Position numbers and translations under genes: made by a program
The notes under the pieces: generated by a model
Told to the model about the DNA's origin: nothing
What the model saw: only the letters and a program-made list of their open reading frames with translations
The model's database searches: none
NCBI GenBank assembly: GCA_963666345.1
Contig: OY762721.1
Span: forward strand, 1,408,001 to 1,472,000
Reading direction: 5' to 3'
Source: Desulfatiglandales bacterium
GTDB taxonomy: Bacteria; Desulfobacterota; DSM-4660; Desulfatiglandales; Desulfatiglandaceae
Length of the DNA: 64,000 bases
In this document: positions 1 to 64,000 of the stretch, piece by piece
How the letters are laid out: every line of letters starts with the position of its first letter
Position numbering within the stretch: position 1 is the first letter of the stretch

Positions 1-885
1 CTCAGCCATTATCTCCCCTGCCTCCAGTTTGAAAGCCGCATTAATCTCCCTTTCCCTTTCCAGTTCCTTTGACAGGCGTCTATTCTTTTCTCCGAGAGAA
101 TCGATTCTGCTCCGGCTGGATATTGATAACTTTTTCATACCCTCCATTCTCCTTTTCAGCCTCTGGTTCTCCCTTTCAAGGTCCTCCGCCTTTCGCACGG
201 CTTCAGAGCCTGCGACCAGTTCTTTTAATCTGCCATTTTCTTCCCTTATGCCAGCCAGGTTGGATTCAAGATCCCTCATCAGGCGTGCAGACTTCTCAGC
301 CTCTCTTCTAAACACCCGTCCGGCCCTGCTTGATGTCTTCAGATCACCGCGCAGGGATGCTATTTCCTCGTTCTTCTCGCTGATGTTCCTCTTCAACCTC
401 ATGTACTGTTCGACTCCCCTGTGCATGGCCATGTGGATCATGCCGAAGATCTCGCTTCTATCCGTTTCAGGCATTACCCTCCTTGAAGCGGCGCTCCAGA
501 TAAGACCAGGGCTTCCCCCCGCCTCAAAAGCGGACCTCCAGTGCTCCATAAACTCCTTTATGCCAAGCTCAAACAGGGGCGCGAACTCATCTCCGTATTT
601 TCGGTTGAACAGATTGTCCATACGTCTTGAAAGGGCATTTTCCTTTTCCGAACTACCCACGAGGACCTCATGTATCTCAAAAGCGTTCTTTCTTTTTGTA
701 GAAACTCCCGATTTTTTAAGGAGCCTTTTCTGCTCGTCAAAGGTGAGACACATGCCGATCACGGGGCATTTCAGAAAATACGCAACCTCCCATATCCTCA
801 GAGGGGTACACCGATAGGCTTGTCCGGGATCAAGCAGGATTCTTGCCTTTGGGACCGCAATATCAAAGTTTGTCGTTTTCTGCAT
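1..885 (-). CDS. DUF2325-type domain-containing protein (3' end beyond window start)
   Basis: Not in the ORF track. ATG at 885 with AGGAG RBS at 894-898. Translates MQKTTNFDIAVPKARILLDPGQAYRCTPLRIWEVAYFLKCPVIGMCLTFDEQKRLL..., matching the IWE...CPVIGxCLT N-terminus of this family, followed by coiled coil. Confidence 0.7.
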   Translation of the reverse strand, partial: MQKTTNFDIAVPKARILLDPGQAYRCTPLRIWEVAYFLKCPVIGMCLTFDEQKRLLKKSGVSTKRKNAFEIHEVLVGSSEKENALSRRMDNLFNRKYGDEFAPLFELGIKEFMEHWRSAFEAGGSPGLIWSAASRRVMPETDRSEIFGMIHMAMHRGVEQYMRLKRNISEKNEEIASLRGDLKTSSRAGRVFRREAEKSARLMRDLESNLAGIREENGRLKELVAGSEAVRKAEDLERENQRLKRRMEGMKKLSISSRSRIDSLGEKNRRLSKELEREREINAAFKLEAGEIMAE

Positions 886-1044
886 AGGTTCTTCTCCTCG
901 TTTTTTCCGACGTTTAAAGTGGCCCGCCTCCGTCAAATAAAAAAGGCGCAACCCGATCAGTGCCTGACCCTGAGTTCCGCCTTCACTTCTCACGCGCCGT
1001 TTAAAGGCCGCGAATCGTAAGACATTCCTAAAAACTTATTTTTC

Positions 1045-1470
1045 CTATTCCGAGTCTATCAGTACCTGAGTAAGGTTCTTGCGCAATTGTTCAAGCCTCT
1101 TGGACTTGAAGGCCTTCCTGCTTTCCTCAAGCACATCGATTGCCTCTTTTATGGCGTCCCTTAACCTGTTCTCCCTTCCCCTTGACGGGCAAAAAGAAAG
1201 GAGAGAATCAACGCTTTTTTTATCCAGATTCTTCTCAAGTATTGATGCCATCAGGCAGCGATGCGTCTCAAGGCCCTGGTACAGCTCGGAGACGCTCCTG
1301 TTGATCGCCTCTACGACCTGATTTCTTTCGCCTGTGGATTCATCCGGCCTTATATGACGCTGCAAAAAACCATGAGACCTGCCTCTTTCACACCTTCGCC
1401 TTCGGATGGTCACCCCCTGCACGGCTGATCCCTGGTTTATTTTCTTGTTTTCCATCTCAGACTCTTCCAC
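1045..1470 (-). CDS. hypothetical protein, probably co-transcribed with the DUF2325 gene
   Basis: 141-aa ORF with helical C-terminus (AIDVLEESRKAFKSKRLEQLRKNL); same strand as the downstream gene; true start may be the ATG at 1455. Confidence 0.6.
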   Translation of the reverse strand: MEESEMENKKINQGSAVQGVTIRRRRCERGRSHGFLQRHIRPDESTGERNQVVEAINRSVSELYQGLETHRCLMASILEKNLDKKSVDSLLSFCPSRGRENRLRDAIKEAIDVLEESRKAFKSKRLEQLRKNLTQVLIDSE

Positions 1471-1513
1471 TAAATTTCAGAAAAATCACTCAAATTCGAA
1501 TCGCACAACAATG

Positions 1514-1554
1514 TTAGATGGATCTAATCTTATCCATGACAACATTTCTGTCAA
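1514..1554 (-). promoter_or_regulatory. sigma70-like promoter with overlapping TTAG-N6-CTAA palindrome (possible DtxR-family metal box)
   Basis: TTGACA (1554-1549), TAAGAT (1532-1527), palindrome TTAGATGGATCTAA at 1514-1527. Confidence 0.45.
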
Positions 1555-1586
1555 GCACTTTTTTTAAAAAACTTTTCTCCTTTCAT

Positions 1587-1632
1587 AAAAAAGGCCCTCA
1601 TCCCCCGAATAGCAGAAGGTGAAGGCCTTTTC
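1587..1632 (-). terminator. intrinsic terminator downstream of the amt fragment
   Basis: AAAAGGCCTTCACC...GATGAGGGCCTTTTT hairpin plus T-tract on the minus strand. Confidence 0.65.
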
Positions 1633-1652
1633 CCTGTCGTCCTTAATGCTTA

Positions 1653-1826
1653 TTACTGCTGCGCGTAAGTGGATATCTCAAAGTCGGGATATGCGCTTCC
1701 GCCATGCTCACCCAGATCAAGCCCTTCGGCCTCTTCTTGAGCGCCTGCCCTGAGGCCTATCGTCTTATCGATCACCTTGAACAGGATAAAGGCGGTTGAA
1801 AAGGTCCATACAAAGCATCCAATGCC
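1653..1826 (-). pseudogene. amtB: 3' fragment of an ammonium transporter (Amt family)
   Basis: Minus frame reads GIGCFVWTFSTAFILFKVIDKTIGLRAGAQEEAEGLDLGEHGGSAYPDFEISTYAQQ*, i.e. the last TM helix plus the conserved LR...EE.EGLD..EH...AY Amt C-terminal motif; the 5' part is absent. Confidence 0.85.
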
Positions 1827-2208
1827 CGACAAGCTATATGATTCCCTTATGTGGTGGTGGAATAACAGAACTATTAAAGACAGCCCTTATGTTTTTCCTA
1901 ATGATTATCCTTGCGCTTCCTATGGAAGGCATTTTACTCAAAGGAGAAGATTTCTGAAGGGGTTATGTGAAAGGGCAGGGGTCAAATATTTTAGTTACCA
2001 CGGATTAAGAAGATTTTTTGGGTCAAGGCTGAAGGATATGGGCAAGTCGACCAAGCTTATTCAGGAGATGTTTGACCATGCCAGTTTAAGGACAACAGAG
2101 ATATACATTCAGAACATAGATAATGACTTGAAGGGGATTGCTGACGGCATCTTGGAAAACACGAGTACACATTTTAGTACACGTAAAATAAAAGGAGTTA
2201 GCCCTTAA
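1819..2208 (+). pseudogene. C-terminal fragment of a tyrosine recombinase/phage integrase
   Basis: SPYVFP, YHGLRR (HxLR box) and HASLRTTEIY (catalytic Tyr) are present; N-terminal two-thirds missing. The first codons of ORF 1777 are antisense amt sequence. Confidence 0.8.
2164..2182. repeat. AGTACAC direct repeat, probable integrase arm-type site of the left remnant element
   Basis: agtacac-atttt-agtacac, about 50 bp from the tRNA fragment 3' end. Confidence 0.45.
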
Positions 2209-2223
2209 ATCAGCTAACCCCTT
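2190..2223 (-). terminator. hairpin terminator after the tRNA-Glu fragment
   Basis: AAGGGGTTAGC...GCTAACTCCTTTT on the minus strand. Confidence 0.65.
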
Positions 2224-2232
2224 GAAATTACT

Positions 2233-2280
2233 TGGCGTCCCCAACCGGATTCGAACCGGTGTTGCCGGCGTGAAAGGCCG
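2233..2280 (-). tRNA. tRNA-Glu(TTC) 3' half only (att site, not a complete tRNA)
   Basis: Reverse complement CGGC-CTTTCAC-GCCGG CAAC ACCGGTTCGAATCCGGT TGGGGAC G CCA gives anticodon loop, T arm, acceptor 3' strand and CCA; no D arm or acceptor 5' strand. Confidence 0.9.
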
Positions 2281-2352
2281 TATTTTTTATATTACCTTTA
2301 TTTACCTCCTGGTCTCTAGTTGTCCTTAATATATTGAAAATACATATAATAG

Positions 2353-2381
2353 TTGACAAAATTTTTTTCTTGGCTTACCAT
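2353..2381 (+). promoter_or_regulatory. sigma70-like promoter of integrase A
   Basis: TTGACA-17 bp-TACCAT, about 70 bp before the ATG. Confidence 0.6.
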
Positions 2382-2405
2382 TTTGTACCTTGATTTTCAT
2401 GTTGG

Positions 2406-2428
2406 GTGTGGGGGATAGTGTGGGGGAT
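2406..2428. repeat. GTGTGGGGGAT tandem repeat, probable arm-type site for integrase A
   Basis: gtgtgggggat-a-gtgtgggggat; a 17-bp reverse-complement match lies at 35173-35189. Confidence 0.65.
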
Positions 2429-2448
2429 GAAATTGGGGGGGCTTCCAT

Positions 2449-3612
2449 ATGCCTAAGCAAAAGCGGTATAAAACAAAATATCCGGGGGTTTATTATCTAG
2501 ACGGAACATCAATTAAAGGTAAACCTGAACGTGTCTACTATATCCGTTACCGTAAAAACGGTAAACTAGTTGAGGAACCCGCTGGACGACAATCAAAAGA
2601 TGATATGACCCCAGCAAAGGCCAATAACATAAGATCAGAAAGAATCAAAGGGCACAGGAAATCAAACCGTGAAAAACGAGAAGCACTACTGGCCGAAAAA
2701 ATTGCTAAAGACAAAAAATGGACAATTGACCGACTGTGGAACTCTTACAAAAGTATCCGGATCCCTGGCAAATCATTGAACACTGATAAAGGCCGATATG
2801 ATAAATACCTTAAAGAAAAATTTGGGAAAAGAGCTCCAGAGGAGCTGAATCCCCTAGACGTAGACCGTCTGAGAATAAGTCTATTAAAGAAATTGGCACC
2901 ACAGACCGTGAAGCACGTGTTGAATCTTTTGACTTGGATAATTAACTACGGAGTCAAAAATGGTCTTTGCAAAGGCATACCATTCCATATAAAAAAGCCC
3001 ACTGTGGATAACGTAAAAACTGAGTACCTGACAGAAAAACAGACAAAATCCCTTCTAGCGGCCATTGAGAAAGACTCCAATACTCAAGTGGCAAATTTGA
3101 TGAAATTAGCCCTTTTTACGGGCATGAGACGTGGCGAGCTACTAAATCTGCGGTGGAAAGACATTGATTTTGATCGAGGCTTTATCACACTCAAAGATAC
3201 AAAGGGTGGAAAAGATCAAACAATCCCCATGAATGATACTACAAGACATATTTTGGATTCTCATCCGAAGGGGGACGGGGTTTATGTTTTTCCAGGGAGA
3301 TCGGGCGGAAAACGCGCTACAGTTGATGTGGCTGTCAATAAGATAAAGAAAGCTGCGGGTCTTCCCAAGGACTTCAGGCCCCTTCATGGCCTCAGACATG
3401 CTTATGCCAGTATGCTGGCTTCTAGCGGCAAAGTGGATATGTACACCCTTCAAAGGCTCTTAACTCATAAGGATCCTCGTATGACCCAAAGGTATGCTTT
3501 CCTTCGCGATGAGGCTTTAAAGAGGGCCTCCGGCTTGGCCGGGGATATAATTAACAACATGATCAAGGAAAATGATAAGAAGGTCTCTGATTTGAAAAAA
3601 GTGAGTACTTGA
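2449..3612 (+). CDS. tyrosine recombinase/integrase A
   Basis: TGMRRGEL, HGLRHAYAS and LTHKDPRMTQRY catalytic boxes; adjacent to the tRNA att fragment. Confidence 0.95.
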   Translation: MPKQKRYKTKYPGVYYLDGTSIKGKPERVYYIRYRKNGKLVEEPAGRQSKDDMTPAKANNIRSERIKGHRKSNREKREALLAEKIAKDKKWTIDRLWNSYKSIRIPGKSLNTDKGRYDKYLKEKFGKRAPEELNPLDVDRLRISLLKKLAPQTVKHVLNLLTWIINYGVKNGLCKGIPFHIKKPTVDNVKTEYLTEKQTKSLLAAIEKDSNTQVANLMKLALFTGMRRGELLNLRWKDIDFDRGFITLKDTKGGKDQTIPMNDTTRHILDSHPKGDGVYVFPGRSGGKRATVDVAVNKIKKAAGLPKDFRPLHGLRHAYASMLASSGKVDMYTLQRLLTHKDPRMTQRYAFLRDEALKRASGLAGDIINNMIKENDKKVSDLKKVST

Positions 3613-3803
3613 AGCAGCCTTAAGCAAAATAGAAGTCACTCATTTAATGAAGTTTATCTTTAAGCCTTATCTCGTAGCATTTATGTGTGTTACACCCAAC
3701 TGTTCTTGATCCTCCGACACCCTGCTCCCAAAGCTAGTAAATATAAATATTTATGATCCCTATACCCGTGACTGGCGGTGTGATTTCTAAAAAATGTCTT
3801 TCA

Positions 3804-6800
3804 TTACATATTTGGTTTTCGATCTTCAAAAGATTTTATTTTAATTTGTGAGTAAGGTTGAAAATGCATTGATTTTATTAAAGCGATTCCACTTTCCTGA
3901 CACATAATTATATCTTTAACGCTTTTTTGTTCCTTTTTGTTCGTAGTAAATTGCTTTGCGATTACACCGGCGTCAGCCTCTTCCAATGCGAGAACAATTT
4001 GGGTTCCAGCATTGGCAAAAATCGAGGGATGAAAATCCCTGGTTTCCTGTGAAGAGAGAATGAGCCCCATTCCGTATTTTCTGGCTTCTTTTACCAGGTC
4101 CGTGATCTTGGGATCATTGCAGAGTTTATGAGCCTCATCGATACAGACCATGACCCGCAGGTCCTTGGACATACCCTGAATGAGCATAGAAGAATAGATT
4201 TTTTCGAGCAGGAACCTGGATGCCGCCAACATCAGATCCTTAATCCCTGCGGTAAGCAGAATAACGGTGGTTTTCGTGAAAATGTCCTCAAAGCTGTATT
4301 GCGCTCTTCCCTGTTCAAATATCCCGCTTTCAAAAAGAGGCTGAAGCCGCACCTGGAGGTTACGAATCTGCCCGCCGGTTTCTTTTGACCAGCGATCCAA
4401 GATTTCCGAGAGCATCTCCAAGGTAGGGGGATTGCGATCATCTGGGGCCGGTTGATTCATCTCAAAGCCGGCATGCACATAGCACTCCTTTATTGCTTCG
4501 CGCAGTTTGCCAAGTTGGATATCTCCTGATCCGGAAAAGACTGAATTTAGCGTATCGGCAAGTCGGAACATCATTTCAACAGGCCTGCGCTTTTTTCCTG
4601 TTCTGGGATCGACGGGTATTTCAAAAGGATTGATGGGGAGCCCATCCATGACATCAAAAATCTGTGGCTTTACGGATTCATGAAAGTCCTCGGAGGCGTA
4701 TTCGCCTTGGAAATCGAGGATTATGGAGGGCACTTCTTGCCGATTCAGTTCGAAAAGCATGCTCTTCGTAGTTTCTGATTTTCCCGCACCGCTTTTGCCT
4801 ACAATCAAAAGGTGTTGATTGAGGAGGCGCTTGGGCTTTGTGGTTTTTGGGTCCCAATAGGCTTCTTTTCTTGAGGTGGTATCCACCCCAAGATAGACTT
4901 TTATCTCATCGTGTTTTTCCGGAATTTGTTCCGCCTTCTGTCTTGATGAAGCTTTCGTGGGTGGTGTGTCCTCAACTGGTTGGATTACTTCGTCTGGTAG
5001 CGGTTCCGGGACAGGAGACACCTGTGGTTGCTCTTCGGGGGGCTGATCTGTTGTTCCCGTCACTTCTTCGCCTGGTGTCTCTTCCCCTTCTGGTGACTCG
5101 GGACGCGATACTTTCTCAGATTTTTCCACTGATTCAGGCACTGGGGCAGAGGGAGAGGGCTCTTCCGTTCCGCCATTCGGTTCATCCGGTTCATCAAACC
5201 CATTATCCTCATCTATTGGAACATCCAGAAGGCTGGAAATAGCCCCACGTCCAAAAATCTTGATAATGTTCCCGTGAACCTCTTTTTCATCGATTTGCCC
5301 CCAGCTCGCACCATTGAAGATGTATCCTTCATGCCGGAATTGCACTTCACACGAGCCTGCGGCCGCAGCTTCAAGACCTTTCATGAATCCTGTAATGAGG
5401 TCTGTTTGCTGTTCCTCGGTTAGGTCCATCATAAATAGGCCATATCGGTGTGCACGCTCAAAATAGAAGAGGAGTATATTGGCCCATTCCTTGTTTTTAA
5501 TGGTGGCATCAAAACGAGCATTTCCGCCTCCCAAGTAATGATGCCGGAAATGCTGTTCCGTGCTCTTGTTTTTGTCCCGGATTTCTTCCTGCAATTGGTA
5601 AATCTGGGCCGGGCTAGAAGCTTTTCGATTCTTAACCTCGATGAGATCAACCTCAATCCTTCGGTCATTAAGTTTTACGAGCATCAGGTCGGTACGCTTG
5701 AGGGAAAGTTCTGAATTTTCCAATTCTTTCGGGGTCTGGTAAAAAAGCTCAATATGGCTGTCCACTGGAATGAGGACACGACCAGAAAGCCTTCCTTCAC
5801 GCTCCAGAGACAGGCGTGTTAGAGCCAGGCCAATCACTTCCTGGGCTTGGCTGGGGTTGTTGATGAGTTTCAATGCCAGTTTGCCGGAAACGGATTTGAG
5901 CATCTGGAGGACATAAGCTACCTTGGCTGTATCTATTACTTCGCCCACTGAGTCAGGGTCGTCTACAAGCAGGTCAATGAAGCCGGCCCTTAGGATGCTC
6001 TCAATTTCATGCTGGTGGAATGTGGAAATGACAAGCCTGTGGGCAACGGCATCCAAAAACTCCGGGGAATAATCAATCAAGTAACCGCTGTTTCCTGCAC
6101 CCGGTCCCTTGATAGGATCATCATAAAATTCTATTCCGAAATTCCGGTCAATAGTGAAAACCCAGTCAGAAGCTTGATGCACCTTGTCTAGCATACGCAG
6201 GTGGTTTTTTCCGTGCTCGTCGGTGAGCTCCAATTGAACAGTGATATATTTGTTCAAGGAGTTGGACCAGTCAAAAAAGCAGGCCGAAAAATGCGCCGCA
6301 AAATCCTGCCCTTGAAAGAGGCGAGCCGTATTCCCATCCGAAGCCAGGTCAGCGCAAGAGTTTGGAGCTATCATGCGGGACCAAGTTGCGGTGGTAGCTC
6401 CAGCATTATAGTCCGTCACATATTCGGTCAGCAAGTTGTTGAGAAAGGAACTGCCTCTGCTTCCCGTATGCTCGCGAGTGGAAACGGTGGTGCCGAAAAA
6501 GTCTATGACAAAGGTCAGGTGCGATTCGAACCTTCCCTCCTGGTCATCCAAAAGCTCCTCAATGGCGTGTTTTGCGTAGATCAGTTTGGGAAACAGAGGG
6601 TTCTCATTGGGGCTGAGAAGCAGTTCCTCGGTTTCGGACAGTTTCCTGCCAAACGTCCAGTCCTCACTGCTTTTTTGCAGGATGAACTCATCTAGGGCAT
6701 TTCCAATGAGCTGGTGTCGGGTACCCCGGGGAGCGAAAAATTTGATATCGAAATTGAGATTCTTGTAGAGATCCTTTGCAAGAAGAAGCTTGACTGCTTC

Positions 6801-9137
6801 AAGGATGAGGCCGCCATCTCCCGGGTTCACCACGTTCAATTTCATCGTCTGGACATAGGGATGATGGCAGAGGTAGCGCTCCATCTTATCGGCGATCTGC
6901 CGGGGTGTAACCGTTGATATGATGCCGTTTGCGGTCCCGGCCCCAAGAACCTGCATGGCTGCGTTCACAGCGGTGCGGAGATCCGGAGATTCCGAGTTGG
7001 GGTAGAACCCCCAAAAAAGCCCAAAATTGTCCGTGTTGACATAGGCTTCGGATTTTTTGGGGGAGATTGCGCTTGGGATATTCAGGGATGTCAATTTGTC
7101 CAATACATCTTCTTCTATGCACTGTTTGATTTCAGTGGGATTGAGCCCCTTCATCCGCCCGATCCACCCCCGAACCAATGTCTGATATTGAAAAAGCCAT
7201 AAGACCCGAAGAGGATGCGTCGGGGCTAGCAGGAGTACCTTCATTGGGCTCTCGCTAGGGCCAACCCGCATCAGCATCGTGTCGATTCTGTTCAGAAGAG
7301 AATAATCGTGGAGCAAGGTGTTGATTGCGCTCATTCCTTGGGCCGATTCCACCCGTTCTTTGAGCGCTTCCATCAGCTCCAGATACTTATCGATGTACTC
7401 GATGACCTCTTCCTCGAGTTCGTGGAGATCAACGACCTCAATAACACCCCTGCCATCGGCTTTGTCCCGAACAGAGATGAAAAACTTCTCACGAGCCTGG
7501 TAAAAGGCATCGGTAAGTTGGTTGACAGCGCTGGAAAGCCCTACGGGCTTGAAATCGTCGGCCTTGGCGCTCCTTTGATTGACTAGGTTGGCGTCATAGA
7601 TACCCAGAGTATTGGGATTTTCCAGGATTTTTCTTTCAAGGTCACGCAATACCGGGTTCAGGATAAGGTCGCCCCTGCGGTTGTTTGTCAACCGCACGGC
7701 ATACACGTAATCCCGCTTCAAATCCCATCCTTGGCTCCTGATCCCATACTCCTTGCCGGTTTGGTACATGACGTTGAACGGCAATTCGTCCAGGTGGCGG
7801 ATGCGTTGCCCCCTTTCGGTGGGCTGATCTTCAAAATCCTCCCCCTTTTCAATCCAGAATTGTTCACTTTCATCATTGGCATCCTGGATGGGCATCCCTG
7901 ATTTGGAGAGGCATTGAATGCGGATAGTGGCAACGCATTTTTCATCATCATCTAGGTTGTTGTCCGATATTGACACGGAAAAGGATTTTCGCTTGGCAGG
8001 TACGTATTGAGGCGGAATGACATCCATCTCGCCTTGGTCTTGGGTTTGGCGGACAACTGTCACTAGGTATCTACCCAGGTCAGGTGCCTGTGGAGGGCTT
8101 ACCTTCCAACTGATTCGAATGGGTTTTTTCCCGTCGCTGGTGAGTTCCCCTCCCTTGAGTGTCAAACCGCTAGCCACCTTTTCAGGTTTTTTAGGGTCTT
8201 GAAGCGGTTTCAACTCAATCCGAACACCTGAAATGGGCTGGGCGAACTTCCATTCATCAAAAGAAAGATTGGCCCGAATGCTTTCCTCGTGGCAGATGGG
8301 CGGGAGCCATGTTTTGGTACGAAGCAAGTTCTTGTCCGCCAAATAGGCCATCAACTCCTTGTGCCTTTCTTCATCAGCAAGCTCAGCCTCTACAATTAGG
8401 CGATGCAAATTTTGTCCCAGGCTCTTTTCTCCCTCTGTGAGGATCTCCATGCAAAGGCTGTTACGGGCCAGTTGAACGGAATAGATGTCCTGGTTCAAAC
8501 CAAAATCAGGAACCAGGTCCATCTCATACAGATAGGCCCCCGCTGTTTCCCAGGTTACGGATTGCTGGCTTTGTTCCTTTTGCCCTAAGATGGCCAGAAT
8601 AAAACGCACACGGTTCTGTACCGGCCTTCTTCGGATATCCACGTGGTAGAGAATGGCCTTGAGGATTTCTGCCTCTTGAGAGGGCAGTAGGTTTACCATG
8701 CCAATGAGGTGTCGCTCCAGGCAATTGGCCGCATCAAAGCTCTCTTCGTCATCGGTTTTGAATGTAGCCACATTTAGGGAATCTTCCTCGGCCAAACGCA
8801 GGCCGGAGGGGAACAGGGCACAAAAAACCTTGATGATGTCATAGGTAGAATCCTCGCGCAGTTTCACAGCGCCACTGCCACTAACCTCCCATGGTTCCGG
8901 GGTCTCTGATTTATCGGTTACGACCCTGCAGACGATCTTCTGGTTCTTAAGTTCCTGATCCTCGGAAAGGCTTTTGCCCAGCCCTTCCATAACAGGTCGG
9001 GGAAGAAAATCTAGCCGCTGGCAATGGCCTTGACCCTTTTGCAACAGAAAGGTCTTTAAGGTTTCGTAAAGGGCTTTTACGTATTCCGAATGGAGAATCG
9101 CGTCGTCCAGTTTATAAAGCGAAATTGCCGTCGCCAT
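3804..9137 (-). CDS. DptH/MAD8-like large protein: PD-(D/E)XK-like nuclease motif plus C-terminal HerA/DUF87-type ATPase
   Basis: 1777 aa; Walker A GKSGAGKS, Walker B CIDEAH, KEARKYG and SSQ motifs; RTDLMLV...DLIEVK nuclease-like motif; acidic Pro-rich linker before the ATPase. Confidence 0.75.
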   Translation of the reverse strand: MATAISLYKLDDAILHSEYVKALYETLKTFLLQKGQGHCQRLDFLPRPVMEGLGKSLSEDQELKNQKIVCRVVTDKSETPEPWEVSGSGAVKLREDSTYDIIKVFCALFPSGLRLAEEDSLNVATFKTDDEESFDAANCLERHLIGMVNLLPSQEAEILKAILYHVDIRRRPVQNRVRFILAILGQKEQSQQSVTWETAGAYLYEMDLVPDFGLNQDIYSVQLARNSLCMEILTEGEKSLGQNLHRLIVEAELADEERHKELMAYLADKNLLRTKTWLPPICHEESIRANLSFDEWKFAQPISGVRIELKPLQDPKKPEKVASGLTLKGGELTSDGKKPIRISWKVSPPQAPDLGRYLVTVVRQTQDQGEMDVIPPQYVPAKRKSFSVSISDNNLDDDEKCVATIRIQCLSKSGMPIQDANDESEQFWIEKGEDFEDQPTERGQRIRHLDELPFNVMYQTGKEYGIRSQGWDLKRDYVYAVRLTNNRRGDLILNPVLRDLERKILENPNTLGIYDANLVNQRSAKADDFKPVGLSSAVNQLTDAFYQAREKFFISVRDKADGRGVIEVVDLHELEEEVIEYIDKYLELMEALKERVESAQGMSAINTLLHDYSLLNRIDTMLMRVGPSESPMKVLLLAPTHPLRVLWLFQYQTLVRGWIGRMKGLNPTEIKQCIEEDVLDKLTSLNIPSAISPKKSEAYVNTDNFGLFWGFYPNSESPDLRTAVNAAMQVLGAGTANGIISTVTPRQIADKMERYLCHHPYVQTMKLNVVNPGDGGLILEAVKLLLAKDLYKNLNFDIKFFAPRGTRHQLIGNALDEFILQKSSEDWTFGRKLSETEELLLSPNENPLFPKLIYAKHAIEELLDDQEGRFESHLTFVIDFFGTTVSTREHTGSRGSSFLNNLLTEYVTDYNAGATTATWSRMIAPNSCADLASDGNTARLFQGQDFAAHFSACFFDWSNSLNKYITVQLELTDEHGKNHLRMLDKVHQASDWVFTIDRNFGIEFYDDPIKGPGAGNSGYLIDYSPEFLDAVAHRLVISTFHQHEIESILRAGFIDLLVDDPDSVGEVIDTAKVAYVLQMLKSVSGKLALKLINNPSQAQEVIGLALTRLSLEREGRLSGRVLIPVDSHIELFYQTPKELENSELSLKRTDLMLVKLNDRRIEVDLIEVKNRKASSPAQIYQLQEEIRDKNKSTEQHFRHHYLGGGNARFDATIKNKEWANILLFYFERAHRYGLFMMDLTEEQQTDLITGFMKGLEAAAAGSCEVQFRHEGYIFNGASWGQIDEKEVHGNIIKIFGRGAISSLLDVPIDEDNGFDEPDEPNGGTEEPSPSAPVPESVEKSEKVSRPESPEGEETPGEEVTGTTDQPPEEQPQVSPVPEPLPDEVIQPVEDTPPTKASSRQKAEQIPEKHDEIKVYLGVDTTSRKEAYWDPKTTKPKRLLNQHLLIVGKSGAGKSETTKSMLFELNRQEVPSIILDFQGEYASEDFHESVKPQIFDVMDGLPINPFEIPVDPRTGKKRRPVEMMFRLADTLNSVFSGSGDIQLGKLREAIKECYVHAGFEMNQPAPDDRNPPTLEMLSEILDRWSKETGGQIRNLQVRLQPLFESGIFEQGRAQYSFEDIFTKTTVILLTAGIKDLMLAASRFLLEKIYSSMLIQGMSKDLRVMVCIDEAHKLCNDPKITDLVKEARKYGMGLILSSQETRDFHPSIFANAGTQIVLALEEADAGVIAKQFTTNKKEQKSVKDIIMCQESGIALIKSMHFQPYSQIKIKSFEDRKPNM

Positions 9138-9140
9138 GAA

Positions 9141-10643
9141 TCAGTATTCCTCTCCCCAGGTTTTCTCAATTACTTCTCTGCCATCATTAATGGCCTTCAT
9201 GAATAGATTATGAGATCTGTTTTCTAATTCCTTTGCTTCTGCTCTTTTATTAAATGCACTGACAACAATATTATGAATTTGCTTACCATTATCTTTTGGC
9301 AATTTAATAGCGATTGATTCAAATTGAAAAGCTCTCAATCTTTTTTGAACTGAGCCATAAGATAATTTTTCCAATTGAATTTGACCGTACGGAGACGAAA
9401 GGAATGCATATAAAAAGCCTGAGTAAATCTTCCTATTATTCGGTATTAACCTCATAACATCCTGAGTCATAATCCAGCCCTCAAAATTTTTATATACGAA
9501 AAGCGTTCTACCAACTGTCCCACCAGAGCTAACCAATACCCATCCTCTTTTAACTCTTTCATTGTCAATATTCTTAGTCTTTGCAATTGAAATATAACTC
9601 AGGTTATTTTGTTGCATTTGGCACAAGCTCTTTCCACCTAGAAGAGGAACTCCATTTTCGTCTTCTTCAACATAAACTCTTTTTCTAAGGTTAGAGTCAA
9701 AAACATCTTCCAGTAGAAGGCCTAATTTTGCCCCCTCCTTTTGACGCAGAAGGTAATCCTGCAAGGCGCTTGATATGGGCTCATGGAAATTTGTGTCAAC
9801 CCTCAATTCGCCAAAATTTTCAACACTGCCAATCCTATTTCCAAAATTGACTGAAAATATCTCAGCATCAGTTTCTGCCTTTTCATCATAAGAAGACTTA
9901 AATCCTTCAATATCTGGTAAATTAAGTTGGGCTTGGACCTCCTGCTCCGCGTCATCCAAAAGTCGGTTGGCCTCCACGCGCAGATCACTGGTTTTTTTTA
10001 CCAAGCGGGTTAGCTCTTCACGAAGCCGAAGAGGGAGCTTTGGAATGGGAAGCGGACCGACATCCTGTTCATAAATATGCGAAACTACTGATCCAGATTG
10101 GCTTCTTTTCAATAAAAATTGTCCTGGAGGGCTTTGAAAAAGACAGTATAATGTCCCTATCTGGTCAGTAAATTTGGCCCTAACTCTGAGAGCATCAACT
10201 GTGACTGCCCAGTTATCCATCCTTTCATCAACTATTCTTATATTACCAACACTCCCTGACATGGAAATTAAAATCATGTCTTTTTTTACAATAAAAAAAT
10301 CGACATTTTTTGTTCGTGATTTTGATAAATAAAGATTGGGCGTAGGCCTAATCTCCATCATACCGGAGGTATTCAGATAGGGTATTCCCAGTTCTGGATC
10401 TTTTACAAAAACCCTTGTTTGAACGCCATACCATTTAACATCTGCAAAATCATTTATTGTCTTTATCTGAAATCCTGACTGTCGCATTGCCTGCACTGAG
10501 CGGTATCCCTCAGATGCGTAAAATCCCGCCTCCATACGGTGCGGAGGAGAGTAAATCGCTCCACTGTTCAACGCATAGGTTTCGGCCCGGCATCGATTCC
10601 GGACAGACTCATGCGGCCAGTACATCGCTGGTTCAGCTCCCAT
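9141..10643 (-). CDS. restriction-modification specificity subunit (HsdS/MAD5-like, two TRDs)
   Basis: Two TRD-like repeats (DMILISMSGSVG; WVLVSSGGTVG...YAFLSSPYGQIQL..GSVQ) separated by a helical spacer. ATG 10643 with GGAGG RBS overlapping the MTase stop is preferred over 10790. Confidence 0.8.
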   Translation of the reverse strand: MGAEPAMYWPHESVRNRCRAETYALNSGAIYSPPHRMEAGFYASEGYRSVQAMRQSGFQIKTINDFADVKWYGVQTRVFVKDPELGIPYLNTSGMMEIRPTPNLYLSKSRTKNVDFFIVKKDMILISMSGSVGNIRIVDERMDNWAVTVDALRVRAKFTDQIGTLYCLFQSPPGQFLLKRSQSGSVVSHIYEQDVGPLPIPKLPLRLREELTRLVKKTSDLRVEANRLLDDAEQEVQAQLNLPDIEGFKSSYDEKAETDAEIFSVNFGNRIGSVENFGELRVDTNFHEPISSALQDYLLRQKEGAKLGLLLEDVFDSNLRKRVYVEEDENGVPLLGGKSLCQMQQNNLSYISIAKTKNIDNERVKRGWVLVSSGGTVGRTLFVYKNFEGWIMTQDVMRLIPNNRKIYSGFLYAFLSSPYGQIQLEKLSYGSVQKRLRAFQFESIAIKLPKDNGKQIHNIVVSAFNKRAEAKELENRSHNLFMKAINDGREVIEKTWGEEY

Positions 10644-12792
10644 TAGCCCCTCCATTTTTAAGAAAGTCATGGTAGGCCTTGGCGACAAACGGCAGGTCAT
10701 CATCCACCATGCGGCCGTATTCATCCACTTCCGGCAGGAATTCATATACGCCGGTGTTCTTACATTGTTCATGGAGGTCCTTGCCTTCAAAGCTGCGGAA
10801 GTGGTTCAGTTCAGTGCCGTCGGCATCGCGCTTGAATACCTGGTTACCCCGCCTGTCCTTACCCACCTTTTTGGCGATAGCCATGAAGATTTTATAGTCA
10901 AGGGGCTTTCCGGCAAAACTTTCCTGGTTCAGTTCCTCCGTGGATTTGCGCCGCAAAAAGACCAGATGAGTCTGGATGCCCACCTTGGGGAGGAAAAGCT
11001 CCACCGGCATGCCGACCAGCGCGAGGACCTGACAATGGCGCAGAATCCATGCCCGGATGTATTCATCATCTGGATTTCCCAGTATGCCGTTGGGAAGAAC
11101 GATGCAGCACTTGCCCTTGCCGGGTTTCAAGAGGCGCACCACCCGCTCAATGAAAAGGATTTCCGGGGCTACCCCTTTCTGCATAACACCGGTCTTTTTC
11201 CAAAGCCTTCGTTCCTTGTCGTATTTCCATTTGAAACCCAGATCGTAGCGCCCCAGGATTTCTTCGGAGTCGATCTTAATTTTGGTTCCAAATGGGGGAT
11301 TGGTGGCGATGATGTCAAAGGCCCCCTCCTGGATCTCGGCCTTGAAGTGCTGCTCCACAGGAACTTCTTCAACAGTGACGCCGTCCTGTTCCCACCGTTT
11401 CATTGTGCCCTTTGGAAATTCCCATCGGTCCTGGTCCACTTCCAGTCCATTCAAATGGGTGACGCCGCCCTGGCCGTCGTTGTTCATGACCATGTTCATG
11501 CGGGCAACGCGGACAAGGTTTGGATTGACGTCCAGACCATAGATTTCCTGAGACACAAGTCTCAGGCGACGGATGAACTCCTCTTCCAGACTTTCGTCGC
11601 TCAAGCCTTGGCTTTGCAGGTCCAGCCGAATCTGTTCTGCTATGTAGTTTAGGATGACCACGACGAATCCGCCGGTGCCGCAAGCAGGGTCTATGCATTT
11701 GTCACCAGGCTTGGGGTCCAGCATACGGATGCCCATCTTCACAGCGTTTCGTGGAGTAAAAAATTCCCCACGTGTGCCTTCCAGGTTTTTTCCCACGATT
11801 GCTTCGTAGGCTTCTCCTTTGACATCCACGGAGGAATTCAGAAAATCGTAATGGGCGAGCTGGGCCACCACATAAACGATAATTCTGGGAGAAAGGTCTA
11901 TAGTATCTGCCTGGAAACCGAAAAGCTCTGGATAGCGGGAGCGCACCCGGTCATAGAGTTCATCCACTCGGGCCTTGACGGCCTGGGCTTTGGCGGGGTC
12001 GTTGCGCTCTTCCAGGCTGACGATCTTGAACAGGCCTTCCGCTTCGGGCGTGCCCGGTTCCGCTGCCTGCATCTGGCGTTCATCCTCGATCTTGGCAAAA
12101 ACGATCTTGAGAAACTCCCAGAAAACAGCTTCATTGGAGCCCCCACGCATCGCATAAATATAGTCATGGCAACGGCGAAAGGCTTGGCGCAAGGAACCGG
12201 AGACCGCTTTGCGGAGCTTCTTTCTGCCCGGTGCAAAGCTGTCTTCCAGGTCCTTGCCGAAACGCGGGATATCATTGATGAGAAGGGTCCGGGTTTTTAT
12301 GGCATCCGTCTTTTTCCAATAGACGATTCGCTCGGTGCCGTTGGTCCAGACGGCGTATTCCGCGGCCGGCGTATCCCGCAGGAATTCAGCCAGGCACCCG
12401 GCCCCTTTTTTGGAATCGTCGGGCTTGGTTTTGGAAGGGAGAATGTCTATCAGAATATACAGGCGTTCCTGGATGTTTTTGGAACCCTTGTTCCCATTCA
12501 AAACCAACAGAGAAAAATTTTTCGCTTTCAACTGGCGAGGTTTGACGCGGATATTCCGGCGTATGAGGTCCTTGTAGTCGGCATCCTCATATCCGAACTC
12601 CTCCAGGAGTTTCCGTTCCTCCTCTTGCCGATGGGATTCCTTTTCGTTGAGCTTGACAGCCTCTCCAGTGATGAGATCGGCAACCATCCCGTCGCTGATC
12701 TCATCATCCGAATCCTGCTCAAGCACCTCGGGTTCTTCGTTTACATTTTTTTCTTTAGCCTTGGGAGGCCGTCCTCTTTTTTTAGCGACCAT
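10633..12792 (-). CDS. N6-adenine DNA methyltransferase (type I M/MAD2-like) with N-terminal HSDR_N-like domain
   Basis: GEFFTPR, DPACGTGGF (motif I), TNPPFG (motif IV), VLPNGIL. Confidence 0.92.
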   Translation of the reverse strand: MVAKKRGRPPKAKEKNVNEEPEVLEQDSDDEISDGMVADLITGEAVKLNEKESHRQEEERKLLEEFGYEDADYKDLIRRNIRVKPRQLKAKNFSLLVLNGNKGSKNIQERLYILIDILPSKTKPDDSKKGAGCLAEFLRDTPAAEYAVWTNGTERIVYWKKTDAIKTRTLLINDIPRFGKDLEDSFAPGRKKLRKAVSGSLRQAFRRCHDYIYAMRGGSNEAVFWEFLKIVFAKIEDERQMQAAEPGTPEAEGLFKIVSLEERNDPAKAQAVKARVDELYDRVRSRYPELFGFQADTIDLSPRIIVYVVAQLAHYDFLNSSVDVKGEAYEAIVGKNLEGTRGEFFTPRNAVKMGIRMLDPKPGDKCIDPACGTGGFVVVILNYIAEQIRLDLQSQGLSDESLEEEFIRRLRLVSQEIYGLDVNPNLVRVARMNMVMNNDGQGGVTHLNGLEVDQDRWEFPKGTMKRWEQDGVTVEEVPVEQHFKAEIQEGAFDIIATNPPFGTKIKIDSEEILGRYDLGFKWKYDKERRLWKKTGVMQKGVAPEILFIERVVRLLKPGKGKCCIVLPNGILGNPDDEYIRAWILRHCQVLALVGMPVELFLPKVGIQTHLVFLRRKSTEELNQESFAGKPLDYKIFMAIAKKVGKDRRGNQVFKRDADGTELNHFRSFEGKDLHEQCKNTGVYEFLPEVDEYGRMVDDDLPFVAKAYHDFLKNGGANGS

Positions 12793-12802
12793 ATATCCTC
12801 GT

Positions 12803-14563
12803 TCACGCAGCCTGACTCGGCGTGGTTATTTCTCCCTCATAGATTATGAAGCGGGGTGCAATGACCTGAGAGTTGGAGGCGTCGGCCAGATCGGTGAAAA
12901 AACCGAGTTGGCGAAGCCTTGTTTTGAGAGCATCAAAATTATCTGCCATACCGCGGTTTACCTGCTCCTGTTCAGGCCGATCCTGTGATAGGCTCAGGCG
13001 GTCAATGAGCAGTCCGTATCTGGCTGCGAGCCAGTCCACAAACTGGCGGATGGGAATGGGCCTAGTCTGAAATTTGCCATCGTTTTTTCTTTGCTCCAGG
13101 ACCGCTAACTGAATCAGGACCTCCATCAATTCGTTTCCCAATACAAAGCGGCGCTTGACACGGCCTTTGCCGGCCAAAAAGCCATATTCCTGGTCTATGC
13201 CGCAAAGCCCCGCGATGAGCTTACGATGTTGCTCCCGCAGGGTGCCATACTGGAAATGAACTAAAATTTCCACGAACGTCTCCAGCTTATTGAGATTTCT
13301 TTTTTGGCAGACATCAATGATGCGTTGCACCTCTTGGTTTATCTCGCCGGTTTCGGGGTCCCTACAACTTTCAATGACCTGCTGGATGTCCCGGTTGAAA
13401 TATCCATTAATATCGGAGTGATCTCGAAAGCCCTGCAACAAAAGGGTGGCGAACCGCTTTCCACTTTGATTCCTCTGTTCCTGAGTCAGATAGGATTCCG
13501 CAAACTCCTCTAGTTTTTTAAAAAAATAAGCAGAGCGGAAATAGGCTTCCAATTCCTTAAAAAACTCCATGTAACATCGTTCGCTAAGGCTTTTCACCAC
13601 CGGATCATTGCCGTTGGTCATGTCACAGAACAGGTCTAGATCAAAAGGGGCGTGTGTCCGAGCTTCCCCCACGGAAGGCACATCGCCGCGAGAAGACGGG
13701 AATTTGACGTTGGCGACAAGGTAGTTCGTGATTTTCACCACCTGGAAAACGTAAAGTGCCGTGTGAAAGACCATCAATGTGGTCATATAATTGATCAATT
13801 CGCGCCTTGGGATAAAGTTTTTATAAAGAAAAAGGAGCTTGAGATCCTGTCGTAAGAGGTCAATCTGCTCAGGGCACAGAAAAGAAAAGATTGGGACCGA
13901 ATCTTCTCGTCTGCTGCTAAATTTATCCACATCAAAGGGCTCGGTGAGGCGAAGTAAAAACAATAGTTCCACATCCAGGCGTTTGGCCTGCGCCAGATCC
14001 TTTAGTTTGTTTTCATCGATTCTCAAATCTGTATCCCCGTGAAACTTGACCCCCATTCCGAAAAATTCCCGCAAAAGTGAATCCGGGTTGCTGTAGAGAA
14101 TGGGATCTTCCTGGAGCACGTTGAACAGAAAATCGCTCAAGTAGCGATCCTGGCGTTTTACACGGGGGTTGAACAGCTTGATGACGGAAAAATGAAGGGG
14201 CCTTAGGCCGGACATGCGATATTGCCCGCCCTTGGCTTTACCTTTGCGAGCCATGAGCGCAAAGTGTGATTCCACCCATGATGTCACGAGATTCCTGCGC
14301 TCTTCATTATCCATGCCTCGGAGCGTGCTGGGATTTAATGAAAGCACCGCATCCACAACGGCTTTTGGGGTTTCGGCATCCGTTGAGTCACTGGTGAAAA
14401 CCGTTTTGTCGGTGCGTATGATTTGCCTACCGTTAGTTCGAAGATAGACAAAAAGGCGGCTTATAGCTTCTTCAATATCGATATTGTTGGCGTCCAAAGG
14501 CAAAATTTTGTTCGTCTTGAAAAGTTTCTGCTGCCTCGTCAGGAGGTTTTTTGGGTTCGGCAT
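12803..14563 (-). CDS. DptG/MAD7-like defence protein
   Basis: 586 aa; C-terminal FVDWLAARYGL...NFDALKTRLRQLGFFTDLADA resembles the DptG/MAD7 terminus; operon position fits. Confidence 0.65.
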   Translation of the reverse strand: MPNPKNLLTRQQKLFKTNKILPLDANNIDIEEAISRLFVYLRTNGRQIIRTDKTVFTSDSTDAETPKAVVDAVLSLNPSTLRGMDNEERRNLVTSWVESHFALMARKGKAKGGQYRMSGLRPLHFSVIKLFNPRVKRQDRYLSDFLFNVLQEDPILYSNPDSLLREFFGMGVKFHGDTDLRIDENKLKDLAQAKRLDVELLFLLRLTEPFDVDKFSSRREDSVPIFSFLCPEQIDLLRQDLKLLFLYKNFIPRRELINYMTTLMVFHTALYVFQVVKITNYLVANVKFPSSRGDVPSVGEARTHAPFDLDLFCDMTNGNDPVVKSLSERCYMEFFKELEAYFRSAYFFKKLEEFAESYLTQEQRNQSGKRFATLLLQGFRDHSDINGYFNRDIQQVIESCRDPETGEINQEVQRIIDVCQKRNLNKLETFVEILVHFQYGTLREQHRKLIAGLCGIDQEYGFLAGKGRVKRRFVLGNELMEVLIQLAVLEQRKNDGKFQTRPIPIRQFVDWLAARYGLLIDRLSLSQDRPEQEQVNRGMADNFDALKTRLRQLGFFTDLADASNSQVIAPRFIIYEGEITTPSQAA

Positions 14564-14574
14564 TGAACTCTCCT

Positions 14575-16419
14575 CTATAGGGCCGTGAGCGTGACGCCGT
14601 TTTGTGGTGTCCGTTTCAGCTTGTAAACCTGGTAATCCGTTTCCGTCAGAAGAAGCTCTTCTGACGGAATGGACATGAGCTGCTTTTTGAACATGAGGAG
14701 GTTGAGAAAAAAGGTCCGCATCTCGCCCGCTGTGGGCAAATAGCCCTCCCGGATGCGCATGAGCATTTCATAAAGGTCCAGGGATATCTCGAGGTCAATA
14801 GTTCGAGGGTCATGGCGGAACAGAATGCTGGAGGGAAGGTATTCAATATAGGCCGCTTGTCTTCCCGCCGGTGTTAGTTGGAGGCTGAAATCCGTTGCCG
14901 GATAGGTGAAAAAGCCCTTTACTCGGGCTCGCAGGTCCTGCCGTGTGCGAATGCAAACATTTTCTCTGCCTCGCTGGAGATCGTAAATGCCTTCTGATCG
15001 GCTGATTCCTTCGATAATCTTTTCTTTCAGTTCATCATCCTCATCTTGTCCTGTGGCTATAAAGCTTAAGAATTCCGGAATATTGTCATAGGGCAGCAAC
15101 TCTTCCCAAAGAATGTTCTCCGATCCGGTCAAGGCCTCTCGATTGCCTTCAAAAAAAAGCTTACGCCGCAGGGTGACCACATAACGCCGGGCTGCGTTTA
15201 AGGCATCTTGAGTTCTCTCTTCCGGACTCATAGGGCGCTGGTTATACAGACGGAGAAGACCCTCCTCGTCTATACGGGTGCGCCCCAAATGGGTGATCCG
15301 GTCATTGGTGTATTCCAAAAACAACTTTCTGCATTCCAGGTTTGTGGGGCGTGTGAAGCTCAAACGTGAATCTATATTGGGCGTGCTGGCCTTACCCACG
15401 TCAAATTCTCGAATGTACTCTAAAATGCGGTCTTTTTCATAATCGCTGAAAATCGCATTGTAATAATAACGATCCGTAAAATCTGCGACTCCTGACTGGA
15501 TCTCCTGTTTGATCTGTGCGCAGGTCTTTTTACCAAAGATGGCAAAAGCCAAAATAGAGCGCAGATCGCGAACGGTAACATGGATCCGTTTCCGGAAATG
15601 GAGAATTTGAAAGATCGCCTTCAAGCGAGCCCTCGCCTTGCGCGCGGCCTCGTTTCTTTCGGTTGTGGCTTCGGAATCACGACCGGAAAGCCCATCATTG
15701 GGAAAATAGCGAAAAGTGTCGACATTAAACTTTACGGGACACTTTGCGCGCGCAACGCAGGAATCACAATCCGCCCAGAATTCATTAGCAACGTAACGGT
15801 CTAAAATATTGTCAAAAAGGCACTCGCCGAGATTACTTGTGGCATCTACGACAGATCGAAGATTCAAGTTGACGACTACGATATCTTCTGAAAGAGGTCC
15901 ACCTTTTAAGAGATGGTCGAGCAAAGTAGCGCTTAACCAAGGATGTTCTGTGCTGTTTGAGAGGAAATCCCGGAGTTTTCCTTCATTCATGGCAATGATA
16001 AGACGCTCACCAACTTCACATGGTGATTGGCCTTCAAACGGCTTAAAAAAATCAGAAAGCATTTCTAGATTGGTTTTCCCTTGGGCTTCAACGGAACCAT
16101 CATACAGCGTTCGGAATGTTTTCCCGGACACCTCAAAGGTTGAGCCAATCGAGTCTATCCTATTTATGGTTGCCCCTTGCCTTTTAGCTAACTTTTCCAA
16201 CATCTGGATAAAGGCCGTTTTTCCATCTCCAGCATTTCCGGTTAGTATGACAAGGCGGAAGCGACCTAGAAGGATCGCCGGGGCCAAATCCGTATCCAGT
16301 CTGGTCTGCACATAGGTTTTACGAGCCAACTCGGTTTCAAGTCCACGAGTCAACCCATTCCCCGCGTCAGACTGGCTGTAAAACATCAAAAAGCCGTCAA
16401 GATATCTGTTGTAGCCCAT
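14575..16419 (-). CDS. DptF-like P-loop protein (resembles the C-terminal half of MAD6, without kinase domain)
   Basis: YSQS..GN..TRGL...TYVQTRLD, LVILTGNAGDGKT Walker A, IIAMNEGKLRDFL, CxxC...CPVKFN, VTVRDLRS. Confidence 0.75.
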   Translation of the reverse strand: MGYNRYLDGFLMFYSQSDAGNGLTRGLETELARKTYVQTRLDTDLAPAILLGRFRLVILTGNAGDGKTAFIQMLEKLAKRQGATINRIDSIGSTFEVSGKTFRTLYDGSVEAQGKTNLEMLSDFFKPFEGQSPCEVGERLIIAMNEGKLRDFLSNSTEHPWLSATLLDHLLKGGPLSEDIVVVNLNLRSVVDATSNLGECLFDNILDRYVANEFWADCDSCVARAKCPVKFNVDTFRYFPNDGLSGRDSEATTERNEAARKARARLKAIFQILHFRKRIHVTVRDLRSILAFAIFGKKTCAQIKQEIQSGVADFTDRYYYNAIFSDYEKDRILEYIREFDVGKASTPNIDSRLSFTRPTNLECRKLFLEYTNDRITHLGRTRIDEEGLLRLYNQRPMSPEERTQDALNAARRYVVTLRRKLFFEGNREALTGSENILWEELLPYDNIPEFLSFIATGQDEDDELKEKIIEGISRSEGIYDLQRGRENVCIRTRQDLRARVKGFFTYPATDFSLQLTPAGRQAAYIEYLPSSILFRHDPRTIDLEISLDLYEMLMRIREGYLPTAGEMRTFFLNLLMFKKQLMSIPSEELLLTETDYQVYKLKRTPQNGVTLTAL

Positions 16420-16894
16420 ACCCCCCCCCTGACAATCTGCAATTATGGCAACTTTTCAACTTAAAAACAAATAACTTTTTACAAAAATAAATAATAATGT
16501 CAATGCCATCACAAAAAAATATAGCTTTGCATAAGATGGCATAATGGGCTGCATCAAAAGATATTATCTGATTTTACACTCACAGGCAGGATATAAGTGG
16601 GATAGAAAATCTAAAGTGAGTCTATATTATTGAATTAATGCAAATATTAATAAAAATGTTGTTCAATCCTTTTAATAATCTATGTGTTAAAATATTTATT
16701 CTTTTTTGACAAAATAGCTGTTATTATGAATATAATGAATTATAAATATTTTGTATCGTCTTATACTTTTATGTTACAAAATCGTTATACGTTATTTATC
16801 AAAAATTGCAGAATGCCATACCTATCGTCATCCTTACTCTAGAACTATGTGACGTTGCAACTGAGGCATAGGATATGCAGGAAAAATCCAAATT

Positions 16895-17515
16895 ATGAAA
16901 AAGCCATCCAAATTAAAATATCCAAATTTTGAAGCTAAGTATCCATGGTTGTCTATTCTCTTTAAAGCTTACTATAGGAATGATGTGGGCATATATAAAG
17001 AACTGAAGATATTTACCAAAGAGTCAAGACGAAAAATAGCCTGCAAAAAAGGCTGTTTTACTTGTTGTTTAAATCCTGTCGTTCCAATAACCCTGATAGA
17101 ATTAATGGGAATTTCATGGTATATATCAGAAATAATAGACGATTTTGCAATACGAGAACAACTTAAAGGTCAAATGTTGCAAAATAAAGAGACTCCTGTC
17201 TGTCCTTTTCTTATAAATAATGAATGTTCCATATACCCGATCAGGCCCATAGCCTGCAGAGAATTCTTTATGACTGGATTACCCTGTAGGCCAAATGAAG
17301 ACCCAATCGTTTCTAGGCCTAATGACATTTGGTTTCCGTCCAGGAATATTGCGAGGAAGACTGCAATGGAGCTTTTATCTTTTTACGACTTCCAAACTGA
17401 CACCGAAAAGCTTCGAGCATATGAAGCTGGATATATTTCTCAGAATTCAAGCGATATGCATTCAATTGATTGGTCTCAAATGATTTCAACTATGAATCTA
17501 TTTGAAACTGCATAA
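16895..17515 (+). CDS. YkgJ family cysteine-cluster protein (putative integron cassette)
   Basis: CKKGCFTCC and CPFL...CSIYPIRPIACR; AT-rich; stop codon lies within the attC R'' box. Confidence 0.85.
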   Translation: MKKPSKLKYPNFEAKYPWLSILFKAYYRNDVGIYKELKIFTKESRRKIACKKGCFTCCLNPVVPITLIELMGISWYISEIIDDFAIREQLKGQMLQNKETPVCPFLINNECSIYPIRPIACREFFMTGLPCRPNEDPIVSRPNDIWFPSRNIARKTAMELLSFYDFQTDTEKLRAYEAGYISQNSSDMHSIDWSQMISTMNLFETA

Positions 17516-17574
17516 CCACGCTCTTTCATCAGCGGATCGTAAGAAACCGCGCCTGCTGAAGAGCCACGTTGGCC
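17510..17574 (+). mobile_element. integron attC-like site
   Basis: GCATAAC...GCTCTT..CAGCGG...CCTGCTGAAGAGC...GTTGGCC: AAC/GTT ends with an internal imperfect palindrome, between two co-oriented ORFs. Confidence 0.7.
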
Positions 17575-17602
17575 TTGATCATAAGGATAAAGTAGAGAAA
17601 AC

Positions 17603-18682
17603 ATGTCGGGTCGCCCTGAACAAGCGAGACAAGGATCGATAGTCAAGCATCACCCTGACGGGTTCCCCTTGTTCTTTGACAAGAGGAAACCGCGTGTAGT
17701 CACAGCTGACCCTTGGGCATATCTTTCGCATTTGGCGGTCGGACGCTTGAGTGGTGACCAAAAGGGCGAAGCACTTGCCTTCATTGAGCAGGCTTTTGAT
17801 TTTTACGAGGCAGCACAGAATCCACAACTCGGTTCAAAACCCCTTCTTTACTACTATTCGTTTCTGAATCTTGCAAAAGCAGCGCTCCTTATTTCTGGGG
17901 TACAAATTCCACTCAACGCGACGCATGGAATAAGCGATCCTAGGGCCAACATTAGAGAACGACTCCGTTTCGAAGGGCAGAAAATCTCTATACCTATGCC
18001 CGCTAGAAACCATTCATCAATTTTTCCAGAGTTTTTATCAATGCTCGGAGCACCTCCTAGGACCGACAGAAGAATGCGAGTAATAGACATCATTGGTCTC
18101 CTGCCATGTATCCATCGCACCTACTGCACCGTAATAAGGCAGAAGCCTATCTTTCTGCCTGTCTCTCGCTTCGAGGTTCGTCACTCAGGGGGTGAAGTAT
18201 GGGTGAGAATGGTGGTTAAGCGCCAAGATGACGACGTTCAGAAGGTTTTGCCTATAATTCGAAAGCGGCAGACTTGGCTACGAGTGTTGCACCAGGTAGA
18301 ATCAAAGTGTGAGTCGGAATTGTGGTTTGAGACTACGCCGGCACCCGGTGCGCGAAGGGGATTAGACAATGGTATCAAGGAACATGCACTTGCGCTCCGT
18401 AATCTCGGGCCTGCCTGTATCCTGACGGCACGAGGCTATCGCTTCTATCTACCAGAACTCACACCCGCGAACAGACTCCCGTGTCTCGCGGCATCATACG
18501 CGAGTATGTTCTATCTCGGTTCGATCACTCGATACAAACCACACTATTTTGATAAAATAGCTGTTGGGAAATACCAATGGATAGTAGAAGAGCTCATGGC
18601 GACACAGCCTCTGCAATTTTTATACAAGCTTGCGAGCTGGCTTGCAGGCGTCGATGTCGTGCGACCCTACGCCAGCGTATAA
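17603..18682 (+). CDS. YaaC family protein (putative integron cassette)
   Basis: KPLLYYYSFLNLAKA, HGI and MFYLGSITRYKP motifs typical of YaaC-like proteins. Confidence 0.75.
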   Translation: MSGRPEQARQGSIVKHHPDGFPLFFDKRKPRVVTADPWAYLSHLAVGRLSGDQKGEALAFIEQAFDFYEAAQNPQLGSKPLLYYYSFLNLAKAALLISGVQIPLNATHGISDPRANIRERLRFEGQKISIPMPARNHSSIFPEFLSMLGAPPRTDRRMRVIDIIGLLPCIHRTYCTVIRQKPIFLPVSRFEVRHSGGEVWVRMVVKRQDDDVQKVLPIIRKRQTWLRVLHQVESKCESELWFETTPAPGARRGLDNGIKEHALALRNLGPACILTARGYRFYLPELTPANRLPCLAASYASMFYLGSITRYKPHYFDKIAVGKYQWIVEELMATQPLQFLYKLASWLAGVDVVRPYASV

Positions 18683-18695
18683 GAAGAGCATGGGC

Positions 18696-18763
18696 GCCTA
18701 CACTCTAAATCAGGGGCAAAGCGGCGCGGTTTTAAGCGACGGTATGTAGATCTGTTGGTTAGC
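18696..18763 (+). mobile_element. degenerate attC-like site
   Basis: Directly after the YaaC stop, ends in GTTAGC and contains GCGGCGCGGTTTT; pairing is poor. Confidence 0.3.
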
Positions 18764-18840
18764 AGCGCCATATCAAGAAGATAATATCAGGCATCTTTTA
18801 CTTTCATAAACCACAATGCGATATGAAGCTGTTTAACTAA

Positions 18841-18957
18841 ACAATATCCAAGCCCTTACCTTAACAAAAAATCCTGAAAAATTTTTACACGGATAAGTGA
18901 TAGTAGGGGGGGTAACTCAAGTCTCCGGGTTTTCTTTCCTTTTTCTGCACTCTGGAC
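18841..18957 (+). repeat. G-run motif, copy 1 of 3
   Basis: AAAAATCCTGAAAAATTTT.ACACGGATAAGT...G7..AACTCAAGTCTCCGG, shared with 29550-29645 and 20474-20568. Confidence 0.85.
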
Positions 18958-19080
18958 TTTCTTTAGATTTTCTCTACCTAATTGCAGGCTCATTGGCCAT
19001 GTATTTCAATTGAGGAAGACGGGGCTTGAACCTTTGGGCTAAACTGCTGTTGCGACTGGCAATGAGATAGAAGCTTCAAC

Positions 19081-20044
19081 TCAATTGGTTCTATCCGTGG
19101 CAATCTCCAGTGCCCTTTTGTTCAGGCTTGCACCCTCTCCGTACCATAAGCTACTGAGCGTGTTATCCTGGCACTCACCCCGGAAGTAGTTCAAATACTC
19201 ATTTACGGCATTGTAGGCTCCCCAGTAGGTCTTTCCTGCCATTCGGCTGCCCCGGCCATATTCAAAAAGTCTGACCACTCTGGGCACAATTTTTTCCTGT
19301 TTCTGCTGTGCCGGGGTTCTGTCCCTTTCCTTGAGACAAAAGACCAGCCGTATATATTTGACAAGTTCTGCGCTGTTTACCTGTTTGGATGCAAGACGTT
19401 TGTATCGATCCACTGTTGCAACAAATTCTTGCTGGGCAAGATCGATCGTATCCCGTATGTCTTCAAGGGTTTCAAGCACGCCTTTGATATGACTTTGCTC
19501 GGAGAAGCTTGCTTGCTTTAGACTCATGGGCAAGACAGAGGGTGTTGTTGCATACCACACGGATCGGGCGTAAATCCTACTGCGCACGGCAAGACTTCCG
19601 TCATGGGAGCTGGAAAGAAGGATATAGTGCTCCAGGATGTCTTCTTTGCCCCACGCTCATGGGATCCCGTTTGATCTTGGCAAGGACCCAGATCCTTGAG
19701 CCTCCTTTGAGGCTGCCAGCCGTCTCGATAGTCGCCTCGCCACTCTCAAGGAAAGGCTGAAACCATTTAAAAGCATCAATGTTTTGAAGGGGCTCATAGT
19801 CTCTTCCCACTATCCCGAGCACTTTATTGTCGCTGGTCCTGCAGGTAACATAACTGCCTATGATGCACAGATGTTCATTTTTCTGACCCTCGGTGAATAG
19901 ATGGCGAAGCTCCACGTCCCAGTTAAGCCCGGCAGCAACTATTGCTTCTTCAATGCTCAATTTGCTTCCTTCCGGTACTGGGACCCCTAAGCCATGCCAG
20001 GGAGTTTTTCCGACATACATCATGCTTTCCACATCATTTGCCAT
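19081..20044 (-). pseudogene. DUF932/DUF945 phage-plasmid protein, frameshifted
   Basis: MANDVESMMYVGKTPWHGLG, ETAGSLKGG and TYWGAYNAVNEY. The middle motif SSHDGSLAVRVGFTPIRVVCNNTL can only be read through several single-base indels at about 19500-19650. Confidence 0.85.
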
Positions 20045-20072
20045 GACTGCCTCCTTTCAAAAATTGAAGATC

Positions 20073-20366
20073 TTAAGATCTGGGAGAGACCTCCTTTCTT
20101 ATTTTTTCACCTGCCGCCTTTTCAGCAAGACCGAGGTCATGGTCCATTTGAAGGCCTAGCCAGTATTCAGGTTTATTATTGAAATACCTGGCGAGCCTCA
20201 GGGCCGTATCCGCGGTTATCCTTCTTTTGCAAAGGACGATCTCATTAATACGCCTAGGCGGGACATGAAGGGCGATAGCCAGCTGATTCTGGTTGAGATT
20301 AAGCGGTTTAATGAATTTTTCCAGCAAAATCTTTCCTGGGTGCACAGCTGTATTTTCCTGATTCAT
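20073..20366 (-). CDS. higA: HigA family antitoxin (Xre HTH), no cognate toxin adjacent
   Basis: HPGKILLE...RINEIVLCKRRITADTALRLARYF...YWLGLQ. Confidence 0.9.
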   Translation of the reverse strand: MNQENTAVHPGKILLEKFIKPLNLNQNQLAIALHVPPRRINEIVLCKRRITADTALRLARYFNNKPEYWLGLQMDHDLGLAEKAAGEKIRKEVSPRS

Positions 20367-20403
20367 GGATTATTCTCCTTAAAAGTCTAATATGGTCTTA
20401 TAT

Positions 20404-20422
20404 TATAACGCATAACGTTATA
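20404..20422. promoter_or_regulatory. palindromic operator upstream of higA
   Basis: TATAACG-cataa-CGTTATA, 38 bp upstream of the ATG. Confidence 0.65.
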
Positions 20423-20473
20423 CATCAAGTTATTTTTACATGCAACTACATACTTTAAAAACTCAGCAGGGCC

Positions 20474-20568
20474 AAAAATATTGAAAAAAATATACGGCCA
20501 TAAATGATAGGTGGGGGGGGGGGGGGGGGGACTCAAGTCGGCGGGTTTTCCTTTTCCCGCACTCTGTA
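20474..20568 (+). repeat. G-run motif, copy 2 of 3 (G18 tract at 20513-20530)
   Basis: TGAAAAAAATATACGG..ATAAATGATAG-G18-ACTCAAGTCGGCGGGTTTTCCTTTTCCCGCACTCTG. Confidence 0.75.
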
Positions 20569-20724
20569 CATCTATTACCTGCTACCTGACCAGCAATGGA
20601 TTGGTTTTCGTGTGCTATCACAATATTTCATTCATATTGAATATTTCAATTTCATTATAAATATTATATTGCTAACTTATTTAAATAATTTTTTATTTTA
20701 CAAGTATTAAAAGATACTTTTATT

Positions 20725-20753
20725 TTGACACATTTTCTTTTATTAACTATTAT
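20725..20753 (+). promoter_or_regulatory. sigma70-like promoter upstream of the radical SAM cluster
   Basis: TTGACA-17 bp-TATTAT, in AT-rich DNA so chance matches are possible. Confidence 0.5.
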
Positions 20754-21146
20754 ATTTAAAATAATCTTTAGCTCAATCTAAACATAGATAAGCAAATCAT
20801 CCCTTTTGATCGATACAGAATCTCAAAAGTTTCAAAATACCATCTCTATCGCTACAATTTTCGATTGTTATGCTTAATGCAAGCTATACGTAATGAGGTC
20901 TGATTTTTCTTTAATTTAAGTTGTTTAACAGCTATATTCCTGTTCCAAATTATCGATATAGTCAAGCCTTTTTTAAAGTAAAACGACTTTTTATTTTCAC
21001 GTAACAACCGATCCATGGCCTTGAAGTAGCCTTTTTGAACTTTTAAATTACAAACCTTGCAGTACCGTTGGGTCGTTTTAATCTGGGGATGCCCGAGCAG
21101 ATCCTAGATTAAGCATGGGCTTGGACAACCTCGTGAGGTTCCAGTC

Positions 21147-21755
21147 TTGATATCAGTGGCCGTAATCGTTGGGGGCAAGAATCCCGGGCACAAGAGGGAG
21201 AGCATTGTTCCCTACTTCCGAGAGTTACTGTCAACAATCCCTTCGAGCGTTGAAGAACTCCATCTCCATGACGTCAGTTGTGGAACGCTTGACAGATTCT
21301 GTGTGTTGATTGTGGCAACAAGCCTTGAGTCTGCAGGGGAGCAAGTATTGTGCTCACTTCAGGCATTCTCAGGGAAGCCCCGCAGTGTTTCTGTTTATCT
21401 GCACGAGGCATCCATCTATGATGAGAGGGCTAACCGGTTCTTTCTGGACTTTTTAGGAGTGCGATTTGGGTCCCACCAACCCTATGGGATAATGGAGGTC
21501 CGTACCTGCTCACATCACTTTACAAGGGGGGTCGCCAAAGTGTTTACTACGACTGACGAGTCCTACGCCTACCGTTCCGTTAGCGGAGACTTTCCACGGG
21601 ATTCTTTCCTTTTCAGCAGCGAAGGTATCCCACTAGGTTTTGCCACCCTTATTCCGTCGTCAGAGGGGCGTGTGGTTTACATTGCGTTAGGTCATGATAC
21701 AGCATCAATTCAGAACAATGGCTTCAGGACGATCCTTCGCAACGTAGTTACCTGA
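21147..21755 (+). CDS. ThuA-like domain protein (class I glutamine amidotransferase-like fold)
   Basis: FLGVRFGSH, HHFTRGV, TDESY, GRVVYIALGHD. Confidence 0.7.
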   Translation: MISVAVIVGGKNPGHKRESIVPYFRELLSTIPSSVEELHLHDVSCGTLDRFCVLIVATSLESAGEQVLCSLQAFSGKPRSVSVYLHEASIYDERANRFFLDFLGVRFGSHQPYGIMEVRTCSHHFTRGVAKVFTTTDESYAYRSVSGDFPRDSFLFSSEGIPLGFATLIPSSEGRVVYIALGHDTASIQNNGFRTILRNVVT

Positions 21756-22192
21756 GCCTTTGCGGTCACTGGGTGAGGCGAGGGTCCTTTCCTTTGGGGA
21801 TTCACAAAGTGACAGGTATTCTGTATCGCCAAATCCCCGTTTGACTCAGGAAGGCCAACAATGCATAGACGCTGGCGATCCTCAGCCTGCATTGATGGAT
21901 GTCGAAGGGCCAGTACCCGGGTAAGGTCTAGAGTTCAGTTGATATGGTCAGCTTATGCGAACGCCTACAGGCGTCGGGAGTACTTATGAGCCCAAACGTG
22001 CAGGAAGGCTGACCATAATCGTAGGTGCCCATGTTGCGTGTATCCCACCGTGCCCGCAGAGAAATGACTCACCATCGTCCGAGCCCTGTGTGGCCGGGGC
22101 CGTAATGCTACGCAAGTGCTTACCCGTAGCGACGTATTTTATTATATGATGCATTTCCGCGGATTTTTTTCAAAAAAATAGGGGGTAGGCAC

Positions 22193-23272
22193 ATGATGCT
22201 TGGTAGAAACCGAAAGACGGACTGCACGTTCGATAATCCGGCGCCTCCTCGGTTGCTACGGATTGAGATCATAAACCAATGCAACTACGATTGCACGTTT
22301 TGCTGTTGGCAGGGTGACCCAGCTGATTTCCCACTCTATAGACGTCCCATTCTCTTCTTTCAGATTTTTGTAAAGGCACTGGTTAGGTCTGGATGTCGGC
22401 GGGCACATTTGACAGGAGGTGAACCACTTCTTGTACCCCGCGCCAAGCTGTGCGAAATCGTGTTTGCCCTGACATCACCAAGAGTCCTAGGCCATTTTTT
22501 CATCACCACTAATGCGAGTCTCCTTGACGACCATTTATGCTATGAGCTCTACCGCGCTGGGTTGCGCGACATAGTGATTTCGATAGGTGGCCACACGAAT
22601 AGCGCGTACCGTGCTTATGCCCGACCGGCGAGTATGGATGTAGATCTCGACTTTGTGTTAGGCCGTGTAGAGCAAGCAGTGCGTTGTGGTCTGTCGGTAA
22701 GGGTGGATGTCCCGCTCTCGACCGACGGAATCCACGACTTTGAGGCACTGAAGCAACTTATTGCAAGGGTTCAAGAAATCGGTGTCCGCGATGTTACCTA
22801 TTTCAGATTGCATAAAACTAAGGAGAATAAAGATGATTATAAACGGCTTACAGATTCCGAAGTGCTTGAACGTGTCACGGCAGGTTTTATGAAAGATTCT
22901 GCGTGGAAAGTAGTTGCTGATGGAGGGCGAACGTTTTTTTGTGACGGGCATGTGAGAAATTTTTTCTACAACGGGCATGTGAAAATACCGTTTCCGTGCA
23001 GAATCGAGCCAAAAACGATCAATTGCAAAAAACGTATGAAGGCTTGCGGTGACTACTGCCAAGGAACCTATGCTGTGTACCTACTCGGCAGAGGCGGTGG
23101 TGCAGTTGTTAGGGCGTGCCACCATGAGTTCCCCAGACGAGACAACGAGTTTCCAATTGATGAATCTCTCTTTGAACGCGGAGATGTCGCCGGTGTTAGT
23201 AAGGTACTGCGACGGGCATGGCAGTGGTCGGCGGGTGAGGAATCGCTCAAGAACAGCTCGCCAACAATGTGA
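22193..23272 (+). CDS. radical SAM enzyme, MoaA-like N-terminus
   Basis: LRIEIINQCNYDCTFC (CX3CX2C), LTGGEPL, ITTNASLL; C-terminal Cys cluster (C...CGDYC...RAC). Confidence 0.88.
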   Translation: MMLGRNRKTDCTFDNPAPPRLLRIEIINQCNYDCTFCCWQGDPADFPLYRRPILFFQIFVKALVRSGCRRAHLTGGEPLLVPRAKLCEIVFALTSPRVLGHFFITTNASLLDDHLCYELYRAGLRDIVISIGGHTNSAYRAYARPASMDVDLDFVLGRVEQAVRCGLSVRVDVPLSTDGIHDFEALKQLIARVQEIGVRDVTYFRLHKTKENKDDYKRLTDSEVLERVTAGFMKDSAWKVVADGGRTFFCDGHVRNFFYNGHVKIPFPCRIEPKTINCKKRMKACGDYCQGTYAVYLLGRGGGAVVRACHHEFPRRDNEFPIDESLFERGDVAGVSKVLRRAWQWSAGEESLKNSSPTM

Positions 23273-23529
23273 GTGAGCCGTAGTGAAACATATACGCCTA
23301 ATAGTAGGACGAAACGACTACGGTTATGACCCATTAATAGTCTGTTGCAGATCAAAAATCTATTCTCGAATGCAGCTTTCGTGGTCGAGCCACTTCAGTT
23401 CCACGATGTCTGCCACGGAGAGCTTGATCTCTCCAGCGTCTTGCATGCGCACAGGGATAGGATCTTCCGACTTCAAAGTCTCGGCATCGATCAACCATCA
23501 GCTAATATCCTCTTATTGGATCTTGAGAT

Positions 23530-24996
23530 ATGGAACGACATGCGAATAAGCACTTTGTAGGCACTTCCTGTTTTGGAATACGGGGGCAGGAGGCAGTCCT
23601 GGCGGGGCCGTGCAGTAATCTATCGCAATACCCATACGACGCTCTTTGGGTCATATGCCCAGAAGATACAGTCGATCTCACTAGGCAACGTCTAAATGAT
23701 GCGCGAGGCGAACTCCTCCCTCGCACTTTGCATGTCCAAGTTGTTCCGCAACGACAGCTACTTGAAGGTTATTTTACCGGTGGGTCATTCGGATGCATCC
23801 CACAAGCGGTGTCGCAGTGCTTGTGGGAATATAAGGCCATTGCAGGAAAGCCCCGCCTTGAGGAGGCGCGTATAGCCTTGATTTGCTCAGGGGGGCAGGG
23901 AACGCGTGCGACACCTCTCAGTTGGCTGGGATGTGGCAACAAGAGCTTGATGCCGAGCATTAATGGGAAGCCGCTGCTATACCAGATTCTGAAGCAGATT
24001 ATTCAGATTGACACCGCACCAGGTGTATGGGCTTTCGGGTGCGACGTGCTCCAGAGCATAAATGGGGGACTGCAATACAACGCAAACGAGATTTCGGTGT
24101 TTGTCAACGAAGTCGGTATTGGTTATTCTGATACCGAAAATTATCTCTGTCTGTCAGTGGGTGATTCAGGGCGGCTTGTGAGGGCTACGTACCAACCTTC
24201 GCGTTCTGAGTTGAATTATTTCGGCAGGATAGCGGTGCCATTGATGGTAACGTTTTTCCCTCCTTCGTGTCTTTGGACGTTAGCCCACGCGTTCTTTGCA
24301 GAGAGTTCACCTGGCGGGCTTCCCTTGGTTCAAAGGTACACGATTGACATGGTCACATGGTTTCAGGCTTTAACTATGGGAAGGGATGCCTTTGCCGAGA
24401 AGTACACATTAACCTTTGGGATTCGAGATGCAGAGGCGATCTGGGATGCATTCCAGGCCCTTCTGCAGAGCGCAGAGATTAAATTTCCGTGTTGCTCACA
24501 AGGTGATCCAAGCGATCTGCTAGTCGATGTGGGTGATATCCGACGCTATGTGCGGACAGCTCTCGAAACGGCACGGAATCCTGCCCTAAGAGAGCTACTA
24601 GGCTTGGAGAGCATTACTGCCAAGGGAGGCACCATCGTAAAAGGATTGGGCAACTGCTTAGAGCTTGGTGATGGTGTGCGGATTAGGGGATGCCTTGTAG
24701 CAGGTGGAGACGTAAGGATCGAGCGAGGAGAGATATGCGACGGTATTGTCATAAACCATAAAGCACATGAATTGGAAATGGCGGGGCCGTGTTTAGTCGC
24801 CGGTGGCACTAGTCAGTGTCTCATCGTGCCAAAGGGTGATGTCACCGTATTCACTCCCATTGAAGGGGAGATGTTCAGAATCACAGCTAACATGGCTTTG
24901 TTGGAGGCTAGTTGCCAAGCGGTCTGTTGCAAAACTGGTAAAGAGCGCAGTTTTTCGGCTCTATGGCCTTGCCCTTCAGGGAGGTGGTTGGTGTGA
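23530..24996 (+). CDS. divergent sugar-phosphate nucleotidyltransferase-like protein
   Basis: LICSGGQGTRATPL...NKSLMP..GKPLL signature, DVG motif, C-terminal beta-helix-like region; start uncertain. Confidence 0.65.
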   Translation: MERHANKHFVGTSCFGIRGQEAVLAGPCSNLSQYPYDALWVICPEDTVDLTRQRLNDARGELLPRTLHVQVVPQRQLLEGYFTGGSFGCIPQAVSQCLWEYKAIAGKPRLEEARIALICSGGQGTRATPLSWLGCGNKSLMPSINGKPLLYQILKQIIQIDTAPGVWAFGCDVLQSINGGLQYNANEISVFVNEVGIGYSDTENYLCLSVGDSGRLVRATYQPSRSELNYFGRIAVPLMVTFFPPSCLWTLAHAFFAESSPGGLPLVQRYTIDMVTWFQALTMGRDAFAEKYTLTFGIRDAEAIWDAFQALLQSAEIKFPCCSQGDPSDLLVDVGDIRRYVRTALETARNPALRELLGLESITAKGGTIVKGLGNCLELGDGVRIRGCLVAGGDVRIERGEICDGIVINHKAHELEMAGPCLVAGGTSQCLIVPKGDVTVFTPIEGEMFRITANMALLEASCQAVCCKTGKERSFSALWPCPSGRWLV

Positions 24997-26180
24997 CTCG
25001 GTTATCTCCAAGAAACGGTGATAGATATCATGGGAACCGGCATGGCGACCATGCCGTTCTGTTGGCCAATCGGTTTGCTGCAAGGCTGTTGGCCATAGCT
25101 GACCGAGCGGCTTTTGATGCGGCTGTGGACGAATTGGTTAGAGAAATGGATGGGCTTAGTTTTGCAGAGCATGACAGAGCTGTGAACGTTCTTTGGAATG
25201 GGCTCGGACAAAGGGCATCTACATTAGAACTCCCTGTCAACTCTGACCGACCGACTGCCCTCTTCTTCTGTACGAGTCGGACTACGGATCTGGACATCAG
25301 GGTGAAGGAAGAGGTCATTACCCAGGTTGAGCCCGTCAAATGTTTCGTCGGCGGGAAGGCATGCAATGCGTTCCGCATGTACCGAAATATCGGTGGAGAG
25401 GCGGTGTTATTGACTTACCCTGATCTAGCGTTTGATGCACGTAAGGTCGTTCTCCTAGATCATGCAAAGAAAAGAGTCCTATATGCTGACCCTCTGCCAT
25501 CGACGGACAGCGACCCGTGGGACGTGTTAAACACTGTGTCGGCTTGCCTTAATCGCATGCCGAGAGGGAGCCTTATTGTTATTGGGGGCTCTTTTCATCC
25601 TGCCCTTGCAGCTGAACACCTTGATTACTTCTTTGATTCTGCTCGTTCTGATGAGTTCGGACTCGTTGTTGATTGCAGCGCCAAATTGACCGAGGTACAG
25701 GTTATCAAAATACTCGAAGCTAAACCACTTGTCCTCCAGAGCAACGAAGCCGAGTTCAGAATGCTGTGTCGGTATGTAAACATAGACGGGATGAGAGAGC
25801 GCCAGAGCTTGAATCATTTCCCGGACATATCACAGGTGGTACGTATAGCGCAGGAACTGATCAAAAGCTTTGGCCTTTCGGCGATTGCTGTTACCCTGCG
25901 TCAGAGAGGCGCTGTATTGTGTACAAGGAACGAGATCCACTACGGCCATAGTCGTTGGCCTATTGCCTCTGTCGCTGGAGGACTTGGATCTGGCGATTCA
26001 TTCTGTGGGGCCATGGCTTACGCTCTCTCACAAGAGCCCGCAGTGAACAGGGAGATCAATTGGCGTCGAGTTCTAAATTTCTCTCTTGCTGCTGCGACGG
26101 CCAAGGTAAAGCTGTTGGGGACCCAGATGCCATCACGCGATTTAGTGTTGCAAGAAGAGGTAATCATGTGCAGCCAATAG
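24963..26180 (+). CDS. PfkB family carbohydrate kinase (divergent)
   Basis: GGKACNA, VVDCS, SNEAE, VTLRQRGA, GSGDSFCG; true start may be the GTG near 24993. Confidence 0.75.
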   Translation: MALPFREVVGVTRLSPRNGDRYHGNRHGDHAVLLANRFAARLLAIADRAAFDAAVDELVREMDGLSFAEHDRAVNVLWNGLGQRASTLELPVNSDRPTALFFCTSRTTDLDIRVKEEVITQVEPVKCFVGGKACNAFRMYRNIGGEAVLLTYPDLAFDARKVVLLDHAKKRVLYADPLPSTDSDPWDVLNTVSACLNRMPRGSLIVIGGSFHPALAAEHLDYFFDSARSDEFGLVVDCSAKLTEVQVIKILEAKPLVLQSNEAEFRMLCRYVNIDGMRERQSLNHFPDISQVVRIAQELIKSFGLSAIAVTLRQRGAVLCTRNEIHYGHSRWPIASVAGGLGSGDSFCGAMAYALSQEPAVNREINWRRVLNFSLAAATAKVKLLGTQMPSRDLVLQEEVIMCSQ

Positions 26181-26296
26181 CCCCGACTATCATGCACTAT
26201 CGAGAGAGCGCGCCCACACCGGGATCTCTCTGGACAGACTGCTAACAGGAAAACTATAAGTGAATTGGATATGCAAAAGACCGGTGGACCATTACA

Positions 26297-27499
26297 TTGA
26301 CGAAGGAAACGGCTGTGGCATCCAACGCGAACATCGGCTTGAGAATTGGCGGTACAAACTTGCAGGTAGCCGTACTATATGGCGATGAAGTACTTCGGGT
26401 GGTTTCCGATGAGATCAGGTTTCGCGATGTCTGCGAAGCCCGAGCTGGAGGAAGCTATGTCCGGAGTGATATGTATGAGTTGGTGGCAAATCAGGTGCTT
26501 GATTGTATTACCCGGATAGGTCTGAGTGTGCCCCAGTTTATAAAGGACAACGGGGGATTTCGGATACTTGTGTCCTTTGCAGGGCCAATGTCCCTAGATG
26601 GACATCTAGTTTTCCGGCCGAAAAGCATTCCTTGTATGCATACATGGTTCCCTCTAGCCGAGGAGCTTTCGGAGCATCTTTGCTGTGCATTAAACTGCAG
26701 CCGTGAGACTGCTAGTGTACAGACTTGGATGGACGGAACGACATCGGTCTTCGCGGAGACCTCACCTAATGGAACCTGTCCTGGAGAAAGGGATGCGATG
26801 GTAGTGATATCGGGCACCGGTGTGGGGGCTGGTTTTATGAAGGACGGGAAGAGCTTCGTCGGTCAGGGAATCAACGGAATGCTTGGAGAAATTGGCTACT
26901 TCCTGATGACGACAAGTAATGGCCAGTATAAGTATATGGCCTATGAGACACATGGCGACATCGGGAGGTTCATTTCTGGCAAACCCCTTAATGTATTCAG
27001 ACACAGATTCTGTGTTGAAGGAGTTCTCAAGTCATTCATCGAGTATACGGAACGACGGGGCGATGGACGGCCGATTGCGGGGCTCAAGGGCTGGGCATGC
27101 CGTGGGCGGATGTCGCATGCCACCCTAGTCCGTTTGTCGCAAGAACTCATCGACCGGATCGCTAATGGCGACAGAATCGCTCTGAGTTTCCTAGATGACT
27201 TAGCGGACGGATTCTGCAGCGGAATCGCTTCATTCGTTGTTCATCCAAGACACATTGGAGAAAAATTCACACGGAACATCGTCCTGGTCGGCAGTCTGAG
27301 CTGTTTTTTGGGGGTATTCTCCTCGCCTCTTGAAAGTAGAATGAGGGAAGCGCTTTACAGAAAGTTGTGCGAGGCGTGCGTTTCGCGACGAATTGCTTCT
27401 GAAATTTGCGAGGGATTCCGGTTCTCAAAGATGAGCTCTACCACTCGGGAGTTCATCGGTTTGGCGAGGCTCGGGAGGATGAAATGCACAGCCGTGTAG
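26297..27499 (+). CDS. ROK family sugar kinase-like protein (divergent)
   Basis: GLRIGGTN, VSFAGP, GTGVGAG, GEIGY. Confidence 0.75.
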   Translation: MTKETAVASNANIGLRIGGTNLQVAVLYGDEVLRVVSDEIRFRDVCEARAGGSYVRSDMYELVANQVLDCITRIGLSVPQFIKDNGGFRILVSFAGPMSLDGHLVFRPKSIPCMHTWFPLAEELSEHLCCALNCSRETASVQTWMDGTTSVFAETSPNGTCPGERDAMVVISGTGVGAGFMKDGKSFVGQGINGMLGEIGYFLMTTSNGQYKYMAYETHGDIGRFISGKPLNVFRHRFCVEGVLKSFIEYTERRGDGRPIAGLKGWACRGRMSHATLVRLSQELIDRIANGDRIALSFLDDLADGFCSGIASFVVHPRHIGEKFTRNIVLVGSLSCFLGVFSSPLESRMREALYRKLCEACVSRRIASEICEGFRFSKMSSTTREFIGLARLGRMKCTAV

Positions 27500-27642
27500 C
27501 TCAGGGCACATGCAGAGTGGTTCCCAGGTGTCCGGGAGTCAGGTTGAATGAAGCTCGCTAGGGACGCAGTTTTGGCCCATGGCATCTTGCAACAGAATTT
27601 TATCCATGAGGTGATTCCATTAAGTAGGGGGTCCTTAAAGAT

Positions 27643-29040
27643 ATGGATATTCAACTCGTACTTCCAAAACATGATGCTGGCGAAGGTGTGACAACGCAGG
27701 CATGTTTCCCTCCTCTGGGGATTCTGTCCATCGCCTCCCACTTGCGTGCCCTTTATCCGACGTTTGACATTGAGGTGATTGATTGTGAGCTTGTGAATGG
27801 GGATATAGAAAATCTTATCGGGGCAGACATTGTGGGTATTCACAGCTCCTTTCTGACCCACGAGCATGCAATCGATATCGCTAAACATGCCAAGCAACGC
27901 GGGGCCACCGTTGTGTTAGGTGGACCACACCCTTCGGCCGTCCCTAACGCTATTCTCCGCAATAGGCGTTTTGTAGATGCTATAGTTGTTGGTGATGGGG
28001 AGTTGGCTTTCGCCGATCTAGCGGCCGGAGTTGACTATCTAAAAATTCCGAATCTCGTCTTCAGAGAAGGAGAGAATATTGTCCAAAATCCGGTGCTCGA
28101 ACTTTCTGTTGACGAGTGGGTACCAATTGACTTTTCTTTTGTGGATCTTACCGCATATTGGCGGAACTGGGAGCAGAATTTTCCCGAGCAGATCTACTTT
28201 AAGCCACTTCCTTTTTTCTCCCAGCGAGGCTGTCGATGGCGTTCTTCAGTAGGAGCTTGTGTGTTTTGCTCTATCTATGATGTTACTGTGAGAGGCGTGA
28301 CTCCCAGTTCGTTTTGGGCGGAAGTCCAAAGGCTAAACACGGAATGGGGGAGTGATTATGCCCGGGACAACTCCGACGATCGAGCTGCTGACCGCAAATG
28401 GTTATCGGAAGCATGCTCTATGCGTCCTAGAGGCCTAGATGTCGGACTCCGGTTTTATTGTCGTGCGAGTTCGATAGACGCAGAGACGACCCAGATGCTT
28501 CGTGAGATGAACACCGTTGACGTCTTCGTGGGTTTCGAGTCGGGGGATACTCGCATACTCAGACAAGCAAACAAGGGGGGATCAAGGGAGGGTAACATTC
28601 GGGCGGCCAATTTGCTCCACGAAAACGGGATAAACGTTCTGGGCAGCTTCATCCTCGGTTTGCCGGGAGAAGACGATCAAAGCATACAAGCCACGGTTGA
28701 CCTAATCAGTGAAGTCAGGGCTCGGGCAGGCGTCAGGAGACCTAGTTGCACTATCATGATTCCCTTCCCAGGCTCACCAGCATTCGGGATGATGCTGACT
28801 CAACCCGATCTGAGAGAGAAGTACCAGAACAGAGATCTGATCAACTGTGAGGATCTCCGGCGAGACTGGGTGTGCAGGTTCACTCAGACTGACTATGAAG
28901 TGCTACTCAGCGTGGCTGACGATCTTTTCTGCTCGGGCATGGTAGGCTCAAGAATTGGGTTTGGCCCAGGCGTCAACAGAACAGAACCCGAGGACATAGA
29001 GGCTAATCCTTCCGGTTTAGGACCGGACGCTGATGGTTAA
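27643..29040 (+). CDS. B12-binding domain radical SAM enzyme (class B methyltransferase-like)
   Basis: PPLGILSIAS, VVLGGPHPS, GDGE, RGC-X8-CVFC, GFESG, FILGLPGE. Confidence 0.9.
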   Translation: MDIQLVLPKHDAGEGVTTQACFPPLGILSIASHLRALYPTFDIEVIDCELVNGDIENLIGADIVGIHSSFLTHEHAIDIAKHAKQRGATVVLGGPHPSAVPNAILRNRRFVDAIVVGDGELAFADLAAGVDYLKIPNLVFREGENIVQNPVLELSVDEWVPIDFSFVDLTAYWRNWEQNFPEQIYFKPLPFFSQRGCRWRSSVGACVFCSIYDVTVRGVTPSSFWAEVQRLNTEWGSDYARDNSDDRAADRKWLSEACSMRPRGLDVGLRFYCRASSIDAETTQMLREMNTVDVFVGFESGDTRILRQANKGGSREGNIRAANLLHENGINVLGSFILGLPGEDDQSIQATVDLISEVRARAGVRRPSCTIMIPFPGSPAFGMMLTQPDLREKYQNRDLINCEDLRRDWVCRFTQTDYEVLLSVADDLFCSGMVGSRIGFGPGVNRTEPEDIEANPSGLGPDADG

Positions 29041-29549
29041 GCTCTTGGTGCCGTACGCACTATCTACCCAAATGGTAGTTGTCGGGAATGATTCCGCAGA
29101 CATGGTTTGTTTGTGCCTGTTTTCTAGCCTTGGGTATGGTATCGACTCAGTTACGCCTCAACTGGAACCAAGGAACGCACCGGAAACATCTAATTTGGTT
29201 AGTTCCAAAATTATCGGCAAAATTATAAAACCATAAGCATAAACCGACTAACGTTGTAATTTATTAAAGTGATTTATTAAATAGTTTTATAATTTCTATT
29301 TTTTTGATAGCCTTAATAACAATCAAATTTGGTATTTCAAAGTTAATATTTCGATGCGTATCCCTGAGGGTAGCCAAAAGCAATAAATTATCCTATCCAC
29401 AAATGCTGAGCGGCTTGAAAAATCCAACAATACCAAACCTAATCATAACAGGTACGAGTTCATTTTATGACCTATTAACGGGGTAACCCTAGAGGTTGCT
29501 GCTGGATATCACAGCTGTGAACTATCTGTGGTAAAAAAGAAATGCCGCA

Positions 29550-29645
29550 ACAATATCCATACCTTTCTTGTAACGAAAAATCCTGAAAAATTTTCACACG
29601 GATAAGTAATTGAGGGGGGGCCGGAACTCAAGTCTCCGGTTTTTT
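29550..29645 (+). repeat. G-run motif, copy 3 of 3
   Basis: ACAATATCCA...AAAAATCCTGAAAAATTTTCACACGGATAAGT...G7..AACTCAAGTCTCCGG. Confidence 0.85.
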
Positions 29646-30543
29646 ATTTTTGGCATTTTCCTGCAGGCCTTGCATTTGTCTTCGCACCAAGTGCCGGCCT
29701 TAATCATGATTTGCTTCCGGCTCCAGGTTGGATATCAAAACCGGTACTGATCCCGTACCCTCTTCCGAATTGATATCCGCCGTAACCGCCCCTCACCGCC
29801 TGTAATCGGAGGCGAGAAAGACCTTAAAAGTTTACATAATGGTCTTTATCATGCATTTGCGGATCTCGACATAACCATGATCAGCCGATATTTTGAGCAT
29901 CCTGGAGGTGCCCCAGCCCCGAAAACTGTTTTTTTGGCGCTGGCGTCCAAAACCCGTTTATCGGGATTTCCGGCCGTAACCGCCTATAAACGGCCGAGAT
30001 CCGGATCACAGCAAGAGACCGAATCAGATAAATGCAGGAAGGCCTCAAAAATGGCCGAGATCATCGATATGAGCAAGATCGTGACGCTTCATACACAACC
30101 TTGAACAAATCCCCACACAGCCCCTTTTTCAACCGACACAGCCTTTAGGCACACCTGACCCAGCGTCTCCAAAAGAATAGAACCTCGGTAAAAGATGCAG
30201 TTTTTTCGTGCCTCGGTTCCGAGATCCGAGGGTGAGCTTGTATTTTGACCGCTCATCCTTGGTGTTCCACCCTCTTTATACCGAATTTCAACTGAATTTT
30301 GTGCAAAATCCATCAAAAAGCACCGACAAATTAATAATATCAGGCAGTTATCAAAAGCGCCTCATCCGCCGCCCGCGCCCCCCCGCGTATTTCAAGAGAT
30401 CCTGGTCATTTGATATCGATCCTTAATGCCTTTTGACGCGCCGAGATCCAGGAATTCCGCATTCTCCACACGCATATCATCATTTATCGCATTAACACAG
30501 CCCGACACAGCTCCGGCCGCCTGGCCAGGTGCCCCCTTTCTTT

Positions 30544-30775
30544 AGTGACAAAGTGACACTTTTTTTAAAAACTCTTTTATCTTTTCTCATCCTCTTCTAT
30601 TTTCACCTCTTTTACTGTATGCGCGATGGATATATACATATAAAAAAACCTTTGAGAAAAAGTGTCACTTTTGTCACTTTGCCATGTATCATATTAACTT
30701 TCCTCAGTTTAAAAAGTGACACTTCACCAAACCGTAGAGCCTTGAAACTGTCACTTAATGAGAAGTATTGTCACT
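30544..30775. repeat. AGTGACA/TGTCACT iteron array, putative replication origin of the satellite-like element
   Basis: Seven copies in both orientations around an AT-rich core (gatatatacatat), just downstream of the primase/helicase gene. Confidence 0.7.
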
Positions 30776-30872
30776 CCTCTGTTCTTTTTTTGGGAAATGC
30801 AAAGGGGGAGGCGGGGCAGACGAAAACACAACACTCCCTTTCATTACCTTTTTTAAAGAATAGGCCGTTTTT

Positions 30873-32717
30873 TTATTCGTCTGGATATACCTTCAGGTTG
30901 ATACCTTTAAAAATCCGTTTTCCATTGGTAGTTCTCACCCGGCCAACCGCAGGAAACGACCTCATGATCTGATTATAGAACCTGTTACGGCTCATAATGC
31001 TATACTGACCCTCTTTGCACCAGTCCTGATATGACTTCCACATCTCTTTAGGAGCGACTTGCTCATCCTCCCCTAGATCGCAGCACTCCTGAATAAACTG
31101 CTGGAAAGGGTACATGGCCAGGATCAATCTCTTTTTAGCCTTGTTCACCTCTTCCAGCTCCTCAAAGCCGTCATTTTCCAGCAGCTTCATCAGCCCGTCC
31201 AGGGCCCACATAAAAACGCCGTCAAGCTCATTTTCTATGATCTTCTTTGCCAGGGTATGGTCCTGCTCATCCTCTGCGAACTGTCTCAGAAACTCTATGA
31301 CAATAAGCCTGCGGGCAAAACCGTGGCTTTTGTCCAGCACCACAGGCGGCTCGTTCAAGGAGAAAATGTTTTTGGCGAAATTCCGGAACATATAGGCGTC
31401 ACCGTACTTGCGCTCAGCACTCACCAGATCGCCGCTTACAAGCTTTTTAAAGGTAGAGGTACCCATGGCTTCCCTAGTCGTCTCAGCTGCCAGGTTGGCA
31501 AATTTATTCTCCATGGCATAGGTCCTGAATCTCTCTCCAAGCTCGTGCATACTAAGAGCACTCACGTTCTCCTCCCCCAGCATCCCAGTCAAAACATCGA
31601 TCACGACTGATTTACCATTAGCGCCGCCTCCTATCAGCCAGAGCGCCTTTGCGTACCTGCAGTCGGTCAAAAGGCAATACCCGAAAAACTGCTGAAGCAC
31701 ATCGATTTTTCCTTTTTCGTTTCTGCCTGGGAATACCTCATCAAGAAATTTCAGCCATCTGTCGAGCTTTTTGAAATACTTCACTCCGAAGATACATGGT
31801 ATTTGAGCCTTTGCTCCATATTTAGCGTCATGAGAGATGAGCGCATTTTTGCGATCCTCGGCATCCACATTCACCATGCCATTTTTGCAACATATCAGCT
31901 CAGGGTTACTGCCCCAGTCGTCAACGTGCCTTTCAACCAAGCCCTTCAGAGTGCTTATTGATGTCACTATCCAGCTCGGGGTCAGGTAATCGCCCAAGGC
32001 ATGGACTATTATCGAGGCTATCTGATCCTCGCTGATCTCCTGCCAGATCCCCTTGGGCGTATACGCCCAAAAAACCCCGTGTGTGTGTACCAAGTCGCCT
32101 ATCAGGCCCACGATGTATTTCGCCATGAGCGAGGCAAGGAATTTTCTTTTTGATTTAATCCGGATGAAGAATTCTGCTGGATTTATCTCATCAGGCGGCG
32201 GGAGTTTGTCGCTGAACAGTGCGGTCAAAGCCGGGCTCATATTGTACTCACCCACACTCTCTATAAGACCGGTGGATACGTTCTCCACGGCTGGCGGCTT
32301 CCACTCAGGATCGTAGCCAGAACAAAACGGAGCAAGCGAATCATCTCCCGAGATCACCACCCGGGCATCTTTCCAGGTGCGGCCGGCAGCTTTGCATGTG
32401 TCGTGAAAGCATTGATAGGTCAGGTAAGGCTGGCTGGAAGACTGGACGATTGAGGCATCATTAGGCCCATGAGAGTGATCAAATACGCACTCTTTGAGAC
32501 AATATAGAGTCAACTCGCCTTGCGGCTTCACAAAATGTTCGCGTCCATAGTGATTTAGATAAGCACCCACATCCAGGGTGCCCAGGTTGCCCCGGTTCAT
32601 CGGCTTGGCTTTCCCGGTGTTCTTTTTTTGGGAAGTCGAGGAAGGGGCGGGGAGCTGGGCCTCGCCTTCTGCCGCCTCATCAGCCAGCTTTGATGGAATT
32701 TTCTTTTTATCAGGCAT
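30873..32717 (-). CDS. phage/plasmid primase-helicase, P4/D5 family
   Basis: LICCKNGMV (D5_N), QQFFGYCL, GGGANGKS Walker A, FKKLVSGD...ERKY, RRLIVIEF (SF3 helicase), C-terminal wHTH. Confidence 0.92.
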   Translation of the reverse strand: MPDKKKIPSKLADEAAEGEAQLPAPSSTSQKKNTGKAKPMNRGNLGTLDVGAYLNHYGREHFVKPQGELTLYCLKECVFDHSHGPNDASIVQSSSQPYLTYQCFHDTCKAAGRTWKDARVVISGDDSLAPFCSGYDPEWKPPAVENVSTGLIESVGEYNMSPALTALFSDKLPPPDEINPAEFFIRIKSKRKFLASLMAKYIVGLIGDLVHTHGVFWAYTPKGIWQEISEDQIASIIVHALGDYLTPSWIVTSISTLKGLVERHVDDWGSNPELICCKNGMVNVDAEDRKNALISHDAKYGAKAQIPCIFGVKYFKKLDRWLKFLDEVFPGRNEKGKIDVLQQFFGYCLLTDCRYAKALWLIGGGANGKSVVIDVLTGMLGEENVSALSMHELGERFRTYAMENKFANLAAETTREAMGTSTFKKLVSGDLVSAERKYGDAYMFRNFAKNIFSLNEPPVVLDKSHGFARRLIVIEFLRQFAEDEQDHTLAKKIIENELDGVFMWALDGLMKLLENDGFEELEEVNKAKKRLILAMYPFQQFIQECCDLGEDEQVAPKEMWKSYQDWCKEGQYSIMSRNRFYNQIMRSFPAVGRVRTTNGKRIFKGINLKVYPDE

Positions 32718-32737
32718 AATTCACCAGCTTGAACCTT

Positions 32738-32917
32738 TTACTCAGGCCTGATTTTATGCCGGTCCATGAAGCGAATGACGTCGTCGACATCGTATCTGAC
32801 GGCTTTACCCGCTTTACAATATGGGATTCCGACCCCTTTAAATCGGTCATTCCTTAATTTTGAGCAGGAAAACCCCGTAATTGCAGCTACTTGTTTTTCG
32901 TTAATGTACTTTTTCAT
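32738..32917 (-). CDS. excisionase/AlpA-like HTH protein (59 aa, below the ORF-track cutoff)
   Basis: MKKYINEKQVAAITGFSCSKLRNDRFKGVGIPYCKAGKAVRYDVDDVIRFMDRHKIRPE*. Confidence 0.85.
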   Translation of the reverse strand: MKKYINEKQVAAITGFSCSKLRNDRFKGVGIPYCKAGKAVRYDVDDVIRFMDRHKIRPE

Positions 32918-32973
32918 TCTTCTAGCTCCGTGGAGTATTATTATTTACTCGCAGTATAACTAGCTGATTTTAA

Positions 32974-33030
32974 ATATAAAACACCTAAATTAGCAAAAAA
33001 CCGTTTTTTGCTAATTTAGGTGTTTTATAT
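32974..33030. repeat. perfect palindrome, 28-bp arms with 1-nt spacer
   Basis: ATATAAAACACCTAAATTAGCAAAAAAC-C-GTTTTTTGCTAATTTAGGTGTTTTATAT. Confidence 0.95.
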
Positions 33031-33089
33031 GCTTGAAAAGTGCTGGAGAAGGCAGGGGAAAAAATACAGGGATGAATGTATGACTGTTC

Positions 33090-33734
33090 TTATTGTTCTT
33101 TTTTAGGCGCTCCTGGGCCTTTCCCTTTTGCTATTCCTTTTATCCATCTAATGGGGGTATTATACGAGTAAGGACCATGATGTATGACATCCTGTATCTC
33201 CGGCCTTTTTATTAGTTGAGCCTTGGGTATATCAGGCTCTAGTGCTACTATTTTCCTGGCTGCCTCTTGCACCCTTAACATGTCATTATAGCCGCTTCTT
33301 CCGCTCACTGCTTTTGGTACAGCGGGTTCTACACTCTCATCATAGAGAGTCCAGTATCTCTGTTCATCAATTATAATTGGTAATTCATTTATGGATCGAA
33401 TACAGGAAAACTCCCATTCCTCCTGAAAATTAAAGGAAGGGCTAGTCCTGTAAACGCATGTAAAACTGTCTCCTAAAAAACTATTATTGCCACTGTGGGC
33501 ATATTCGAAGATCAGAAGTGATTGATACCTCATGAATTTGTCTTCAGGCATATTTTCAGGCAATTTGAACATTACTAAATATTTGCATCTTGGAAAGGAT
33601 TTCTTCATAGCGTCATCGACACAAGCAAAAAGCCTAATCCATTCTGCTTCCTGAATTTGGTAGGTCCAGGCATAAGCAAATGAAATGAGGCGGTCATGAA
33701 CAAGTTCCGGGAAATAATCAGCCTGATATTTCAT
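33090..33734 (-). CDS. hypothetical protein overlapping the integrase B stop; possible C-terminal HTH
   Basis: ATG 33734 after a GGGGG RBS; occupies the int-regulator-xis position typical of satellites. Confidence 0.55.
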   Translation of the reverse strand: MKYQADYFPELVHDRLISFAYAWTYQIQEAEWIRLFACVDDAMKKSFPRCKYLVMFKLPENMPEDKFMRYQSLLIFEYAHSGNNSFLGDSFTCVYRTSPSFNFQEEWEFSCIRSINELPIIIDEQRYWTLYDESVEPAVPKAVSGRSGYNDMLRVQEAARKIVALEPDIPKAQLIKRPEIQDVIHHGPYSYNTPIRWIKGIAKGKGPGAPKKEQ

Positions 33735-34893
33735 GTTCCAAGCCCCCTGTTTTCGATTGGTCCTGCTTGTTTTTCCCTTCATCTGCTTTTTTGATGATAT
33801 CTGATGCCAGATCGGAGGCGCCCTTTAAGGCAGCATCCCTTAAATGAACGTACCTCTGCGTCATCCTGGGGTCCTTGTGTGTCAAAAGCCTCTGAAGGGT
33901 ATACATATCGACCTTGCCGCTTGAGGCGAGCATCGAGGCATACACATGTCTCAATCCATGTATGGGTCTGAAGTCTTCGGGAAGTCCGGCGGCTTCTTTT
34001 ATCCTGTTTGCGGATACCGTTACTGTGGCCCTTTTACTGCCGAATCTTCCGGGGAAGACGTATAGGCTTTTTTCCCTTGGGTGGTGTTTAAGAACTCCTC
34101 TTGCACCTTCATTCAATGGGATAATCTGATCTCGTCCGCCCTTGGGATCCCTTATGTTTAAAAACCCCCGTTCAAAATCTATATCCTCCCATCTGAGATT
34201 GAAAAGCTCCCCCTTCCGCATGCCGGTATAGAGTGCAAGCCTCATGAGGTTTCCCGTTTGGATATCCTTGTCCTCTTCAATGGCCAAAAGGAGTTTTTCC
34301 AGTTGGCTTTGACTAAGGTCTTCGGTTTTGATGTTGTTGACGGTGGGTTTCTGGATATGAAAACCAATCCCCTCGCAGAGTCCCTTCTTCACCCCGAAAT
34401 TTATGATCCAGGTAAGGAGGTTGAGCACATGCTTCACAGTTTGTGGAGAGCGTTTCTTGAGGAGATTTATCCTCAGCCTGTCGATTTCAAGGGGTATAAG
34501 CTCTGAGGGTTCTTTGTTTCCGAATGGCTTTTTGAGGTATCTGTTGTATCTGCTTTTGTCTGTTGAAAGGGATTTGTTAGCTGGTCGCGTTTTTTCGTAT
34601 TCCTCATAGAGCCTTTTGATGGTCCACTTTCCCTGTTCACGCGCCTTTCTTTCTTCCTCAATCTCCCGCAGCTCTTTCCGGGAGGGCTTCTTGCCTTCGA
34701 TTCTAGCGGATCGGTAGCTTGAGGCCCTGGCAGGGGTCATGGCGTCGGAATACTGCCTGCCAGCCTTTTCTTCAATGGTCTTCCCGTTTTTTTTGAAGAC
34801 GACGTAATAGACCTTCTCTGTGCCTTTACGGCCTATCCGTTTTGCCTCTCTGTAAAAGACTCCCGGATAACTTGTTTTAAACCTTGCCGCCAT
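33718..34893 (-). CDS. tyrosine recombinase/integrase B, close paralogue of integrase A
   Basis: TGMRKGEL, HGLRHVYAS, LTHKDPRMTQRY; long identical blocks with integrase A (PQTVKHVLNLLTWIIN; ASSGKVDMYTLQRLLTHKDPRMTQRY). Confidence 0.95.
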   Translation of the reverse strand: MAARFKTSYPGVFYREAKRIGRKGTEKVYYVVFKKNGKTIEEKAGRQYSDAMTPARASSYRSARIEGKKPSRKELREIEEERKAREQGKWTIKRLYEEYEKTRPANKSLSTDKSRYNRYLKKPFGNKEPSELIPLEIDRLRINLLKKRSPQTVKHVLNLLTWIINFGVKKGLCEGIGFHIQKPTVNNIKTEDLSQSQLEKLLLAIEEDKDIQTGNLMRLALYTGMRKGELFNLRWEDIDFERGFLNIRDPKGGRDQIIPLNEGARGVLKHHPREKSLYVFPGRFGSKRATVTVSANRIKEAAGLPEDFRPIHGLRHVYASMLASSGKVDMYTLQRLLTHKDPRMTQRYVHLRDAALKGASDLASDIIKKADEGKNKQDQSKTGGLEHEISG

Positions 34894-34929
34894 GGTGTCT
34901 CCACCGGCTCCGTAAGCCGGTCACATTAT

Positions 34930-34950
34930 TTTCCAACCCCATTTCCAACC
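34930..34950. repeat. TTTCCAACC direct repeat, probable arm-type site for integrase B
   Basis: tttccaacc-cca-tttccaacc, in the same position relative to intB as the GTGTGGGGGAT repeat is to intA. Confidence 0.55.
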
Positions 34951-35066
34951 TCCAGGATAGATTATAATGAAAAGTGGTGGATGTCAATGGAAACAACAAC
35001 TATTTGATTATACTTTGTAATACTAAATAATGGATTATAATGGATTTTGGAGAAAAATATAAAAAT

Positions 35067-35114
35067 CGGCCTTTCACGCCGGCAACACCGGTTCGAATCC
35101 GGTTGGGGACGCCA
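35067..35114 (+). tRNA. tRNA-Glu(TTC) 3' half only (att site)
   Basis: CGGCCTTTCACGCCGGCAACACCGGTTCGAATCCGGTTGGGGACGCCA, the exact reverse complement of 2233-2280; 5' half absent. Confidence 0.9.
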
Positions 35115-35123
35115 AGTAATTTC

Positions 35124-35156
35124 AAGGGGTTGCGAGTAATTTTGCAACCCTTTTTT
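35124..35156 (+). terminator. hairpin terminator after the tRNA fragment
   Basis: AAGGGGTTGC...GCAACCCTTTTTT. Confidence 0.7.
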
Positions 35157-35172
35157 ATTTTCTGATTTACAG

Positions 35173-35190
35173 TCCCCCACACTATCCCCA
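35173..35190. repeat. second copy of the integrase-A-type arm site
   Basis: TCCCCCACACTATCCCC is the reverse complement of 2411-2427. Confidence 0.65.
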
Positions 35191-35301
35191 AAACTGCTTA
35201 TGGAACGGCTGATTACTTCAAGCCTTACAGGATTTCCATTCCCGGCAAATAAGACCTTCATATGAAAGTCTTTCTATTCCATGAATAAATCGTTCCGAAA
35301 A

Positions 35302-38300
35302 TCATATTTCATGTATCTTTACCATCTTGCCGGCATCCATTTTTTCGGCGATCTCCACGATCCTTCGGTGATGGGTAAAGAGTATAATCTGATTCCTTTC
35401 AGCCAGCCCTGACAGTGCTTTGATTGTGGCCCTGCTTCTATCATCGTCGAAGTTGATCATAATATCATCTACGATAAAGGGCATGGGTTCGTTTGATTCC
35501 AGACGCCAGTCAAGGGTTGCCAGCCTCAATGCCAGATACAATTGATCTCTTGTTCCATCACTCATCCCATCAACTTTTAACCAAGTCCCATCGGGCCGCA
35601 CACCTATCAAGACAGGGCGGCCCTGGTCATTTATATCGGTACGCAGGGCAGAAAAAGATCCCAAGCTGATTTGCCTGAAATAGTCCGACGCCCTTTTTAA
35701 AATTGGCCCCTGATGCTCTTCCCTGTATCTTTCAATCACATCCAGTAGAATCTTTGTGGAAAGTTTGACGCGAATAAACCGCTCGGTAAGACTTTTAATT
35801 CCAGCAAGAACCTGCTGTGATTCCTCTGCAATCTCAGCAGCCCGAGATTTCCCATCCATCTTCGACATTTCGTTCTTCTCACGGCCGATTGTCTCAATCA
35901 ATTCATTGAGTTCAGGATCAAGGACCTGTTCTATCTCCTGAGAAAGTGCAGTTATCTGTCCCGGCAATTCATCAGGATTGACTTCCCTTCCCTGCCGTTC
36001 AAGTTCTTCAATAGCAACTCCCTCTGCAATTTCATTTATCACTTTTTCAATCTGAGCGATATTTTCCTTTAATTGCAGATACTCACTTGACCGAGTCTCA
36101 GCCTCATCCAGGTCCTCCTCTCCTTTACATCCGGCCTGATCAATAAGGACAGCCATCTGTTTTTGATTGCTGTCAAGGGATGTTTCGGCCCCAATAATTT
36201 CCTTTTCAAGCGCTTGAATCTCCTCCAGATACTGCCGCCATACTGCATCATCTTTTCTTGCCTCGTTTAACCGCGCCAGGAGATCGTTCACCCCCTGGAC
36301 CGATGTTTTGCTTACAAGATCCGGTGCGACCTGTTTCAACAAATCGGCAAGTTCAGTTTCAAAAACCTGATTGTCACGGTCGATTCCGATTATCCTTTTT
36401 TTGAATCCATCAGCCTCATCCAGCTTATCAAAAGAACTTTTGAGAATATCCATGAAATCAGCTGCCTCGGCAGGGCCGGCGTTTGGCTCCATACCGAAAG
36501 GTTCAAGTGCCTGCTTCCATTTCAAATGCCACTGGTCAAGTTTCTTCCGAGCCTCCGTTTTTTCTTTTTCAGAAGCCTTGAGACTATCTTTTAATTCATC
36601 GACCCTGGACTCGAGTTTCTCTCTCGCTGTCTGCTTTCTACTGTTACTTTCCAGCAGGTTCTCGGCATGCGTAAGCACCAGAGTCAGATCTTCACCGGCA
36701 AATTCTTCGCTGCCGCCCCGCTCTCGGATTTCCTTTAACAGTTTCCGCCTTAATTCCTGCCTGCGGTTATCTTTTGTCTGGATCTCTTCAGAGATTTTTT
36801 CAACCTCTTTCAGCCTGAGGCGGATCTGCTCAAATCCAGCGATCCACTGCCTCATCTCCCTGGGAGAAAGAGGGTTTATATTAGAAGGTTTCCAAGCGTC
36901 GTGCCATTGACTTTTTAGATCGGTCAGCCTCGATTCCAGTGTTTCGGTATCGGATTCAATCCTTCCAAGCTTTTCTTGAAGGCCTTCGATCTTTGATTTG
37001 AGAGAGGCCTGTTTTTGAACCCGTTCCGCCTCCCTGCGCAGGCGATCGGCGGTCTCATCAGAGTCGGTTACCATTCCTTCATAGGTTTCAGGTAGATAAG
37101 CATCGTCCGGAACAGCATCTGTTTCGTGTGAAATGTCTTCACCATCTATCCACTTCCTGCGGATCAGCTTCCACTTGGAATCCCTGGTCGACCTAATCGT
37201 GTTTAACTCTTCTTCTGAAGGCACATCCCCTGCATACTGAATTGCCTTAAGATCTGCGAATAGTTGATTCAGCTCTTCCTGGGCATTCTCCTTTCCATCC
37301 TTAATGAGACCAATTTTTTGATGGAGGAAATCCATCTCGTTTTCAAATCGGGTCACAGTCTCTGAAATGGGAATCGACAACCTCCTGATCTCTTCAACAG
37401 TGCCCTGCCAGAGACCTAGCCTTTCAAGATCCTCTCTGCAACTATCAAGCGTAATCTTAAGTTCACCTCTTTTTTCATCCAGTTCCTGGTCCAGGTCGCC
37501 TGCTTTCTGAGCTAGTTTTACAGCTTCAATAAGACCACCTGGATCACGAAAATAAGGAAGCCCTGAAAGATCGCTTTTCGCCTTATCGAGTGTCATCTTG
37601 ATCTTTTTCACATCCTCTTCAGTCTTTTCGTTGCTTTGAAGCAGGGCTTCGTATCTATTTCCTAGGCTTAAAACAGTTTTCCTTTTTGAAAGGGTTTTTC
37701 TGAGGGTTTCGACTTCGTCAAGCGTTAGGTCCGGACGAACCTGCTTCAATAGAGCTGCCGCATCGGTCTTGCAGCTGATCCGCATTCCTTCCACCTGGGG
37801 CCGGTCAGCAATGGCCTTTCTGTATTCCCCTACCCGTTGATACAGACCCTCAATCTCTTCTGCCCTGTTCAGAAGCTCCTGTTTCAGAGAAATGCCCTTT
37901 TTCCTTTCCTGTAGCGCTTTTAACCTTGTTTCAGAAATCTTAATTGTCCGGACATAATTACTTCTCTCCCCCTCAAGCTTTCTCCTCTGCTCTCTGAAAT
38001 CAGACGGCAATACAATCACTTCACCGATTTCTTTCAATTTTTCTGTTAAGTCTTTACGCTCTTTGAGGTGTACCAGTGATTTCTTCAGGCGCTCAAGGCG
38101 ATTCCTTTCCCGGTCCTTTTCTCCCAATGTGTTCTTAATCTCTGACAGTTTCTTTTCCGACTTTCCAAGTGTCTTGCTGTGCTCATTCCACTCCCTGGCC
38201 GTAAGAAGATATTGTTTCATCATTGTCTGCAAATTCCGGAACTTTATGAGTTCCTTATTGATGAGTTTTTTTGTCGCCTGCGGTCTGAACAGAGCGTCGG

Positions 38301-38805
38301 CCTCACCCTCAAGCTCATCAAGGATAGTGTGAAGAGATGTCAGTCCTGCACCCGCGGCAAAAATGGCCTGACCGACATCTCCTTTCTGATCCAGGATGTC
38401 CTCTCCACCACGTACCAGGGCTTCATGATCAATGCCGTAAAGAGCCTCAAACATTTCTCGTTCAAGGCCGCTGAAAAATGGATCTATAAACGACTGATCA
38501 AGGGGATTATCATATTCGTCAAAAATGTCTGCTTTCCTTTTTTTACGGCGAAAGAAAGTAATTTCCCTCCCTTCTTCATCATCAAGCCGTCCGCCTATGA
38601 GAAGGTTGTCGTAGGGATGAATAAAATTGTCATCAGTTCGGACGGGGATACCGAAGAAAAGGGAATTCAAGGCCCGAAGGCAACTGCTTTTCCCCGCCTC
38701 ATTTGCGCCATATACGATGTGGAGTCCCGGAAAATCAGAGGAAAAATCAAGTAAGCGATCAGTGAAGGGACCAAATGCCCTCAAATCAAGTCGTTTAATT
38801 CTCAT
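35302..38805 (-). CDS. YhaN/AAA_27 SMC-like (Rad50/SbcC-like) ATPase
   Basis: YGANEAGKS Walker A, long coiled coil, MSDGTRDQLYLALRLA signature, PFIVDD Walker B, FTHH. Confidence 0.92.
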   Translation of the reverse strand: MRIKRLDLRAFGPFTDRLLDFSSDFPGLHIVYGANEAGKSSCLRALNSLFFGIPVRTDDNFIHPYDNLLIGGRLDDEEGREITFFRRKKRKADIFDEYDNPLDQSFIDPFFSGLEREMFEALYGIDHEALVRGGEDILDQKGDVGQAIFAAGAGLTSLHTILDELEGEADALFRPQATKKLINKELIKFRNLQTMMKQYLLTAREWNEHSKTLGKSEKKLSEIKNTLGEKDRERNRLERLKKSLVHLKERKDLTEKLKEIGEVIVLPSDFREQRRKLEGERSNYVRTIKISETRLKALQERKKGISLKQELLNRAEEIEGLYQRVGEYRKAIADRPQVEGMRISCKTDAAALLKQVRPDLTLDEVETLRKTLSKRKTVLSLGNRYEALLQSNEKTEEDVKKIKMTLDKAKSDLSGLPYFRDPGGLIEAVKLAQKAGDLDQELDEKRGELKITLDSCREDLERLGLWQGTVEEIRRLSIPISETVTRFENEMDFLHQKIGLIKDGKENAQEELNQLFADLKAIQYAGDVPSEEELNTIRSTRDSKWKLIRRKWIDGEDISHETDAVPDDAYLPETYEGMVTDSDETADRLRREAERVQKQASLKSKIEGLQEKLGRIESDTETLESRLTDLKSQWHDAWKPSNINPLSPREMRQWIAGFEQIRLRLKEVEKISEEIQTKDNRRQELRRKLLKEIRERGGSEEFAGEDLTLVLTHAENLLESNSRKQTAREKLESRVDELKDSLKASEKEKTEARKKLDQWHLKWKQALEPFGMEPNAGPAEAADFMDILKSSFDKLDEADGFKKRIIGIDRDNQVFETELADLLKQVAPDLVSKTSVQGVNDLLARLNEARKDDAVWRQYLEEIQALEKEIIGAETSLDSNQKQMAVLIDQAGCKGEEDLDEAETRSSEYLQLKENIAQIEKVINEIAEGVAIEELERQGREVNPDELPGQITALSQEIEQVLDPELNELIETIGREKNEMSKMDGKSRAAEIAEESQQVLAGIKSLTERFIRVKLSTKILLDVIERYREEHQGPILKRASDYFRQISLGSFSALRTDINDQGRPVLIGVRPDGTWLKVDGMSDGTRDQLYLALRLATLDWRLESNEPMPFIVDDIMINFDDDRSRATIKALSGLAERNQIILFTHHRRIVEIAEKMDAGKMVKIHEI

Positions 38806-40057
38806 CGCTCCCCTCCTGTTTCAGCATTCTACCTGTGAGGACCTCCGTTATTTCCCCGTAAAGGTCTTCTATTTCCTCATCCGACAGATCGAATGGGCTG
38901 TCATCCATCAGGAGGTCAGGAGGCAACTTGCTCCGCAGCTGTTCAAGTTCCGGCACAAGATCAGTGAATACCGGTTTTCTTTTTCTAAGGGATTTTATTT
39001 CTTCATTGAGTGCCGATAAAGGAGAACCGTCTCTTGGCAATTCCTTGGAAGAAGTTTTACTTCCGGTGCGAAATAGAGTTTTTTCAATCCACACATCGAT
39101 CAGCCCTGCGGCAATTCCCTTAAACTCCTCAATCCAATGAGGCGCCTTTCTATGAAGACTTCCATAAAGCGACGTCCTTCCCTCGAGGATCACACGCACT
39201 GCTATGGGACGCCCTTCGGCGCGTTCAAGCTGGTCCTCAAAGGATTGCCTGACCCTCTCCAGGCATTCTTCTTCTTTCTCGCATCCGTCAAGGTTAACCT
39301 GGCAGACACCCCAGCGCAGTACGTCAGTATTATGATGCTCAACCTCCAGTACCCGGCCTTCTTCCACAGTAACAATGGTGCATCCTTTGGGTCCGATTTC
39401 CCGGATATGTCTTGCCTGTATATTGCCCGGGAAAACGATCCAGGGATCTTTTGATATTTCTTCACGCATGTGAACGTGCCCCAAGGCCCAGTATTGGTAC
39501 CCCTTTGAGCGAAGCGCATCGACTGTGCAAGGGGCATAGGGCTCATGCCCGGGTCTTCCGGTAAGAGCCGTGTGCAAAAGTCCTATGTTGAATACTCCCG
39601 GATCCGCCTGCGGATAATTCTGTGTCAGATCCTCGGTAACAGCCCTTGATGGAAAGCTCCGGCCGTGAATAGCCACTCCCAGATCATCAAGGACTTTAGT
39701 TTCTGCTTTTCTGGAAGAGAAAGAAGTTACATTATCAGGGAGATGGAGGGAGCGAGTTATCTGGCTGGCTGCATCGTGATTTCCTGAGACAATAAAGACC
39801 CTGATCCCGGCTTCTCTCAGGATTCCCATCCTGTTATTGAAATAGAGTCCTGTTTTGTAATCCTTCCAGTCCCCGTCAAAAAGGTCGCCTGCGATTAGCA
39901 CGAAGGCAACATCTTCATTGACGGCAAGATCTATGAGGTTATCGAAGGCATTTCTAACCGACCCCCTTATCTGTTCCACAGGGGCATCCTCGTAGGCCTC
40001 AAGACCCCTTAAAGGACTGTCAAGATGGATATCCGCTGCGTGTAGAAATCGGAACAT
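38795..40057 (-). CDS. YhaO/Mre11-SbcD-like metallophosphoesterase exonuclease
   Basis: HAADIHLD, AGDLFD, GNHD, LLHT, ALGHVH. Confidence 0.93.
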   Translation of the reverse strand: MFRFLHAADIHLDSPLRGLEAYEDAPVEQIRGSVRNAFDNLIDLAVNEDVAFVLIAGDLFDGDWKDYKTGLYFNNRMGILREAGIRVFIVSGNHDAASQITRSLHLPDNVTSFSSRKAETKVLDDLGVAIHGRSFPSRAVTEDLTQNYPQADPGVFNIGLLHTALTGRPGHEPYAPCTVDALRSKGYQYWALGHVHMREEISKDPWIVFPGNIQARHIREIGPKGCTIVTVEEGRVLEVEHHNTDVLRWGVCQVNLDGCEKEEECLERVRQSFEDQLERAEGRPIAVRVILEGRTSLYGSLHRKAPHWIEEFKGIAAGLIDVWIEKTLFRTGSKTSSKELPRDGSPLSALNEEIKSLRKRKPVFTDLVPELEQLRSKLPPDLLMDDSPFDLSDEEIEDLYGEITEVLTGRMLKQEGSDEN

Positions 40058-40488
40058 GTCCTCCTCCGGAGAGACTAATATTTTATGGTTGTTTTTACTT
40101 CTGCACCAACTTTTCGCTGTTAATGGCTTATAACATGTCGATTTAATTTTACCATTTAATTATTAACCGCTTATTTTGCATAGCATTATAGACTCATTAT
40201 TTATCATTAAAAGTTATGCTTAAAGGTAAAGATGGCGTATCCACCGGTTGATTGTTCAGGAGCAGTCGAAGGAACACATCAAAATGGAAAAGACACACTA
40301 CCGATGAGAAATGTTAATGTATTTGAGATAAAAATGCCAGCACCGTTAATAGATGGTTACAAGCTACAGGGTGCCGCATAGGACCTTCAGAGAAGATCCG
40401 ATAATAGGGATTTCAGCTGAATCATTTTGCCGTCACTTCTGCTTGCAAGAGGGGATTACCAGTTAAGATGCGTTATATTTATGGTTAC

Positions 40489-40531
40489 ATTCCTTGAAAA
40501 TCAGCAGTTGACATGATGAATTTCAAGGAAT
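40489..40531. promoter_or_regulatory. 11-bp inverted repeat enclosing TTGACA upstream of the AAA ATPase
   Basis: ATTCCTTGAAA-N21-TTTCAAGGAAT. Confidence 0.5.
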
Positions 40532-40542
40532 AATATGGCCAT

Positions 40543-41712
40543 ATGATTCACAGACCAGAACCCATCCATCAAATCAAGGCCTTGTTTCAGATACATCCGG
40601 TTACTGCCCTGCTCGGACCGCGGCAGTGCGGCAAGACTACATTGGCACGAATCATCGCCGAACAGGAGCCCTCCACCATTTTTGATCTGGAAAACCCTGT
40701 TGATATCCAGCGTCTTTCTTCTCCCCTGCAGACGTTGAAGGATCTCTCCGGACTTGTAATAATCGATGAGGTCCAAAGAAAACCCGAGCTGTTTGAGCTG
40801 CTCCGGGTATTGGTGGATCGACCCGGCCGGGACACCCGATTTCTGTTGCTGGGATCCGCATCGCCACATTTGGTCAAGGGTGTTTCGGAATCTCTGGCCG
40901 GCAGGATAGGATTCGTTGATCTGGCGGGTTTTCAACTTCGGGAAGTCGGTGTGCAGCATCGTGATAGATTATGGATAAGGGGTGGTTTGCCCAGGGCTTT
41001 TCTGGCCGATTCCGCCCCTGACAGCATTCAATGGCGTGAGGATTTTATTCGAACGTTCCTTGAAAGAGACATCCCTCAGCTCGGCATCACCATTGCCGCT
41101 GAAACCCTTCGCCGATTCTGGACAATGACGGCTCACTACCATGGACAGGTGTGGAATGCAGCGGAGTTTGCCCGGGCACTCGGCACTGCGGAAAACACGT
41201 CACGGCGATATCTCGATATCCTCAGCGGAGCCTACATGATCAGGGTGCTGCCTCCCTGGTTCGAAAACCTGAAAAAGCGACAGGTCAGAGCTCCCAAGAT
41301 ATATATTCGTGACAGTGGTCTGTTTCACAGCCTGCTCCAGGTTTCGACCTTAGCCGACTTGCAGGGCCATCCCAAAATCGGTGCATCATGGGAGGGTTTT
41401 GCGCTGGAGCATGTTATCCATTTTTTTCGAACCAGGGAGGCGTATTTCTGGGCTACACACGCAGGAGCTGAGCTTGATCTCATGTTGATGATCGCTGGTA
41501 AACGCTATGGTTTCGAATTCAAATATATGGATGCTCCCGGACGAACACGCTCGATGCATATCGCCATCCAGGACCTGGATCTGGAACATCTGTGGGTCGT
41601 CTATCCGGGAGAGCAGGGATACCCACTCGGCGATAAGATTACCGTAATTCCGCTGAATGAGATCTTCCAGCTTGCGGAAACCATGAAAAAAAATGCGAGC
41701 GGTGTAAAGTAG
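40543..41712 (+). CDS. AAA_14 ATPase with DUF4143 / PD-(D/E)XK-like C-terminus
   Basis: GPRQCGKT, IIDEVQ, LLGSAS, ESLAGR, KIYIRDSG, ELDL...FEFK. Confidence 0.9.
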   Translation: MIHRPEPIHQIKALFQIHPVTALLGPRQCGKTTLARIIAEQEPSTIFDLENPVDIQRLSSPLQTLKDLSGLVIIDEVQRKPELFELLRVLVDRPGRDTRFLLLGSASPHLVKGVSESLAGRIGFVDLAGFQLREVGVQHRDRLWIRGGLPRAFLADSAPDSIQWREDFIRTFLERDIPQLGITIAAETLRRFWTMTAHYHGQVWNAAEFARALGTAENTSRRYLDILSGAYMIRVLPPWFENLKKRQVRAPKIYIRDSGLFHSLLQVSTLADLQGHPKIGASWEGFALEHVIHFFRTREAYFWATHAGAELDLMLMIAGKRYGFEFKYMDAPGRTRSMHIAIQDLDLEHLWVVYPGEQGYPLGDKITVIPLNEIFQLAETMKKNASGVK

Positions 41713-41981
41713 AACATCCATAAGCTTAAAATTTGCCCGGAATTCATGACCGGCATGTCCGCTCCTTTTGCCGACCCGATGAAACCGTCTGAATTGGAAG
41801 TACCTCCTGTAAGGACGATCGATTTTCTATCTACATCAAACCGCCAGGTTGCGTACATGCCGAAAATGGACCCGATAATATCAACATGCCGCAGGCACAT
41901 ACCAGTAACCGACTTACTTCCAGGATTCTTCTTCCTGCTTTCCACATTAATTTACTCTTTCCGTCTCACATCTATTTTTTT

Positions 41982-42584
41982 GGTTCTTCTCCAATTTAGT
42001 TGTCGAAGAGGGGCCAAGGACCCAAGGATTCTTTGCTTCGCTTAAGCTTCGCGCAGTCCCACCCTTCGGCCAGTTCAGGGCGGGTTCCCGGTTTCGAGGG
42101 CTTTCTTTCCAGGGATTTGATCATCGCTTTGGACATTGCCCCGACATCCCTTATTTCCCTTCTTAATTTTTGAAGCCGCTCTTTTTTTAAATAACCCAGG
42201 TCAGCTGATGTCATGTCCCGGGTTTCCAATTCACAGGCTTAACCATATGCAATAAAGAAAAATTGCATATACTCTATAGCCGTTTTTTCCCATACCCTCA
42301 GGCGGTATCCCTTGATACGAAAACAGCGGATCTTCTGATTCGGGAGGTAAAACAGTATTGCTCATCTTTAAAAAAACATTTCGTTTCTTTATACATATGC
42401 AAACAAGGTGTATACAATTTTTTTTACCGAACGTTTAACTTCCTATGATCTTTAAGCTTTTCACTCGAACCCGCGGCCCCTTGACCCCTCCAAACCGGGA
42501 ACCCGCTGCGAAGCAGTGGGACTGAGCTGAGCTAAGCGAGGGCGAAGAATCCTTCATTTAGACCAACTCTTTTGGAGATAATCC
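41982..42584. mobile_element. MITE-like element copy 1, carrying a four-helix-bundle pseudogene
   Basis: Ends GGTTCTTCTCCAATTTAGTTG / CAACTCTTTTGGAGATAATCC, with further nested inverted repeats (42024-42100 vs 42486-42554); poly-T flanks on both sides. Confidence 0.65.
42095..42460 (-). pseudogene. degraded four-helix-bundle (23S rRNA IVP/bAvd-like) protein
   Basis: Readable remnants FTSRIRRSA, EGYGK, EYMQFFFIAYG*ACELET and DLGYLKKERLQKL...KAMIKSLE, with stops and frameshifts. Confidence 0.7.
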
Positions 42585-42620
42585 TTTTTTTTTTAAATGT
42601 TCCAGGTTTGTGAGAGTGGG

Positions 42621-43451
42621 TTAAGCCCCAAGCTTTATTCCGAAAAACCTGCAGACATTGTCTCTGGTAAGTGACCTCTTAGCGGGATCGGTAAGATCTA
42701 CTGAGACTGAGATCCGGTAAAGGTCCTCATGCAAGGAGTCCCCGGAATCCGTGTTGAGCATGATCTTCCCGCTCATAGATGAATGGTCCTGCAGGATATT
42801 TTTTACATCCTCCAAACTGCTCTTGGGCGGGCTGACCGTTATCCCGGCCCAGAAGCCGGATGAAAGGACCCCTCCTATGGTTTCGGGCGTGCAATGATCC
42901 ACCACCATGGAGTCTTTCCATGGCGCAAAATCCTTAAGTATGGAAAGAATCTGAGTGGTTACACGCGCCTTTTGCTTTCTCGGCGTATGAATGCCCATCA
43001 CCTTTCCCCTTTGGGCCGCCTCTTCGGCCATCTCCAATTGGGCACGGAAAATCTCCTCCTCCCTGCCTGAACCGGTCTCAAGGCCTATCTCGCCTATTCC
43101 CAGACAAAGGGGATCGTCAAGACAGGGGGATACGAGCCCCCTTACGTGCCTTGCCTCAAGATCCGGAGGTATGTTTCTGGGATGAACCCCGGCAAGATAG
43201 AAACAGGGAAGAAAATCTTTTCTTATTTCCTTGAAAAATCGGGGCCTCGTCCTGAGGTATTTTTCAAGATCGGAAGAACTACTGATATCCCGGGCAAAGG
43301 CCCATGAAACCGGCAGACATCCTATCCGGGCCAGCCGGCCGACCGATTCACAAGCCTCCATGACGAGCAGGTCAAGATGCAGGTGGCTGTCCACAAAGCT
43401 TATGTCATGGCCGGACAAATTGTTTCGGGTAATCACAAAAACCTCGTTCAT
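42621..43451 (-). CDS. TatD family metal-dependent hydrolase
   Basis: DSHLHLD, GVHPR, GIGEIGLE, IHTPR, VVDH, LNTD. Confidence 0.85.
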   Translation of the reverse strand: MNEVFVITRNNLSGHDISFVDSHLHLDLLVMEACESVGRLARIGCLPVSWAFARDISSSSDLEKYLRTRPRFFKEIRKDFLPCFYLAGVHPRNIPPDLEARHVRGLVSPCLDDPLCLGIGEIGLETGSGREEEIFRAQLEMAEEAAQRGKVMGIHTPRKQKARVTTQILSILKDFAPWKDSMVVDHCTPETIGGVLSSGFWAGITVSPPKSSLEDVKNILQDHSSMSGKIMLNTDSGDSLHEDLYRISVSVDLTDPAKRSLTRDNVCRFFGIKLGA

Positions 43452-43640
43452 AAAAAGAAGGGGTTGAAATCATATACGGTAATCGAACCCTATTGCTTAG
43501 AGGGCTCCTCCTAAAAAAAATCATTATGACAATTCTGTTCGGTGCCTTATTTCAGGCTGGTATTTAACTGTTTTTTATTGTATCTGAAAAATGCTCATGG
43601 TAAAAATATAGGCAATATATAACTACAGGCAAAAAAGATC

Positions 43641-44087
43641 ATGGAAATATTTACGATAGGGTATGAAGGGTTTGACCAGCGCCAATTTCTGGCTTGGTTA
43701 AACAGCTATAGCATTGATATTGTTGCTGATGTGAGGGATCTTCCTCTAAGCCGTAAAAAGGGGTTTTCCAAAACTGCGTTGTCCGATTTTCTAAAGAAAA
43801 ACGCTATCGAATATATCAACTATAGACGGCTCGGTGCACCAAAAGAACTAAGGGCCTTCCTATTAAAAACCAAAGATTACCCCACCTTTTTTAAAAAATA
43901 TAAAATGACGATCTCAGACAAAATGAACGACATTGATGAAATCCTCAATACCGTTAAGGAAGGGAAAAAGGTAGCGTTATTATGCTATGAAAAAAATCCG
44001 GAAAAATGCCATCGCAGTATCGTAGCGGATGAAATTAAAAAAAGGGACGGGAATGGTTTAAAAATCAAAAACTTAGGTCTTTATTGA
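43641..44087 (+). CDS. DUF488 domain protein
   Basis: IFTIGYEG, DVRDLPLSRKKGFSK, LLCYE..PEKCHR. Confidence 0.9.
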   Translation: MEIFTIGYEGFDQRQFLAWLNSYSIDIVADVRDLPLSRKKGFSKTALSDFLKKNAIEYINYRRLGAPKELRAFLLKTKDYPTFFKKYKMTISDKMNDIDEILNTVKEGKKVALLCYEKNPEKCHRSIVADEIKKRDGNGLKIKNLGLY

Positions 44088-44893
44088 TCAAAATCCAATC
44101 TTAGTTGCGATTCCTTTGGAGGCCAAAAAAAACCAAGGATACAAAAAACATGCGGATGCTGTGACATGTTACCCACTAAAAGATATGTTTCTCTTTTTGG
44201 CCCACAAATAGTGTCCATAACCTTATCTCTAATACGTTCTTTCCAGTCTTTTTTGTTTTTCACTTTTCGGTATAATTCAGATATTTCCCAGTCAAGGATG
44301 CTGTATTCATGCCCTTTGCACAACTTATGGCCACAGTTAAATTTCAGGATAAATCTGAATTTCAACAGCTCAAGATCCTGTTTTTCGCCAAGCATATCTA
44401 ATTGAGCCATGATTGATTTTTTCTTTAATTCAGTTTCACGAATCTCGGTAGAATTTTTTTTGACAATCCCACATCCTAGTATTGAACTCGGTTTAATAAT
44501 ACCTAGGGATGTATTGTGAATCTCTCTATGGGCCTGCAGATCTTCAATAGACTTAAAAATGTTCTTTTCATTAAGAACCCATCTTCTTCTCTCAACCCAG
44601 CCAGCTTTATTTGTACTGATAAGTGAACCAAGAACGATCGATTCATCGTTAATGTTATAACTTTCCGGCCTAGGGTCAGTTTTTGACTTTCTGATCTCTG
44701 CCTTTATCCACTGATATTTAGAGAACACATAATCACCACCAAGGTATCTGAACCTTATCGGAAAAATTCGGATCATCTGGCCGGTATCGGCCAAAATTCC
44801 GCATGTGCAAACGGTTTCAGTATATTTAGTGCTGTACTCGGGATAAGTCTTTACAGTGATTAGGATGTCCTTTTCTTCCCATCTGCCGGACAA
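44081..44893 (-). CDS. conserved hypothetical protein of the type found beside DUF488 genes
   Basis: ILITVKTYP...ETVCTCG, IRIFPIRFR, KYQWI, DPRPESY, SLGIIKP, ILDWE. Confidence 0.75.
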   Translation of the reverse strand: MSGRWEEKDILITVKTYPEYSTKYTETVCTCGILADTGQMIRIFPIRFRYLGGDYVFSKYQWIKAEIRKSKTDPRPESYNINDESIVLGSLISTNKAGWVERRRWVLNEKNIFKSIEDLQAHREIHNTSLGIIKPSSILGCGIVKKNSTEIRETELKKKSIMAQLDMLGEKQDLELLKFRFILKFNCGHKLCKGHEYSILDWEISELYRKVKNKKDWKERIRDKVMDTICGPKRETYLLVGNMSQHPHVFCILGFFWPPKESQLRLDFDQ

Positions 44894-45413
44894 TATATGC
44901 TCCTAAGTAAAGATTTCAGGCATTTTTCCCCGATATCATCAGCTATCAATCGAGACTGTGCCAAGATCGCTTTAAGACCTGCAACGATCCCCTGGGCCAG
45001 TAATCATGGAGCGTAAAAAGTAGACTACGAAAAATTGCAGCTTAAATTCGATATTTTGTAAAAAAAAAGATATTTTCATAAAATATTTTAATAGCAAAAC
45101 TTATCCAGTAATAAAAGTGCCGTTTTCAGACATTCTTCATGTTTCAGGATATCAACCGAACGAAAAATATCAGAATGCCGAAAATTTTAAGATTTTCCGA
45201 CATCAATAAAAGGAACCTGCAAAATCCATTTTGGTTGGGCTTACGCCCTTTCCGTTCGCTGGCCTAACATCTTGATCTTACATACCAATGCCGTCAACTT
45301 AGGTTTTTAAAACCCACCCCTTCACAGCCTCAATGATTTAACGGTAAAAGGATCATATCCTTTCACTATTTTTATGCGGTATCAAATTTTATTAAAAATA
45401 TTAGACAATTAAC

Positions 45414-45442
45414 TTGACAGACAATTCTACTGTCTGTAGAAT
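45414..45442 (+). promoter_or_regulatory. sigma70 promoter of the DEAD-box helicase
   Basis: TTGACA-17 bp-TAGAAT. Confidence 0.75.
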
Positions 45443-45486
45443 GTTCCACTATTAACAGTGTTCTTGGTTGTAATTTGAAATCACGT

Positions 45487-45516
45487 AAGCCCCGGAATAA
45501 CTCCGGGGCTTTTTTT
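45487..45516 (+). terminator. intrinsic terminator in the 5' leader (attenuator-like)
   Basis: AAGCCCCGGA-ataac-TCCGGGGCTT followed by a T-run, between promoter and start codon. Confidence 0.75.
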
Positions 45517-45542
45517 ATTGGAACACGGAAAGAAGGTATTTT

Positions 45543-46775
45543 TTGAACTTTGATACATTTAATTTTCATCCCTCAGTTGCCGCAGGCATTGCAGCAGCCG
45601 GCTATGAAACCCCTACCCCGATTCAGGCCCGGGCAATCCCGCAGATAAACGACGGTCGTGATGTAATGGGCCTGGCCCAGACCGGCACCGGCAAAACAGC
45701 CGCCTTTGTACTGCCGATCCTGAATCGATTGACGGGGGGAAGACATGGTTGCATTCGCGCCCTGATAATCGCCCCTACCCGTGAACTGGCCGAACAGACC
45801 CACCAGGCCATCGAAACCCTGGGACGCAGGACACGCATAAAAAGCGTTACCGTTTACGGCGGCGTGGGAATTAACCCGCAGATTCAGAAACTCAAGCATG
45901 CCGATATTGTGGTTTCCTGCCCCGGCCGGCTTCTTGATCATATCGGTCGTCCCAGCATCGATCTATCCCGGCTGGAAGTGCTGGTTATAGACGAGGCCGA
46001 CCAGATGTTCGACATGGGGTTTTTCCCTGATATCCGGCGAATCCTGAAACATCTTCCCCAAAAACGCCAGACCCTTCTCTTCTCGGCTACCATGCCGCGT
46101 GAAATCCGTCGCATGGCAGGGGATATCCTGCAAGATCCGGCCACAGTCCAGGTCGGAACCACAGCGCCTGCCGATACCGTCAGTCACGTACTCTACCCGG
46201 TAGCCCAACACCTGAAAACGGCACTGCTGTTAAAGCTTCTGGGAAAAACAGATACCAGGTCGGTGCTCATCTTTACCCGGACCAAACATCGCGCCAAAAG
46301 TTTGGGGAAAAAGCTTTCCGCCGCAGGATACCGATCGGCTTCGCTTCAGGGAAACCTTTCCCAGGGAAAACGTCAGGCCGCAATGGACGGGTTTCGGGAC
46401 GGGACATTTCAGATTCTGGTGGCCACCGACATCGCCGCCCGCGGCATCGACGTTACCAAGGTTTCTCATGTCATCAATTATGACATCCCTTCCACCCCGG
46501 AGGCGTACATTCATCGCATCGGACGTACCGGAAGGGCGACCCGCAGCGGCGAGGCATTTACCCTTGTTACGGGAGAAGACAGGGATATGGTACGCGCCAT
46601 CAACCGAATCATAGGTTCCGAGATCGAACAGCACGTCTTATCCGATTTTGACTACAGGTCACCGGCGCCTGATCGTGCAACCCGCCCGAAGCGAATGGAC
46701 AAACCGCATCACAAGTTTTCCGGAGTCAAAAAGACCCGGAACAGGTCGGATTCGCTCCCGGCATTTTTTGCTTAG
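45543..46775 (+). CDS. DEAD-box RNA helicase (RhlE-like)
   Basis: PTPIQ, AQTGTGKT, PTRELA, DEAD, SAT, ARGID, HRIGRTGR. Confidence 0.95.
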   Translation: MNFDTFNFHPSVAAGIAAAGYETPTPIQARAIPQINDGRDVMGLAQTGTGKTAAFVLPILNRLTGGRHGCIRALIIAPTRELAEQTHQAIETLGRRTRIKSVTVYGGVGINPQIQKLKHADIVVSCPGRLLDHIGRPSIDLSRLEVLVIDEADQMFDMGFFPDIRRILKHLPQKRQTLLFSATMPREIRRMAGDILQDPATVQVGTTAPADTVSHVLYPVAQHLKTALLLKLLGKTDTRSVLIFTRTKHRAKSLGKKLSAAGYRSASLQGNLSQGKRQAAMDGFRDGTFQILVATDIAARGIDVTKVSHVINYDIPSTPEAYIHRIGRTGRATRSGEAFTLVTGEDRDMVRAINRIIGSEIEQHVLSDFDYRSPAPDRATRPKRMDKPHHKFSGVKKTRNRSDSLPAFFA

Positions 46776-46887
46776 ACTAAACATTGCTGAATAGAAAAAC
46801 AAAGGGGGATATGACTATCCCCCTGCCTGGTTTCCATCCGGAAACGGCTGTTTTCAACAATCCCTGCATTGATCTATCCTATCGTTT

Positions 46888-47402
46888 GTGAGTCGTACGG
46901 TAGTAGATCACTACATAGCCCCTTGATTTTCTCTGCTCCGCTTACACCCAGGACTACCTCTCAGCAGGCTCGGTAAGGGTCTCGGGAAGTGCCGGCCGGG
47001 ATAATGCCCTGTCCTCCGCCATACCATATCCGTATTTCCTTCGACATATCACGATAGAGAGGCATCTAAAGTCTCAACCATCTTCATAGATGCCCTGCCT
47101 GGCATTTCCCTGTTAGGTGATATGCCAGGCCCCGGGAAATTCCATACGGTTAATCTAGTACCCATACAGAAATTGCTCACTTCCGGATAATGGTTTCAGC
47201 CCCGCCACATTCACGGCGGGCAAGCGTGGGCTATCAGTAAGTAGCCGACAATTTGATGTCCCGACTATTTTTCTGACAGATGAGAGCTTGTGCACCATCA
47301 TTTTGGTGCACTGAGAGCTGATAGCGCGAGTCCATAAATCTTGGCTTATTGATGGACGCTAATCTAGCCCAATCAGACTTGTATTTCATGTCCTGGCACC
47401 CA
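46888..47402. mobile_element. ORF-less, hairpin-rich element; possible transposase-deleted IS110-like remnant or structured ncRNA
   Basis: At least five stem-loops, no ORF, higher GC than the downstream flank; IS110 assignment is from recalled resemblance only. Confidence 0.35.
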
Positions 47403-47514
47403 TATTACCATATTGACCCAACTTCCCTCATTATTAAATAATATTAAAGTTACCCAAAAAACTGCCGATAATAAACATACATCAACAATAAAATATTTTT
47501 AAAGGAGGCGAATC

Positions 47515-48420
47515 ATGTTTAAGAAAATCATGTTCAGGAAGGTACTACTGTTTGTTGCGACCGCTTTTTTTCTCAATGCAGGCATTGTTGCTGCAGAATC
47601 ATACAAGATCGGTGTTCTCGCCAAGCGCGGTCCGGTAAAAGCGCTGAAACAGTGGAAGTCGACCGGTGATTACCTGACGGCCAAAATCCCCGGCAAGACA
47701 TTTGAGATCGTTCCCCTGGACTTTGATGCCGTCAATCCCGCCATCGAAAAAGGAGAGGTGGATTTTTTCCTGGTCAATTCATCCATGTTTGTGACCGCCC
47801 AAGTCAAGTACGGTGCTTCTCCTATTGCCACCATGGTCAACTCCCGGCAGGGGCAACCTTTAAAATCATTCGGCGGCGTCATCCTGACCTCGGCGGATAA
47901 CGAGGAGATAAACTCTCTGGCCGATTTGAAAGGGAAATCCTTCATGGCGGTCAAGGCCTCCTCCTTCGGCGGCTGGCAGATGGCGTACAAGGAAATCCTG
48001 GACATGGGAATCGACCCGAAAAGCGATTTTGCCGGTCTGCAGTTCGGCGGCAAGCATGATAATGTGGTGCTGGCGGTACAAAACGGTGCGGTGGATGCAG
48101 GCACGGTGCGCACCGATACGCTCGAGCGCATGGCTGCTGAAGGCAGCATCGATATGGAAGAATTCAAGATTATCAATAAAAAGGGACACAACGGTTTTCC
48201 GTTTGTGTGCAGCTCACCCCTGTATCCCGAATGGCCTCTGGGCAAGGTTCAAAAGACCCCTGACGATGTGGCCGAAGCTGTGGTCGATGCACTCAAACAG
48301 ATGAAGCCGCAAGATCCTGCGGCAAAGGCTGCCAAGGTGGTCGGCTGGACCGACGCGCTCAATTACGGCCCTGTGGAAGAGCTGCAAAAATCCCTGAAAG
48401 TGGGCGCCTACGCATCGTAA
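47515..48420 (+). CDS. PhnD/phosphonate-type periplasmic substrate-binding protein
   Basis: Signal peptide, SLADLKGKSF, SFGGW, HDNVVLAVQNGAVDAG, LYPEWP. Confidence 0.85.
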   Translation: MFKKIMFRKVLLFVATAFFLNAGIVAAESYKIGVLAKRGPVKALKQWKSTGDYLTAKIPGKTFEIVPLDFDAVNPAIEKGEVDFFLVNSSMFVTAQVKYGASPIATMVNSRQGQPLKSFGGVILTSADNEEINSLADLKGKSFMAVKASSFGGWQMAYKEILDMGIDPKSDFAGLQFGGKHDNVVLAVQNGAVDAGTVRTDTLERMAAEGSIDMEEFKIINKKGHNGFPFVCSSPLYPEWPLGKVQKTPDDVAEAVVDALKQMKPQDPAAKAAKVVGWTDALNYGPVEELQKSLKVGAYAS

Positions 48421-48628
48421 CGACTTAAATCGTATCCCCCCCTGCCCCTTTTCCTCAGCAATAGCGCTGAGGGGAGGGGGGAGTTGAAAAGCAGATGCGT
48501 ACAAATGGATCTTGAAACCTTCACGACACGACGGAGCATCACACGATACTGGAAGATATTACTGGACCATTTTTTAAATTATGGATCTTAGCCGGCTATA
48601 AAACACTGATTTTACATCGAAAGGAGTT

Positions 48629-50560
48629 TTGACAATGAAACAATTTTTCCGGGCAAGTCTCCGTCAAAAGCTATTGCTGCCCACAATCATCATCATGGCC
48701 GGCTGCATAGCGGGCCTCTCCCTGACAGTGATGTCGGTTCAAAAACATCAGTTGGACCAATTGGGTGAATCGGTGCTGGCCGATCTGGAAGACACCAACA
48801 GCACCGCCGATAAAAACTTTACCGAACTGGGAAAAGATGTATCAAATTATCTGCAGCAAATGAACGATACCCTGAGTGCTTCCATCGAAGAAACCACCCG
48901 CAAGTCGCTGGAACAAGAAAAATCCCGGTTGGAAAGAGAATTGAGCACGGTGCTGGAGCAGAATGCCGAATCCGTTGCCGACCTTCTGGGGAAGGTCGCT
49001 CCACCGGCAATTCTGGCGAACAATTTTCTGGATCTGATCGCCTATACCAGGTCGGCAACCAGCAATAAGGACATAGTTTATGCCGTTTACCTGCGGCCCA
49101 ACGGCGAACCTATGACGCGCTACCTGGACCGCAAGTCTCCCCTGATTCAGCAATACCTGAAAACAGGTAAAGAGAAAAACAAGGTCTTGAGGATTATCGC
49201 CGCCTCAAAATTGGATACAAATGTTTTTTTTGTGGAAAAGCCGGTGTCCCTTGAAGGCAAAGAACTGGGGAAAGTCCTTGTTTGCGTGGACAAGGCCTCT
49301 ATCAAAAAGAAAATTACGGATTTATCCGAGCGATTTAATTTGCTGATTGTCACCAACACCAACAAAGCAAAAGAGGTGCTCCGAGGCGAATCCGTCAGGC
49401 TCAGCAAAAGCATCAGCGATATGCTGCGCAACGTAAGCACGCAGAGCAGCGCAGGAGTCAACAAAATCGCCGAAACATTGGATACCGTCTTTACCGCCAT
49501 GCGCACCAAGATACGGTCGATCGTCATGATCGTGGGCGGCGCTTCAATCCTGATGGTATTTGTGATCCTTTATCTGTTTTTGACACGGATTACCAAATCC
49601 ATCGGAGGCATAACCGCAGACCTGGATCACGGTTCCGACAGTATTGCCTCTGCTTCCGGGCAGGTGGCTTCTGCAAGTCAACAACTTGCCGAAGGATCAT
49701 CCCGGCAGGCCTCCGCGATTGAAGAAACCTCGGCATCATTGGAAGAGATGGCTTCCATGACCAAGCAGAACGCCGACAATGCAGACCAGGCCGATCTTCT
49801 GATGAAAGAAACCAACCAGGTGGTGGCAAGAGCCAACAGTTCAATGGGTGAACTGACCGGTTCCATGGAGGAGATTTCCGTTGCCGGTGCCGAGACCTCC
49901 AAAATCATCAAGACCATCGACGAGATAGCGTTCCAGACGAATCTGCTGGCACTTAATGCGGCAGTTGAGGCTGCAAGGGCCGGTGAGGCGGGAGCCGGGT
50001 TTGCCGTTGTCGCGGACGAGGTGAGAAATCTTGCCATGCGTGCTGCGGATGCCGCCAAAAACACGGCCGATCTTATCGAAGGCACGGTTCAGAAGGTGGA
50101 CTCAGGCAAGATGCTTGTCACAAGGGCAAACGAGGCCTTCGGCCAGGTGGCCGAGAGTTCTTCCAAAGTAGGGGAACTTGTCGCGCAGATTGCGGCAGCC
50201 TCCAACGAGCAGGCCGAGGGAATCGGCCAGGTGAATAGGGCGGTTACCGAGATGGATAAAGTGGTCCAGCAGAATGCAGCCGGTGCTGAAGAGAGCGCCT
50301 CTGCCTCTGAGGAGATGAGTGCCCAGACCGAACAGATGAAAACCATGGTGGGTGAGTTGGTGCTAATGGTCAGAGGCAACAATAATGGCCGCTCCAATGT
50401 GACATCGATTCAAAAGAAAGGCATGAAAACAGGCAAATTAAAATTGGCAAGCCACACTTTACGAAAGGTTAGATCTAAAAACCGGCCTGATCCTGCTCAG
50501 CACGAATTCCATTCAAATCAAGCGATCTCTTTGGAAAAAAATGACTCCATGCAAGCATAA
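48629..50560 (+). CDS. methyl-accepting chemotaxis protein
   Basis: Two TM segments; [37 protein letters not shown]. Confidence 0.95.
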
Positions 50561-50697
50561 GGATTTGCTCCTTGAGGGTGCCTTTTTATTATCCAGCCAG
50601 TATTGTAAATTTTGCTCCATTACTTTATAAAGGTGACATAGATGATGGAAAAAGGCTTCTTATACATACACAAAAAAAGCACCAAGGAGTATTTGAG

Positions 50698-51180
50698 ATG
50701 CAGATTTTGATCCTTTATCACTCAAAGGGCGGCAATACGCGAAAGCTGGCTGAGGCCGTTGCAAAGGGAGTGGAAGAAACGGAGGGTGCAACCGCCCTCA
50801 TGCGTAAGACATCGGAGGTGAGCAAGGAGGACTTCTTGAATTCAGCAGGAATCATTGCGGGCTCCCCGGTCTATTTCGGGGGGATGGCGGCGGAACTGAA
50901 AAAGGTCTTCGATGATTTCGTGGGAACGAGAAAACGGATGGAAGACAAGGTGGGTGCGGCCTTTACCACATCGGGAAATGCGACCGGTGGAAAGGAAACC
51001 ACCATGATGTCCATCATACAGGCGCTCTTGATCTACGGAATGATCATAGTGGGTGATCCCATGAGCGCGACCGGTCACTACGGGGTGGCATGTGCCGGCA
51101 CTCCGGACGACGAAACGCTTAAAAACGGTATGGAGATGGGCAGGCGGGTGGCTCAACTGGCTCTGAAACTGGAGGGCTGA
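50698..51180 (+). CDS. WrbA-like flavodoxin / NAD(P)H-dependent oxidoreductase
   Basis: YHSKGGNT, GSPVYFG, GAAFTT; ATG 50698 after AAGGAG is preferred over 50572. Confidence 0.88.
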   Translation: MQILILYHSKGGNTRKLAEAVAKGVEETEGATALMRKTSEVSKEDFLNSAGIIAGSPVYFGGMAAELKKVFDDFVGTRKRMEDKVGAAFTTSGNATGGKETTMMSIIQALLIYGMIIVGDPMSATGHYGVACAGTPDDETLKNGMEMGRRVAQLALKLEG

Positions 51181-51235
51181 AGGAGGATCAGCCTTGTATT
51201 CCAAGACCCGAATTACAATTTAATTGGACAGGTTC

Positions 51236-52870
51236 CTATTTTGTTGAAAATTCGACCGGTTCACGTCCGGGTGCGGAAATTCCACGTCGCTCAAGCAGCG
51301 ATCCATCCTGCAGATAAAGATCGATCAACGCATTGAGGTAGTTGGAAAGGGCCTCCACCTCAGCGATACGGCTGACCAACAGATCACGATGAGATTGAGC
51401 TACCAGGAAACTGGTTGATTTTCCCACTCGAAATTTTTCGGTTTCGATCCGCAGTTTTTCCTCATCAAACATCCGGGTGACCGATGAGGCTTCAATCTGC
51501 TGCCGGGAACGGTTTACCTCAATATAGGCGATGCGGACGTCGATTTCTACAAGCTGTGAAAGGTTATCCAGGGCATTTTGCGCCCGTTCCCGCGTCAGGA
51601 TTGCCCTGCGGTGAAGGGCTTTTGCTTCCCGATTAAAAAGGGGGTAATTAAATTTCATACCGGCCAGAGCGTCATAGCTGTCTTCATCGATATTATCAAC
51701 GGATTGACCAAAGGAATTTGCATACCCGCTTTTGCCAAGCGTGATGAAAAGATCCATTAAGGGCAGCAATCCATTCCTGGTTTTGATAAGCTCCAGATCG
51801 CCTCGCAATATCTCCAGCCGGGCCTCATTTAAAATCGGTCGCATGCGCTTCGATACCGCCACATGAGCCGTAACGTCTTCCAGTTTGATTTTCGGCAGGC
51901 TCGGTTGAAGGATTAAATCGACCTTCCGTTGCCAGATATCCGGCCCGGCTGGATTAATCAACCGCAACAGTTGAAGGCGAATAGATTCCTCGTTTGAACG
52001 TGCTTCTATGAGGGCCTGCTCCTGCGCCGCGACTTCAGCCTGGACAGCCGCCAGTTCAACCCTGGCCAATCGACCGACCGCTATCAGCTCTTTGGTTTCA
52101 TCAAGTTGCTGGCGGGCCACTTTCAGTGCCGCTTCCACAATTTCGATCTGACGCCGGGCAAGCGCATAGTTCCAGTAAGTTCGTTCCACCTCCGCCACCA
52201 GAGACTCGGTAAAACCGCGCAACTCATATTCCGACATGCGTGTATCCAGGCGTGCCTGCTGAAGCCGGGCCAGATTCACGTCTGCCCCATATCCTCTCAT
52301 AATCGCCTGAGAAACCGTCATTCCCAAGCGGGTCGAATAGAATCTGTTATCGTATAGAGAGGAATCGCTCATTTCGGTTCCGGCTTCCAGGGCAACCGTA
52401 GTGCCGGTCGGGAAGTATTGCTCCAACGATATGATGCCTTCAGCGGAATCAGTGGTAAAATCCTCAGTATCGGACCCCGATCTTGCGAGACGTTCCCCTT
52501 TCACCCTGCCGGCGGAGATATCCGTGTCCGTTACCGGATCAAAAAGAGCCCTTTCCTGGTCCTCAAAGGTTTGCCGGATCGAGGGATTCAATCTTTGAAC
52601 CACGAGAGCCCGGTTGTTTTCAAGGCAAAGCAAAACGGCCTCGGTGACGGTGAGCTTCAAAGGTCCAGGCGGCATCCTTAGCCCTGCAATTTCCTCTGGT
52701 TGAACTCTGGACTCAGAGGGCATGTGCACCGCCGTATCGGCACGCACACTCGGACCTCCTGTCGTCAGATCAATCCGTTCCCCGACCAGGTTGCAGGACC
52801 CCGACACCAGTAATAACCCCCACATGGCAAGGCATCCCGCCAGACGACCATAACATTTCGCTAAAGTCAT
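51236..52870 (-). CDS. TolC family outer-membrane efflux protein
   Basis: Lipoprotein-like signal, two OEP repeats (VERTYWNY; VRIAYIEV...KFRVGKST). Confidence 0.9.
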   Translation of the reverse strand: MTLAKCYGRLAGCLAMWGLLLVSGSCNLVGERIDLTTGGPSVRADTAVHMPSESRVQPEEIAGLRMPPGPLKLTVTEAVLLCLENNRALVVQRLNPSIRQTFEDQERALFDPVTDTDISAGRVKGERLARSGSDTEDFTTDSAEGIISLEQYFPTGTTVALEAGTEMSDSSLYDNRFYSTRLGMTVSQAIMRGYGADVNLARLQQARLDTRMSEYELRGFTESLVAEVERTYWNYALARRQIEIVEAALKVARQQLDETKELIAVGRLARVELAAVQAEVAAQEQALIEARSNEESIRLQLLRLINPAGPDIWQRKVDLILQPSLPKIKLEDVTAHVAVSKRMRPILNEARLEILRGDLELIKTRNGLLPLMDLFITLGKSGYANSFGQSVDNIDEDSYDALAGMKFNYPLFNREAKALHRRAILTRERAQNALDNLSQLVEIDVRIAYIEVNRSRQQIEASSVTRMFDEEKLRIETEKFRVGKSTSFLVAQSHRDLLVSRIAEVEALSNYLNALIDLYLQDGSLLERRGISAPGREPVEFSTK

Positions 52871-53181
52871 ATCAGATCCTTACAGGTACCGCCACCCGAT
52901 GACGGCGGCTTTGGTCAAATTCACAGGTTTTCAAAAGCGTCTGTTGAACTATATAGGTTTTCGCTTCTTTATGACAACCTAAAATCTCTTAGGATATTCC
53001 AAACGGCTTTCTGCGTTCCATACATTGAAAACCCTAGCCGGCACGCCGTACCGATCCTTTCAGCAGCCATTTTTTCGTTGAAATATCAGCAATAAGAGTG
53101 CAATCTTCATTATGTCAGCTTAACCAGACACATCTTTTTGGGAAATGCCCGTTAATATAGCAATGGAAAAGGTACGTTATC

Positions 53182-54393
53182 ATGAAATCAGGCGGTCCTA
53201 AACTTTTTATTTTGACGGTTCTTCTGATTGGTTCTGCAGCATTAGGCTGGGCGATTTTTGATCAAATTAAGGAAAAGGCCGGTTTGAGCAAAAGTACTAA
53301 GGCTTCCCGCCCGGTGCCGGTAGAAGTGGCTCGGATTCAGCGCGGGCCGATCGAATTACGGCGGACATTCAGCGGGGAGATCGAGGCCCTTGCCAAGTTT
53401 GTTGTTGCACCTAAAGTGAGCGGCCGCGTGGAACGAGTGCTCGTAACTCTTGCTGATACGGTTAAGCGGGGCCAGGTTGTTGCCGAGTTGGACAATGATG
53501 AATATGTTCAGGCCGTAGCCCAAGCCCAAGCCGATCTGGTAGTTGCCAGAGCCAACCTGTCCCAGGCCAAGAGCGCCCTGGAAATTGCCGGCCGCGAGTT
53601 TAAACGCACCGAGTCACTTTTAAAGCGCGGGATTGCATCAGATTCCGAATTCGACGCCGCCAGCCAGGATCAACTGGCAAAGCTGGCTCAACTTAAAGTA
53701 ACTGCAGCCCATGTAACAAAGGCGGAATCATCGCTCGAAACCGCTAACATCCGGCTAGGCTATACAAAGGTAACAGCGGGCTGGACCGGTGGCGGCGATC
53801 ATCGCATCGTGGCTGAACGATATGTTGATGAAGGCCAGACTGTAGCAGCCAACGCGCCGCTGCTCTTAATCGTTGAACTGAATCCCATAGTAGGGGTGGT
53901 TTTCGTCACTGAGAGAGACTATGCTTACCTGAAACCTGGACAGATCGTTTTCTTAACCACGGACGCCTATCAGGGCAAACAGTATAGGGGCCGCATCGAT
54001 CGCATTGCCCCAGTCTTCCAAAAGTCCACCCGGCAGGCACGGATCGAAATGACTATTGACAATCCACTGCACGAACTTAAACCAGGCATGTTCATAAGAG
54101 TCACAGTGGTGCTAGCACAGGTGCCCGGGGCCGACATCGTCCCGGAACAGGCATTAACTATACGAGATGACAAAACTGGTGTTTTCATAGTCAGTGAGAA
54201 CGGACGATCCGTAGTCTGGCGTGAAGTAAAGGTAGGTATCCGCGAAGGTAACAAGATTCAGGTGGAAGGCGCGGGACAGTCCGGCCGGGTGGTAACCCTT
54301 GGGCAGCAACTGGTAAAAGACGGCTCCCCGATCACGATTTCTGCCGAGAAAAACAAGGCCCCTACAGCTAATGAAAAGGCTGATCAAAAATGA
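53182..54393 (+). CDS. RND efflux periplasmic adaptor (MFP)
   Basis: PVPVEV, PKVSGRV...[17 protein letters not shown]. Confidence 0.93.
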
Positions 54394-57300
54394 ATCTACC
54401 TAGTTTCAGCGTCAGGCGCCCCATTTTCACGACCATGGTGACACTGATTCTGGTCCTGCTCGGGGCCGTTTCGCTGAGCAAGCTGCAGATCGACATGCTT
54501 CCCAACATCGAATTGCCCACGTTGACTATTCGAACGGATTACGAGGGAGCCAGCCCCGAGGTCATGGAACGGCTGGTGACTCAGATTATTGAAGAGATCG
54601 TTGCTACGGTTCCCGGGGTGGAGGAAATCACATCGACATCTTCAGAAGGACGCAGCACGGTTCGAGTCAGTTTCGTATGGGGCACGGAAATCGACACCGC
54701 AGCCATTGATGTTCAGAGCAAACTCGAAGATGAGATCAATGAGTTGCCGGATGACATTGTCAGACCTCGCATCCGAAAATTCGACATCGCCAGCTTTCCG
54801 ATAGTTTTGCTGGGAATTTCAAGCAACCTGGACCCAGTGGAACTCACGGAACTAATTGAAGTCCAGATCCGCTACCGATTTGCCCGCATACCGGGTGTCG
54901 CGCAGGTTGACGTTTTTGGGGGCTTCAACCGCGAGGTTCGGATCGAACTGGACCCCGACCGGATCAGGGCCGTGGGTCTGCCTCTTGACCGTGTGATTGA
55001 GGCTATTTGCGATGCCAACCTCGATCTCCCGGCAGGCAAGATCGAACAGGGAAGTTATGAGGTAACGCTGAGAGCGCCGGCCGAGTTTGTCAATCTGGAT
55101 CAGATTCGAGACACTGTTATCGTCCAGCGCGAAGGTGCCGCCATAACCCTTGGGCAAATCGCCGAGGTCAAGGACACTTATGAAAAGTTGACCCGTATCA
55201 TAAGGGTTAACGGCGGGCGAGGGCTGCGCATAGGTATCCGCAAACAGGCCAATGCCAATACTGTAGAAGTTTCCAGACGCATCCTGGCTGAAATTAAAGA
55301 GGCCAACAAAGACTTCCCTCAGATCAATATTATCCCGGTCATCAACCAGGGCAATTTCATCCAGCGCTCAATCACCAACGTTGCCCGCTCAGTGCTATAC
55401 GGGGGCGGGCTGGCGATTCTGGTTCTGCTGTTTTTCCTGCGCAACATCCAAAGCACAGTGGTGATTTCCCTTTCGATTCCGATTTCAATCGTGACCACTT
55501 TCGCGTTAATATACTTCGGGGGTTTCACGCTCAATCTGATGACCCTGGGAGGATTGGCCCTGGGGGTGGGCATGATGGTGGACAGCTCCATAGTCGTACT
55601 GGAAAATATCTTCCGCCGCCGCACTGAGAAAGGCGAAAGGCCGAAGGAGGCATCTGTGAAAGGTGCCAGGGAGGTCGGAACGGCTATAACCGCCAGCACG
55701 ATAACCACTTTGGTAATTTTTCTGCCGTTGATTTTCGTCCGCGGGGTCTCCGGCATCCTCTTTAAGGAGCTGGCGTACGTAATCATCTTTGCGCTGATCT
55801 GTTCGCTGACAGTGGCGCTCAGCCTGGTGCCCATGCTGACGTCCAGGCTCCTTAGGTCAAACAGACAGACGCTCAAGGGGTCTGTCTCTAAAACAAACCG
55901 CTTGTACGCTGCCGCCGGTTCCCTCTTTTCTGGTCTTGAAAAGGCTTATCTGGATTTGTTGCGCCGGGTCTTGGACCATCGCCTTATCACCGCTCTTGCG
56001 GCGGCTGTCGTGCTCGGCACGAGTCTGCTGCTTTTGCCCCTTATCGGCAGCGAATTTCTGCCTCCCAGTGATGAAGGTGAGGTTAGGGTAACGGGAAAGA
56101 TGGAAATCGGCACCCGGCTCGATCTGGTCGATCAGCAGACGCGTATAATGGAGCGAATCATTAAACCGGCAGTTCCAGAGATGGTTGCCGAGGTGGTCAG
56201 TGTTGGTGCCTACGGCTGGCGGGTCGAAGCGGGCTCAGAGGGTGAAATACGCATGTCCCTGCTGCCGGCTGCCCAACGCGAACGCTCCAATGTTGAAATC
56301 GCCCGGGATCTGCGGCGCCTTTTAGAGGGAGCTGTTCCCGGCATGGAGATCCGTGTGCGTGCGCCTCAGGGTCAGTTTTTACTGGAACGACTCCTTGGCG
56401 GTGACGAGGGGCTCACCATCGAAATTCGCGGCCACGATCTTGAAACACTCGACGCTCTGGCCGCACGCGTTTTCAAGTTGATTGCCAATGTACCGGGCAT
56501 CACTGACGTCGACACCAGTCTCGAGGCCGGCATACCCCAGCAGGAAATCCGCGTGAACCGTGAAAAAGTGGCTGATCTGGGTCTGAGCATTCGCAACGTT
56601 ACTGAACTTCTGCAGACTGCGATGGCCGGTTCCAAAGCCGGTGAATACCGAAAGGAAGGCAATTCCTATCGCATTCTGGTGCAGCTCAAAGATGCCGAGA
56701 AACGCTCCCTTGACGAGATTCTCGACCTTACACTGACAACGGAATCCGGGGAAAAGGTAGCATTGCGCAATGTTGTCACATCCGAATCGAGCAGGGGTCC
56801 TATTGTGATAGACCGCAAGGACCAGCAGCGAAGGACGACGGTTAGCGCAAATGTCGCCGGCCGCGATCTGGGTTCCGTGGCCCTTGATGTGCAAGCCCTG
56901 CTGGATCAAATTCCACGACCGGTCGGCTATGACCTGACGGTCGCAGGCAATTTCGAAGAACAGCAAAAGGCCTTCAGGGAACTTATCATCTCTCTTGTAC
57001 TGGCCTTGGTCCTCGTATATATGGTCCTGGCATGTCAATATGAATCCCTACGGGATCCTCTGGTCGTCATGTTTTCGGTTCCCTTGGCGGCGGTAGGCGT
57101 GCTGGTTACCTTGTTTATTACAAAGACAACGCTTAACGTGCAGTCCTACATCGGCTGCATTATGCTTGGGGGAATCGTGGTAAACAATGCAATTCTCCTG
57201 GTGGATCAGGCCGGTCGATTGGTTCAAGATGGGATGCGGACTCGCGATGCACTGATCGAGGCCGGTCGTCGCAGATTGCGGCCGATCCTTATGACAACCC

Positions 57301-57479
57301 TGACCACCATTCTTGGCCTGCTGCCGCTCGCACTCGGTATCGGCGAAGGATCCGACGCCCAGGCCCCGCTGGCGAGGGCGGTCGTAGGTGGCCTAACCGG
57401 ATCAACACTGATCACGCTGGTACTTATCCCGGCGGTCTATTCATTGTTTCATCCCGAGCCGAAGGGTAACCGCAAGTGA
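54390..57479 (+). CDS. RND efflux permease (AcrB/AcrD/AcrF family)
   Basis: 1029 aa; [41 protein letters not shown]. Confidence 0.95.
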
Positions 57480-57502
57480 CCCGCGCCCCTGTTAATCAGC
57501 TT

Positions 57503-57848
57503 GGTTCTTCTCCCAATTAATTGGGAGAAAGTGGCCAAGGATTCTAGGGTTCTAGGATTCAAGTGTTTGTTTTTTTTAATCGTTTTATCTGTAAGTAAAA
57601 GATATTTAAGTACAAGAACTAATTATCTTTTTTACCTCAAGCACACGACTCTTAGATAAAAAAAGCTCAAAAGATGGCATTATTTACTTTAACGGCCTTA
57701 TATTCCATCTATGGGCGATATAGAGTCTTGACATAATATAATATTGGGCTACGTTCATATTATCGTAATTATTAAGTCTTTCACTCGATCCCTTGACCCT
57801 TGGAATCCTTGAATCCTGATCATCGACCAACTAATTTGGAGATGATCC
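57503..57848. mobile_element. MITE-like element copy 2 with 8-bp target-site duplication
   Basis: Ends GGTTCTTCTCCCAATTAATTGG / CCAACTAATTTGGAGATGATCC; ATCAGCTT at both 57495-57502 and 57849-57856. Confidence 0.75.
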
Positions 57849-58072
57849 ATCAGCTTCAATATAACTCCAAATCAATTGACGGTCTCGTAAAAGGTTCTCT
57901 TGCCAAGGCGGGACAGATGGACTTTTAACAAAGCCTCCAAAATTACAGGATGAATAACTCCCATTTTGCTTGCCATACGGATGACTTCATCATAGGCTTC
58001 ATTATTTTATCATACCCTGTGCGGCCCGGCATATCGTGTGGGCGTAAAGATTGAAAACAGGGCAGGTCGGGA

Positions 58073-59239
58073 ATGAACCAGGTAAAATCAAATCCGATGT
58101 ACCGCTTTCTGGCGGTCTTCACCATAAGCTCCACAATAGGGCTCCAGGCGTGGCTGATCCTCTTCAATAACTTCGCGGTTGAGGTCGCCGGAATGGACGG
58201 CGACCAGGTGGGCATAATTCAGTCGGTAAGAGAAATCCCGGGATTTCTGACCCTCCTTGCCATATTCGTTATGCTCTATCTGAAAGAGCACAGGCTCTCG
58301 GCCATATCAATAATCTTTCTTGGAGCGGGGCTGGGCATCACCGGTTTCTTTCCCACCTACCCGGGTCTGCTTGTGACAACGGTCATAATGAGTTTCGGGT
58401 TCCACTATTTTGAGACCACGAATCAGTCGCTTACACTTCAGTACTTTCCTGAAAAGATATCGCCATGGGTATTCGGGAAGCTGAGGGCACTGGCAGCCGC
58501 TTCAAGCATAGGGATCGGGATCGCAGTCTATTTTCTCACCTCACTTTTCGATTACACCGGCATCTATCTTGTAATCGGGGCGGCTATTGCCGCCGCCGGT
58601 ATATGGGGGCTGTTTCAGGACCCGAGCGACCGCAATCTCATCCCCCAGCACAGGAAGATGATCTTCAAAAGAAAATACTGGCTTTTCTATTTTCTTACCT
58701 TTATGGCAGGCGCGCGCCGGCAGATATTCATGGCCTTCGCGGTATTTCTACTTGTAAAGAAATTCGATTTCACCATACAGGAGGTGACCCTGCTTTTTGT
58801 TATAAACAACCTGATAAATTTTTTCCTCAGCCCTTTACTTGGAAAGGCCATAATTAGATTCGGAGAAAGGAAGGTGCTGTCACTCGAATACCTGAGTCTC
58901 ATATTCATATTCGTCGCCTATGCCACGGTGCATTCAAGGATCATCCTTGCGATACTGTATGTGCTGGACCATATCTTCTTCAATTTTGCGATCGCCATAA
59001 GAACCTATTTTCAAAAGGTGGGCGATCCCAGGGACATCGCACCGAGCATGGCGGTCGGCTTTACCATCAATCATATAGCGGCCGTTATTCTACCTGCCAT
59101 AGGCGGTCTCCTGTGGCTGATAGACTACAGGATACCCTTTTTTGCAGGCGCGGTTTTGAGCGTGATCTCTCTGCTGGCGGTTCAGAGGATCAATACCTCG
59201 AAAAACGGCAGACCGATGGAGACCCCCTCTGAATCTTGA
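58073..59239 (+). CDS. MFS transporter
   Basis: About 12 hydrophobic segments; REIPGFL, GFTINHIAAV. Confidence 0.88.
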   Translation: MNQVKSNPMYRFLAVFTISSTIGLQAWLILFNNFAVEVAGMDGDQVGIIQSVREIPGFLTLLAIFVMLYLKEHRLSAISIIFLGAGLGITGFFPTYPGLLVTTVIMSFGFHYFETTNQSLTLQYFPEKISPWVFGKLRALAAASSIGIGIAVYFLTSLFDYTGIYLVIGAAIAAAGIWGLFQDPSDRNLIPQHRKMIFKRKYWLFYFLTFMAGARRQIFMAFAVFLLVKKFDFTIQEVTLLFVINNLINFFLSPLLGKAIIRFGERKVLSLEYLSLIFIFVAYATVHSRIILAILYVLDHIFFNFAIAIRTYFQKVGDPRDIAPSMAVGFTINHIAAVILPAIGGLLWLIDYRIPFFAGAVLSVISLLAVQRINTSKNGRPMETPSES

Positions 59240-59337
59240 TAAACATGCATCCTTATATCGATTTACAGGTTTCGCAACCACAACTACCCGCTTTCTTATA
59301 TTAAAGGCACAGACAAATAAAGGAGAACCATTTATTC

Positions 59338-60192
59338 ATGAAGACGTATCTGGACTGTATCCCATGCTTTTTGAGACAGGCCCTGTTTGCTTCGAGGGTT
59401 GCCACGAATGATGAACTCAAGATAAAAGAGGTGTTGGACAGGGTGGGCATGCTCATAAAGGGCATACCCATGACAAGCACTCCCCCGGAAACGGGAAGGC
59501 ATGTATATGCCGCTGTAAGGGAGATCACGGGCGTTGAAGATCCCTTCCATGATTTAAAGCAGAAAAGCACTAAAAAGGCGCTTGAGCTCTATCCCGCTTT
59601 AAAAGAAATCACGGCCCGCGCGCAGGATACCCTGGACACCGCGGTAAGGCTCGCCATTGCGGGCAATATCATCGATTTCGGCGCAAATCCCGATTTTGAT
59701 ATTGAAAAGACAATCCGACAGGTCCTTCAACAGAAACCTGGCGTCTATCACATAAAAGAGCTCAAGGAAAGGATGGCCGAGGCGGATGAAATAGTCTTTC
59801 TGGGAGACAATGCCGGGGAGACGGTATTTGACAGGGTGCTCATAGAAACCATGCATAAGAGGGTAACCTACGCGGTAAGGGCCAGGCCGATAATCAACGA
59901 CGCCACCATGGCTGATGCCGAACAAAGCGGTATCAAAGAAACGGCCAAAGTGGTATCATCCGGATGTGACGCCCCGGGCACGATCCTTGGACGCTGTTCA
60001 GAGGAATTCAAGGCCCTTTTCAGGAAGGCTGATCTGATAATCAGCAAGGGACAGGGTAATTTCGAGACCCTGTCTCAGGAAAAAGGCCCTATATTTTATC
60101 TTTTGAAGGTCAAATGCCCGGTGATTGCAAGGCATCTGGAAGTATCGGAAGGCGATATCATCGTCAAGGGTCCCTCGAATCAAAAATCATGA
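59338..60192 (+). CDS. ARMT1-like/DUF89 damage-control phosphatase
   Basis: DCIPCF, AGNIIDFG, DNAGE, PIINDAT, ISKGQGNFETL. Confidence 0.9.
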   Translation: MKTYLDCIPCFLRQALFASRVATNDELKIKEVLDRVGMLIKGIPMTSTPPETGRHVYAAVREITGVEDPFHDLKQKSTKKALELYPALKEITARAQDTLDTAVRLAIAGNIIDFGANPDFDIEKTIRQVLQQKPGVYHIKELKERMAEADEIVFLGDNAGETVFDRVLIETMHKRVTYAVRARPIINDATMADAEQSGIKETAKVVSSGCDAPGTILGRCSEEFKALFRKADLIISKGQGNFETLSQEKGPIFYLLKVKCPVIARHLEVSEGDIIVKGPSNQKS

Positions 60193-60312
60193 GTCAAAGG
60201 CCTGAACTACGCACCTGCTTATGCTCCGAAGCGGGACCTTCACCGCAAAAAACGGTGCGGCCTGGCTGAAGAGGCTGCAGGGCACAGGATAAAAGAAAGG
60301 AGCGCTCAAAAA

Positions 60313-60669
60313 ATGAAATTTTTTTCGAAAACAGCCTTAACGCTTTTGATATCTTCTTTTCTTGTCACCCTGTCCGCCGATAAATCGGCTGCTCAACCGC
60401 TCGGGCTCATGTCACAGAAACCTCAACCGGAACCTGAGATCTGCGTGCTGTCGACTTCCGGCGGCAGATACGTCTTCGGTCAGGTCTCTGATTCAGGCAA
60501 TGACAAGTTCATGCTGGACACCCGCACCGGCAGGCTCTGGAAAATATCGGAAAAGGGAACCGTGGGCCAATACCTGAAAGAGATACCGTATCTTATTAAA
60601 AAGGGGAAATATTCTCCCCTGCCGGATAAAATCCCTGATACCGGATCTGACAAGAGGAAAGACCAGTAG
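60313..60669 (+). CDS. secreted hypothetical protein
   Basis: AAGGAG RBS, signal peptide, GRYVFGQ...MLDTRTGRLW. Confidence 0.75.
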   Translation: MKFFSKTALTLLISSFLVTLSADKSAAQPLGLMSQKPQPEPEICVLSTSGGRYVFGQVSDSGNDKFMLDTRTGRLWKISEKGTVGQYLKEIPYLIKKGKYSPLPDKIPDTGSDKRKDQ

Positions 60670-60918
60670 GCATCAGGCGCTCCGTTTTAAAGGGGTAAAT
60701 TATATGTCTGGATGTCCGAAAAGGTCTTTAATACCTTTTTGATCCCTATTTCGGCCTAATTCCATTTCAAATGTGCCTAAGGACTTGAAGTTTTTTCATC
60801 CAGGTGCGATAAGGAAAAAATTGTTTTGCCTCATACTGAATGGTATTCAACCGAAAGGGAATGATTTTTTCTGATTTATTTTGACCCGGTAAATCGTTTA
60901 TCCGAAAGGGAATGGAAA

Positions 60919-62238
60919 ATGAAGAAGGTGCTTGTTGTAGATAATGACCGCCTTTTACTTGAATTCATGAAGGATGTCCTTTCCGAAAAAGGGATGGAGG
61001 TTCTTACCGCTGAAGACGGTCTTATGGCCCTTGATATCCTCAGGACATTCAGGCCCGATTTCATCTTTGTCGATCTCATCATGCCCAATATCGACGGAAG
61101 AAAACTGTGCAGACTGATACGGGCTATGGATGAAATAGACAGCCACCTGATAGTCCTTTCGGCCGTTGTTTCTGAAGATGAAGACGGCATTACCGGTCTT
61201 GATGCGGATGCGTGCATTGCCAAAGGCCCTTTCGATTTTATGGCCGGACAAGTCATGTCGATCATAAACGATCCTGAAATTATCGATTACAAAACAAATG
61301 CCTGCAAATTATTCAACTCAGATAACATTCATCCCAGAGAGATCACAAAGGAACTTCTTTTTATAAAAAGGCATTTTGAGATTGTGCTGGAAAATATGTC
61401 GGACGGGATCATTGAGATCAATGAAAACAGGAGGGTCATATACGCGAACAATGTGGCCGTCTCTCTTTTCGGCCTGCCTGAGGTAAGGCTCTTGGGTGCT
61501 GAATTCTCCCGGCTTTTCTCCGGAGATGACAGGGATCGCGCGGTAAGATTTCTGGACAAGGCAAAAAGTCATCCGGTTTCCCTGTCAGACGATGAGACCA
61601 TGAAGTTGAACGGTTTTCTCGTTTTGCTGGATATAATACCTGTCAAAAACAACGGCCCGAATTCAATAATAATAGTCAGGGACGTCACCAAACGGAAAAC
61701 CGCTGAAAAGGCCCTCAGGGAAAACGAGCAAAAATACCGGATTATGAGCATAACCGATGGACTTACCGGTCTTCATAATTCCAGGTATTTTTCCCACCAG
61801 CTGAAGGCTGAAGTGGACAGGGCGGCAAGGTACGGGCATCCCCTTTCCCTTCTGCTGATGGACCTGGATGACTTCAAAAGCTATAATGACAGATATGGTC
61901 ATGTTAAGGGTGATGACGCGCTCACCAGGGTGGCGCAGATAACCAGGGAATCCCTGAGGCACTCCGACTCCGCTTACAGATACGGAGGGGAGGAATTCAC
62001 GGTGATCCTTCCCGAGACAGGTGTCAAGGATGCCGCCCTTGTGGCGGAAAGGATCAGAAAAGGCATTGAATCAGAGGAGTTTGATATCAAAGAGGGTGAA
62101 AAGGCAACCCTTACGGCCAGCGTAGGGGTGGGCCAGTACAGGCGGAAAGAAAACTTCATGGATCTCCTCAAAAGGATTGACAAACACATGTATGAGGCCA
62201 AAAGACAGGGCAAAAACATGGTTTATTTTGAACAGTAA
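60919..62238 (+). CDS. diguanylate cyclase (REC-PAS-GGDEF)
   Basis: VLVVD...DLIMP receiver, PAS, DGLTGL, DLDDFK, RYGGEEF. Confidence 0.93.
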   Translation: MKKVLVVDNDRLLLEFMKDVLSEKGMEVLTAEDGLMALDILRTFRPDFIFVDLIMPNIDGRKLCRLIRAMDEIDSHLIVLSAVVSEDEDGITGLDADACIAKGPFDFMAGQVMSIINDPEIIDYKTNACKLFNSDNIHPREITKELLFIKRHFEIVLENMSDGIIEINENRRVIYANNVAVSLFGLPEVRLLGAEFSRLFSGDDRDRAVRFLDKAKSHPVSLSDDETMKLNGFLVLLDIIPVKNNGPNSIIIVRDVTKRKTAEKALRENEQKYRIMSITDGLTGLHNSRYFSHQLKAEVDRAARYGHPLSLLLMDLDDFKSYNDRYGHVKGDDALTRVAQITRESLRHSDSAYRYGGEEFTVILPETGVKDAALVAERIRKGIESEEFDIKEGEKATLTASVGVGQYRRKENFMDLLKRIDKHMYEAKRQGKNMVYFEQ

Positions 62239-62255
62239 GTCTGCCTTTCCATGGT

Positions 62256-64000
62256 TCAGGAGATCTTATCTCCCGGAATCTGCTCACCGTCGAATGTAAC
62301 CAAGCCGACTCTTCCCGCATCTCCTCCCGCCAGTATCATGCCTTCGGAGACCCCGAATTTCATCTTTCTCGGTTTGAGATTGGCCACTACCGTGACCTTT
62401 TTGCCTACCAGCAGATCAGGCTGAGGGTAAGCGGACCTGATCCCCGCGAATATCTGTCTGGGCCGGCCCTCCCCCAGGTCCACCATAAGCCTTATCAGCT
62501 TTCTGGCACCTTCAACAAGGGAAGCCTCTTTCACGATTCCGACTCTCAGATCGATCCTGGAAAAATCATCTATGGTAATCTGATCCTTGACAGGCTCAAG
62601 GTCCTTCCCTGCTCCCTCCTGCATGGAACCACCTTTTTCGGCTCCAGATTCCTCGCCCTTTCCGGATGCCTTTTTGTCCTTACCCTCCGATTTCCGTATC
62701 TTGGCCCAGGTATCCCTGAGTGTCACTGTCCGGTTGAAAACCGGCGTCTCATCCGTGGAATCGGGATCAACGCAAAAATAACCGAGCCTTTCAAACTGAT
62801 ATATGGTTCCCGGCTCAGCACCTCTGAGGGAGGGCTCAACAGGACACGCCTTAAGGCTCACGAGTGAATTCGGGTTCAGATGTGTCTTGAAATCCTCCCC
62901 TACCGGGTTTTCCTTTACGAACAGGCGGTCGTACAGCCGCACCTCCGCCTTAAGTGCATGCGATGCGGACACCCAGTGAAGAGTGGCCTTTACCCTCCTT
63001 CCGTCAGGGGCGTCCCCCCCTCTGGTGGAAGGATCATATGTGCAGCGCAGTTCGACTATCTCTCCGGTGTCTTTGTCTTTGACGACATCCGTGCAGGTTA
63101 TAAAGTAGGCGTAACGAAGTCGAACCTCACGGCCAGGGGCCAGACGGAAGAATTTCTTCGGAGGATCCTCCATGAAATCATCCCTCTCTATGTAGATAAC
63201 CTTTGAGAAGGGAACCTTCCTTTTCCCCGTGCCGGGATCTTCAGGGTTATTTACCGCCTCGATCTCCTCTTCGCCGTCTTCCGGATAATTTTCTATGACC
63301 ACCTTCAAGGGATTCAGTACCGCCATTACGCGACGCGCCGATATGTTCAGGTCCTCCCTGACACTGTATTCGAGCAGGGCCATATCCACCATGCTCTCTC
63401 TTTTTGCCACCCCGATCCGGTTACAGAAATTTCTTATCGAAGCGGGAGAATAACCCCGCCTCCTGAGCCCCGATATAGTGGGCATCCTCGGGTCATCCCA
63501 TCCGTTTACATCTCCGTCTTTAACCAGCTTGAGCAGCATCCGTTTGCTCATGACGGTATAGGTAAGATTGAGGCGGGCGAACTCTATCTGCTGCGGATGA
63601 TATACCTCCAGTTCATCCAGAAACCAGTCATAGAGAGGCCTGTGATCCTCAAACTCCAGGGTGCATATGGAATGAGTTATTCCCTCAATTGAATCGGACA
63701 GACAGTGGGTGAAATCATACATCGGGTAAATGCACCAGTTTTCACCGGTCCGGTGGTGTTTTGATCTCAGGATTCTGAAAATAACAGGGTCCCGCATATT
63801 GAGATTGGGAGCCGCCATATCGATCTTTGCGCGCAATGTCTTGGATCCGTCTTCGAACTCGCCCCCGCGCATGCGGGTGAAAAGGTCGATGTTTTCCTCA
63901 ACGGTTCTTTGTCTGTACGGACTGTCTGTTCCCTTTTCCGTCAAAGTGCCCCGGTATTTTCTTATCTCCTCCGCGCTAAGATCACAAACGTAGGCCTTGC
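62256..64000 (-). CDS. glnS: glutamine--tRNA ligase with C-terminal tRNA-binding OB domain (5' end beyond window)
   Basis: [53 protein letters not shown], then [10 protein letters not shown]...[19 protein letters not shown]. Confidence 0.95.

Follow-up and report, generated by a model that had tools for sequence, protein, structure and literature searches.

Three identical tRNA-Glu cores and two intact integrases in a probably scrambled island stack of a Desulfatiglandales bacterium

Organization of the locus

The window (64,000 nucleotides of contig OY762721.1) carries two copies of a 65-bp core, J2 and J3, as an exact match in inverted orientation, just as a sequence-only reading had reported (Table 1). 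From the anticodon stem onward, the core covers the final 48 nt of tRNA-Glu(TTC), followed by 17 further nt. That reading saw no intact tRNA-Glu at either end and called for the intact genes to be located. ARAGORN indeed finds 0 tRNA genes in the 64-kb window, and one intact tRNA-Glu gene, carrying a third core (J1), lies 29.4 kb to its left (G000:C1:1378606-1378683, (+)). All core copies are identical (65/65), and each has a terminator-like hairpin directly behind it. J1 is direct relative to J3, both being (+), with an outer span of 64,496 bp (~64.5 kb).

Three elements, here called A, B and C, meet at these cores. J1 (+) joins the tRNA to the left end of B (tRNA/B-left), J2 (-) joins A-right to C-left, and J3 (+) joins B-right to A-left. 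Segment X (J1 to J2, C1:1378700-1410216), which extends left beyond the window to the J1 core in the intact tRNA-Glu, ends in two left arms, and segment S (J2 to J3, 2281-35066 of the window) in two right arms.

Table 1. Features of the window, with att assignments as predicted from sequence.
Feature	Position	Strand	Basis or remark
Right end of segment X (X = 31.5 kb, iron/metal-uptake and Fe-S genes)	1..1651		sequence
amtB-like 3' remnant, back to back with intC remnant; rearrangement scar	1652..1818	-	sequence
intC 3' remnant, third tyrosine integrase	1819..2208	+	profile search, homologues
GTACAC n6 GTACAC direct repeat, putative left arm of element C	2165..2182	-	sequence
Hairpin and T-run, terminator-like, behind J2	2185..2215	-	sequence
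Core J2, attR of IntA	2216..2280	-	sequence; opposite orientation to J1 and J3
A-type arm motif, right arm	2411..2427	-	motif search
intA, intact tyrosine integrase, 387 aa, with R, K, HxxR, H and Y motifs	2449..3612	+	profile search, sequence
MADS/DndFGH-like five-gene defence operon (cargo)	3804..16419	-	profile searches
~100-bp repeat, first of three related in the same orientation (others 20447-20569, 29549-29644)	18840..18957		sequence
Frameshifted DUF932 gene and HigA antitoxin	19081..20366	-	profile searches; assembly departs from run X4 contigs
ThuA / radical SAM / PfkB / ROK / B12 radical SAM cluster (cargo)	21147..29040	+	profile search
P4-family (D5) primase-helicase of element B	30873..32717	-	profile searches, over cut-off
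59-aa HTH protein, candidate excisionase/AlpA (recombination directionality factor)	32738..32917	-	putative role
intB, intact tyrosine integrase, 391 aa	33718..34893	-	profile search, sequence comparison
B-type arm motif, right arm	34930..34950	+	motif search
Core J3, attR of IntB and attL of IntA	35067..35131	+	sequence
A-type arm motif, left arm	35173..35189	+	motif search
AAA_27 ATPase and phosphoesterase, AAA_14-DUF4143, TatD-like, PDC-M19-like pair; island-like, behind A-left	35302..44893		profile searches

Integrases and their arm motifs

The facing integrases noted earlier as paralogues, IntA (+) and IntB (-), are 63% identical. The A-type motif, TCCCCCACACTATCCCC, occurs only at its two positions in Table 1 within the 4.16-Mb genome (0.0004 expected by chance), and it lies inside the left core and outside the right one, as first described. 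This placement makes J2 and J3 an inverted attR/attL pair for IntA, enclosing ~32.8 kb, and bears out the assignment made by the sequence-only reading. The B-type motif, TTTCCAACCCyATTTCCAACC, is likewise found at two sites only: 40 bp after the J1 core (left arm at C1:1378740, inside J1) and 117 bp before the J3 core. The J1-J3 stretch therefore has an intact integrase beside one att site and cognate arm motifs inside both ends.

Comparison of homologous loci (42 examined, 10 dropped) reveals the B motif upstream of 11/13 homologues with an IntB-like N-terminus vs 0/19 with an IntA-like one; omitting two loci fetched by the motif itself, the counts are 10/12 and 0/18. An A-like motif was found in 8 of the 19 homologues with an IntA-like N-terminus. 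As read from sequence, the arm motifs track the integrase N-terminus.

The candidate directionality factor scores 19.8 bits against HTH_17, below the cut-off of 27, and a 37% homologue follows the integrase in locus L099. Both closest IntC homologues (2/2 matches) lie directly behind an intact tRNA-Glu and converge with it. The candidate C-left arm is 34 bp from the core, a position that agrees with the other arms.

Cargo and the scar at the end of segment X

The amtB-like remnant is 95% identical to the 3' end of an ORF at C1:1143127-1144458, which we take to be amtB from its translation and its glnK-like neighbour. The resulting amtB/intC scar is bridged by a contig of run X4 (record 27) and by the sediment contig L042. 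SufB of X shares only 35-43% identity with its matches in relatives, and the DUF2325 protein of X has no match among 40 relatives with the query used. The three ~100-bp repeats may resemble phage cos ends.

Relaxase and T4SS families were not found among the X and S ORFs scanned with Pfam (nearly all ORFs, a few short ones excepted), the TrwB/TraG-like matches falling on the DndH/Mad8-like ATPase. Similarly, no genes for helper-dependent packaging, capsid and terminase included, were seen by Pfam/PHROGs among the ORFs scanned. The sequence-only reading, as part of its alternative, had also placed the DNA past 35.2 kb in element A. A-left does adjoin J3, and the genes behind it are possibly the left part of A.

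A stack of islands probably scrambled by inversion

The locus shows the chain of chimeric junctions (tRNA/B, B/A, A/C) characteristic of tandem accretion. Its cores do not all share one orientation and its elements are not contiguous, J2 being inverted, as in a rearranged array. We favor, with a probability of roughly 0.6, a stack of B, A and remnant C at three identical tRNA-Glu cores that was likely scrambled by two inversions outside the att sites, leaving sites predicted to support excision of 64.5 kb by IntB and a flip of 32.8 kb by IntA. The original array would have been tRNA-B-A-C in direct tandem. A first inversion may have broken the amtB-like gene and intC, leaving the scar at 1818; a second would have turned B-right/A-left back. 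We could not place the breakpoints of the second inversion: neither a repeat nor a split gene was found there, X, S and Z (the DNA right of J3) have no repeats in common except the cores, and the 5' part of intC or amtB was not found in S or Z. One IS30 remnant lies at C1:1379826-1379927, with no partner found. The passages of PMC5001619 on IS inversions do not enter this account.

A tandem array rearranged by inversion had been offered as the alternative to an inverted att pair. It now appears as the likely origin of that pair and not as its competitor. What does not survive is the 33-kb island as a unit: this stretch is the right half of A joined back to back to the right half of B, within a 64.5-kb J1/J3 stretch that has direct repeats of the tRNA 3' part and one intact tRNA, as an island should.

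By the rules of tyrosine integrases, J1 x J3 recombination with IntB and a directionality factor would yield tRNA/A-left and a 64.5-kb circle. J2 x J3 recombination with IntA and a factor would invert the 32.8 kb, since attR and attL of IntA are inverted, and would build attP_A; the earlier prediction of a flip that rebuilds an attP at the right end agrees with this geometry. IntA alone would tend to reverse the attP_A flip, and the assembled orientation is therefore expected to dominate. The sites would be leftovers that are still competent and not a built phase switch.

Two sediment contigs, near-identical to this locus and from close relatives, carry alternative junctions at the tRNA. L043 runs from 7,545 bp of tRNA-side chromosome, with 5 mismatches, through the core into 7,235 bp of A-left DNA, with 2 mismatches, giving tRNA/A-left without the 64.5 kb. 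It represents the empty site of the J1-J3 unit, in either a pre-integration or a post-excision state. In L042, 62 bp of tRNA-side sequence lead into 1,412 bp of C-left DNA, with a single mismatch, giving tRNA/C-left. Both contigs also fit simpler strains, in which B, or A and B, were never held.

Among homologous loci, the direct-repeat elements L045, L051 and G003:C2, of the same integrase family, have the same arm motif inside both ends, as the J1-J3 unit has the B motif. Unlike ordinary tRNA islands, this unit also contains a second integrase, whose attR lies inverted inside the unit. Inverted att remnants occur in 2/5 informative homologous loci, G149:C19 and G089 being uninformative. For the inverted core of G003:C4 the orientation is uncertain, because N gaps surround the integrase piece of the scaffold. 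The DNA downstream of tRNA-Glu differs among 20 stretches from other genera, and no ancestral gene order therefore emerges from them. The viral contigs scanned yielded distant homologues of these elements but no copy.

Assembly, read depth and strand bias

An assembly chimera, with a canonical tandem array or a strain mix as the real state of the chromosome, seems improbable to us. Such an error would accord with the frameshifted DUF932 gene, an 18-G run at 20513 and the many differences from run X4 contigs at 19300-20000, as well as with a record of only 1 contig each for IntA, IntB and the primase. Nevertheless, X has a downstream half at either end and S an upstream half at either end, so that a mis-join at a core could only exchange one state for another, every one of them with an inverted core. 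A canonical array would consequently require mis-joins elsewhere, where X, S and Z offer no shared repeat besides the cores. In addition, one X4 contig spans 3048-19326 without any difference, and the bridged amtB/intC scar argues the same way.

X4 contig depth falls from 15-16 to 11.3-11.6 across J2, depth not being equal to copy number. The step, which could also hint at the strain mixture of a chimera, weakly suggests sibling lineages with different island content, since core swaps cannot produce it. Segment S is patchily covered in sediment runs X1-X3 (26, 25 and 14 of 30 bins with depth), a patchiness that proves nothing. Neither flipped junction (A-right/A-left, B-right/C-left) was seen in Logan contigs for 1-20000, which stop at the core and leave it unphased.

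Strand bias at fourfold sites matches the present orientation in X (+14.3) and in the 32 kb right of J3 (+18.7). In S it is -27.8, against the present orientation (4/18 genes fit), in a statistic whose operons are not independent. The stretch of most negative bias is 3804-34893, and none of 981 other windows falls below -14. This bias may reflect the donors, because the cargo is foreign, as the divergent SufB in X indicates. Intergenic skew, considered as support for a flip of S, did not back it: the value for S is -0.051, like the present orientation, with -0.016+-0.025 at 2281-29040 and -0.105+-0.032 at 29041-35066.

It is very unlikely that S is a dedicated invertible 33-kb island for phase variation of defence or metabolic cargo. 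The inverted identical cores, the cognate intact integrase and a strand bias opposite to that of the flanks would all suit such a switch. S, though, carries right arms at both ends and a left arm at neither, and is not a self-contained element. A hairpin and T-run opens each downstream half, so that, judged from these terminator-like structures, no gene would come under a new promoter after a flip. Models of tyrosine-type invertases reach 21-37 bits vs cut-offs of 221-222, and we find neither a dedicated invertase nor a swapped promoter or gene end by these measures.

A possible two-integrase network

A further reading, which we regard as doubtful though less so than an assembly error, treats X and S as one regulated 64.5-kb element in the style of a polypartite ICE. 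The J1-J3 unit would have six junction states, and the IntA flip of S would lock the IntB outcome (excision of the unit vs inversion of X). Standard attP x attB or attL x attR reactions connect all six pairings, of which four are linear and two release the X+S circle, which would carry a P4-type primase. The tRNA partners seen in G000, L042 and L043 are all three possible ones, the cores are 65/65 identical, both integrases are intact, and the strand bias of X, S and Z agrees best with the S-flipped state. Against it, the three-core layout did not recur in the 13 homologous loci inspected for a partner core, the relaxase and T4SS families are absent from the scanned X and S ORFs, there is a single candidate directionality factor, and the depth step suggests, weakly, that X and S are not always carried together.

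We hold it unlikely that a live three-core, two-integrase network operates at this single tRNA, with IntA flipping the 33-kb defence/replication block and so locking or unlocking IntB excision of a 64.5-kb unit of iron-uptake and anti-phage genes. With only six states, each marked by a unique PCR junction, the idea is directly testable. If live, the network would be a polypartite-ICE-like element in the making, with one shared att core in place of separate targets; if the sites are inactive, the locus is an ordinary scar. 

Under the favored explanation, the locus illustrates how inversions can turn an ordinary island stack into a set of sites that are still competent, with captured iron-uptake and defence genes to be inverted by one integrase and excised by the other. 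Such a step is proposed to precede polypartite ICEs.

Comparison with known systems

In reports on tandem accretion of ICEs, IMEs and CIMEs at one att site (PMC5704250; PMC13651849), arrays resemble the present locus in their chain of chimeric junctions at one tRNA, integrases that share a core, one decayed element and the complex excision patterns expected of them. Here, by contrast, one junction lies in inverted orientation and neither A nor B has its halves contiguous, so that one cognate pair would invert and not excise.

The bipartite tRNA-Val symICE of Bradyrhizobium (PMC9239051; PMC9174649), with an intermediate in strain 195 that has two elements adjacent at one att site, and the tripartite ICE3 of Mesorhizobium (PMC5882170) combine several tyrosine integrases, direct and inverted att pairs and a network of inversion and excision states. 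At our locus these states are predicted: the geometry permits them, and alternative tRNA junctions exist in sequence data. Those elements have a separate att pair and target per integrase, are conjugative and are far larger, whereas here three copies of one core at a single tRNA serve two integrases, conjugation genes were not found among the X and S ORFs scanned, and ordered control is not shown. The locus resembles a bipartite ICE intermediate in its predicted working but is not one, given its one shared core and the conjugation genes not found. In the literature covered, which takes in a minority of subscription journals, neither this locus nor a three-core, two-integrase network at one tRNA is described.

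Tyrosine-integrase islands that enter tRNA genes at the anticodon loop belong to Williams sublocation I. As in such islands, the core here starts in the anticodon stem, and short inverted repeats flank a 7-nt loop.

Element B also resembles P4-like and PICI-like satellites, having intB, a small HTH gene and a P4-family primase in a row at its right end, an int - AlpA/Xis - primase module in which the primase scores over its cut-off and the HTH protein below. Unlike such satellites, it shows no capsid or terminase gene among the scanned ORFs, and 64.5 kb is large for helper packaging. IntA and IntB, related tRNA-Glu integrases that share the core but differ in their arm motifs, form a natural pair for the study of arm specificity.

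Three identical tRNA-Glu cores

The exact 65-bp inverted repeat reported in the sequence-only reading (cores J2 and J3 in the table) was recovered by sequence search and has 48 nt belonging to tRNA-Glu(TTC), which run from the anticodon stem as far as CCA, and a further 17 nt. That reading was also right that no intact tRNA-Glu adjoins either copy, as the window contains 0 tRNA genes; the intact gene was located 29.4 kb to its left, and a third copy of the same core, J1, lies within it. The window corresponds to 1408001-1472000 of C1, a single contig of 4.16 Mb. J1 and J3 form a direct repeat with a spacing of 64.5 kb, and J2 is in inverted orientation to the two; segment X (31.5 kb) separates J2 from J1, and segment S (32.8 kb) separates it from J3. 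Just two copies of the 17-nt A motif exist in the genome, placed as first proposed (chance expectation 0.0004), and the B motif lies 40 bp past J1, 117 bp ahead of J3 and nowhere else in the genome. A hairpin with a T-run opens every downstream half, so the tRNA would retain a terminator-like end in every state.

Features of the locus (window positions, or contig positions where marked C1; junctions in tRNA reading direction)
Feature	Position	Strand	Description
J1	within C1:1378606-1378683	+	core in intact tRNA-Glu(TTC); tRNA/B-left junction
J2	2216-2280	-	A-right/C-left junction
J3	35067-35131	+	B-right/A-left junction
A motif	2411-2427; 35173-35189		candidate arm sites
intC	1819-2208	+	3' integrase remnant
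IntA	2449-3612	+	tyrosine integrase
IntB	33718-34893	-	tyrosine integrase
Leader repeat	933-1031; C1:1405738-1405835		upstream of iron-related genes
Scar	1818		two 3' remnants
Defence operon	3804-16419		MADS/DndFGH-like
~100-bp repeats	18840-18957; 20447-20569; 29549-29644		one orientation
Iteron-like inverted pair	30550-30671		downstream of primase
28-bp perfect inverted repeat	32974-33030		upstream of HTH gene
AAA_14-DUF4143 gene	40543-41712
Non-autonomous repeat elements	41929-42597; 57486-57851		multi-copy
Phosphonate-binding gene region	47499-48673
Island scar (L041)	C1:1642527-1643498		integrase remnant at 1643020-1643199

Integrases and arm motifs

IntA and IntB, 63% identical, retain the catalytic tyrosine-recombinase motifs and have no internal stops. 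In canonical elements of the same family (L045, L051, G003:C2), the motif at the integrase start repeats behind the tRNA in direct orientation. In a census of 42 loci (10 excluded: 4 with no integrase, 2 from this genome, 2 duplicates, 2 with no N-terminus), which includes kin and hence non-independent loci, the B motif precedes 11 of the 13 integrases whose N-terminus is IntB-like and 0/19 of those whose N-terminus is IntA-like, 8 of the latter 19 having an A-like motif. Omitting the motif-fetched loci L108 and L111, the B-motif counts become 10/12 and 0/18. Judged by sequence, the A and B motifs behave as candidate arm sites. Across the family (L116-L138, L045-L052), arm-motif classes track the N-terminal domain, and tRNA-Glu, -Asp, -Cys and -Met are targeted at the anticodon stem.

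The intC remnant adjoins J2. Its homologues (n=2 in 200 genomes) both directly follow an intact tRNA-Glu, to which they are convergent. C-left is therefore the end nearest the tRNA in a third type of element.

Content of the two segments

S runs from intA through a five-gene defence operon (matching Mad2, Mad5, SspF-like, Mad7 and DndH/Mad8-like), DUF932 with HigA, a radical SAM cluster, a P4-family primase and a 59-aa HTH protein to intB. Content and junctions together show that both ends of S are right arms, with none of the left type: S is half of element A fused to half of element B. The interpretation offered in the sequence-only reading is supported in part: its rearranged tandem array is the likely origin and a flip by IntA is still predicted, but the 33 kb are not an island. 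The iteron-like pair and the 28-bp inverted repeat also lie in S. Three related ~100-bp repeats flank the DUF932-HigA and radical SAM cassettes, and have no further copy elsewhere in this genome or among the loci compared; they may be cargo-swap sites.

X carries FeoB, DUF4198, DtxR, SufBC, CooC, FmdE and further metal genes, with an IS30 remnant close to its left end. Its SufB, the sole one found in the genome, is only 35-43% identical to matches in 17/24 relatives, and X is thus probably acquired cargo. The two leader repeat copies are 84% identical.

Probable origin by scrambling

The best reading, to which we assign a probability of roughly 0.6, is that a B-A-C array was scrambled and that the sites left over remain competent. 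Core swaps never alter the arms that end a segment, so at least two non-att rearrangements separate the locus from a direct B-A-C array; the path would start from that array and leave X bounded by B-left and C-left, and S by A-right and B-right. At position 1818, an amtB-like gene and intC, each reduced to a 3' remnant, stand back to back. This scar, bridged by a contig of sequencing run X4 and by metagenome contig L042, may mark either a deletion or the breakpoint of an inversion. A search for shared repeats, IS partners and split genes gave no trace of the remaining breakpoints.

Fourfold-site bias agrees with the present orientation for upstream genes (+17.3), for X (+14.3) and for the DNA right of J3 (+18.7). 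S, which carries foreign cargo and whose 18 genes make up only a few blocks, goes against it (-27.8; fit in 4/18 genes). No value below -14 occurs among the 981 other 32.8-kb windows, and within 1.30-1.52 Mb the run with the lowest score is window 3804-34893. Counting against inversion of S, its intergenic skew (-0.051) matches its replichore; split, it is -0.016±0.025 in 2281-29040 and -0.105±0.032 in the B module. The primase gene favours the present orientation. The bias supports a now inverted A-right cargo, speaking to orientation and not to integrase-driven flipping.

In favour of an assembly chimera stand the frameshifted DUF932 gene and 18-G run, a difference between assembly and X4 contigs at 19300-20000, and integrases recorded on 1 contig only. 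However, a mis-join at the cores is unable to remove the inversion, and the segments have no other repeat in common; we therefore regard misassembly as quite improbable. X4 contig depth, which does not give copy number, is 15-16 left of J2 versus 11.3-11.6 right. Since core swaps leave X and S at equal dose, this step hints instead at sibling lineages with other content.

A partner core was sought at 13 homologous loci: 3 have a direct pair, 2 have an inverted pair, and 8 were uninformative. The inverted pairs, in G062 (C1:315113-315177 and 1336796-1336872, 1 Mb apart, single contig) and G003 (C4:204322-232645, 28 kb apart, scaffold with gaps), involve the same integrase family and a core inverted relative to its tRNA-Met(CAT), so tRNA-island scrambling is recurrent. 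The present locus stands out in having two integrases with both cognate arm pairs intact. Tandem accretion arrays (PMC5704250, PMC13651849) are taken as the ancestor, but the locus itself lacks uniform orientation. We found no description of it or of its geometry in a literature search that covers subscription journals poorly.

Alternative junctions and predicted reactions

Scanning metagenome contigs with 27 nt of core gave 3 matches. In L043, tRNA-side chromosome (7,545 bp, 5 mismatches) passes through the core into A-left DNA (7,235 bp, 2 mismatches), X and S being absent; in L042, 62 bp of the tRNA side lead into C-left DNA (1,412 bp, 1 mismatch). Each is a single assembled contig. The third match, L044, is an unrelated partial core. 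Together with the genome under study, the tRNA is thus observed with all three downstream halves. L042 and L043 fit equally well as recombination products of the present layout or as strains never holding B, or A and B.

Enumeration gives six core pairings, 4 linear states and 2 releasing an X+S circle, all connected by standard attP x attB or attL x attR reactions. Only two reactions would be open from the present layout, both of the excisive type, which is established to require a directionality factor (see also PMC5882170). Acting on J1 x J3, IntB is predicted to release a 64.5-kb circle and leave the junction found in L043; IntA at J2 x J3 would flip S and build attP_A. With S flipped, the IntB sites would be inverted, and IntB would invert X, forming the L042 junction, instead of excising it. 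The return flip of S would be integrative and need no directionality factor; the assembled orientation is therefore expected to prevail. That these flips make the locus a phase-variation island is very hard to credit.

In its predicted working the locus resembles the bipartite symICE of Bradyrhizobium (PMC9239051, PMC9174649) and ICE3 of Mesorhizobium (PMC5882170). It is nevertheless not a polypartite ICE, since a single core is shared, there is a single target, and the ORFs scanned include no conjugation genes. A regulated unit of polypartite-like kind is unlikely.

Right of J3, the AAA_14-DUF4143 gene shares 86% identity with one directly behind tRNA-Glu in another genus (G016; L020:16668-17801). 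The two non-autonomous elements have up to 56 and 15 overlapping matches elsewhere in the genome, respectively, and L043 terminates within the first. The L041 scar holds tRNA-Glu(CTC), then a degenerate B-like arm motif and the integrase remnant, as well as pieces that match the phosphonate-binding gene region at 83-84% identity.

Follow-up and report, generated by a model that had tools for sequence, protein, structure and literature searches.

A five-gene operon on the minus strand of the window (the whole 64,000-nucleotide stretch of DNA that was analysed) probably encodes a self-contained, methylation-based restriction-modification (RM) defence, namely a form of MADS that lacks the kinase, has a rearranged gene order and couples a Type I-like methyltransferase (M) and specificity subunit (S) to a DndFGH-type effector (F, G and H) instead of to HsdR. 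MADS is reportedly the methylation-associated defence system, mad1 to mad8, of Pseudomonas aeruginosa SMC4386 (Maestri et al., 2024). By sequence comparison, F-G-M-S-H is a conserved short form of this defence against phages, and one that is missing from current family models.

The operon and its methyltransferase arm

The operon lies in a 4.16-Mb genome assembled as a single contig and 96.7% complete. As the original prediction stated, five minus-strand ORFs occur in the order F-G-M-S-H, with M and S between G and H (Table 1), and the intergenic gaps measure 11, 10 and 3 nt. The sizes it gave for F, G and H and the motifs it named are all found; one correction concerns the start of S. The open frame of S, 549 aa, does reach a TTG at 10790 (9141-10790), but the most likely start is the ATG at 10643, which lies 7 nt downstream of a GGAGG, overlaps the M stop by 11 nt and yields a protein within the 463-532 aa range of its relatives. 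Searches of the whole genome, window included, found no hsdR (TIGR00348, no matches at E <= 1e-5), dndC (TIGR03183) or dndD (TIGR03185), extending beyond the window an absence that had been claimed for the window.

Table 1. Features of the operon and its immediate surroundings (positions in the window).
Feature	Position	Strand	Evidence
Five-gene F-G-M-S-H operon	3804-16419	minus	intact, closely spaced ORFs
F, DndF/SspF-like P-loop protein, 614 aa	14575-16419	minus	PADLOC SspF 3.1e-33, DndF 3.2e-11
F, Walker A GNAGDGKT, residues 61-68	16216-16239	minus	G61-T68 invariant, 25-sequence alignment A1
F, CxxCx5C cluster (C218, C221, C227)	15739-15768	minus	invariant, 25-sequence alignment A1
G, MAD7/DndG-like predicted DNA-binding protein, 586 aa	12803-14563	minus	NCBIfam MAD7, PADLOC mad7
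M, gamma-class N6-adenine DNA methyltransferase, MAD2-like, 719 aa	10633-12792	minus	NCBIfam, Pfam, PADLOC
M, SAM-binding motif I DPACGTGGF	11665-11691	minus	sequence reading
M, catalytic motif IV NPPF, residues 498-501	11290-11301	minus	sequence reading
S, two-TRD specificity subunit, MAD5-like, 500 aa	9141-10643	minus	NCBIfam MAD5, Pfam Methylase_S
H, DndH/MAD8-like multidomain effector, 1777 aa	3804-9137	minus	PADLOC DndH, mad8
H, N-terminal domain, residues 37-247	8397-9029	minus	NCBIfam MAD8 65.9 bits, cut-off 175
H, class I methyltransferase-like Rossmann fold with large insert, residues about 719-1043	6009-6983	minus	structure model
H, PD-(D/E)xK-type motif D1150...E1167-V-K1169	5631-5690	minus	alignments and model
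H, HerA/FtsK-type ATPase, residues about 1394-1730	3948-4958	minus	7es4_A, Pfam
H, Walker A GKSGAGKS	4776-4799	minus	sequence reading
AT-rich intergenic region upstream of F, divergent neighbour	16420-16894		GC 0.364
Tyrosine integrase, convergent with H, outside the system	2449-3612	plus	Pfam Phage_integrase 3.7e-30

The best family matches of M and S are MAD2 and MAD5, both under the equivalog cut-offs. M scores 654.7 bits against NCBIfam MAD2 (cut-off 720) and just 40.8 bits against hsdM, and it matches Pfam N6_Mtase (1.1e-33) and PADLOC MTase_II (1.7e-141) and mad2 (7.4e-53). The NPPF motif is kept in 12 of the 13 methyltransferases of related F-G-M-S-H loci, the thirteenth (L032) being without an exact NPPF. 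S matches NCBIfam MAD5 in two stretches, with 331.4 bits (cut-off 400), and Pfam Methylase_S likewise in two.

A gamma-class N6-adenine methyltransferase with an S subunit of two TRDs resembles a Type I RM system, as does a TRD region that varies from one close relative to the next alongside otherwise conserved subunits. Between loci L052 and L069, F, G, M and H are 84, 87, 88 and 86% identical and S only 46%; between L023 and L093 the values are 74, 78, 78 and 77%, and only 41% for S. The variation in H is confined to a linker at residues about 1250-1350. Because S diverges between close relatives and F, G, M and H are conserved, specificity appears to sit in S, and because H does not diverge, restriction specificity most likely comes from M-S or its mark rather than from the TRD-like inserts of H. 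The restriction arm is presumed, as in Type I systems, to be an ATP-dependent motor-nuclease. Three things set it apart from a Type I system: HsdR, an SF2 helicase-nuclease, is absent from the genome; F, G and H together make up the presumed restriction arm, with a motor of the HerA/FtsK type; and M is extended at its N-terminus by about 300 aa.

The effector proteins F, G and H

Two further PADLOC SspF models match F over nearly its full length at 1e-24 to 1e-27, and F has no PADLOC mad6 match, no NCBIfam match and no kinase Pfam family. Residues 4-611 are 33% identical to the C-terminal half of the MAD6 protein of a canonical MADS-type locus (G040), a 1379-aa protein in which NERD and kinase domains precede an F-like core. 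F is thus the predicted equivalent of the MAD6 C-terminal core, minus the NERD and kinase domains. Its predicted nucleotide-binding site is intact, and the cysteine cluster is a probable Zn-binding insert in the lid; Zn-chelating lid inserts are described for some DndF proteins by Rakesh et al. (PMC10853773).

The absence of a kinase from F, which had been predicted, is not a truncation of this copy, because in a search open to proteins of up to 1075 aa none of the 120 F homologues among the matches listed has a kinase family or exceeds 650 aa. In a tree of F cores the F proteins of F-G-M-S-H loci group as one clade (SH-aLRT 98); the tree does not settle the branching order of this kinase-free clade and two kinase-fused clades, so that a place midway between Dnd and MADS, one of the options in the original prediction, is no more than a possibility.

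G scores 426.8 bits against NCBIfam MAD7 (NF047733), above the cut-off of 410, and matches PADLOC mad7 at 3.7e-31. Its predicted structure (pLDDT 89.7) retrieved the DndG structure 7exx (7exx_A) in Foldseek at E 2.5e-5, with the next match at E 0.39, and VIA aligned 399 of 440 residues to the same chain with a Z of 18.2, the next best match having a Z of 4.5. On this model G has the DndG fold.

H is 26-27% identical across about 1470 aa to the MAD8 protein of G040, and full-length relatives of H have 1705-1789 aa. The C-terminal part matches PADLOC DndH (8.3e-48) and mad8 (1.2e-23), and its HerA region matches the C-terminal domain of DptH (PDB 7es4_A, E 1.1e-15) and the Pfam families DUF87/HerA and TrwB; outside the HerA domain the PADLOC search gave no sequence match to DndH profiles. 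We modelled residues 640-1400 (pLDDT 73.2). VIA aligned 171 residues of the model to 1jqd_A (Z 12.3, rmsd 3.4 A) and also matched many other SAM methyltransferases; the Foldseek E was 3.8e-5. A motif search found no [NDS]PP[FYW] anywhere in H, and this methyltransferase-like module, being without the catalytic motif, is predicted to be inactive. The D...ExK motif falls on consecutive beta-strands of the model, is invariant in a 29-sequence alignment (A2) that includes both architectures, and is conserved in a 31-sequence alignment; the motif marks a putative restriction nuclease site. The structural match lists for H were filled by the methyltransferase-like domain, with no REase or N-terminal-domain fold match among them.

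The three proteins resemble DndFGH/DptFGH and SspFGH in that F is a P-loop protein with an augmented lid, G has the predicted DndG fold, and H combines a predicted non-catalytic methyltransferase-like module, a D...ExK motif and a DptH-matching HerA/FtsK ATPase. The DndF-type P-loop and the DndG fold that characterize those systems are both found here, and the DndH architecture given by Rakesh et al. (PMC10853773) runs from N-terminal domains through a TRD, an inactive methyltransferase and an REase to HerA/FtsK. The operon differs from them in that H matches DndH profiles only in its HerA part, an adenine methyltransferase (predicted to be active) and an S subunit lie between G and H, and the presumed mark is m6A rather than phosphorothioate (PT). 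F resembles SspF profiles and H resembles DndH profiles, and these matches, together with the fold of G, would also suit a PT-dependent DndFGH/SspFGH module reading PT marks whose writers are encoded elsewhere in the genome. This we regard as extremely unlikely: the genome lacks dndC and dndD, the two PT genes searched, and among five other F-G-M-S-H genomes these genes are absent from three and lie unlinked, on other contigs, in two, although the two that carry them also weigh somewhat against the preferred explanation.

Relation to MADS and recurrence of the gene order

Canonical MADS of P. aeruginosa is described as defending against phages, with epigenetically modified phages escaping, and as needing mad2-4 and mad6-8 for defence (10.1101/2023.03.30.534895). 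The operon shares with it homologues of MAD2, MAD5, MAD7 and MAD8 and the C-terminal core of MAD6, a large HerA-type effector, a location in a mobile or defence island and a self-marking that is presumably m6A-based. It differs in having neither the NERD and Ser/Thr-kinase part of MAD6, nor MAD1, nor MAD3/MAD4 (an OLD-like ATPase and a Toprim nuclease), nor a second, inactive methyltransferase paralogue. The order F-G-M-S-H replaces M...S-(kinase-F)-G-H, and the proteins are 24-38% identical to those of kinase-type loci. According to one account, the MAD3/MAD4 nuclease module is required for canonical MADS defence (PMC13662399), and the five-gene system may work differently or more weakly.

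The MacSyFinder model for MADS makes MAD6, MAD7 and MAD8 mandatory and MAD2 and MAD5 accessory (10.1101/2023.03.30.534895). None of the five proteins matches PADLOC mad6 or NCBIfam MAD6, only MAD7 (matched by G) passes its cut-off, and the kinase called for under MAD6 occurs in none of the five. The operon therefore escapes the published detection rule because MAD6 models cover the kinase half only; a complete match to a defined system, which would have spoken against the original prediction, was not obtained. The operon contains no MAD1 or MAD3/MAD4 gene, and the ORFs flanking it gave no PADLOC family and only unrelated Pfam families. The NERD, pseudokinase and kinase N-terminal half is reported to be common to canonical MAD6 and PglW (PMC12839542). 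BREX type 2/Pgl is also methylation-based; it differs in that this shared half is precisely the part absent here, and in that the operon has no PglZ, PglX or BrxC homologue. Elsewhere in the genome, the sole mad6 match falls some 190 kb outside the window, in a kinase domain that is unrelated, and the mad3 model is uninformative, matching all ABC-type ATPases.

The synteny search suggested for this arrangement was productive. A stand-alone F and the order F-G-M-S-H recur in 14 of 76 related loci, one of them cut after M, which represent at least seven bacterial phyla (Thermodesulfobacteriota, Pseudomonadota, Bacteroidota, Ignavibacteriota, Chloroflexota, Atribacterota and Spirochaetota) and one archaeon-labelled MAG. 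All five genes show the same three identity tiers across loci. No conserved extra gene was found upstream in the 14 loci and the window, or downstream in five loci and the window. Across all 76 loci, 63 have an M homologue beside FGH; 11 of the other 13 have less than 1.8 kb upstream of F, mostly at a contig end. The methylation link thus appears general in the F-G-H branch that contains this operon.

The M and S domains are generic Type I-like ones, and GC falls to 0.385 at 9001-10000, in the S region, against about 0.5 elsewhere in the operon. Both would fit an orphan Type I M and S pair that had lost HsdR and been inserted by chance into a DndFGH-like operon. Such an event is very unlikely indeed. 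The order is no chance juxtaposition because 14 of the 76 related loci, in other organisms of many phyla, share it, with M and S inserted each time between G and H; moreover, M and S score far higher as MAD2- and MAD5-like proteins than against hsdM and hsdS, the genome lacks hsdR, and in canonical MADS-type loci M and S are likewise linked to FGH, in another order. From these sequence comparisons the operon is a variant within MADS, or methylation-coupled DndFGH, of predicted function.

Proposed mechanism and genomic setting

In the mechanism that we propose, M and S would form a Type I-like methyltransferase, predicted to place m6A on a bipartite site picked by the two TRDs of S, and this mark would label host DNA as self. 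By analogy with DndFGH, the three other proteins would assemble into an FGH complex that translocates along unmarked DNA and nicks or cuts it, F serving as a P-loop sensor that binds nucleotides and carries a Zn insert, G as a DNA binder of DndG fold, and H supplying both the PD-ExK nuclease and the HerA/FtsK motor. Outside this core, the NERD and kinase domains of MAD6 and the OLD-like pair MAD3/MAD4 would be add-ons.

Alternatively, FGH could be a stand-alone effector that senses phage nucleotides or proteins through F, with M-S as a protective or addiction partner or an independent epigenetic module and restriction not directed by unmethylated M-S sites. Rakesh, Aravind and Krishnan describe DndFGH as a stand-alone, sensor-triggered system that does not need coupling to modification, with dndABCDE missing beside DndFGH in most taxa (PMC10853773). 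The intact nucleotide-binding site predicted in F fits this, as does the fact that H keeps its internal module, TRD-like and methyltransferase-like, whatever the S. We consider it unlikely: an M homologue is linked in 63 of 76 loci, with 11 of the remaining 13 nearly devoid of sequence upstream of F, the operon encloses M and S between F-G and H with spacings of just 3 to 11 nt or with overlaps, the identity tiers are common to all five genes, and epigenetic phage variants are described as escaping canonical MADS (10.1101/2023.03.30.534895).

The coupling of M-S to FGH could go further. Tentatively, and with rather more doubt than belief, F-G-M-S-H may be a distinct ATP-dependent RM class, with a Type I-like M-S core for both writing and reading the site, and with HsdR replaced by a DndFGH-type nuclease driven by a HerA motor. 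If so, FGH sets would be modification-agnostic restriction cassettes that plug into PT (Dnd, Ssp) or m6A (MADS and the present form), the kinases and OLD-like MAD3/MAD4 of canonical MADS would be dispensable accessories, and the five-gene form would be a minimal system for solving how FGH engines sense an unmarked site.

The AT-rich region upstream of F is likely the promoter region of the operon, no specific site being claimed; promoter-like matches there are no commoner than in shuffled sequence. The operon could also be an addiction or stabilisation module that maintains an integrase-flanked island by post-segregational killing, with phage defence not its main role. Integrase genes do lie on both sides of it, many mobile and candidate defence genes occur in the region, and deletion of mad5 alone is reported to be lethal in canonical MADS (10.1101/2023.03.30.534895). 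That addiction is the main role is nonetheless very unlikely; RM systems commonly have both functions, and the idea overlaps the preferred RM defence more than it rivals that reading. No flanking gene is conserved across the 14 related loci, and therefore the system travels on its own. The integrase convergent with H, which shares 63% identity with another integrase at 33718-34893, signals a mobile-island context for the operon.

The five proteins and their families

The F, G, M, S and H genes form a tightly spaced operon with junctions of 11 nt (F-G), 10 nt (G-M) and 3 nt (S-H). The 549-aa S reading frame begins at TTG and overlaps M by 158 nt; its in-frame ATG has GGAGG 7 nt upstream, overlaps the M stop by 11 nt and yields a product of the size seen in relatives, and we therefore took this ATG as the start. 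A promoter and terminator scan of positions 3500-17000 gave counts not above those in shuffled sequence.

Coordinates of the operon and of other features in the window
Feature	Position	Strand	Remarks
F	14575-16419	minus	intact ORF, 614 aa
G	12803-14563	minus	intact ORF, 586 aa
M	10633-12792	minus	intact ORF, 719 aa
S	9141-10790	minus	ORF, 549 aa; likely start ATG 10643, 500 aa
H	3804-9137	minus	intact ORF, 1777 aa
Integrase fragment	1777-2208
Tyrosine integrase	2449-3612		convergent with H
CxxCxxCC protein and YaaC-like protein			divergent genes upstream of the operon
DUF932 gene	19081-20044		two adjacent ORFs, profile positions 1-57 and 106-207
HTH_3 regulator	20073-20366		adjoins the split DUF932 gene
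Radical SAM gene cluster	22193-29040	plus
D5-type primase/helicase	30873-32717		
Tyrosine integrase paralogue	33718-34893
SMC-like ATPase and metallophosphatase	35302-40057		candidate defence genes
Further candidate defence genes	40543-41712, 44081-44893

SspF profiles align with nearly the whole of F (PADLOC HMMs; 3.1e-33, 7.5e-27 and 3.8e-24), and DndF matches it more weakly; all PADLOC results here are matches to single HMMs. F matches no MAD6 model of PADLOC or NCBIfam and no NCBIfam family at all, and a PDB sequence search with an F profile from a 25-homologue alignment gave no matches. It carries GNAGDGKT as its Walker A, and its CxxCx5C cluster is invariant and fits the Zn-binding lid insert that the main text of Rakesh et al. 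(PMC10853773) describes for some DndF proteins. A canonical locus of the methylation-associated defence system (MADS) in genome G040, from the window's phylum, has MAD2, a second MAD2-like protein, MAD5, MAD6, MAD7 and MAD8 all above NCBI cut-offs. Its MAD6 is 1379 aa long, and the MAD6 models cover residues 1-621 (NCBIfam) and 143-802 (PADLOC), which are the NERD, pseudokinase and kinase half and resemble PglW. The C-terminal stretch, at about residues 788-1369, is 33% identical to F over its full length, so that F is the DndF-type core of MAD6 minus the kinase half. The original prediction of an F-like protein standing alone without a kinase is borne out by this match.

G scores above the NCBI curated cut-off for MAD7 (426.8 versus 410 bits). 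A PDB sequence search with G gave no matches, and it was placed by fold instead: its predicted structure (pLDDT 89.7, pTM 0.91) matches one solved structure only, DndG (7exx), by Foldseek at E 2.5e-5 (next match E 0.39) and by VIA at Z 18.2 over 399 of 440 residues (next match Z 4.5). M is a gamma-class N6A methyltransferase carrying DPACGTGGF and NPPF; MAD2 is its top-scoring family (654.7 bits, below the cut-off of 720), with hsdM far lower at 40.8 bits. NPPF is kept in 12 of 13 methyltransferases of loci with the order F-G-M-S-H. S has two Methylase_S stretches and is closest to MAD5 (331.4 bits, below the cut-off of 400). The mad3 model matched every ABC-type ATPase of the window's own genome and was uninformative.

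The C-terminal part of H matches DndH profiles (8.3e-48), mad8 (1.2e-23) and the structure of the DptH C-terminal domain (7es4; E 1.1e-15), and the NCBIfam MAD8 model gives a weak match to the N-terminal part. In a model of residues 640-1400 (pLDDT 73.2), about residues 719-1043 adopt the Rossmann fold of class I methyltransferases, interrupted by a large insert (best VIA match Z 12.3, 171 residues at 3.4 A; Foldseek E 3.8e-5); the match lists of these fold searches were filled by this domain and not by the nuclease domain. No [NDS]PP[FYW] motif occurs anywhere in H. The residues D1150...E1167-V-K1169 lie on adjacent strands of the model and are invariant in 29 homologues of both architectures, with and without a kinase, and the HerA Walker A reads GKSGAGKS. 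Rakesh et al. (PMC10853773, main text) give the domain order of DndH as TRD, inactive methyltransferase, REase and HerA/FtsK, and H follows the same domain grammar, its putative nuclease being assigned by motif. Full-length relatives of H are 1705-1789 aa. A complex prediction of S with H residues 640-1119, covering docking of the methyltransferase-like module, scored 0.00, a value that by itself speaks neither for nor against docking.

Distribution of the kinase-free architecture

The alternative named in the original prediction was that F is merely a truncated copy whose close homologues carry an N-terminal kinase. In a large protein collection F has 520 matches at E <= 1e-5, and among the 120 of these that were listed none is longer than 650 aa and none has a kinase family, although homologues of up to 1075 aa were eligible for the listing; 95 of the 120, the window's own F included, are 593-650 aa long and 52-100% identical. 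F is thus not truncated by this measure, and the five-gene form is a conserved architecture.

The locus scan took one genome per species with the alignment of 25 F homologues as query. It found 424 relatives, and the best 80 of these gave 76 loci. A kinase-F fusion (KF) occurs in 61 of the 76, in the order M-(second M or other)-S-KF-G-H, and a stand-alone F in 15. The conserved F-G-M-S-H synteny that had been proposed as a check was found in 14 of these 15 (in L021 the sequence ends after M); the remaining case, L044, has a split kinase and F in the canonical order. The 14 loci come from Geobacteraceae, Chromatiaceae (two, one of them the isolate Halochromatium glycolicum DSM 11080), Magnetococcales, Bacteroidota (five), Ignavibacteriota, Chloroflexota, Atribacterota, Spirochaetota and one MAG labelled archaeon. 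Upstream of F no gene is conserved across the 14 loci and the window (one ORF is common to a single locus pair), and downstream of H none is conserved across five loci and the window, which delimits the unit to exactly five genes.

Across the loci, the identities of all five proteins fall into the same three tiers (54-63%, 37-40% and 31-36% for F; 63-68%, 42-44% and 33-38% for M; G and H alike). In a quick maximum-likelihood tree of F cores (IQ-TREE), with two N-terminally fused forms on long branches as outgroups, the 15 kinase-free rows group in a single clade (SH-aLRT 98) and the kinase-fused rows in two clades of 9 and 50; the tree does not order the three clades. A wider survey of 1.84 billion representatives found 880 proteins matching F at E <= 0.001 and 244 at E <= 1e-30. 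Among the best 150 of the 880, about 11 are full-length stand-alone F and most are fusions of about 1300-1440 aa, and a kinase domain is present in 14 of 22 shorter or intermediate representatives scanned. Single-kinase relatives of 880-1000 aa were considered as possible intermediates; the one traced to a longer contig (L107), P0124, is a 5'-truncated gene call, and that contig encodes a full NERD/kinase-F followed by G and H. Eight plasmid records match F, seven under genes annotated as kinase or NERD and one unannotated, and none of the eight has the kinase-free form.

The MAG labelled archaeon (L023) and a Spirochaetia MAG (L093) are 74-78% identical in F, G, M and H, which reflects either transfer between domains or a mistake in binning or labelling. 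Identical kinase-F proteins occur under Omnitrophota, Lentisphaera and unclassified bacterium labels (L035, L037, L038) and under Geobacter and Syntrophobacteraceae labels (L064, L068), pointing to either very recent horizontal transfer or mis-binning.

Modification, specificity and relation to known systems

The window had been noted to lack HsdR and dndABCDE genes, and the absence of dndC, dndD and hsdR extends to the whole genome, which is one contig and 96.7% complete. In five other F-G-M-S-H genomes dndC and dndD are absent from three and lie on other contigs in two. Of the 76 loci (best 80 of 424 relatives), 63 have a homologue of M next to FGH; of the 13 loci lacking it, 11 have less than 1.8 kb upstream of F, mostly ending at a contig end, and in L039 and L041 no M or S was detected in 7.6 kb upstream of F.

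Between two closely related systems (L052 and L069) identity is 84% for F, 87% for G, 88% for M and 86% for H, but 46% for S and 22-36% in the first TRD region of S. The pair L023 and L093 is alike, with 74, 78, 78 and 77% (F, G, M, H) and 41% for S. H varies between close relatives only in a low-confidence linker at about residues 1250-1350. As in Type I restriction-modification, S diverges sharply while its partners are conserved, which argues that S, and not the TRD-like inserts of H, sets sequence specificity.

In many canonical MADS-type loci M and S are separated by a second MAD2-like gene (L033, L034, L037, L042, L048 and others; for example L014:6358-8391), and that of G040 scores 808 bits, above the NCBIfam MAD2 cut-off. 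The [NDS]PP[FYW] motif is absent in 25 of 25 such paralogues of at least 600 aa and present in 46 of 46 primary M; the second copy resembles a methyltransferase subunit that is conserved but inactive. In two further genomes of the window's phylum (loci L016 in G021 and L018 in G184) F cores lie behind other long N-terminal regions, in proteins of 1558 and 1366 aa, followed by G in both and by H in G021. The fetched sequence of either locus contained no detectable M or S, and both may represent FGH systems without a methylase, as described by Rakesh et al.

We propose that M-S would methylate a bipartite site on host DNA, that F, G and H would assemble like DndFGH, and that the HerA motor and D...ExK site of H would act on DNA without the mark, with targeting delivered by M-S or by its mark. 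The five-gene form would work like MADS but without the MAD6 kinase, a defining feature as published, and like DndFGH but without phosphorothioate modification, a defining feature of Dnd. According to the MADS preprint text (10.1101/2023.03.30.534895), the canonical system protects P. aeruginosa against four phages, with epigenetic phage variants escaping; defence requires mad2-4 and mad6-8, and mad5 deletion is lethal except in combination with deletion of mad2 or mad3. The text of PMC13662399 likewise gives MAD3/MAD4 as required in canonical MADS, whereas both are absent from the five-gene operon, a caveat on this mechanism.

The main text of PMC10853773 lists NERD and kinase fusions of DndF, calls DndFGH stand-alone and, in the passages covered, makes no mention of a linked active adenine methyltransferase or S subunit; 'Dnd' has no occurrences in the MADS preprint. 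The preprint text makes MAD6, MAD7 and MAD8 mandatory for detection and mentions 'multiple subtypes' only generally. Since MAD6 models cover the kinase half only, detection rules requiring MAD6 will miss the kinase-free subtype. We found no description of a kinase-free F-G-M-S-H system in the literature searched, which for MADS itself covered the 2023 preprint; an earlier description may exist elsewhere. MANTIS (Gao_RL), the 'MADS-like' system of the MADS authors (11 genes, according to the preprint text) and an Erwinia dnd/dpt island that includes a class I methyltransferase were checked as well, and each is a different system.

The restriction mechanism of MADS is listed as unknown in the text of PMC12904381, and an eight-gene system with two nuclease modules is hard to dissect. 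A natural minimal version that has five genes and a single candidate nuclease site, lacks a kinase and is conserved in many phyla defines the core parts, and the linkage of an adenine methyltransferase to FGH in most sampled loci joins the MADS and DndFGH literatures. The form is real, cleanly delimited and widespread, and offers a minimal model for this unsolved mechanism; it extends known families, its function is predicted, and it adds no new principle.

Genomic context of the operon

Operon GC is about 0.48-0.53 and falls to 0.36-0.40 at both borders. Over the S gene (9001-10000) it drops to 0.385, versus about 0.5 elsewhere in the operon, as would fit TRDs gained or swapped by horizontal transfer. 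The operon lies in a mobile setting. The two tyrosine integrases are paralogues (63% identical), and together with the integrase fragment and the D5-type primase/helicase they suggest at least two elements integrated in tandem; an ARAGORN search of the window for tRNA genes found none.

The split DUF932 gene is probably a pseudogene. The radical SAM cluster encodes two radical SAM proteins (one with a B12-binding domain), a PfkB-type kinase, a ROK-family protein and an unassigned 488-aa protein, and is unrelated to the five-gene operon. The SMC-like AAA_27 ATPase (1167 aa) has weak LmuB/AriA matches and forms an SbcCD-like pair with the metallophosphatase beside it. Nearby candidate defence genes also include those for a PADLOC PDC-S01 protein (2.7e-79) and a PDC-M19B protein (3.3e-56), and the window appears to be a defence-island region.

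Follow-up and report, generated by a model that had tools for sequence, protein, structure and literature searches.

The 64,000-nt window of the Desulfatiglandales contig OY762721.1 carries, at positions 21147-29040, a block of six co-oriented plus-strand genes that is real and unusual, and whose function we can only propose. With a probability of roughly 55%, we read it as a horizontally acquired, operon-like cassette whose product would be a tailored sugar in nucleotide-activated form, or a small nucleoside-type molecule made from such a sugar. From 5′ to 3′, the genes, all open frames in the ORF listing, encode a ThuA-like protein, a MoaA-like radical SAM enzyme, a nucleotidyltransferase, a PfkB kinase, a ROK-like kinase and a B12-radical SAM enzyme. 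The earlier note had assigned these families; Pfam places five of the six proteins above its curated cut-offs (scores are given below in bits, as score/cut-off), the exception being the nucleotidyltransferase. As that note had also stated, Pfam and NCBIfam detect no glycosyltransferase, transporter or regulator domain in the six proteins; nor does the cassette hold an exporter or a resistance gene that might mark its end use. No second occurrence of the complete set was found in the genomes and loci compared, and neither the literature nor PADLOC yielded a described pathway or defence system that combines these genes; the earlier note had likewise recognised no such pathway. New here are the FKP-type fold of a family-less 488-aa protein, the overlap of its gene with a kinase gene, a rare radical SAM family and its conserved ThuA-like partner. 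The combination, so far seen nowhere else, would join sugar activation to tailoring by two radical enzymes on a mobile island of a sediment bacterium.

The GC content of the block is 0.49-0.52, against 0.317 in the 5′ flank (20550-21146) and 0.407 in the 3′ flank (29041-29900), which confirms the AT-rich flanks described previously. Two copies of an island-local G-run repeat also bound the block as described, at 20447-20549 (+; repeat families D1/D2) and 29549-29644 (+). The unit is about 100 nt long with the G-run at its end, and a third copy, 82-86% identical to the downstream one, lies at 18840-18933. A genome search with the 29540-29650 copy returned only itself and the 18840-18933 copy, missing the more diverged middle one; G8 runs number 13 in the window, against 3.9 expected. 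The upstream copy comprises a promoter-like site (TTGAAA-16-AATGAT, 20481-20508), an 18-G run and then ACTCAAGTC..CGGGTTTT. The best sigma-70-like match in the AT-rich spacer 5′ of the cassette, TTGACA-17-TATTAT at 20725-20753 (+; 11/12), is a candidate cassette promoter, and a terminator-like hairpin with a T-run lies at 29095-29115 (+), 55 nt past the final stop codon; both are consensus matches only. Identical short contigs of the cassette turned up in sediment metagenomes, in three runs that belong to three studies.

Several features raise the question of whether the genes work together at all. Besides the uniqueness of the whole set, there are gaps of 437 nt between the ThuA-like and radical SAM genes, with unrecognisable content, and of 257 nt directly 3′ of the radical SAM gene. 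Two genes (ThuA-like and ROK-like) have TTG starts, the radical SAM gene contains a 27-nt in-frame tandem duplication, and its order relative to the ThuA-like gene is reversed with respect to three related loci. In one metagenome contig, at a depth of only 2, two G-run repeats are joined and 1613 nt are missing. The cassette may thus be a mosaic of non-cooperating modules, because the set is not found together elsewhere, the loci bearing the radical SAM/ThuA-like pair have no homologues of the other genes, and the usual SPASM partner of the B12 enzyme is absent. Nonetheless, an accidental assembly of separately acquired genes, or decaying cargo, between recombination-prone repeats appears very unlikely: the six same-strand frames are open with an even GC content, catalytic and cluster motifs are intact, the radical SAM, B12 and ThuA-like proteins retain all residues invariant in their family alignments, two genes overlap by 34 nt, and all the families present suit one chemical theme.

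The nucleotidyltransferase (23530-24996, +; 488 aa) gave no Pfam match at 1e-3. NTP_transferase was sub-threshold at 13 bits, and PF07959 was undetected by HMM. Its AlphaFold model (pLDDT 74.6), which has a C-terminal beta-helix, found as top Foldseek matches 9iit and 9iis, the GDP-fucose pyrophosphorylase part of FKP (E 7e-11 to 3e-10), followed by GDP-mannose and ADP-glucose pyrophosphorylases, and 28 of the 30 nearest ESM Atlas clusters carry PF07959. The protein, which has the loop SGGQGTRATPLS...GNKSLMP, is therefore predicted to fold as a sugar-1-phosphate nucleotidyltransferase of the GDP-fucose-pyrophosphorylase (FKP N-terminal) type, and the NTP-transferase-like call made previously stands despite the lack of a Pfam match. 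Among 8000 scored candidates only the protein itself was recovered; it was found in none of 60 related genomes and in none of the three pair-bearing genomes. A search of 1.84 billion representatives yielded 11 remote relatives, of which one is a 287-aa protein and the others lie inside giant multi-enzyme proteins. The seven giant proteins scanned contain adenylate or cytidylate kinase, APH, PGK, PGM, PGI, GNAT and radical SAM domains, and in two of them an NTP_transferase domain is called.

The 34-nt overlap links this gene to that of the PfkB-family kinase (24963-26180, +; 405 aa; PF00294 48.4/25.8 bits) in the order of the FKP domains, which suggests that the two may be translationally coupled. 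The kinase is of the 1-phosphofructokinase/hexose-kinase type, with an N-terminal extension of about 95 aa and the motifs GGKACN and GSGDSF; its best NCBIfam models, TIGR03168 and TIGR03828, both score under cut-off, and PDB searches gave weak matches to PfkB-2 and ribokinase. The second kinase (26297-27499, +; 400 aa) is a divergent ROK-like (ASKHA) sugar kinase (PF00480 30.7/22.9 bits). ROK is present in 21 of its 30 nearest ESM Atlas clusters, one of the nearest being named for 2-epi-5-epi-valiolone 7-kinase (score 0.94), and the PDB search retrieved the GlcNAc kinase 2hoe (0.0039). A search of 400 further genomes from the phylum, at 1e-12, detected no relatives. The usual ROK motif is D-x-G-G-T; the protein reads LRIGGT instead and so may not be an active kinase. 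Two sugar-kinase families next to a ThuA family member, named for trehalose utilisation, together with a GH15 hydrolase near the pair in one relative, might point to a catabolic or salvage route in which the kinases feed an environmental sugar into metabolism. We consider this highly improbable, as the cassette has no transporter, hydrolase, isomerase or aldolase, and the combination of a pyrophosphorylase with two radical SAM enzymes, of which one requires B12, is generally a hallmark of biosynthesis; we know of no place for such enzymes in sugar catabolism.

The ThuA-like gene (21147-21755, +), whose TTG start is preceded by GAGG, encodes a 202-aa protein (PF06283 41.9/33.4 bits) that is the sole ThuA match in the genome. 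The radical SAM gene (22193-23272, +) encodes a 359-aa MoaA/BlsE/AbmM-like enzyme (Radical_SAM 47.8/29.5 bits) with the motifs CNYDCTFC (CX3CX2C) and TGGEPL and, towards its C-terminus, C278/C285/C289/C309, the likely site of an auxiliary cluster. MoaA is its best NCBIfam model (68 bits vs a cut-off of 284) and the best match of a PDB profile search (1.4e-28 across the first 215 positions). The structure model (pLDDT 85.6) likewise retrieved MoaA in Foldseek, with TM 0.65-0.72 over about 350 columns, then BlsE, SkfB, AbmM and viperins. A true MoaA (363 bits) and CobS are encoded elsewhere in the host genome. The enzyme fails the viperin model at 30.8 bits vs a cut-off of 180, MoaA scoring higher, and the BlsE model at 39 bits vs 400. 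The family is rare, with 14 relatives among 5.8 billion protein clusters; the alignment of 15 sequences has 29 invariant columns, all kept in the window protein.

In all three loci inspected, from Desulfobacteraceae, Methanosarcinales and Spirochaetota genomes, the radical SAM homologue adjoins a ThuA-like gene whose product is 35-36% identical to that of the cassette; the four ThuA-like sequences share 40 invariant columns, including GGKNPGH, TSLE, HEA and GVRF..H. Since the two genes are adjacent in three out of three distant genomes, they form a conserved two-gene core. Pair-bearing loci add other enzymes: a CofD + NTP-transferase fusion, HAD phosphatases, a xylose-isomerase-like TIM barrel, extra radical SAM enzymes and a 1247-aa protein with weak NUDIX and ROK-like domains. 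Neighbours at one locus are cobamide loop genes, GT1 and GH15, the last two lying close to the pair in the Spirochaetota genome; at another they are archaeal pilus genes, gyrB and one MNT-like nucleotidyltransferase, and at the remaining one, unannotated ORFs. Homologues of the PfkB, ROK, nucleotidyltransferase and B12 genes were found in none of the three. The word orphan, used in the earlier note for the whole cluster, thus fits the complete set and the nucleotidyltransferase but not the radical SAM/ThuA-like pair or the B12 enzyme, which have relatives. Similarly, the lack of synteny elsewhere, which that note had named as a ground for refuting its reading, was found for the whole set and not for the two-gene core.

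The last gene (27643-29040, +) encodes a 465-aa class-B cobalamin-binding radical SAM enzyme (PF02310 51.1 and PF04055 59.8 bits) with 38 relatives at 29-41% identity (E < 1e-54). Its cluster motif, CX8CX2C (C197/C206/C209), is invariant in the family, as are 22 columns of a 35-sequence alignment, all kept in the window protein. The best PDB match was 9ccb (3.7e-23), identified as QCMT in an excerpt of PMC12931638, then AprD4 and OxsB; NCBIfam scores lie below every cut-off (HpnJ 90 vs 578, QCMT 80 vs 360). Elsewhere, the usual partner of the family is a SPASM radical SAM enzyme. One relative (locus L033) adjoins a cytidylyltransferase in a typical glycan-sugar cluster that also holds GT2 enzymes, a sulfotransferase, a sugar C-methyltransferase, an RmlC-like epimerase, a dehydratase and an NTP-transferase. 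This relative, the GDP-fucose/GDP-mannose type of the pyrophosphorylase fold, and the GT1 and GH15 genes of the Spirochaetota locus would suit the supply of a rare methylated or deoxygenated NDP-sugar to a transferase encoded elsewhere, for LPS, capsule, S-layer or protein. Such a role seems quite unlikely, given that neither the cassette nor the surrounding 16000-35500 region has a glycosyltransferase, flippase or polymerase, and a mobile cassette that needs a chromosomal transferase makes for a less parsimonious account.

The cassette sits in an integrase/primase mobile island among defence genes. On the minus strand, the backbone of the carrier (30873-34893; Pfam, PHROG) consists of a D5/P4-alpha-type primase-helicase (30873-32717; phrog_864, 1.6e-83), a 230-aa ORF (33090-33782) and a tyrosine integrase (33718-34893). 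A 65-nt attachment repeat resembling a tRNA 3′ end follows at 35067-35131 (+; partial tRNA match at 35044-35103, 25 bits), and blastn found its exact inverted copy at 2216-2280, beside a second integrase. That the carrier is a satellite-like element is plausible, because the integrase and primase-helicase adjoin this repeat. The window further contains a DndH/SspF/MADS-like restriction-modification block (3804-16419), the candidates PDC-S01 and PDC-M19, and an AAA_27/metallophosphatase pair.

This neighbourhood, the atypical codon usage of the cassette (CAI within the lowest 0.5-5% of 1310 long ORFs) and the viperins among the structural neighbours of the radical SAM enzyme invite the proposal that the island carries chemical anti-phage cargo, whose modified nucleotide or sugar-nucleotide antimetabolite, akin to viperin ddhNTPs or nucleoside-analogue antibiotics, would block phage replication. 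PADLOC matched the radical SAM enzyme weakly to pVip (1.3e-8), and one of its model names, "Viperins associated with kinases", indicates that some viperins have kinases; an excerpt of PMC12691670 also places kinases in small clusters for nucleoside antibiotics that use radical SAM enzymes, for example thmA-C. On the other hand, the enzyme failed the viperin model, the five other proteins have no PADLOC match, and Pfam annotation revealed no defence system at the three other pair loci. Viral contigs yielded no relatives of the kinases or the ThuA-like protein, and the radical SAM matches there are weak and outside the family. Moreover, a defence system made up of six biosynthetic genes, with neither a sensor nor a gene for self-protection, would in general be unusual. 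What speaks for defence is the location of the cassette, the only known defence family matched being the viperins, weakly; the role suggested in the earlier note is in our view unlikely. Its interpretation overall is partly supported, the fold and family evidence fitting the proposed route, in which a sugar is phosphorylated, nucleotidylated and tailored by radical chemistry to give an unusual nucleoside or sugar-nucleotide.

For the reading we prefer, the synthesis of a tailored nucleotide-activated sugar or derived nucleoside, we infer substrate, step order, product and use from these families. The ROK-like and 1-PFK-type PfkB kinases would phosphorylate a free sugar or pseudosugar, probably twice, and the FKP-type pyrophosphorylase would couple the sugar phosphate to a nucleoside monophosphate. 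The MoaA/BlsE/AbmM-like enzyme and its ThuA-like partner may then act by radical chemistry on the ring of the sugar or ribose, and the class-B enzyme may add a further modification, most likely C-methylation or rearrangement.

Parts of this scheme have counterparts in known systems. The Bacteroides enzyme FKP, which is both an L-fucokinase and a GDP-fucose pyrophosphorylase, serves salvage-type sugar activation; its pyrophosphorylase part is the best match of the 488-aa model, and its domains follow the order of the two overlapping cassette genes. The 488-aa protein, however, is only 12-13% identical to it, the cassette kinase is a separate gene of PfkB type where the FKP kinase domain is of GHMP type, and the cassette adds a second kinase and two radical SAM enzymes. 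In the ADP-heptose (HldE, GmhB) and acarbose (AcbM, AcbU, AcbR) pathways, a PfkB- or ROK-type kinase and a nucleotidyltransferase lead to an NDP-sugar via a bisphosphate. The cassette shares this kinase/kinase/nucleotidyltransferase logic only, having no phosphatase, isomerase or cyclase and NCBIfam matches far under cut-offs. MoaA, the GTP 3′,8-cyclase, is the best sequence and fold match of the radical SAM enzyme and likewise has CX3CX2C and C-terminal cysteines, but the enzyme lacks the Mob_synth_C domain and spaces its C-terminal cysteines as CX6CX3C...C. Next in structure come BlsE (blasticidin S), AbmM (albomycin) and the viperins, although the enzyme fails all family models (39 vs 400; 31 vs 180). 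MoaA acts on GTP, BlsE on cytosylglucuronate and viperins on CTP; to our knowledge, no nucleoside radical SAM system or viperin is accompanied by a ThuA-like protein, by a pyrophosphorylase of FKP type or by a B12-radical SAM enzyme. According to the excerpt of PMC12691670, AbmM acts on a cytidine nucleotide, and small clusters with nucleoside products, such as thmA-C (4′-thiothymidine), use a radical SAM enzyme and a kinase to make a modified nucleoside. The last cassette enzyme has the B12-binding and radical SAM domains of the class-B enzymes (QCMT, AprD4, OxsB, HpnJ, Fom3/GenK type), with CX8CX2C instead of CX3CX2C. Members of that class methylate or rearrange sugars, nucleotides and phosphonates. 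As for the trehalose-utilisation pair ThuA/ThuB, the cassette differs in having a radical SAM enzyme rather than an NAD-dependent oxidoreductase as partner, no trehalose transport genes and subfamily motifs of its own, such as GGKNPGH; but its ThuA domain is likewise paired with an oxidising enzyme, a pairing that by analogy might hint at keto-sugar chemistry.

The host genome is a single contig of 4.16 Mb with a GC content of 0.48, in which the window corresponds to bases 1408001 to 1472000. Six ORFs, all on the + strand, were found within 21147-29040, and five of the six products passed Pfam cut-offs. In order, they specify a ThuA-like protein (21147-21755; Pfam ThuA), a radical SAM enzyme (22193-23272; Radical_SAM), a 488-aa nucleotidyltransferase (23530-24996; no Pfam family at 1e-3), a PfkB kinase (24963-26180; PfkB), a ROK-like kinase (26297-27499; ROK) and a B12-radical SAM enzyme (27643-29040; B12-binding plus Radical_SAM). 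No glycosyltransferase, transporter or regulator domain was detected in the six proteins with Pfam or NCBIfam. The GC content of the block is 0.49-0.52, and the AT-rich spacers on either side have values of 0.317 and 0.407. Beyond these lie the bounding copies (20447-20549 and 29549-29644) of a repeat of about 100 nt with a G-run at its end followed by ACTCAAGTC..CGG.TTTT; a third copy is found at 18840-18933. A genome search with the copy at 29540-29650 returned only itself and the 18840-18933 copy; thus, the repeat is not seen outside the island. The ORFs, Pfam calls, GC values and repeat copies confirmed the gene content, AT-rich flanks and bounding repeats described in the earlier note. 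A strong promoter-like site precedes the block (20725-20753) and a terminator-like hairpin follows it (29095-29115), both being candidates recognised by consensus match only.

The intergenic gaps contained no credible structured RNA (Rfam, E up to 1, 16000-35500), and blastx against the neighbours of related loci gave chance-level matches only. Comparing the gaps to the genome with blastn yielded nothing significant besides the repeat copy and three weak (about 72%) matches to a segment of gap 6. The sequence at 29380-29514 recurs with about 72-75% similarity near genome positions 1174713, 1594076 and 2981903, as a small dispersed repeat. The three G-run repeats (18840-18933, 20447-20549 and 29549-29644) separate gene cassettes. 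One metagenome contig joins position 18905 to 20519 with 1613 nt missing (depth 2; shorter side 41 nt), a loss that recombination between two copies of the G-run repeat would give.

The mobile region is bounded by exact inverted copies of a 65-nt repeat resembling a tRNA 3' end (2216-2280 and 35067-35131). Beside each copy is a tyrosine integrase gene (2449-3612, + strand, and 33718-34893, - strand; 63% identical). The arrangement points to a pair of islands that use one attachment sequence and are joined head to head or inverted. A third copy of the tRNA end, 49 nt long, lies at genome positions 1378636-1378684, some 29 kb upstream of the window. The half of the region that bears the cassette also carries a D5/P4-alpha-type primase-helicase, an HTH gene, a split DUF932 gene and a CxxCxxCC/YaaC pair. 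P4-like satellites are defined by an integrase, an alpha-type primase-helicase, an attachment site and satellite-specific capsid-size and regulatory genes; the carrier element has the integrase, a D5_N/DUF5906/Pox_D5 primase and the 65-nt tRNA-end repeat. A related primase was found in only 3 of 150 genomes of the order (33-42% identity), and the flanks of these three had no other island gene or repeat in common with ours. In one of them an integrase directly adjoins the primase, and therefore the PD-T4-6-like kinases and the B12-radical SAM gene located further on appear to lie outside that island.

The DUF932 gene (19081-20044, - strand) is split into two ORFs (19601-20044 and 19081-19587), and metagenome contigs related to this region show several 1-nt indels between 19492 and 19648. 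A perfect palindrome (28 nt, 1-nt spacer) at 32974-33030, located between the primase and a 230-aa ORF, could be an origin or an operator. The other half of the mobile region holds a restriction-modification block of MADS or Dnd/Ssp type, with five genes on the - strand (3804-16419): a DndH-like gene (1777 aa), a specificity subunit/mad5, an N6-methylase/mad2, a mad7-like gene and an SspF/DndF-like gene. Just outside the island, beyond the integrase, a second set of defence candidates (35302-44893) comprises an AAA_27 ATPase (1167 aa), a metallophosphatase, a PDC-S01-like ATPase, a TatD-like DNase and a PDC-M19 A/B pair. Farther along, at 62256-63944 (- strand), is a class I Glu/Gln-type tRNA synthetase with a tRNA_bind domain fused at its C-terminus.

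By codon adaptation, the six genes are among the bottom 0.5-5% when set against 1310 long ORFs from the genome, a finding consistent with a foreign origin. Their nearest relatives are only 30-47% identical in protein, and E. coli genomes gave no DNA match. Short contigs identical to the cassette were recovered from three marine-sediment metagenome runs belonging to three studies (for example 27367-27808, with zero differences). Hence, the cassette is real in nature and not an assembly artefact.

In a word-indexed search covering 5.8 billion protein clusters, the 488-aa nucleotidyltransferase matched itself alone among 8000 scored candidates, and a full HMMER pass over 1.84 billion representatives found 11 others, the best at 1.2e-19. 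Ten of these are 1206-3402 aa long, the match being confined to a domain of up to about 400 aa; the remaining one has 287 aa. When seven of the 11 were scanned with Pfam, NTP_transferase was called in the matching region of two, adenylate kinase, cytidylate kinase, APH, PGK, PGM, PGI, GNAT, HEAT and radical SAM domains occurred between them in five, and two had no match at all. The giant relatives (among P0122-P0132), in which the nucleotidyltransferase domain, sometimes present twice, is strung together with many enzyme domains, form an unexplained fusion class.

A lead came from the ESM Atlas, where PF07959, the fucose pyrophosphorylase family, occurs in 28 of the 30 clusters nearest the protein. 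The AlphaFold model (pLDDT 74.6, pTM 0.79; 12-row alignment) was best matched by Foldseek to full-length FKP, the bifunctional L-fucokinase/GDP-fucose pyrophosphorylase, and to its GDP-fucose pyrophosphorylase part (9iit_A, 7.4e-11; 9iis, 3.1e-10; probability 1.00), followed by GDP-mannose and ADP-glucose pyrophosphorylases. Solved members of the FKP/GDP-fucose pyrophosphorylase type have a nucleotidyltransferase fold and then a left-handed beta-helix, and by Foldseek the model has both. At the level of profile HMMs, PF00483 reached 13.4 bits against a cut-off of 21.2, over residues 116-159 only, and PF07959 was absent from the matches even at E up to 5. The model thus points to an FKP-type sugar-1-phosphate nucleotidyltransferase fold and, likely, that type of reaction; we limit the claim to these, leaving family membership aside, because the TM-scores are modest (0.45-0.46) and the HMM assignment fails.

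The PfkB protein belongs to its family with 48.4 bits for PF00294 (cut-off 25.8). Its best NCBIfam models are those of hexose kinases and 1-phosphofructokinases, all far below their cut-offs (59.9 versus 216.4). PfkB proteins carry a GG..N signature near the start of the fold and G-x-G-D near its end; both are present in the translation, as VGGKACN and GSGDSF, and about 95 residues lie ahead of the fold. The ROK-like protein is very divergent (PF00480, 30.7 bits versus 22.9; best PDB match 0.0039), and a search of 400 other genomes from the phylum turned up no relative at 1e-12. In the ESM Atlas, ROK occurs in 21 of the 30 nearest clusters, one of them named for a cyclitol 7-kinase. ROK kinases have a D-x-G-G-T ATP motif and a zinc-binding Cys/His motif. 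Here the first ATP motif reads LRIGGT, Arg replacing the Asp, and no CxCGxxGC motif was seen in the translation. The activity of this kinase is uncertain owing to the altered ATP motif. That the block as a whole is an accidental or decaying mosaic seems to us very unlikely, and we consider it still more improbable that the cassette serves catabolism.

The first radical SAM enzyme has the CX3CX2C motif and scores 47.8 bits with PF04055 (cut-off 29.5), which places it in the superfamily. Eighty proteins passed 1e-3 among 3684 candidates. Fourteen are relatives at 30-45% identity (E 2e-39 or better); the next tier falls to 1.5e-9, and most of its members that carry a source name are labelled MoaA or cyclic pyranopterin phosphate synthase. 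The motif CNYDCTFC is conserved in 13 of the 15 family members, namely those whose N-terminus is present. Also kept in the family are CNYxCxFC, TGGEPL and a C-terminal CGxYCQGxYAAYL...RACH with four conserved cysteines. Metagenome contigs contributed one 1046-nt fragment of a relative, free of gene context. A 27-nt tandem duplication, 78% identical, lies in the gene at 22929-22982; it adds nine residues (VRNFFYNGH) that are missing from all 14 relatives.

Several known identities were rejected. The GTP 3',8-cyclase MoaA was dismissed since TIGR02666 gave 68.2 bits against a cut-off of 284.05, and the Mob_synth_C domain (PF06463) is absent from this protein and its 14 relatives and present in the next tier; a true MoaA (363 bits) elsewhere in the genome speaks against a housekeeping role of that kind. 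BlsE (39 bits versus 400) and viperin/pVip (NF038283, 30.8 bits versus 180) were likewise discarded. The model (pLDDT 85.6) superposed best on MoaA (TM 0.65-0.72), then on BlsE, SkfB, AbmM and several viperins, and a sequence-profile search of the PDB agreed with these neighbours. MoaA, BlsE, AbmM and the viperins all act on nucleotides or nucleoside sugars. For AbmM, this is also covered by PMC12691670.

The ThuA-like protein belongs to its family with 41.9 bits for PF06283 (cut-off 33.4), and the nearest solved structure is the uncharacterised 4jqs (4.3e-7). Conserved His, Glu and Asp residues suggest, from the sequence, a metal site. Scanning the genomes of 185,579 species for the pattern of the radical SAM gene gave 8 pattern matches, of which three loci were confirmed, in a Desulfobacteraceae MAG, a Methanosarcinales MAG and a Spirochaetota MAG. 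Each of these loci has a ThuA-like gene (35-36% identity to the window's) just downstream of the radical SAM gene, next to it at two loci and separated from it by one HAD gene at the other. At the archaeal locus it is fused to an additional SPASM radical SAM domain. The recurrence of the pair in bacteria and an archaeon therefore identifies a two-gene core under selection across domains of life. Its surroundings vary within one chemical area: a CofD plus NTP-transferase fusion, HAD phosphatases, a 1247-aa protein with weak NUDIX and ROK-like signals, a xylose-isomerase-like TIM barrel and more radical SAM enzymes. Relatives of the nucleotidyltransferase, the kinases or the B12 enzyme encoded in the window were not found in these three loci. 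In the Spirochaetota MAG, the radical SAM/HAD/ThuA operon is closely preceded by CobT, CobC, CobS and CobU genes (positions 3467-6668 of locus L037). A link of the pair to the cobamide lower-ligand pathway was rejected, these genes being on the opposite strand and in one of the three loci only; their presence may be a coincidence.

The last gene specifies a class-B cobalamin radical SAM enzyme (PF02310, 51.1 versus 32.1; PF04055, 59.8 versus 29.5) that reached the cut-off of no named NCBIfam subfamily. It has 38 relatives at 29-41% identity (E below 1e-54). An alignment of 35 sequences of the family (A1) showed CX8CX2C (C197, C206, C209) to be invariant in all 35; the canonical CX3CX2C is not among the invariant columns. 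Of the solved structures, 9ccb is the nearest, followed by AprD4 and OxsB; according to a review (PMC12931638), 9ccb is the glutamine C-methyltransferase QCMT. In a 401-genome sample of the phylum, 248 genomes matched the profile at 1e-40. Apart from the window's own, family-like scores occurred in two genomes only (4e-186 and 2e-149; the next was 1e-67). One of these relatives is in a glycan-sugar cluster, adjoining a cytidylyltransferase; the other adjoins a SPASM radical SAM enzyme and ABC-transporter genes. The B12 enzyme and its SPASM partner also occur fused, as protein P0004. Neither context repeats the window's gene set. We regard a glycan-donor role for the cassette as quite unlikely.

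We favour the view, with a probability of roughly 0.55, that the cassette carries out sugar phosphorylation, nucleotidylation and radical tailoring. From the families, folds, motifs and conservation found, we infer what is acted on, in which order, and what is made, as follows. A sugar or pseudosugar would be phosphorylated by the ROK-like and 1-PFK-type PfkB kinases, the product probably being a bisphosphate or an anomeric phosphate; such two-kinase activation logic is known from ADP-heptose and acarbose biosynthesis. The FKP-type enzyme would then yield an NDP-sugar. The MoaA-like radical SAM enzyme might take a hydrogen off the sugar or ribose ring, leaving the ThuA-like protein to process the resulting keto or radical-derived intermediate. 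Finally, the class-B B12 enzyme would methylate or rearrange the product.

A role of the cassette in chemical defence, raised in the earlier note, appears unlikely to us, although the neighbourhood of defence genes, the mobile carrier element and the weak kinship of the radical SAM enzyme with viperins all speak for it. A precedent also comes from small clusters in which a radical SAM enzyme and a kinase together serve to produce nucleoside antimetabolites (PMC12691670). However, the radical SAM enzyme fails the viperin test, its PADLOC pVip match (32.6 bits) covering the N-terminal radical SAM core only. Apart from this weak match, none of the six proteins matches a system in PADLOC-DB 2.0.0 (2023), the other five having no match of any sort. 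The neighbourhoods of the conserved pair, too, are ordinary-looking by Pfam annotation in all three other genomes. Viral relatives are likewise missing: viral contigs contained no PfkB, ROK-like or ThuA-like relatives and only weak, non-family matches to the radical SAM enzyme. Distinctly doubtful, too, is a more specific version, in which a salvage-type module, the radical SAM/ThuA couple and the B12 enzyme would form a new kind of satellite-borne chemical defence. The two kinases and the FKP-like pyrophosphorylase would build a sugar-nucleotide, on which the couple, hitherto unrecognised and conserved from Desulfobacterota to archaea, and the B12-radical SAM enzyme would act; the methylated or rearranged antimetabolite would poison phage nucleic-acid or glycan synthesis independently of viperins. 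Supply of a DNA hypermodification precursor to the neighbouring Dnd/MADS-like system was rejected, there being no DNA transferase, and other cassettes and repeats intervening between the two.

If the cassette works by activation and radical tailoring as we propose, it would reveal a new radical SAM family whose members require a ThuA-like partner. It would also present, as a protein of its own, a nucleotidyltransferase domain that is otherwise encountered almost exclusively within giant multi-enzyme proteins, and it would be a compact route to an unknown modified sugar-nucleotide. We know of no function for the pairing of radical SAM and ThuA-like proteins. The position in a mobile island among defence genes makes the cassette a testable candidate for small-molecule defence in anaerobes, a chemistry that to our knowledge is almost unexplored. 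Should the defence idea fail, the enzymology of the radical SAM/ThuA couple and of the CX8CX2C B12 enzyme would still interest specialists.

The earlier note recognised no described pathway with this gene set, and we too found no precedent for the six genes in PADLOC or in the searchable literature, a corpus that leaves out most subscription journals. The chemistry is nevertheless of a known type, in which a sugar is activated as in salvage and then tailored by radical SAM enzymes; the novelty lies in the radical SAM/ThuA couple, in the nucleotidyltransferase as a stand-alone protein and in the way all of these are combined. The nucleotidyltransferase gene overlaps the PfkB kinase gene by 34 nt, and the succession of pyrophosphorylase and kinase, which is the order of the domains in FKP, is also the order of the genes here.
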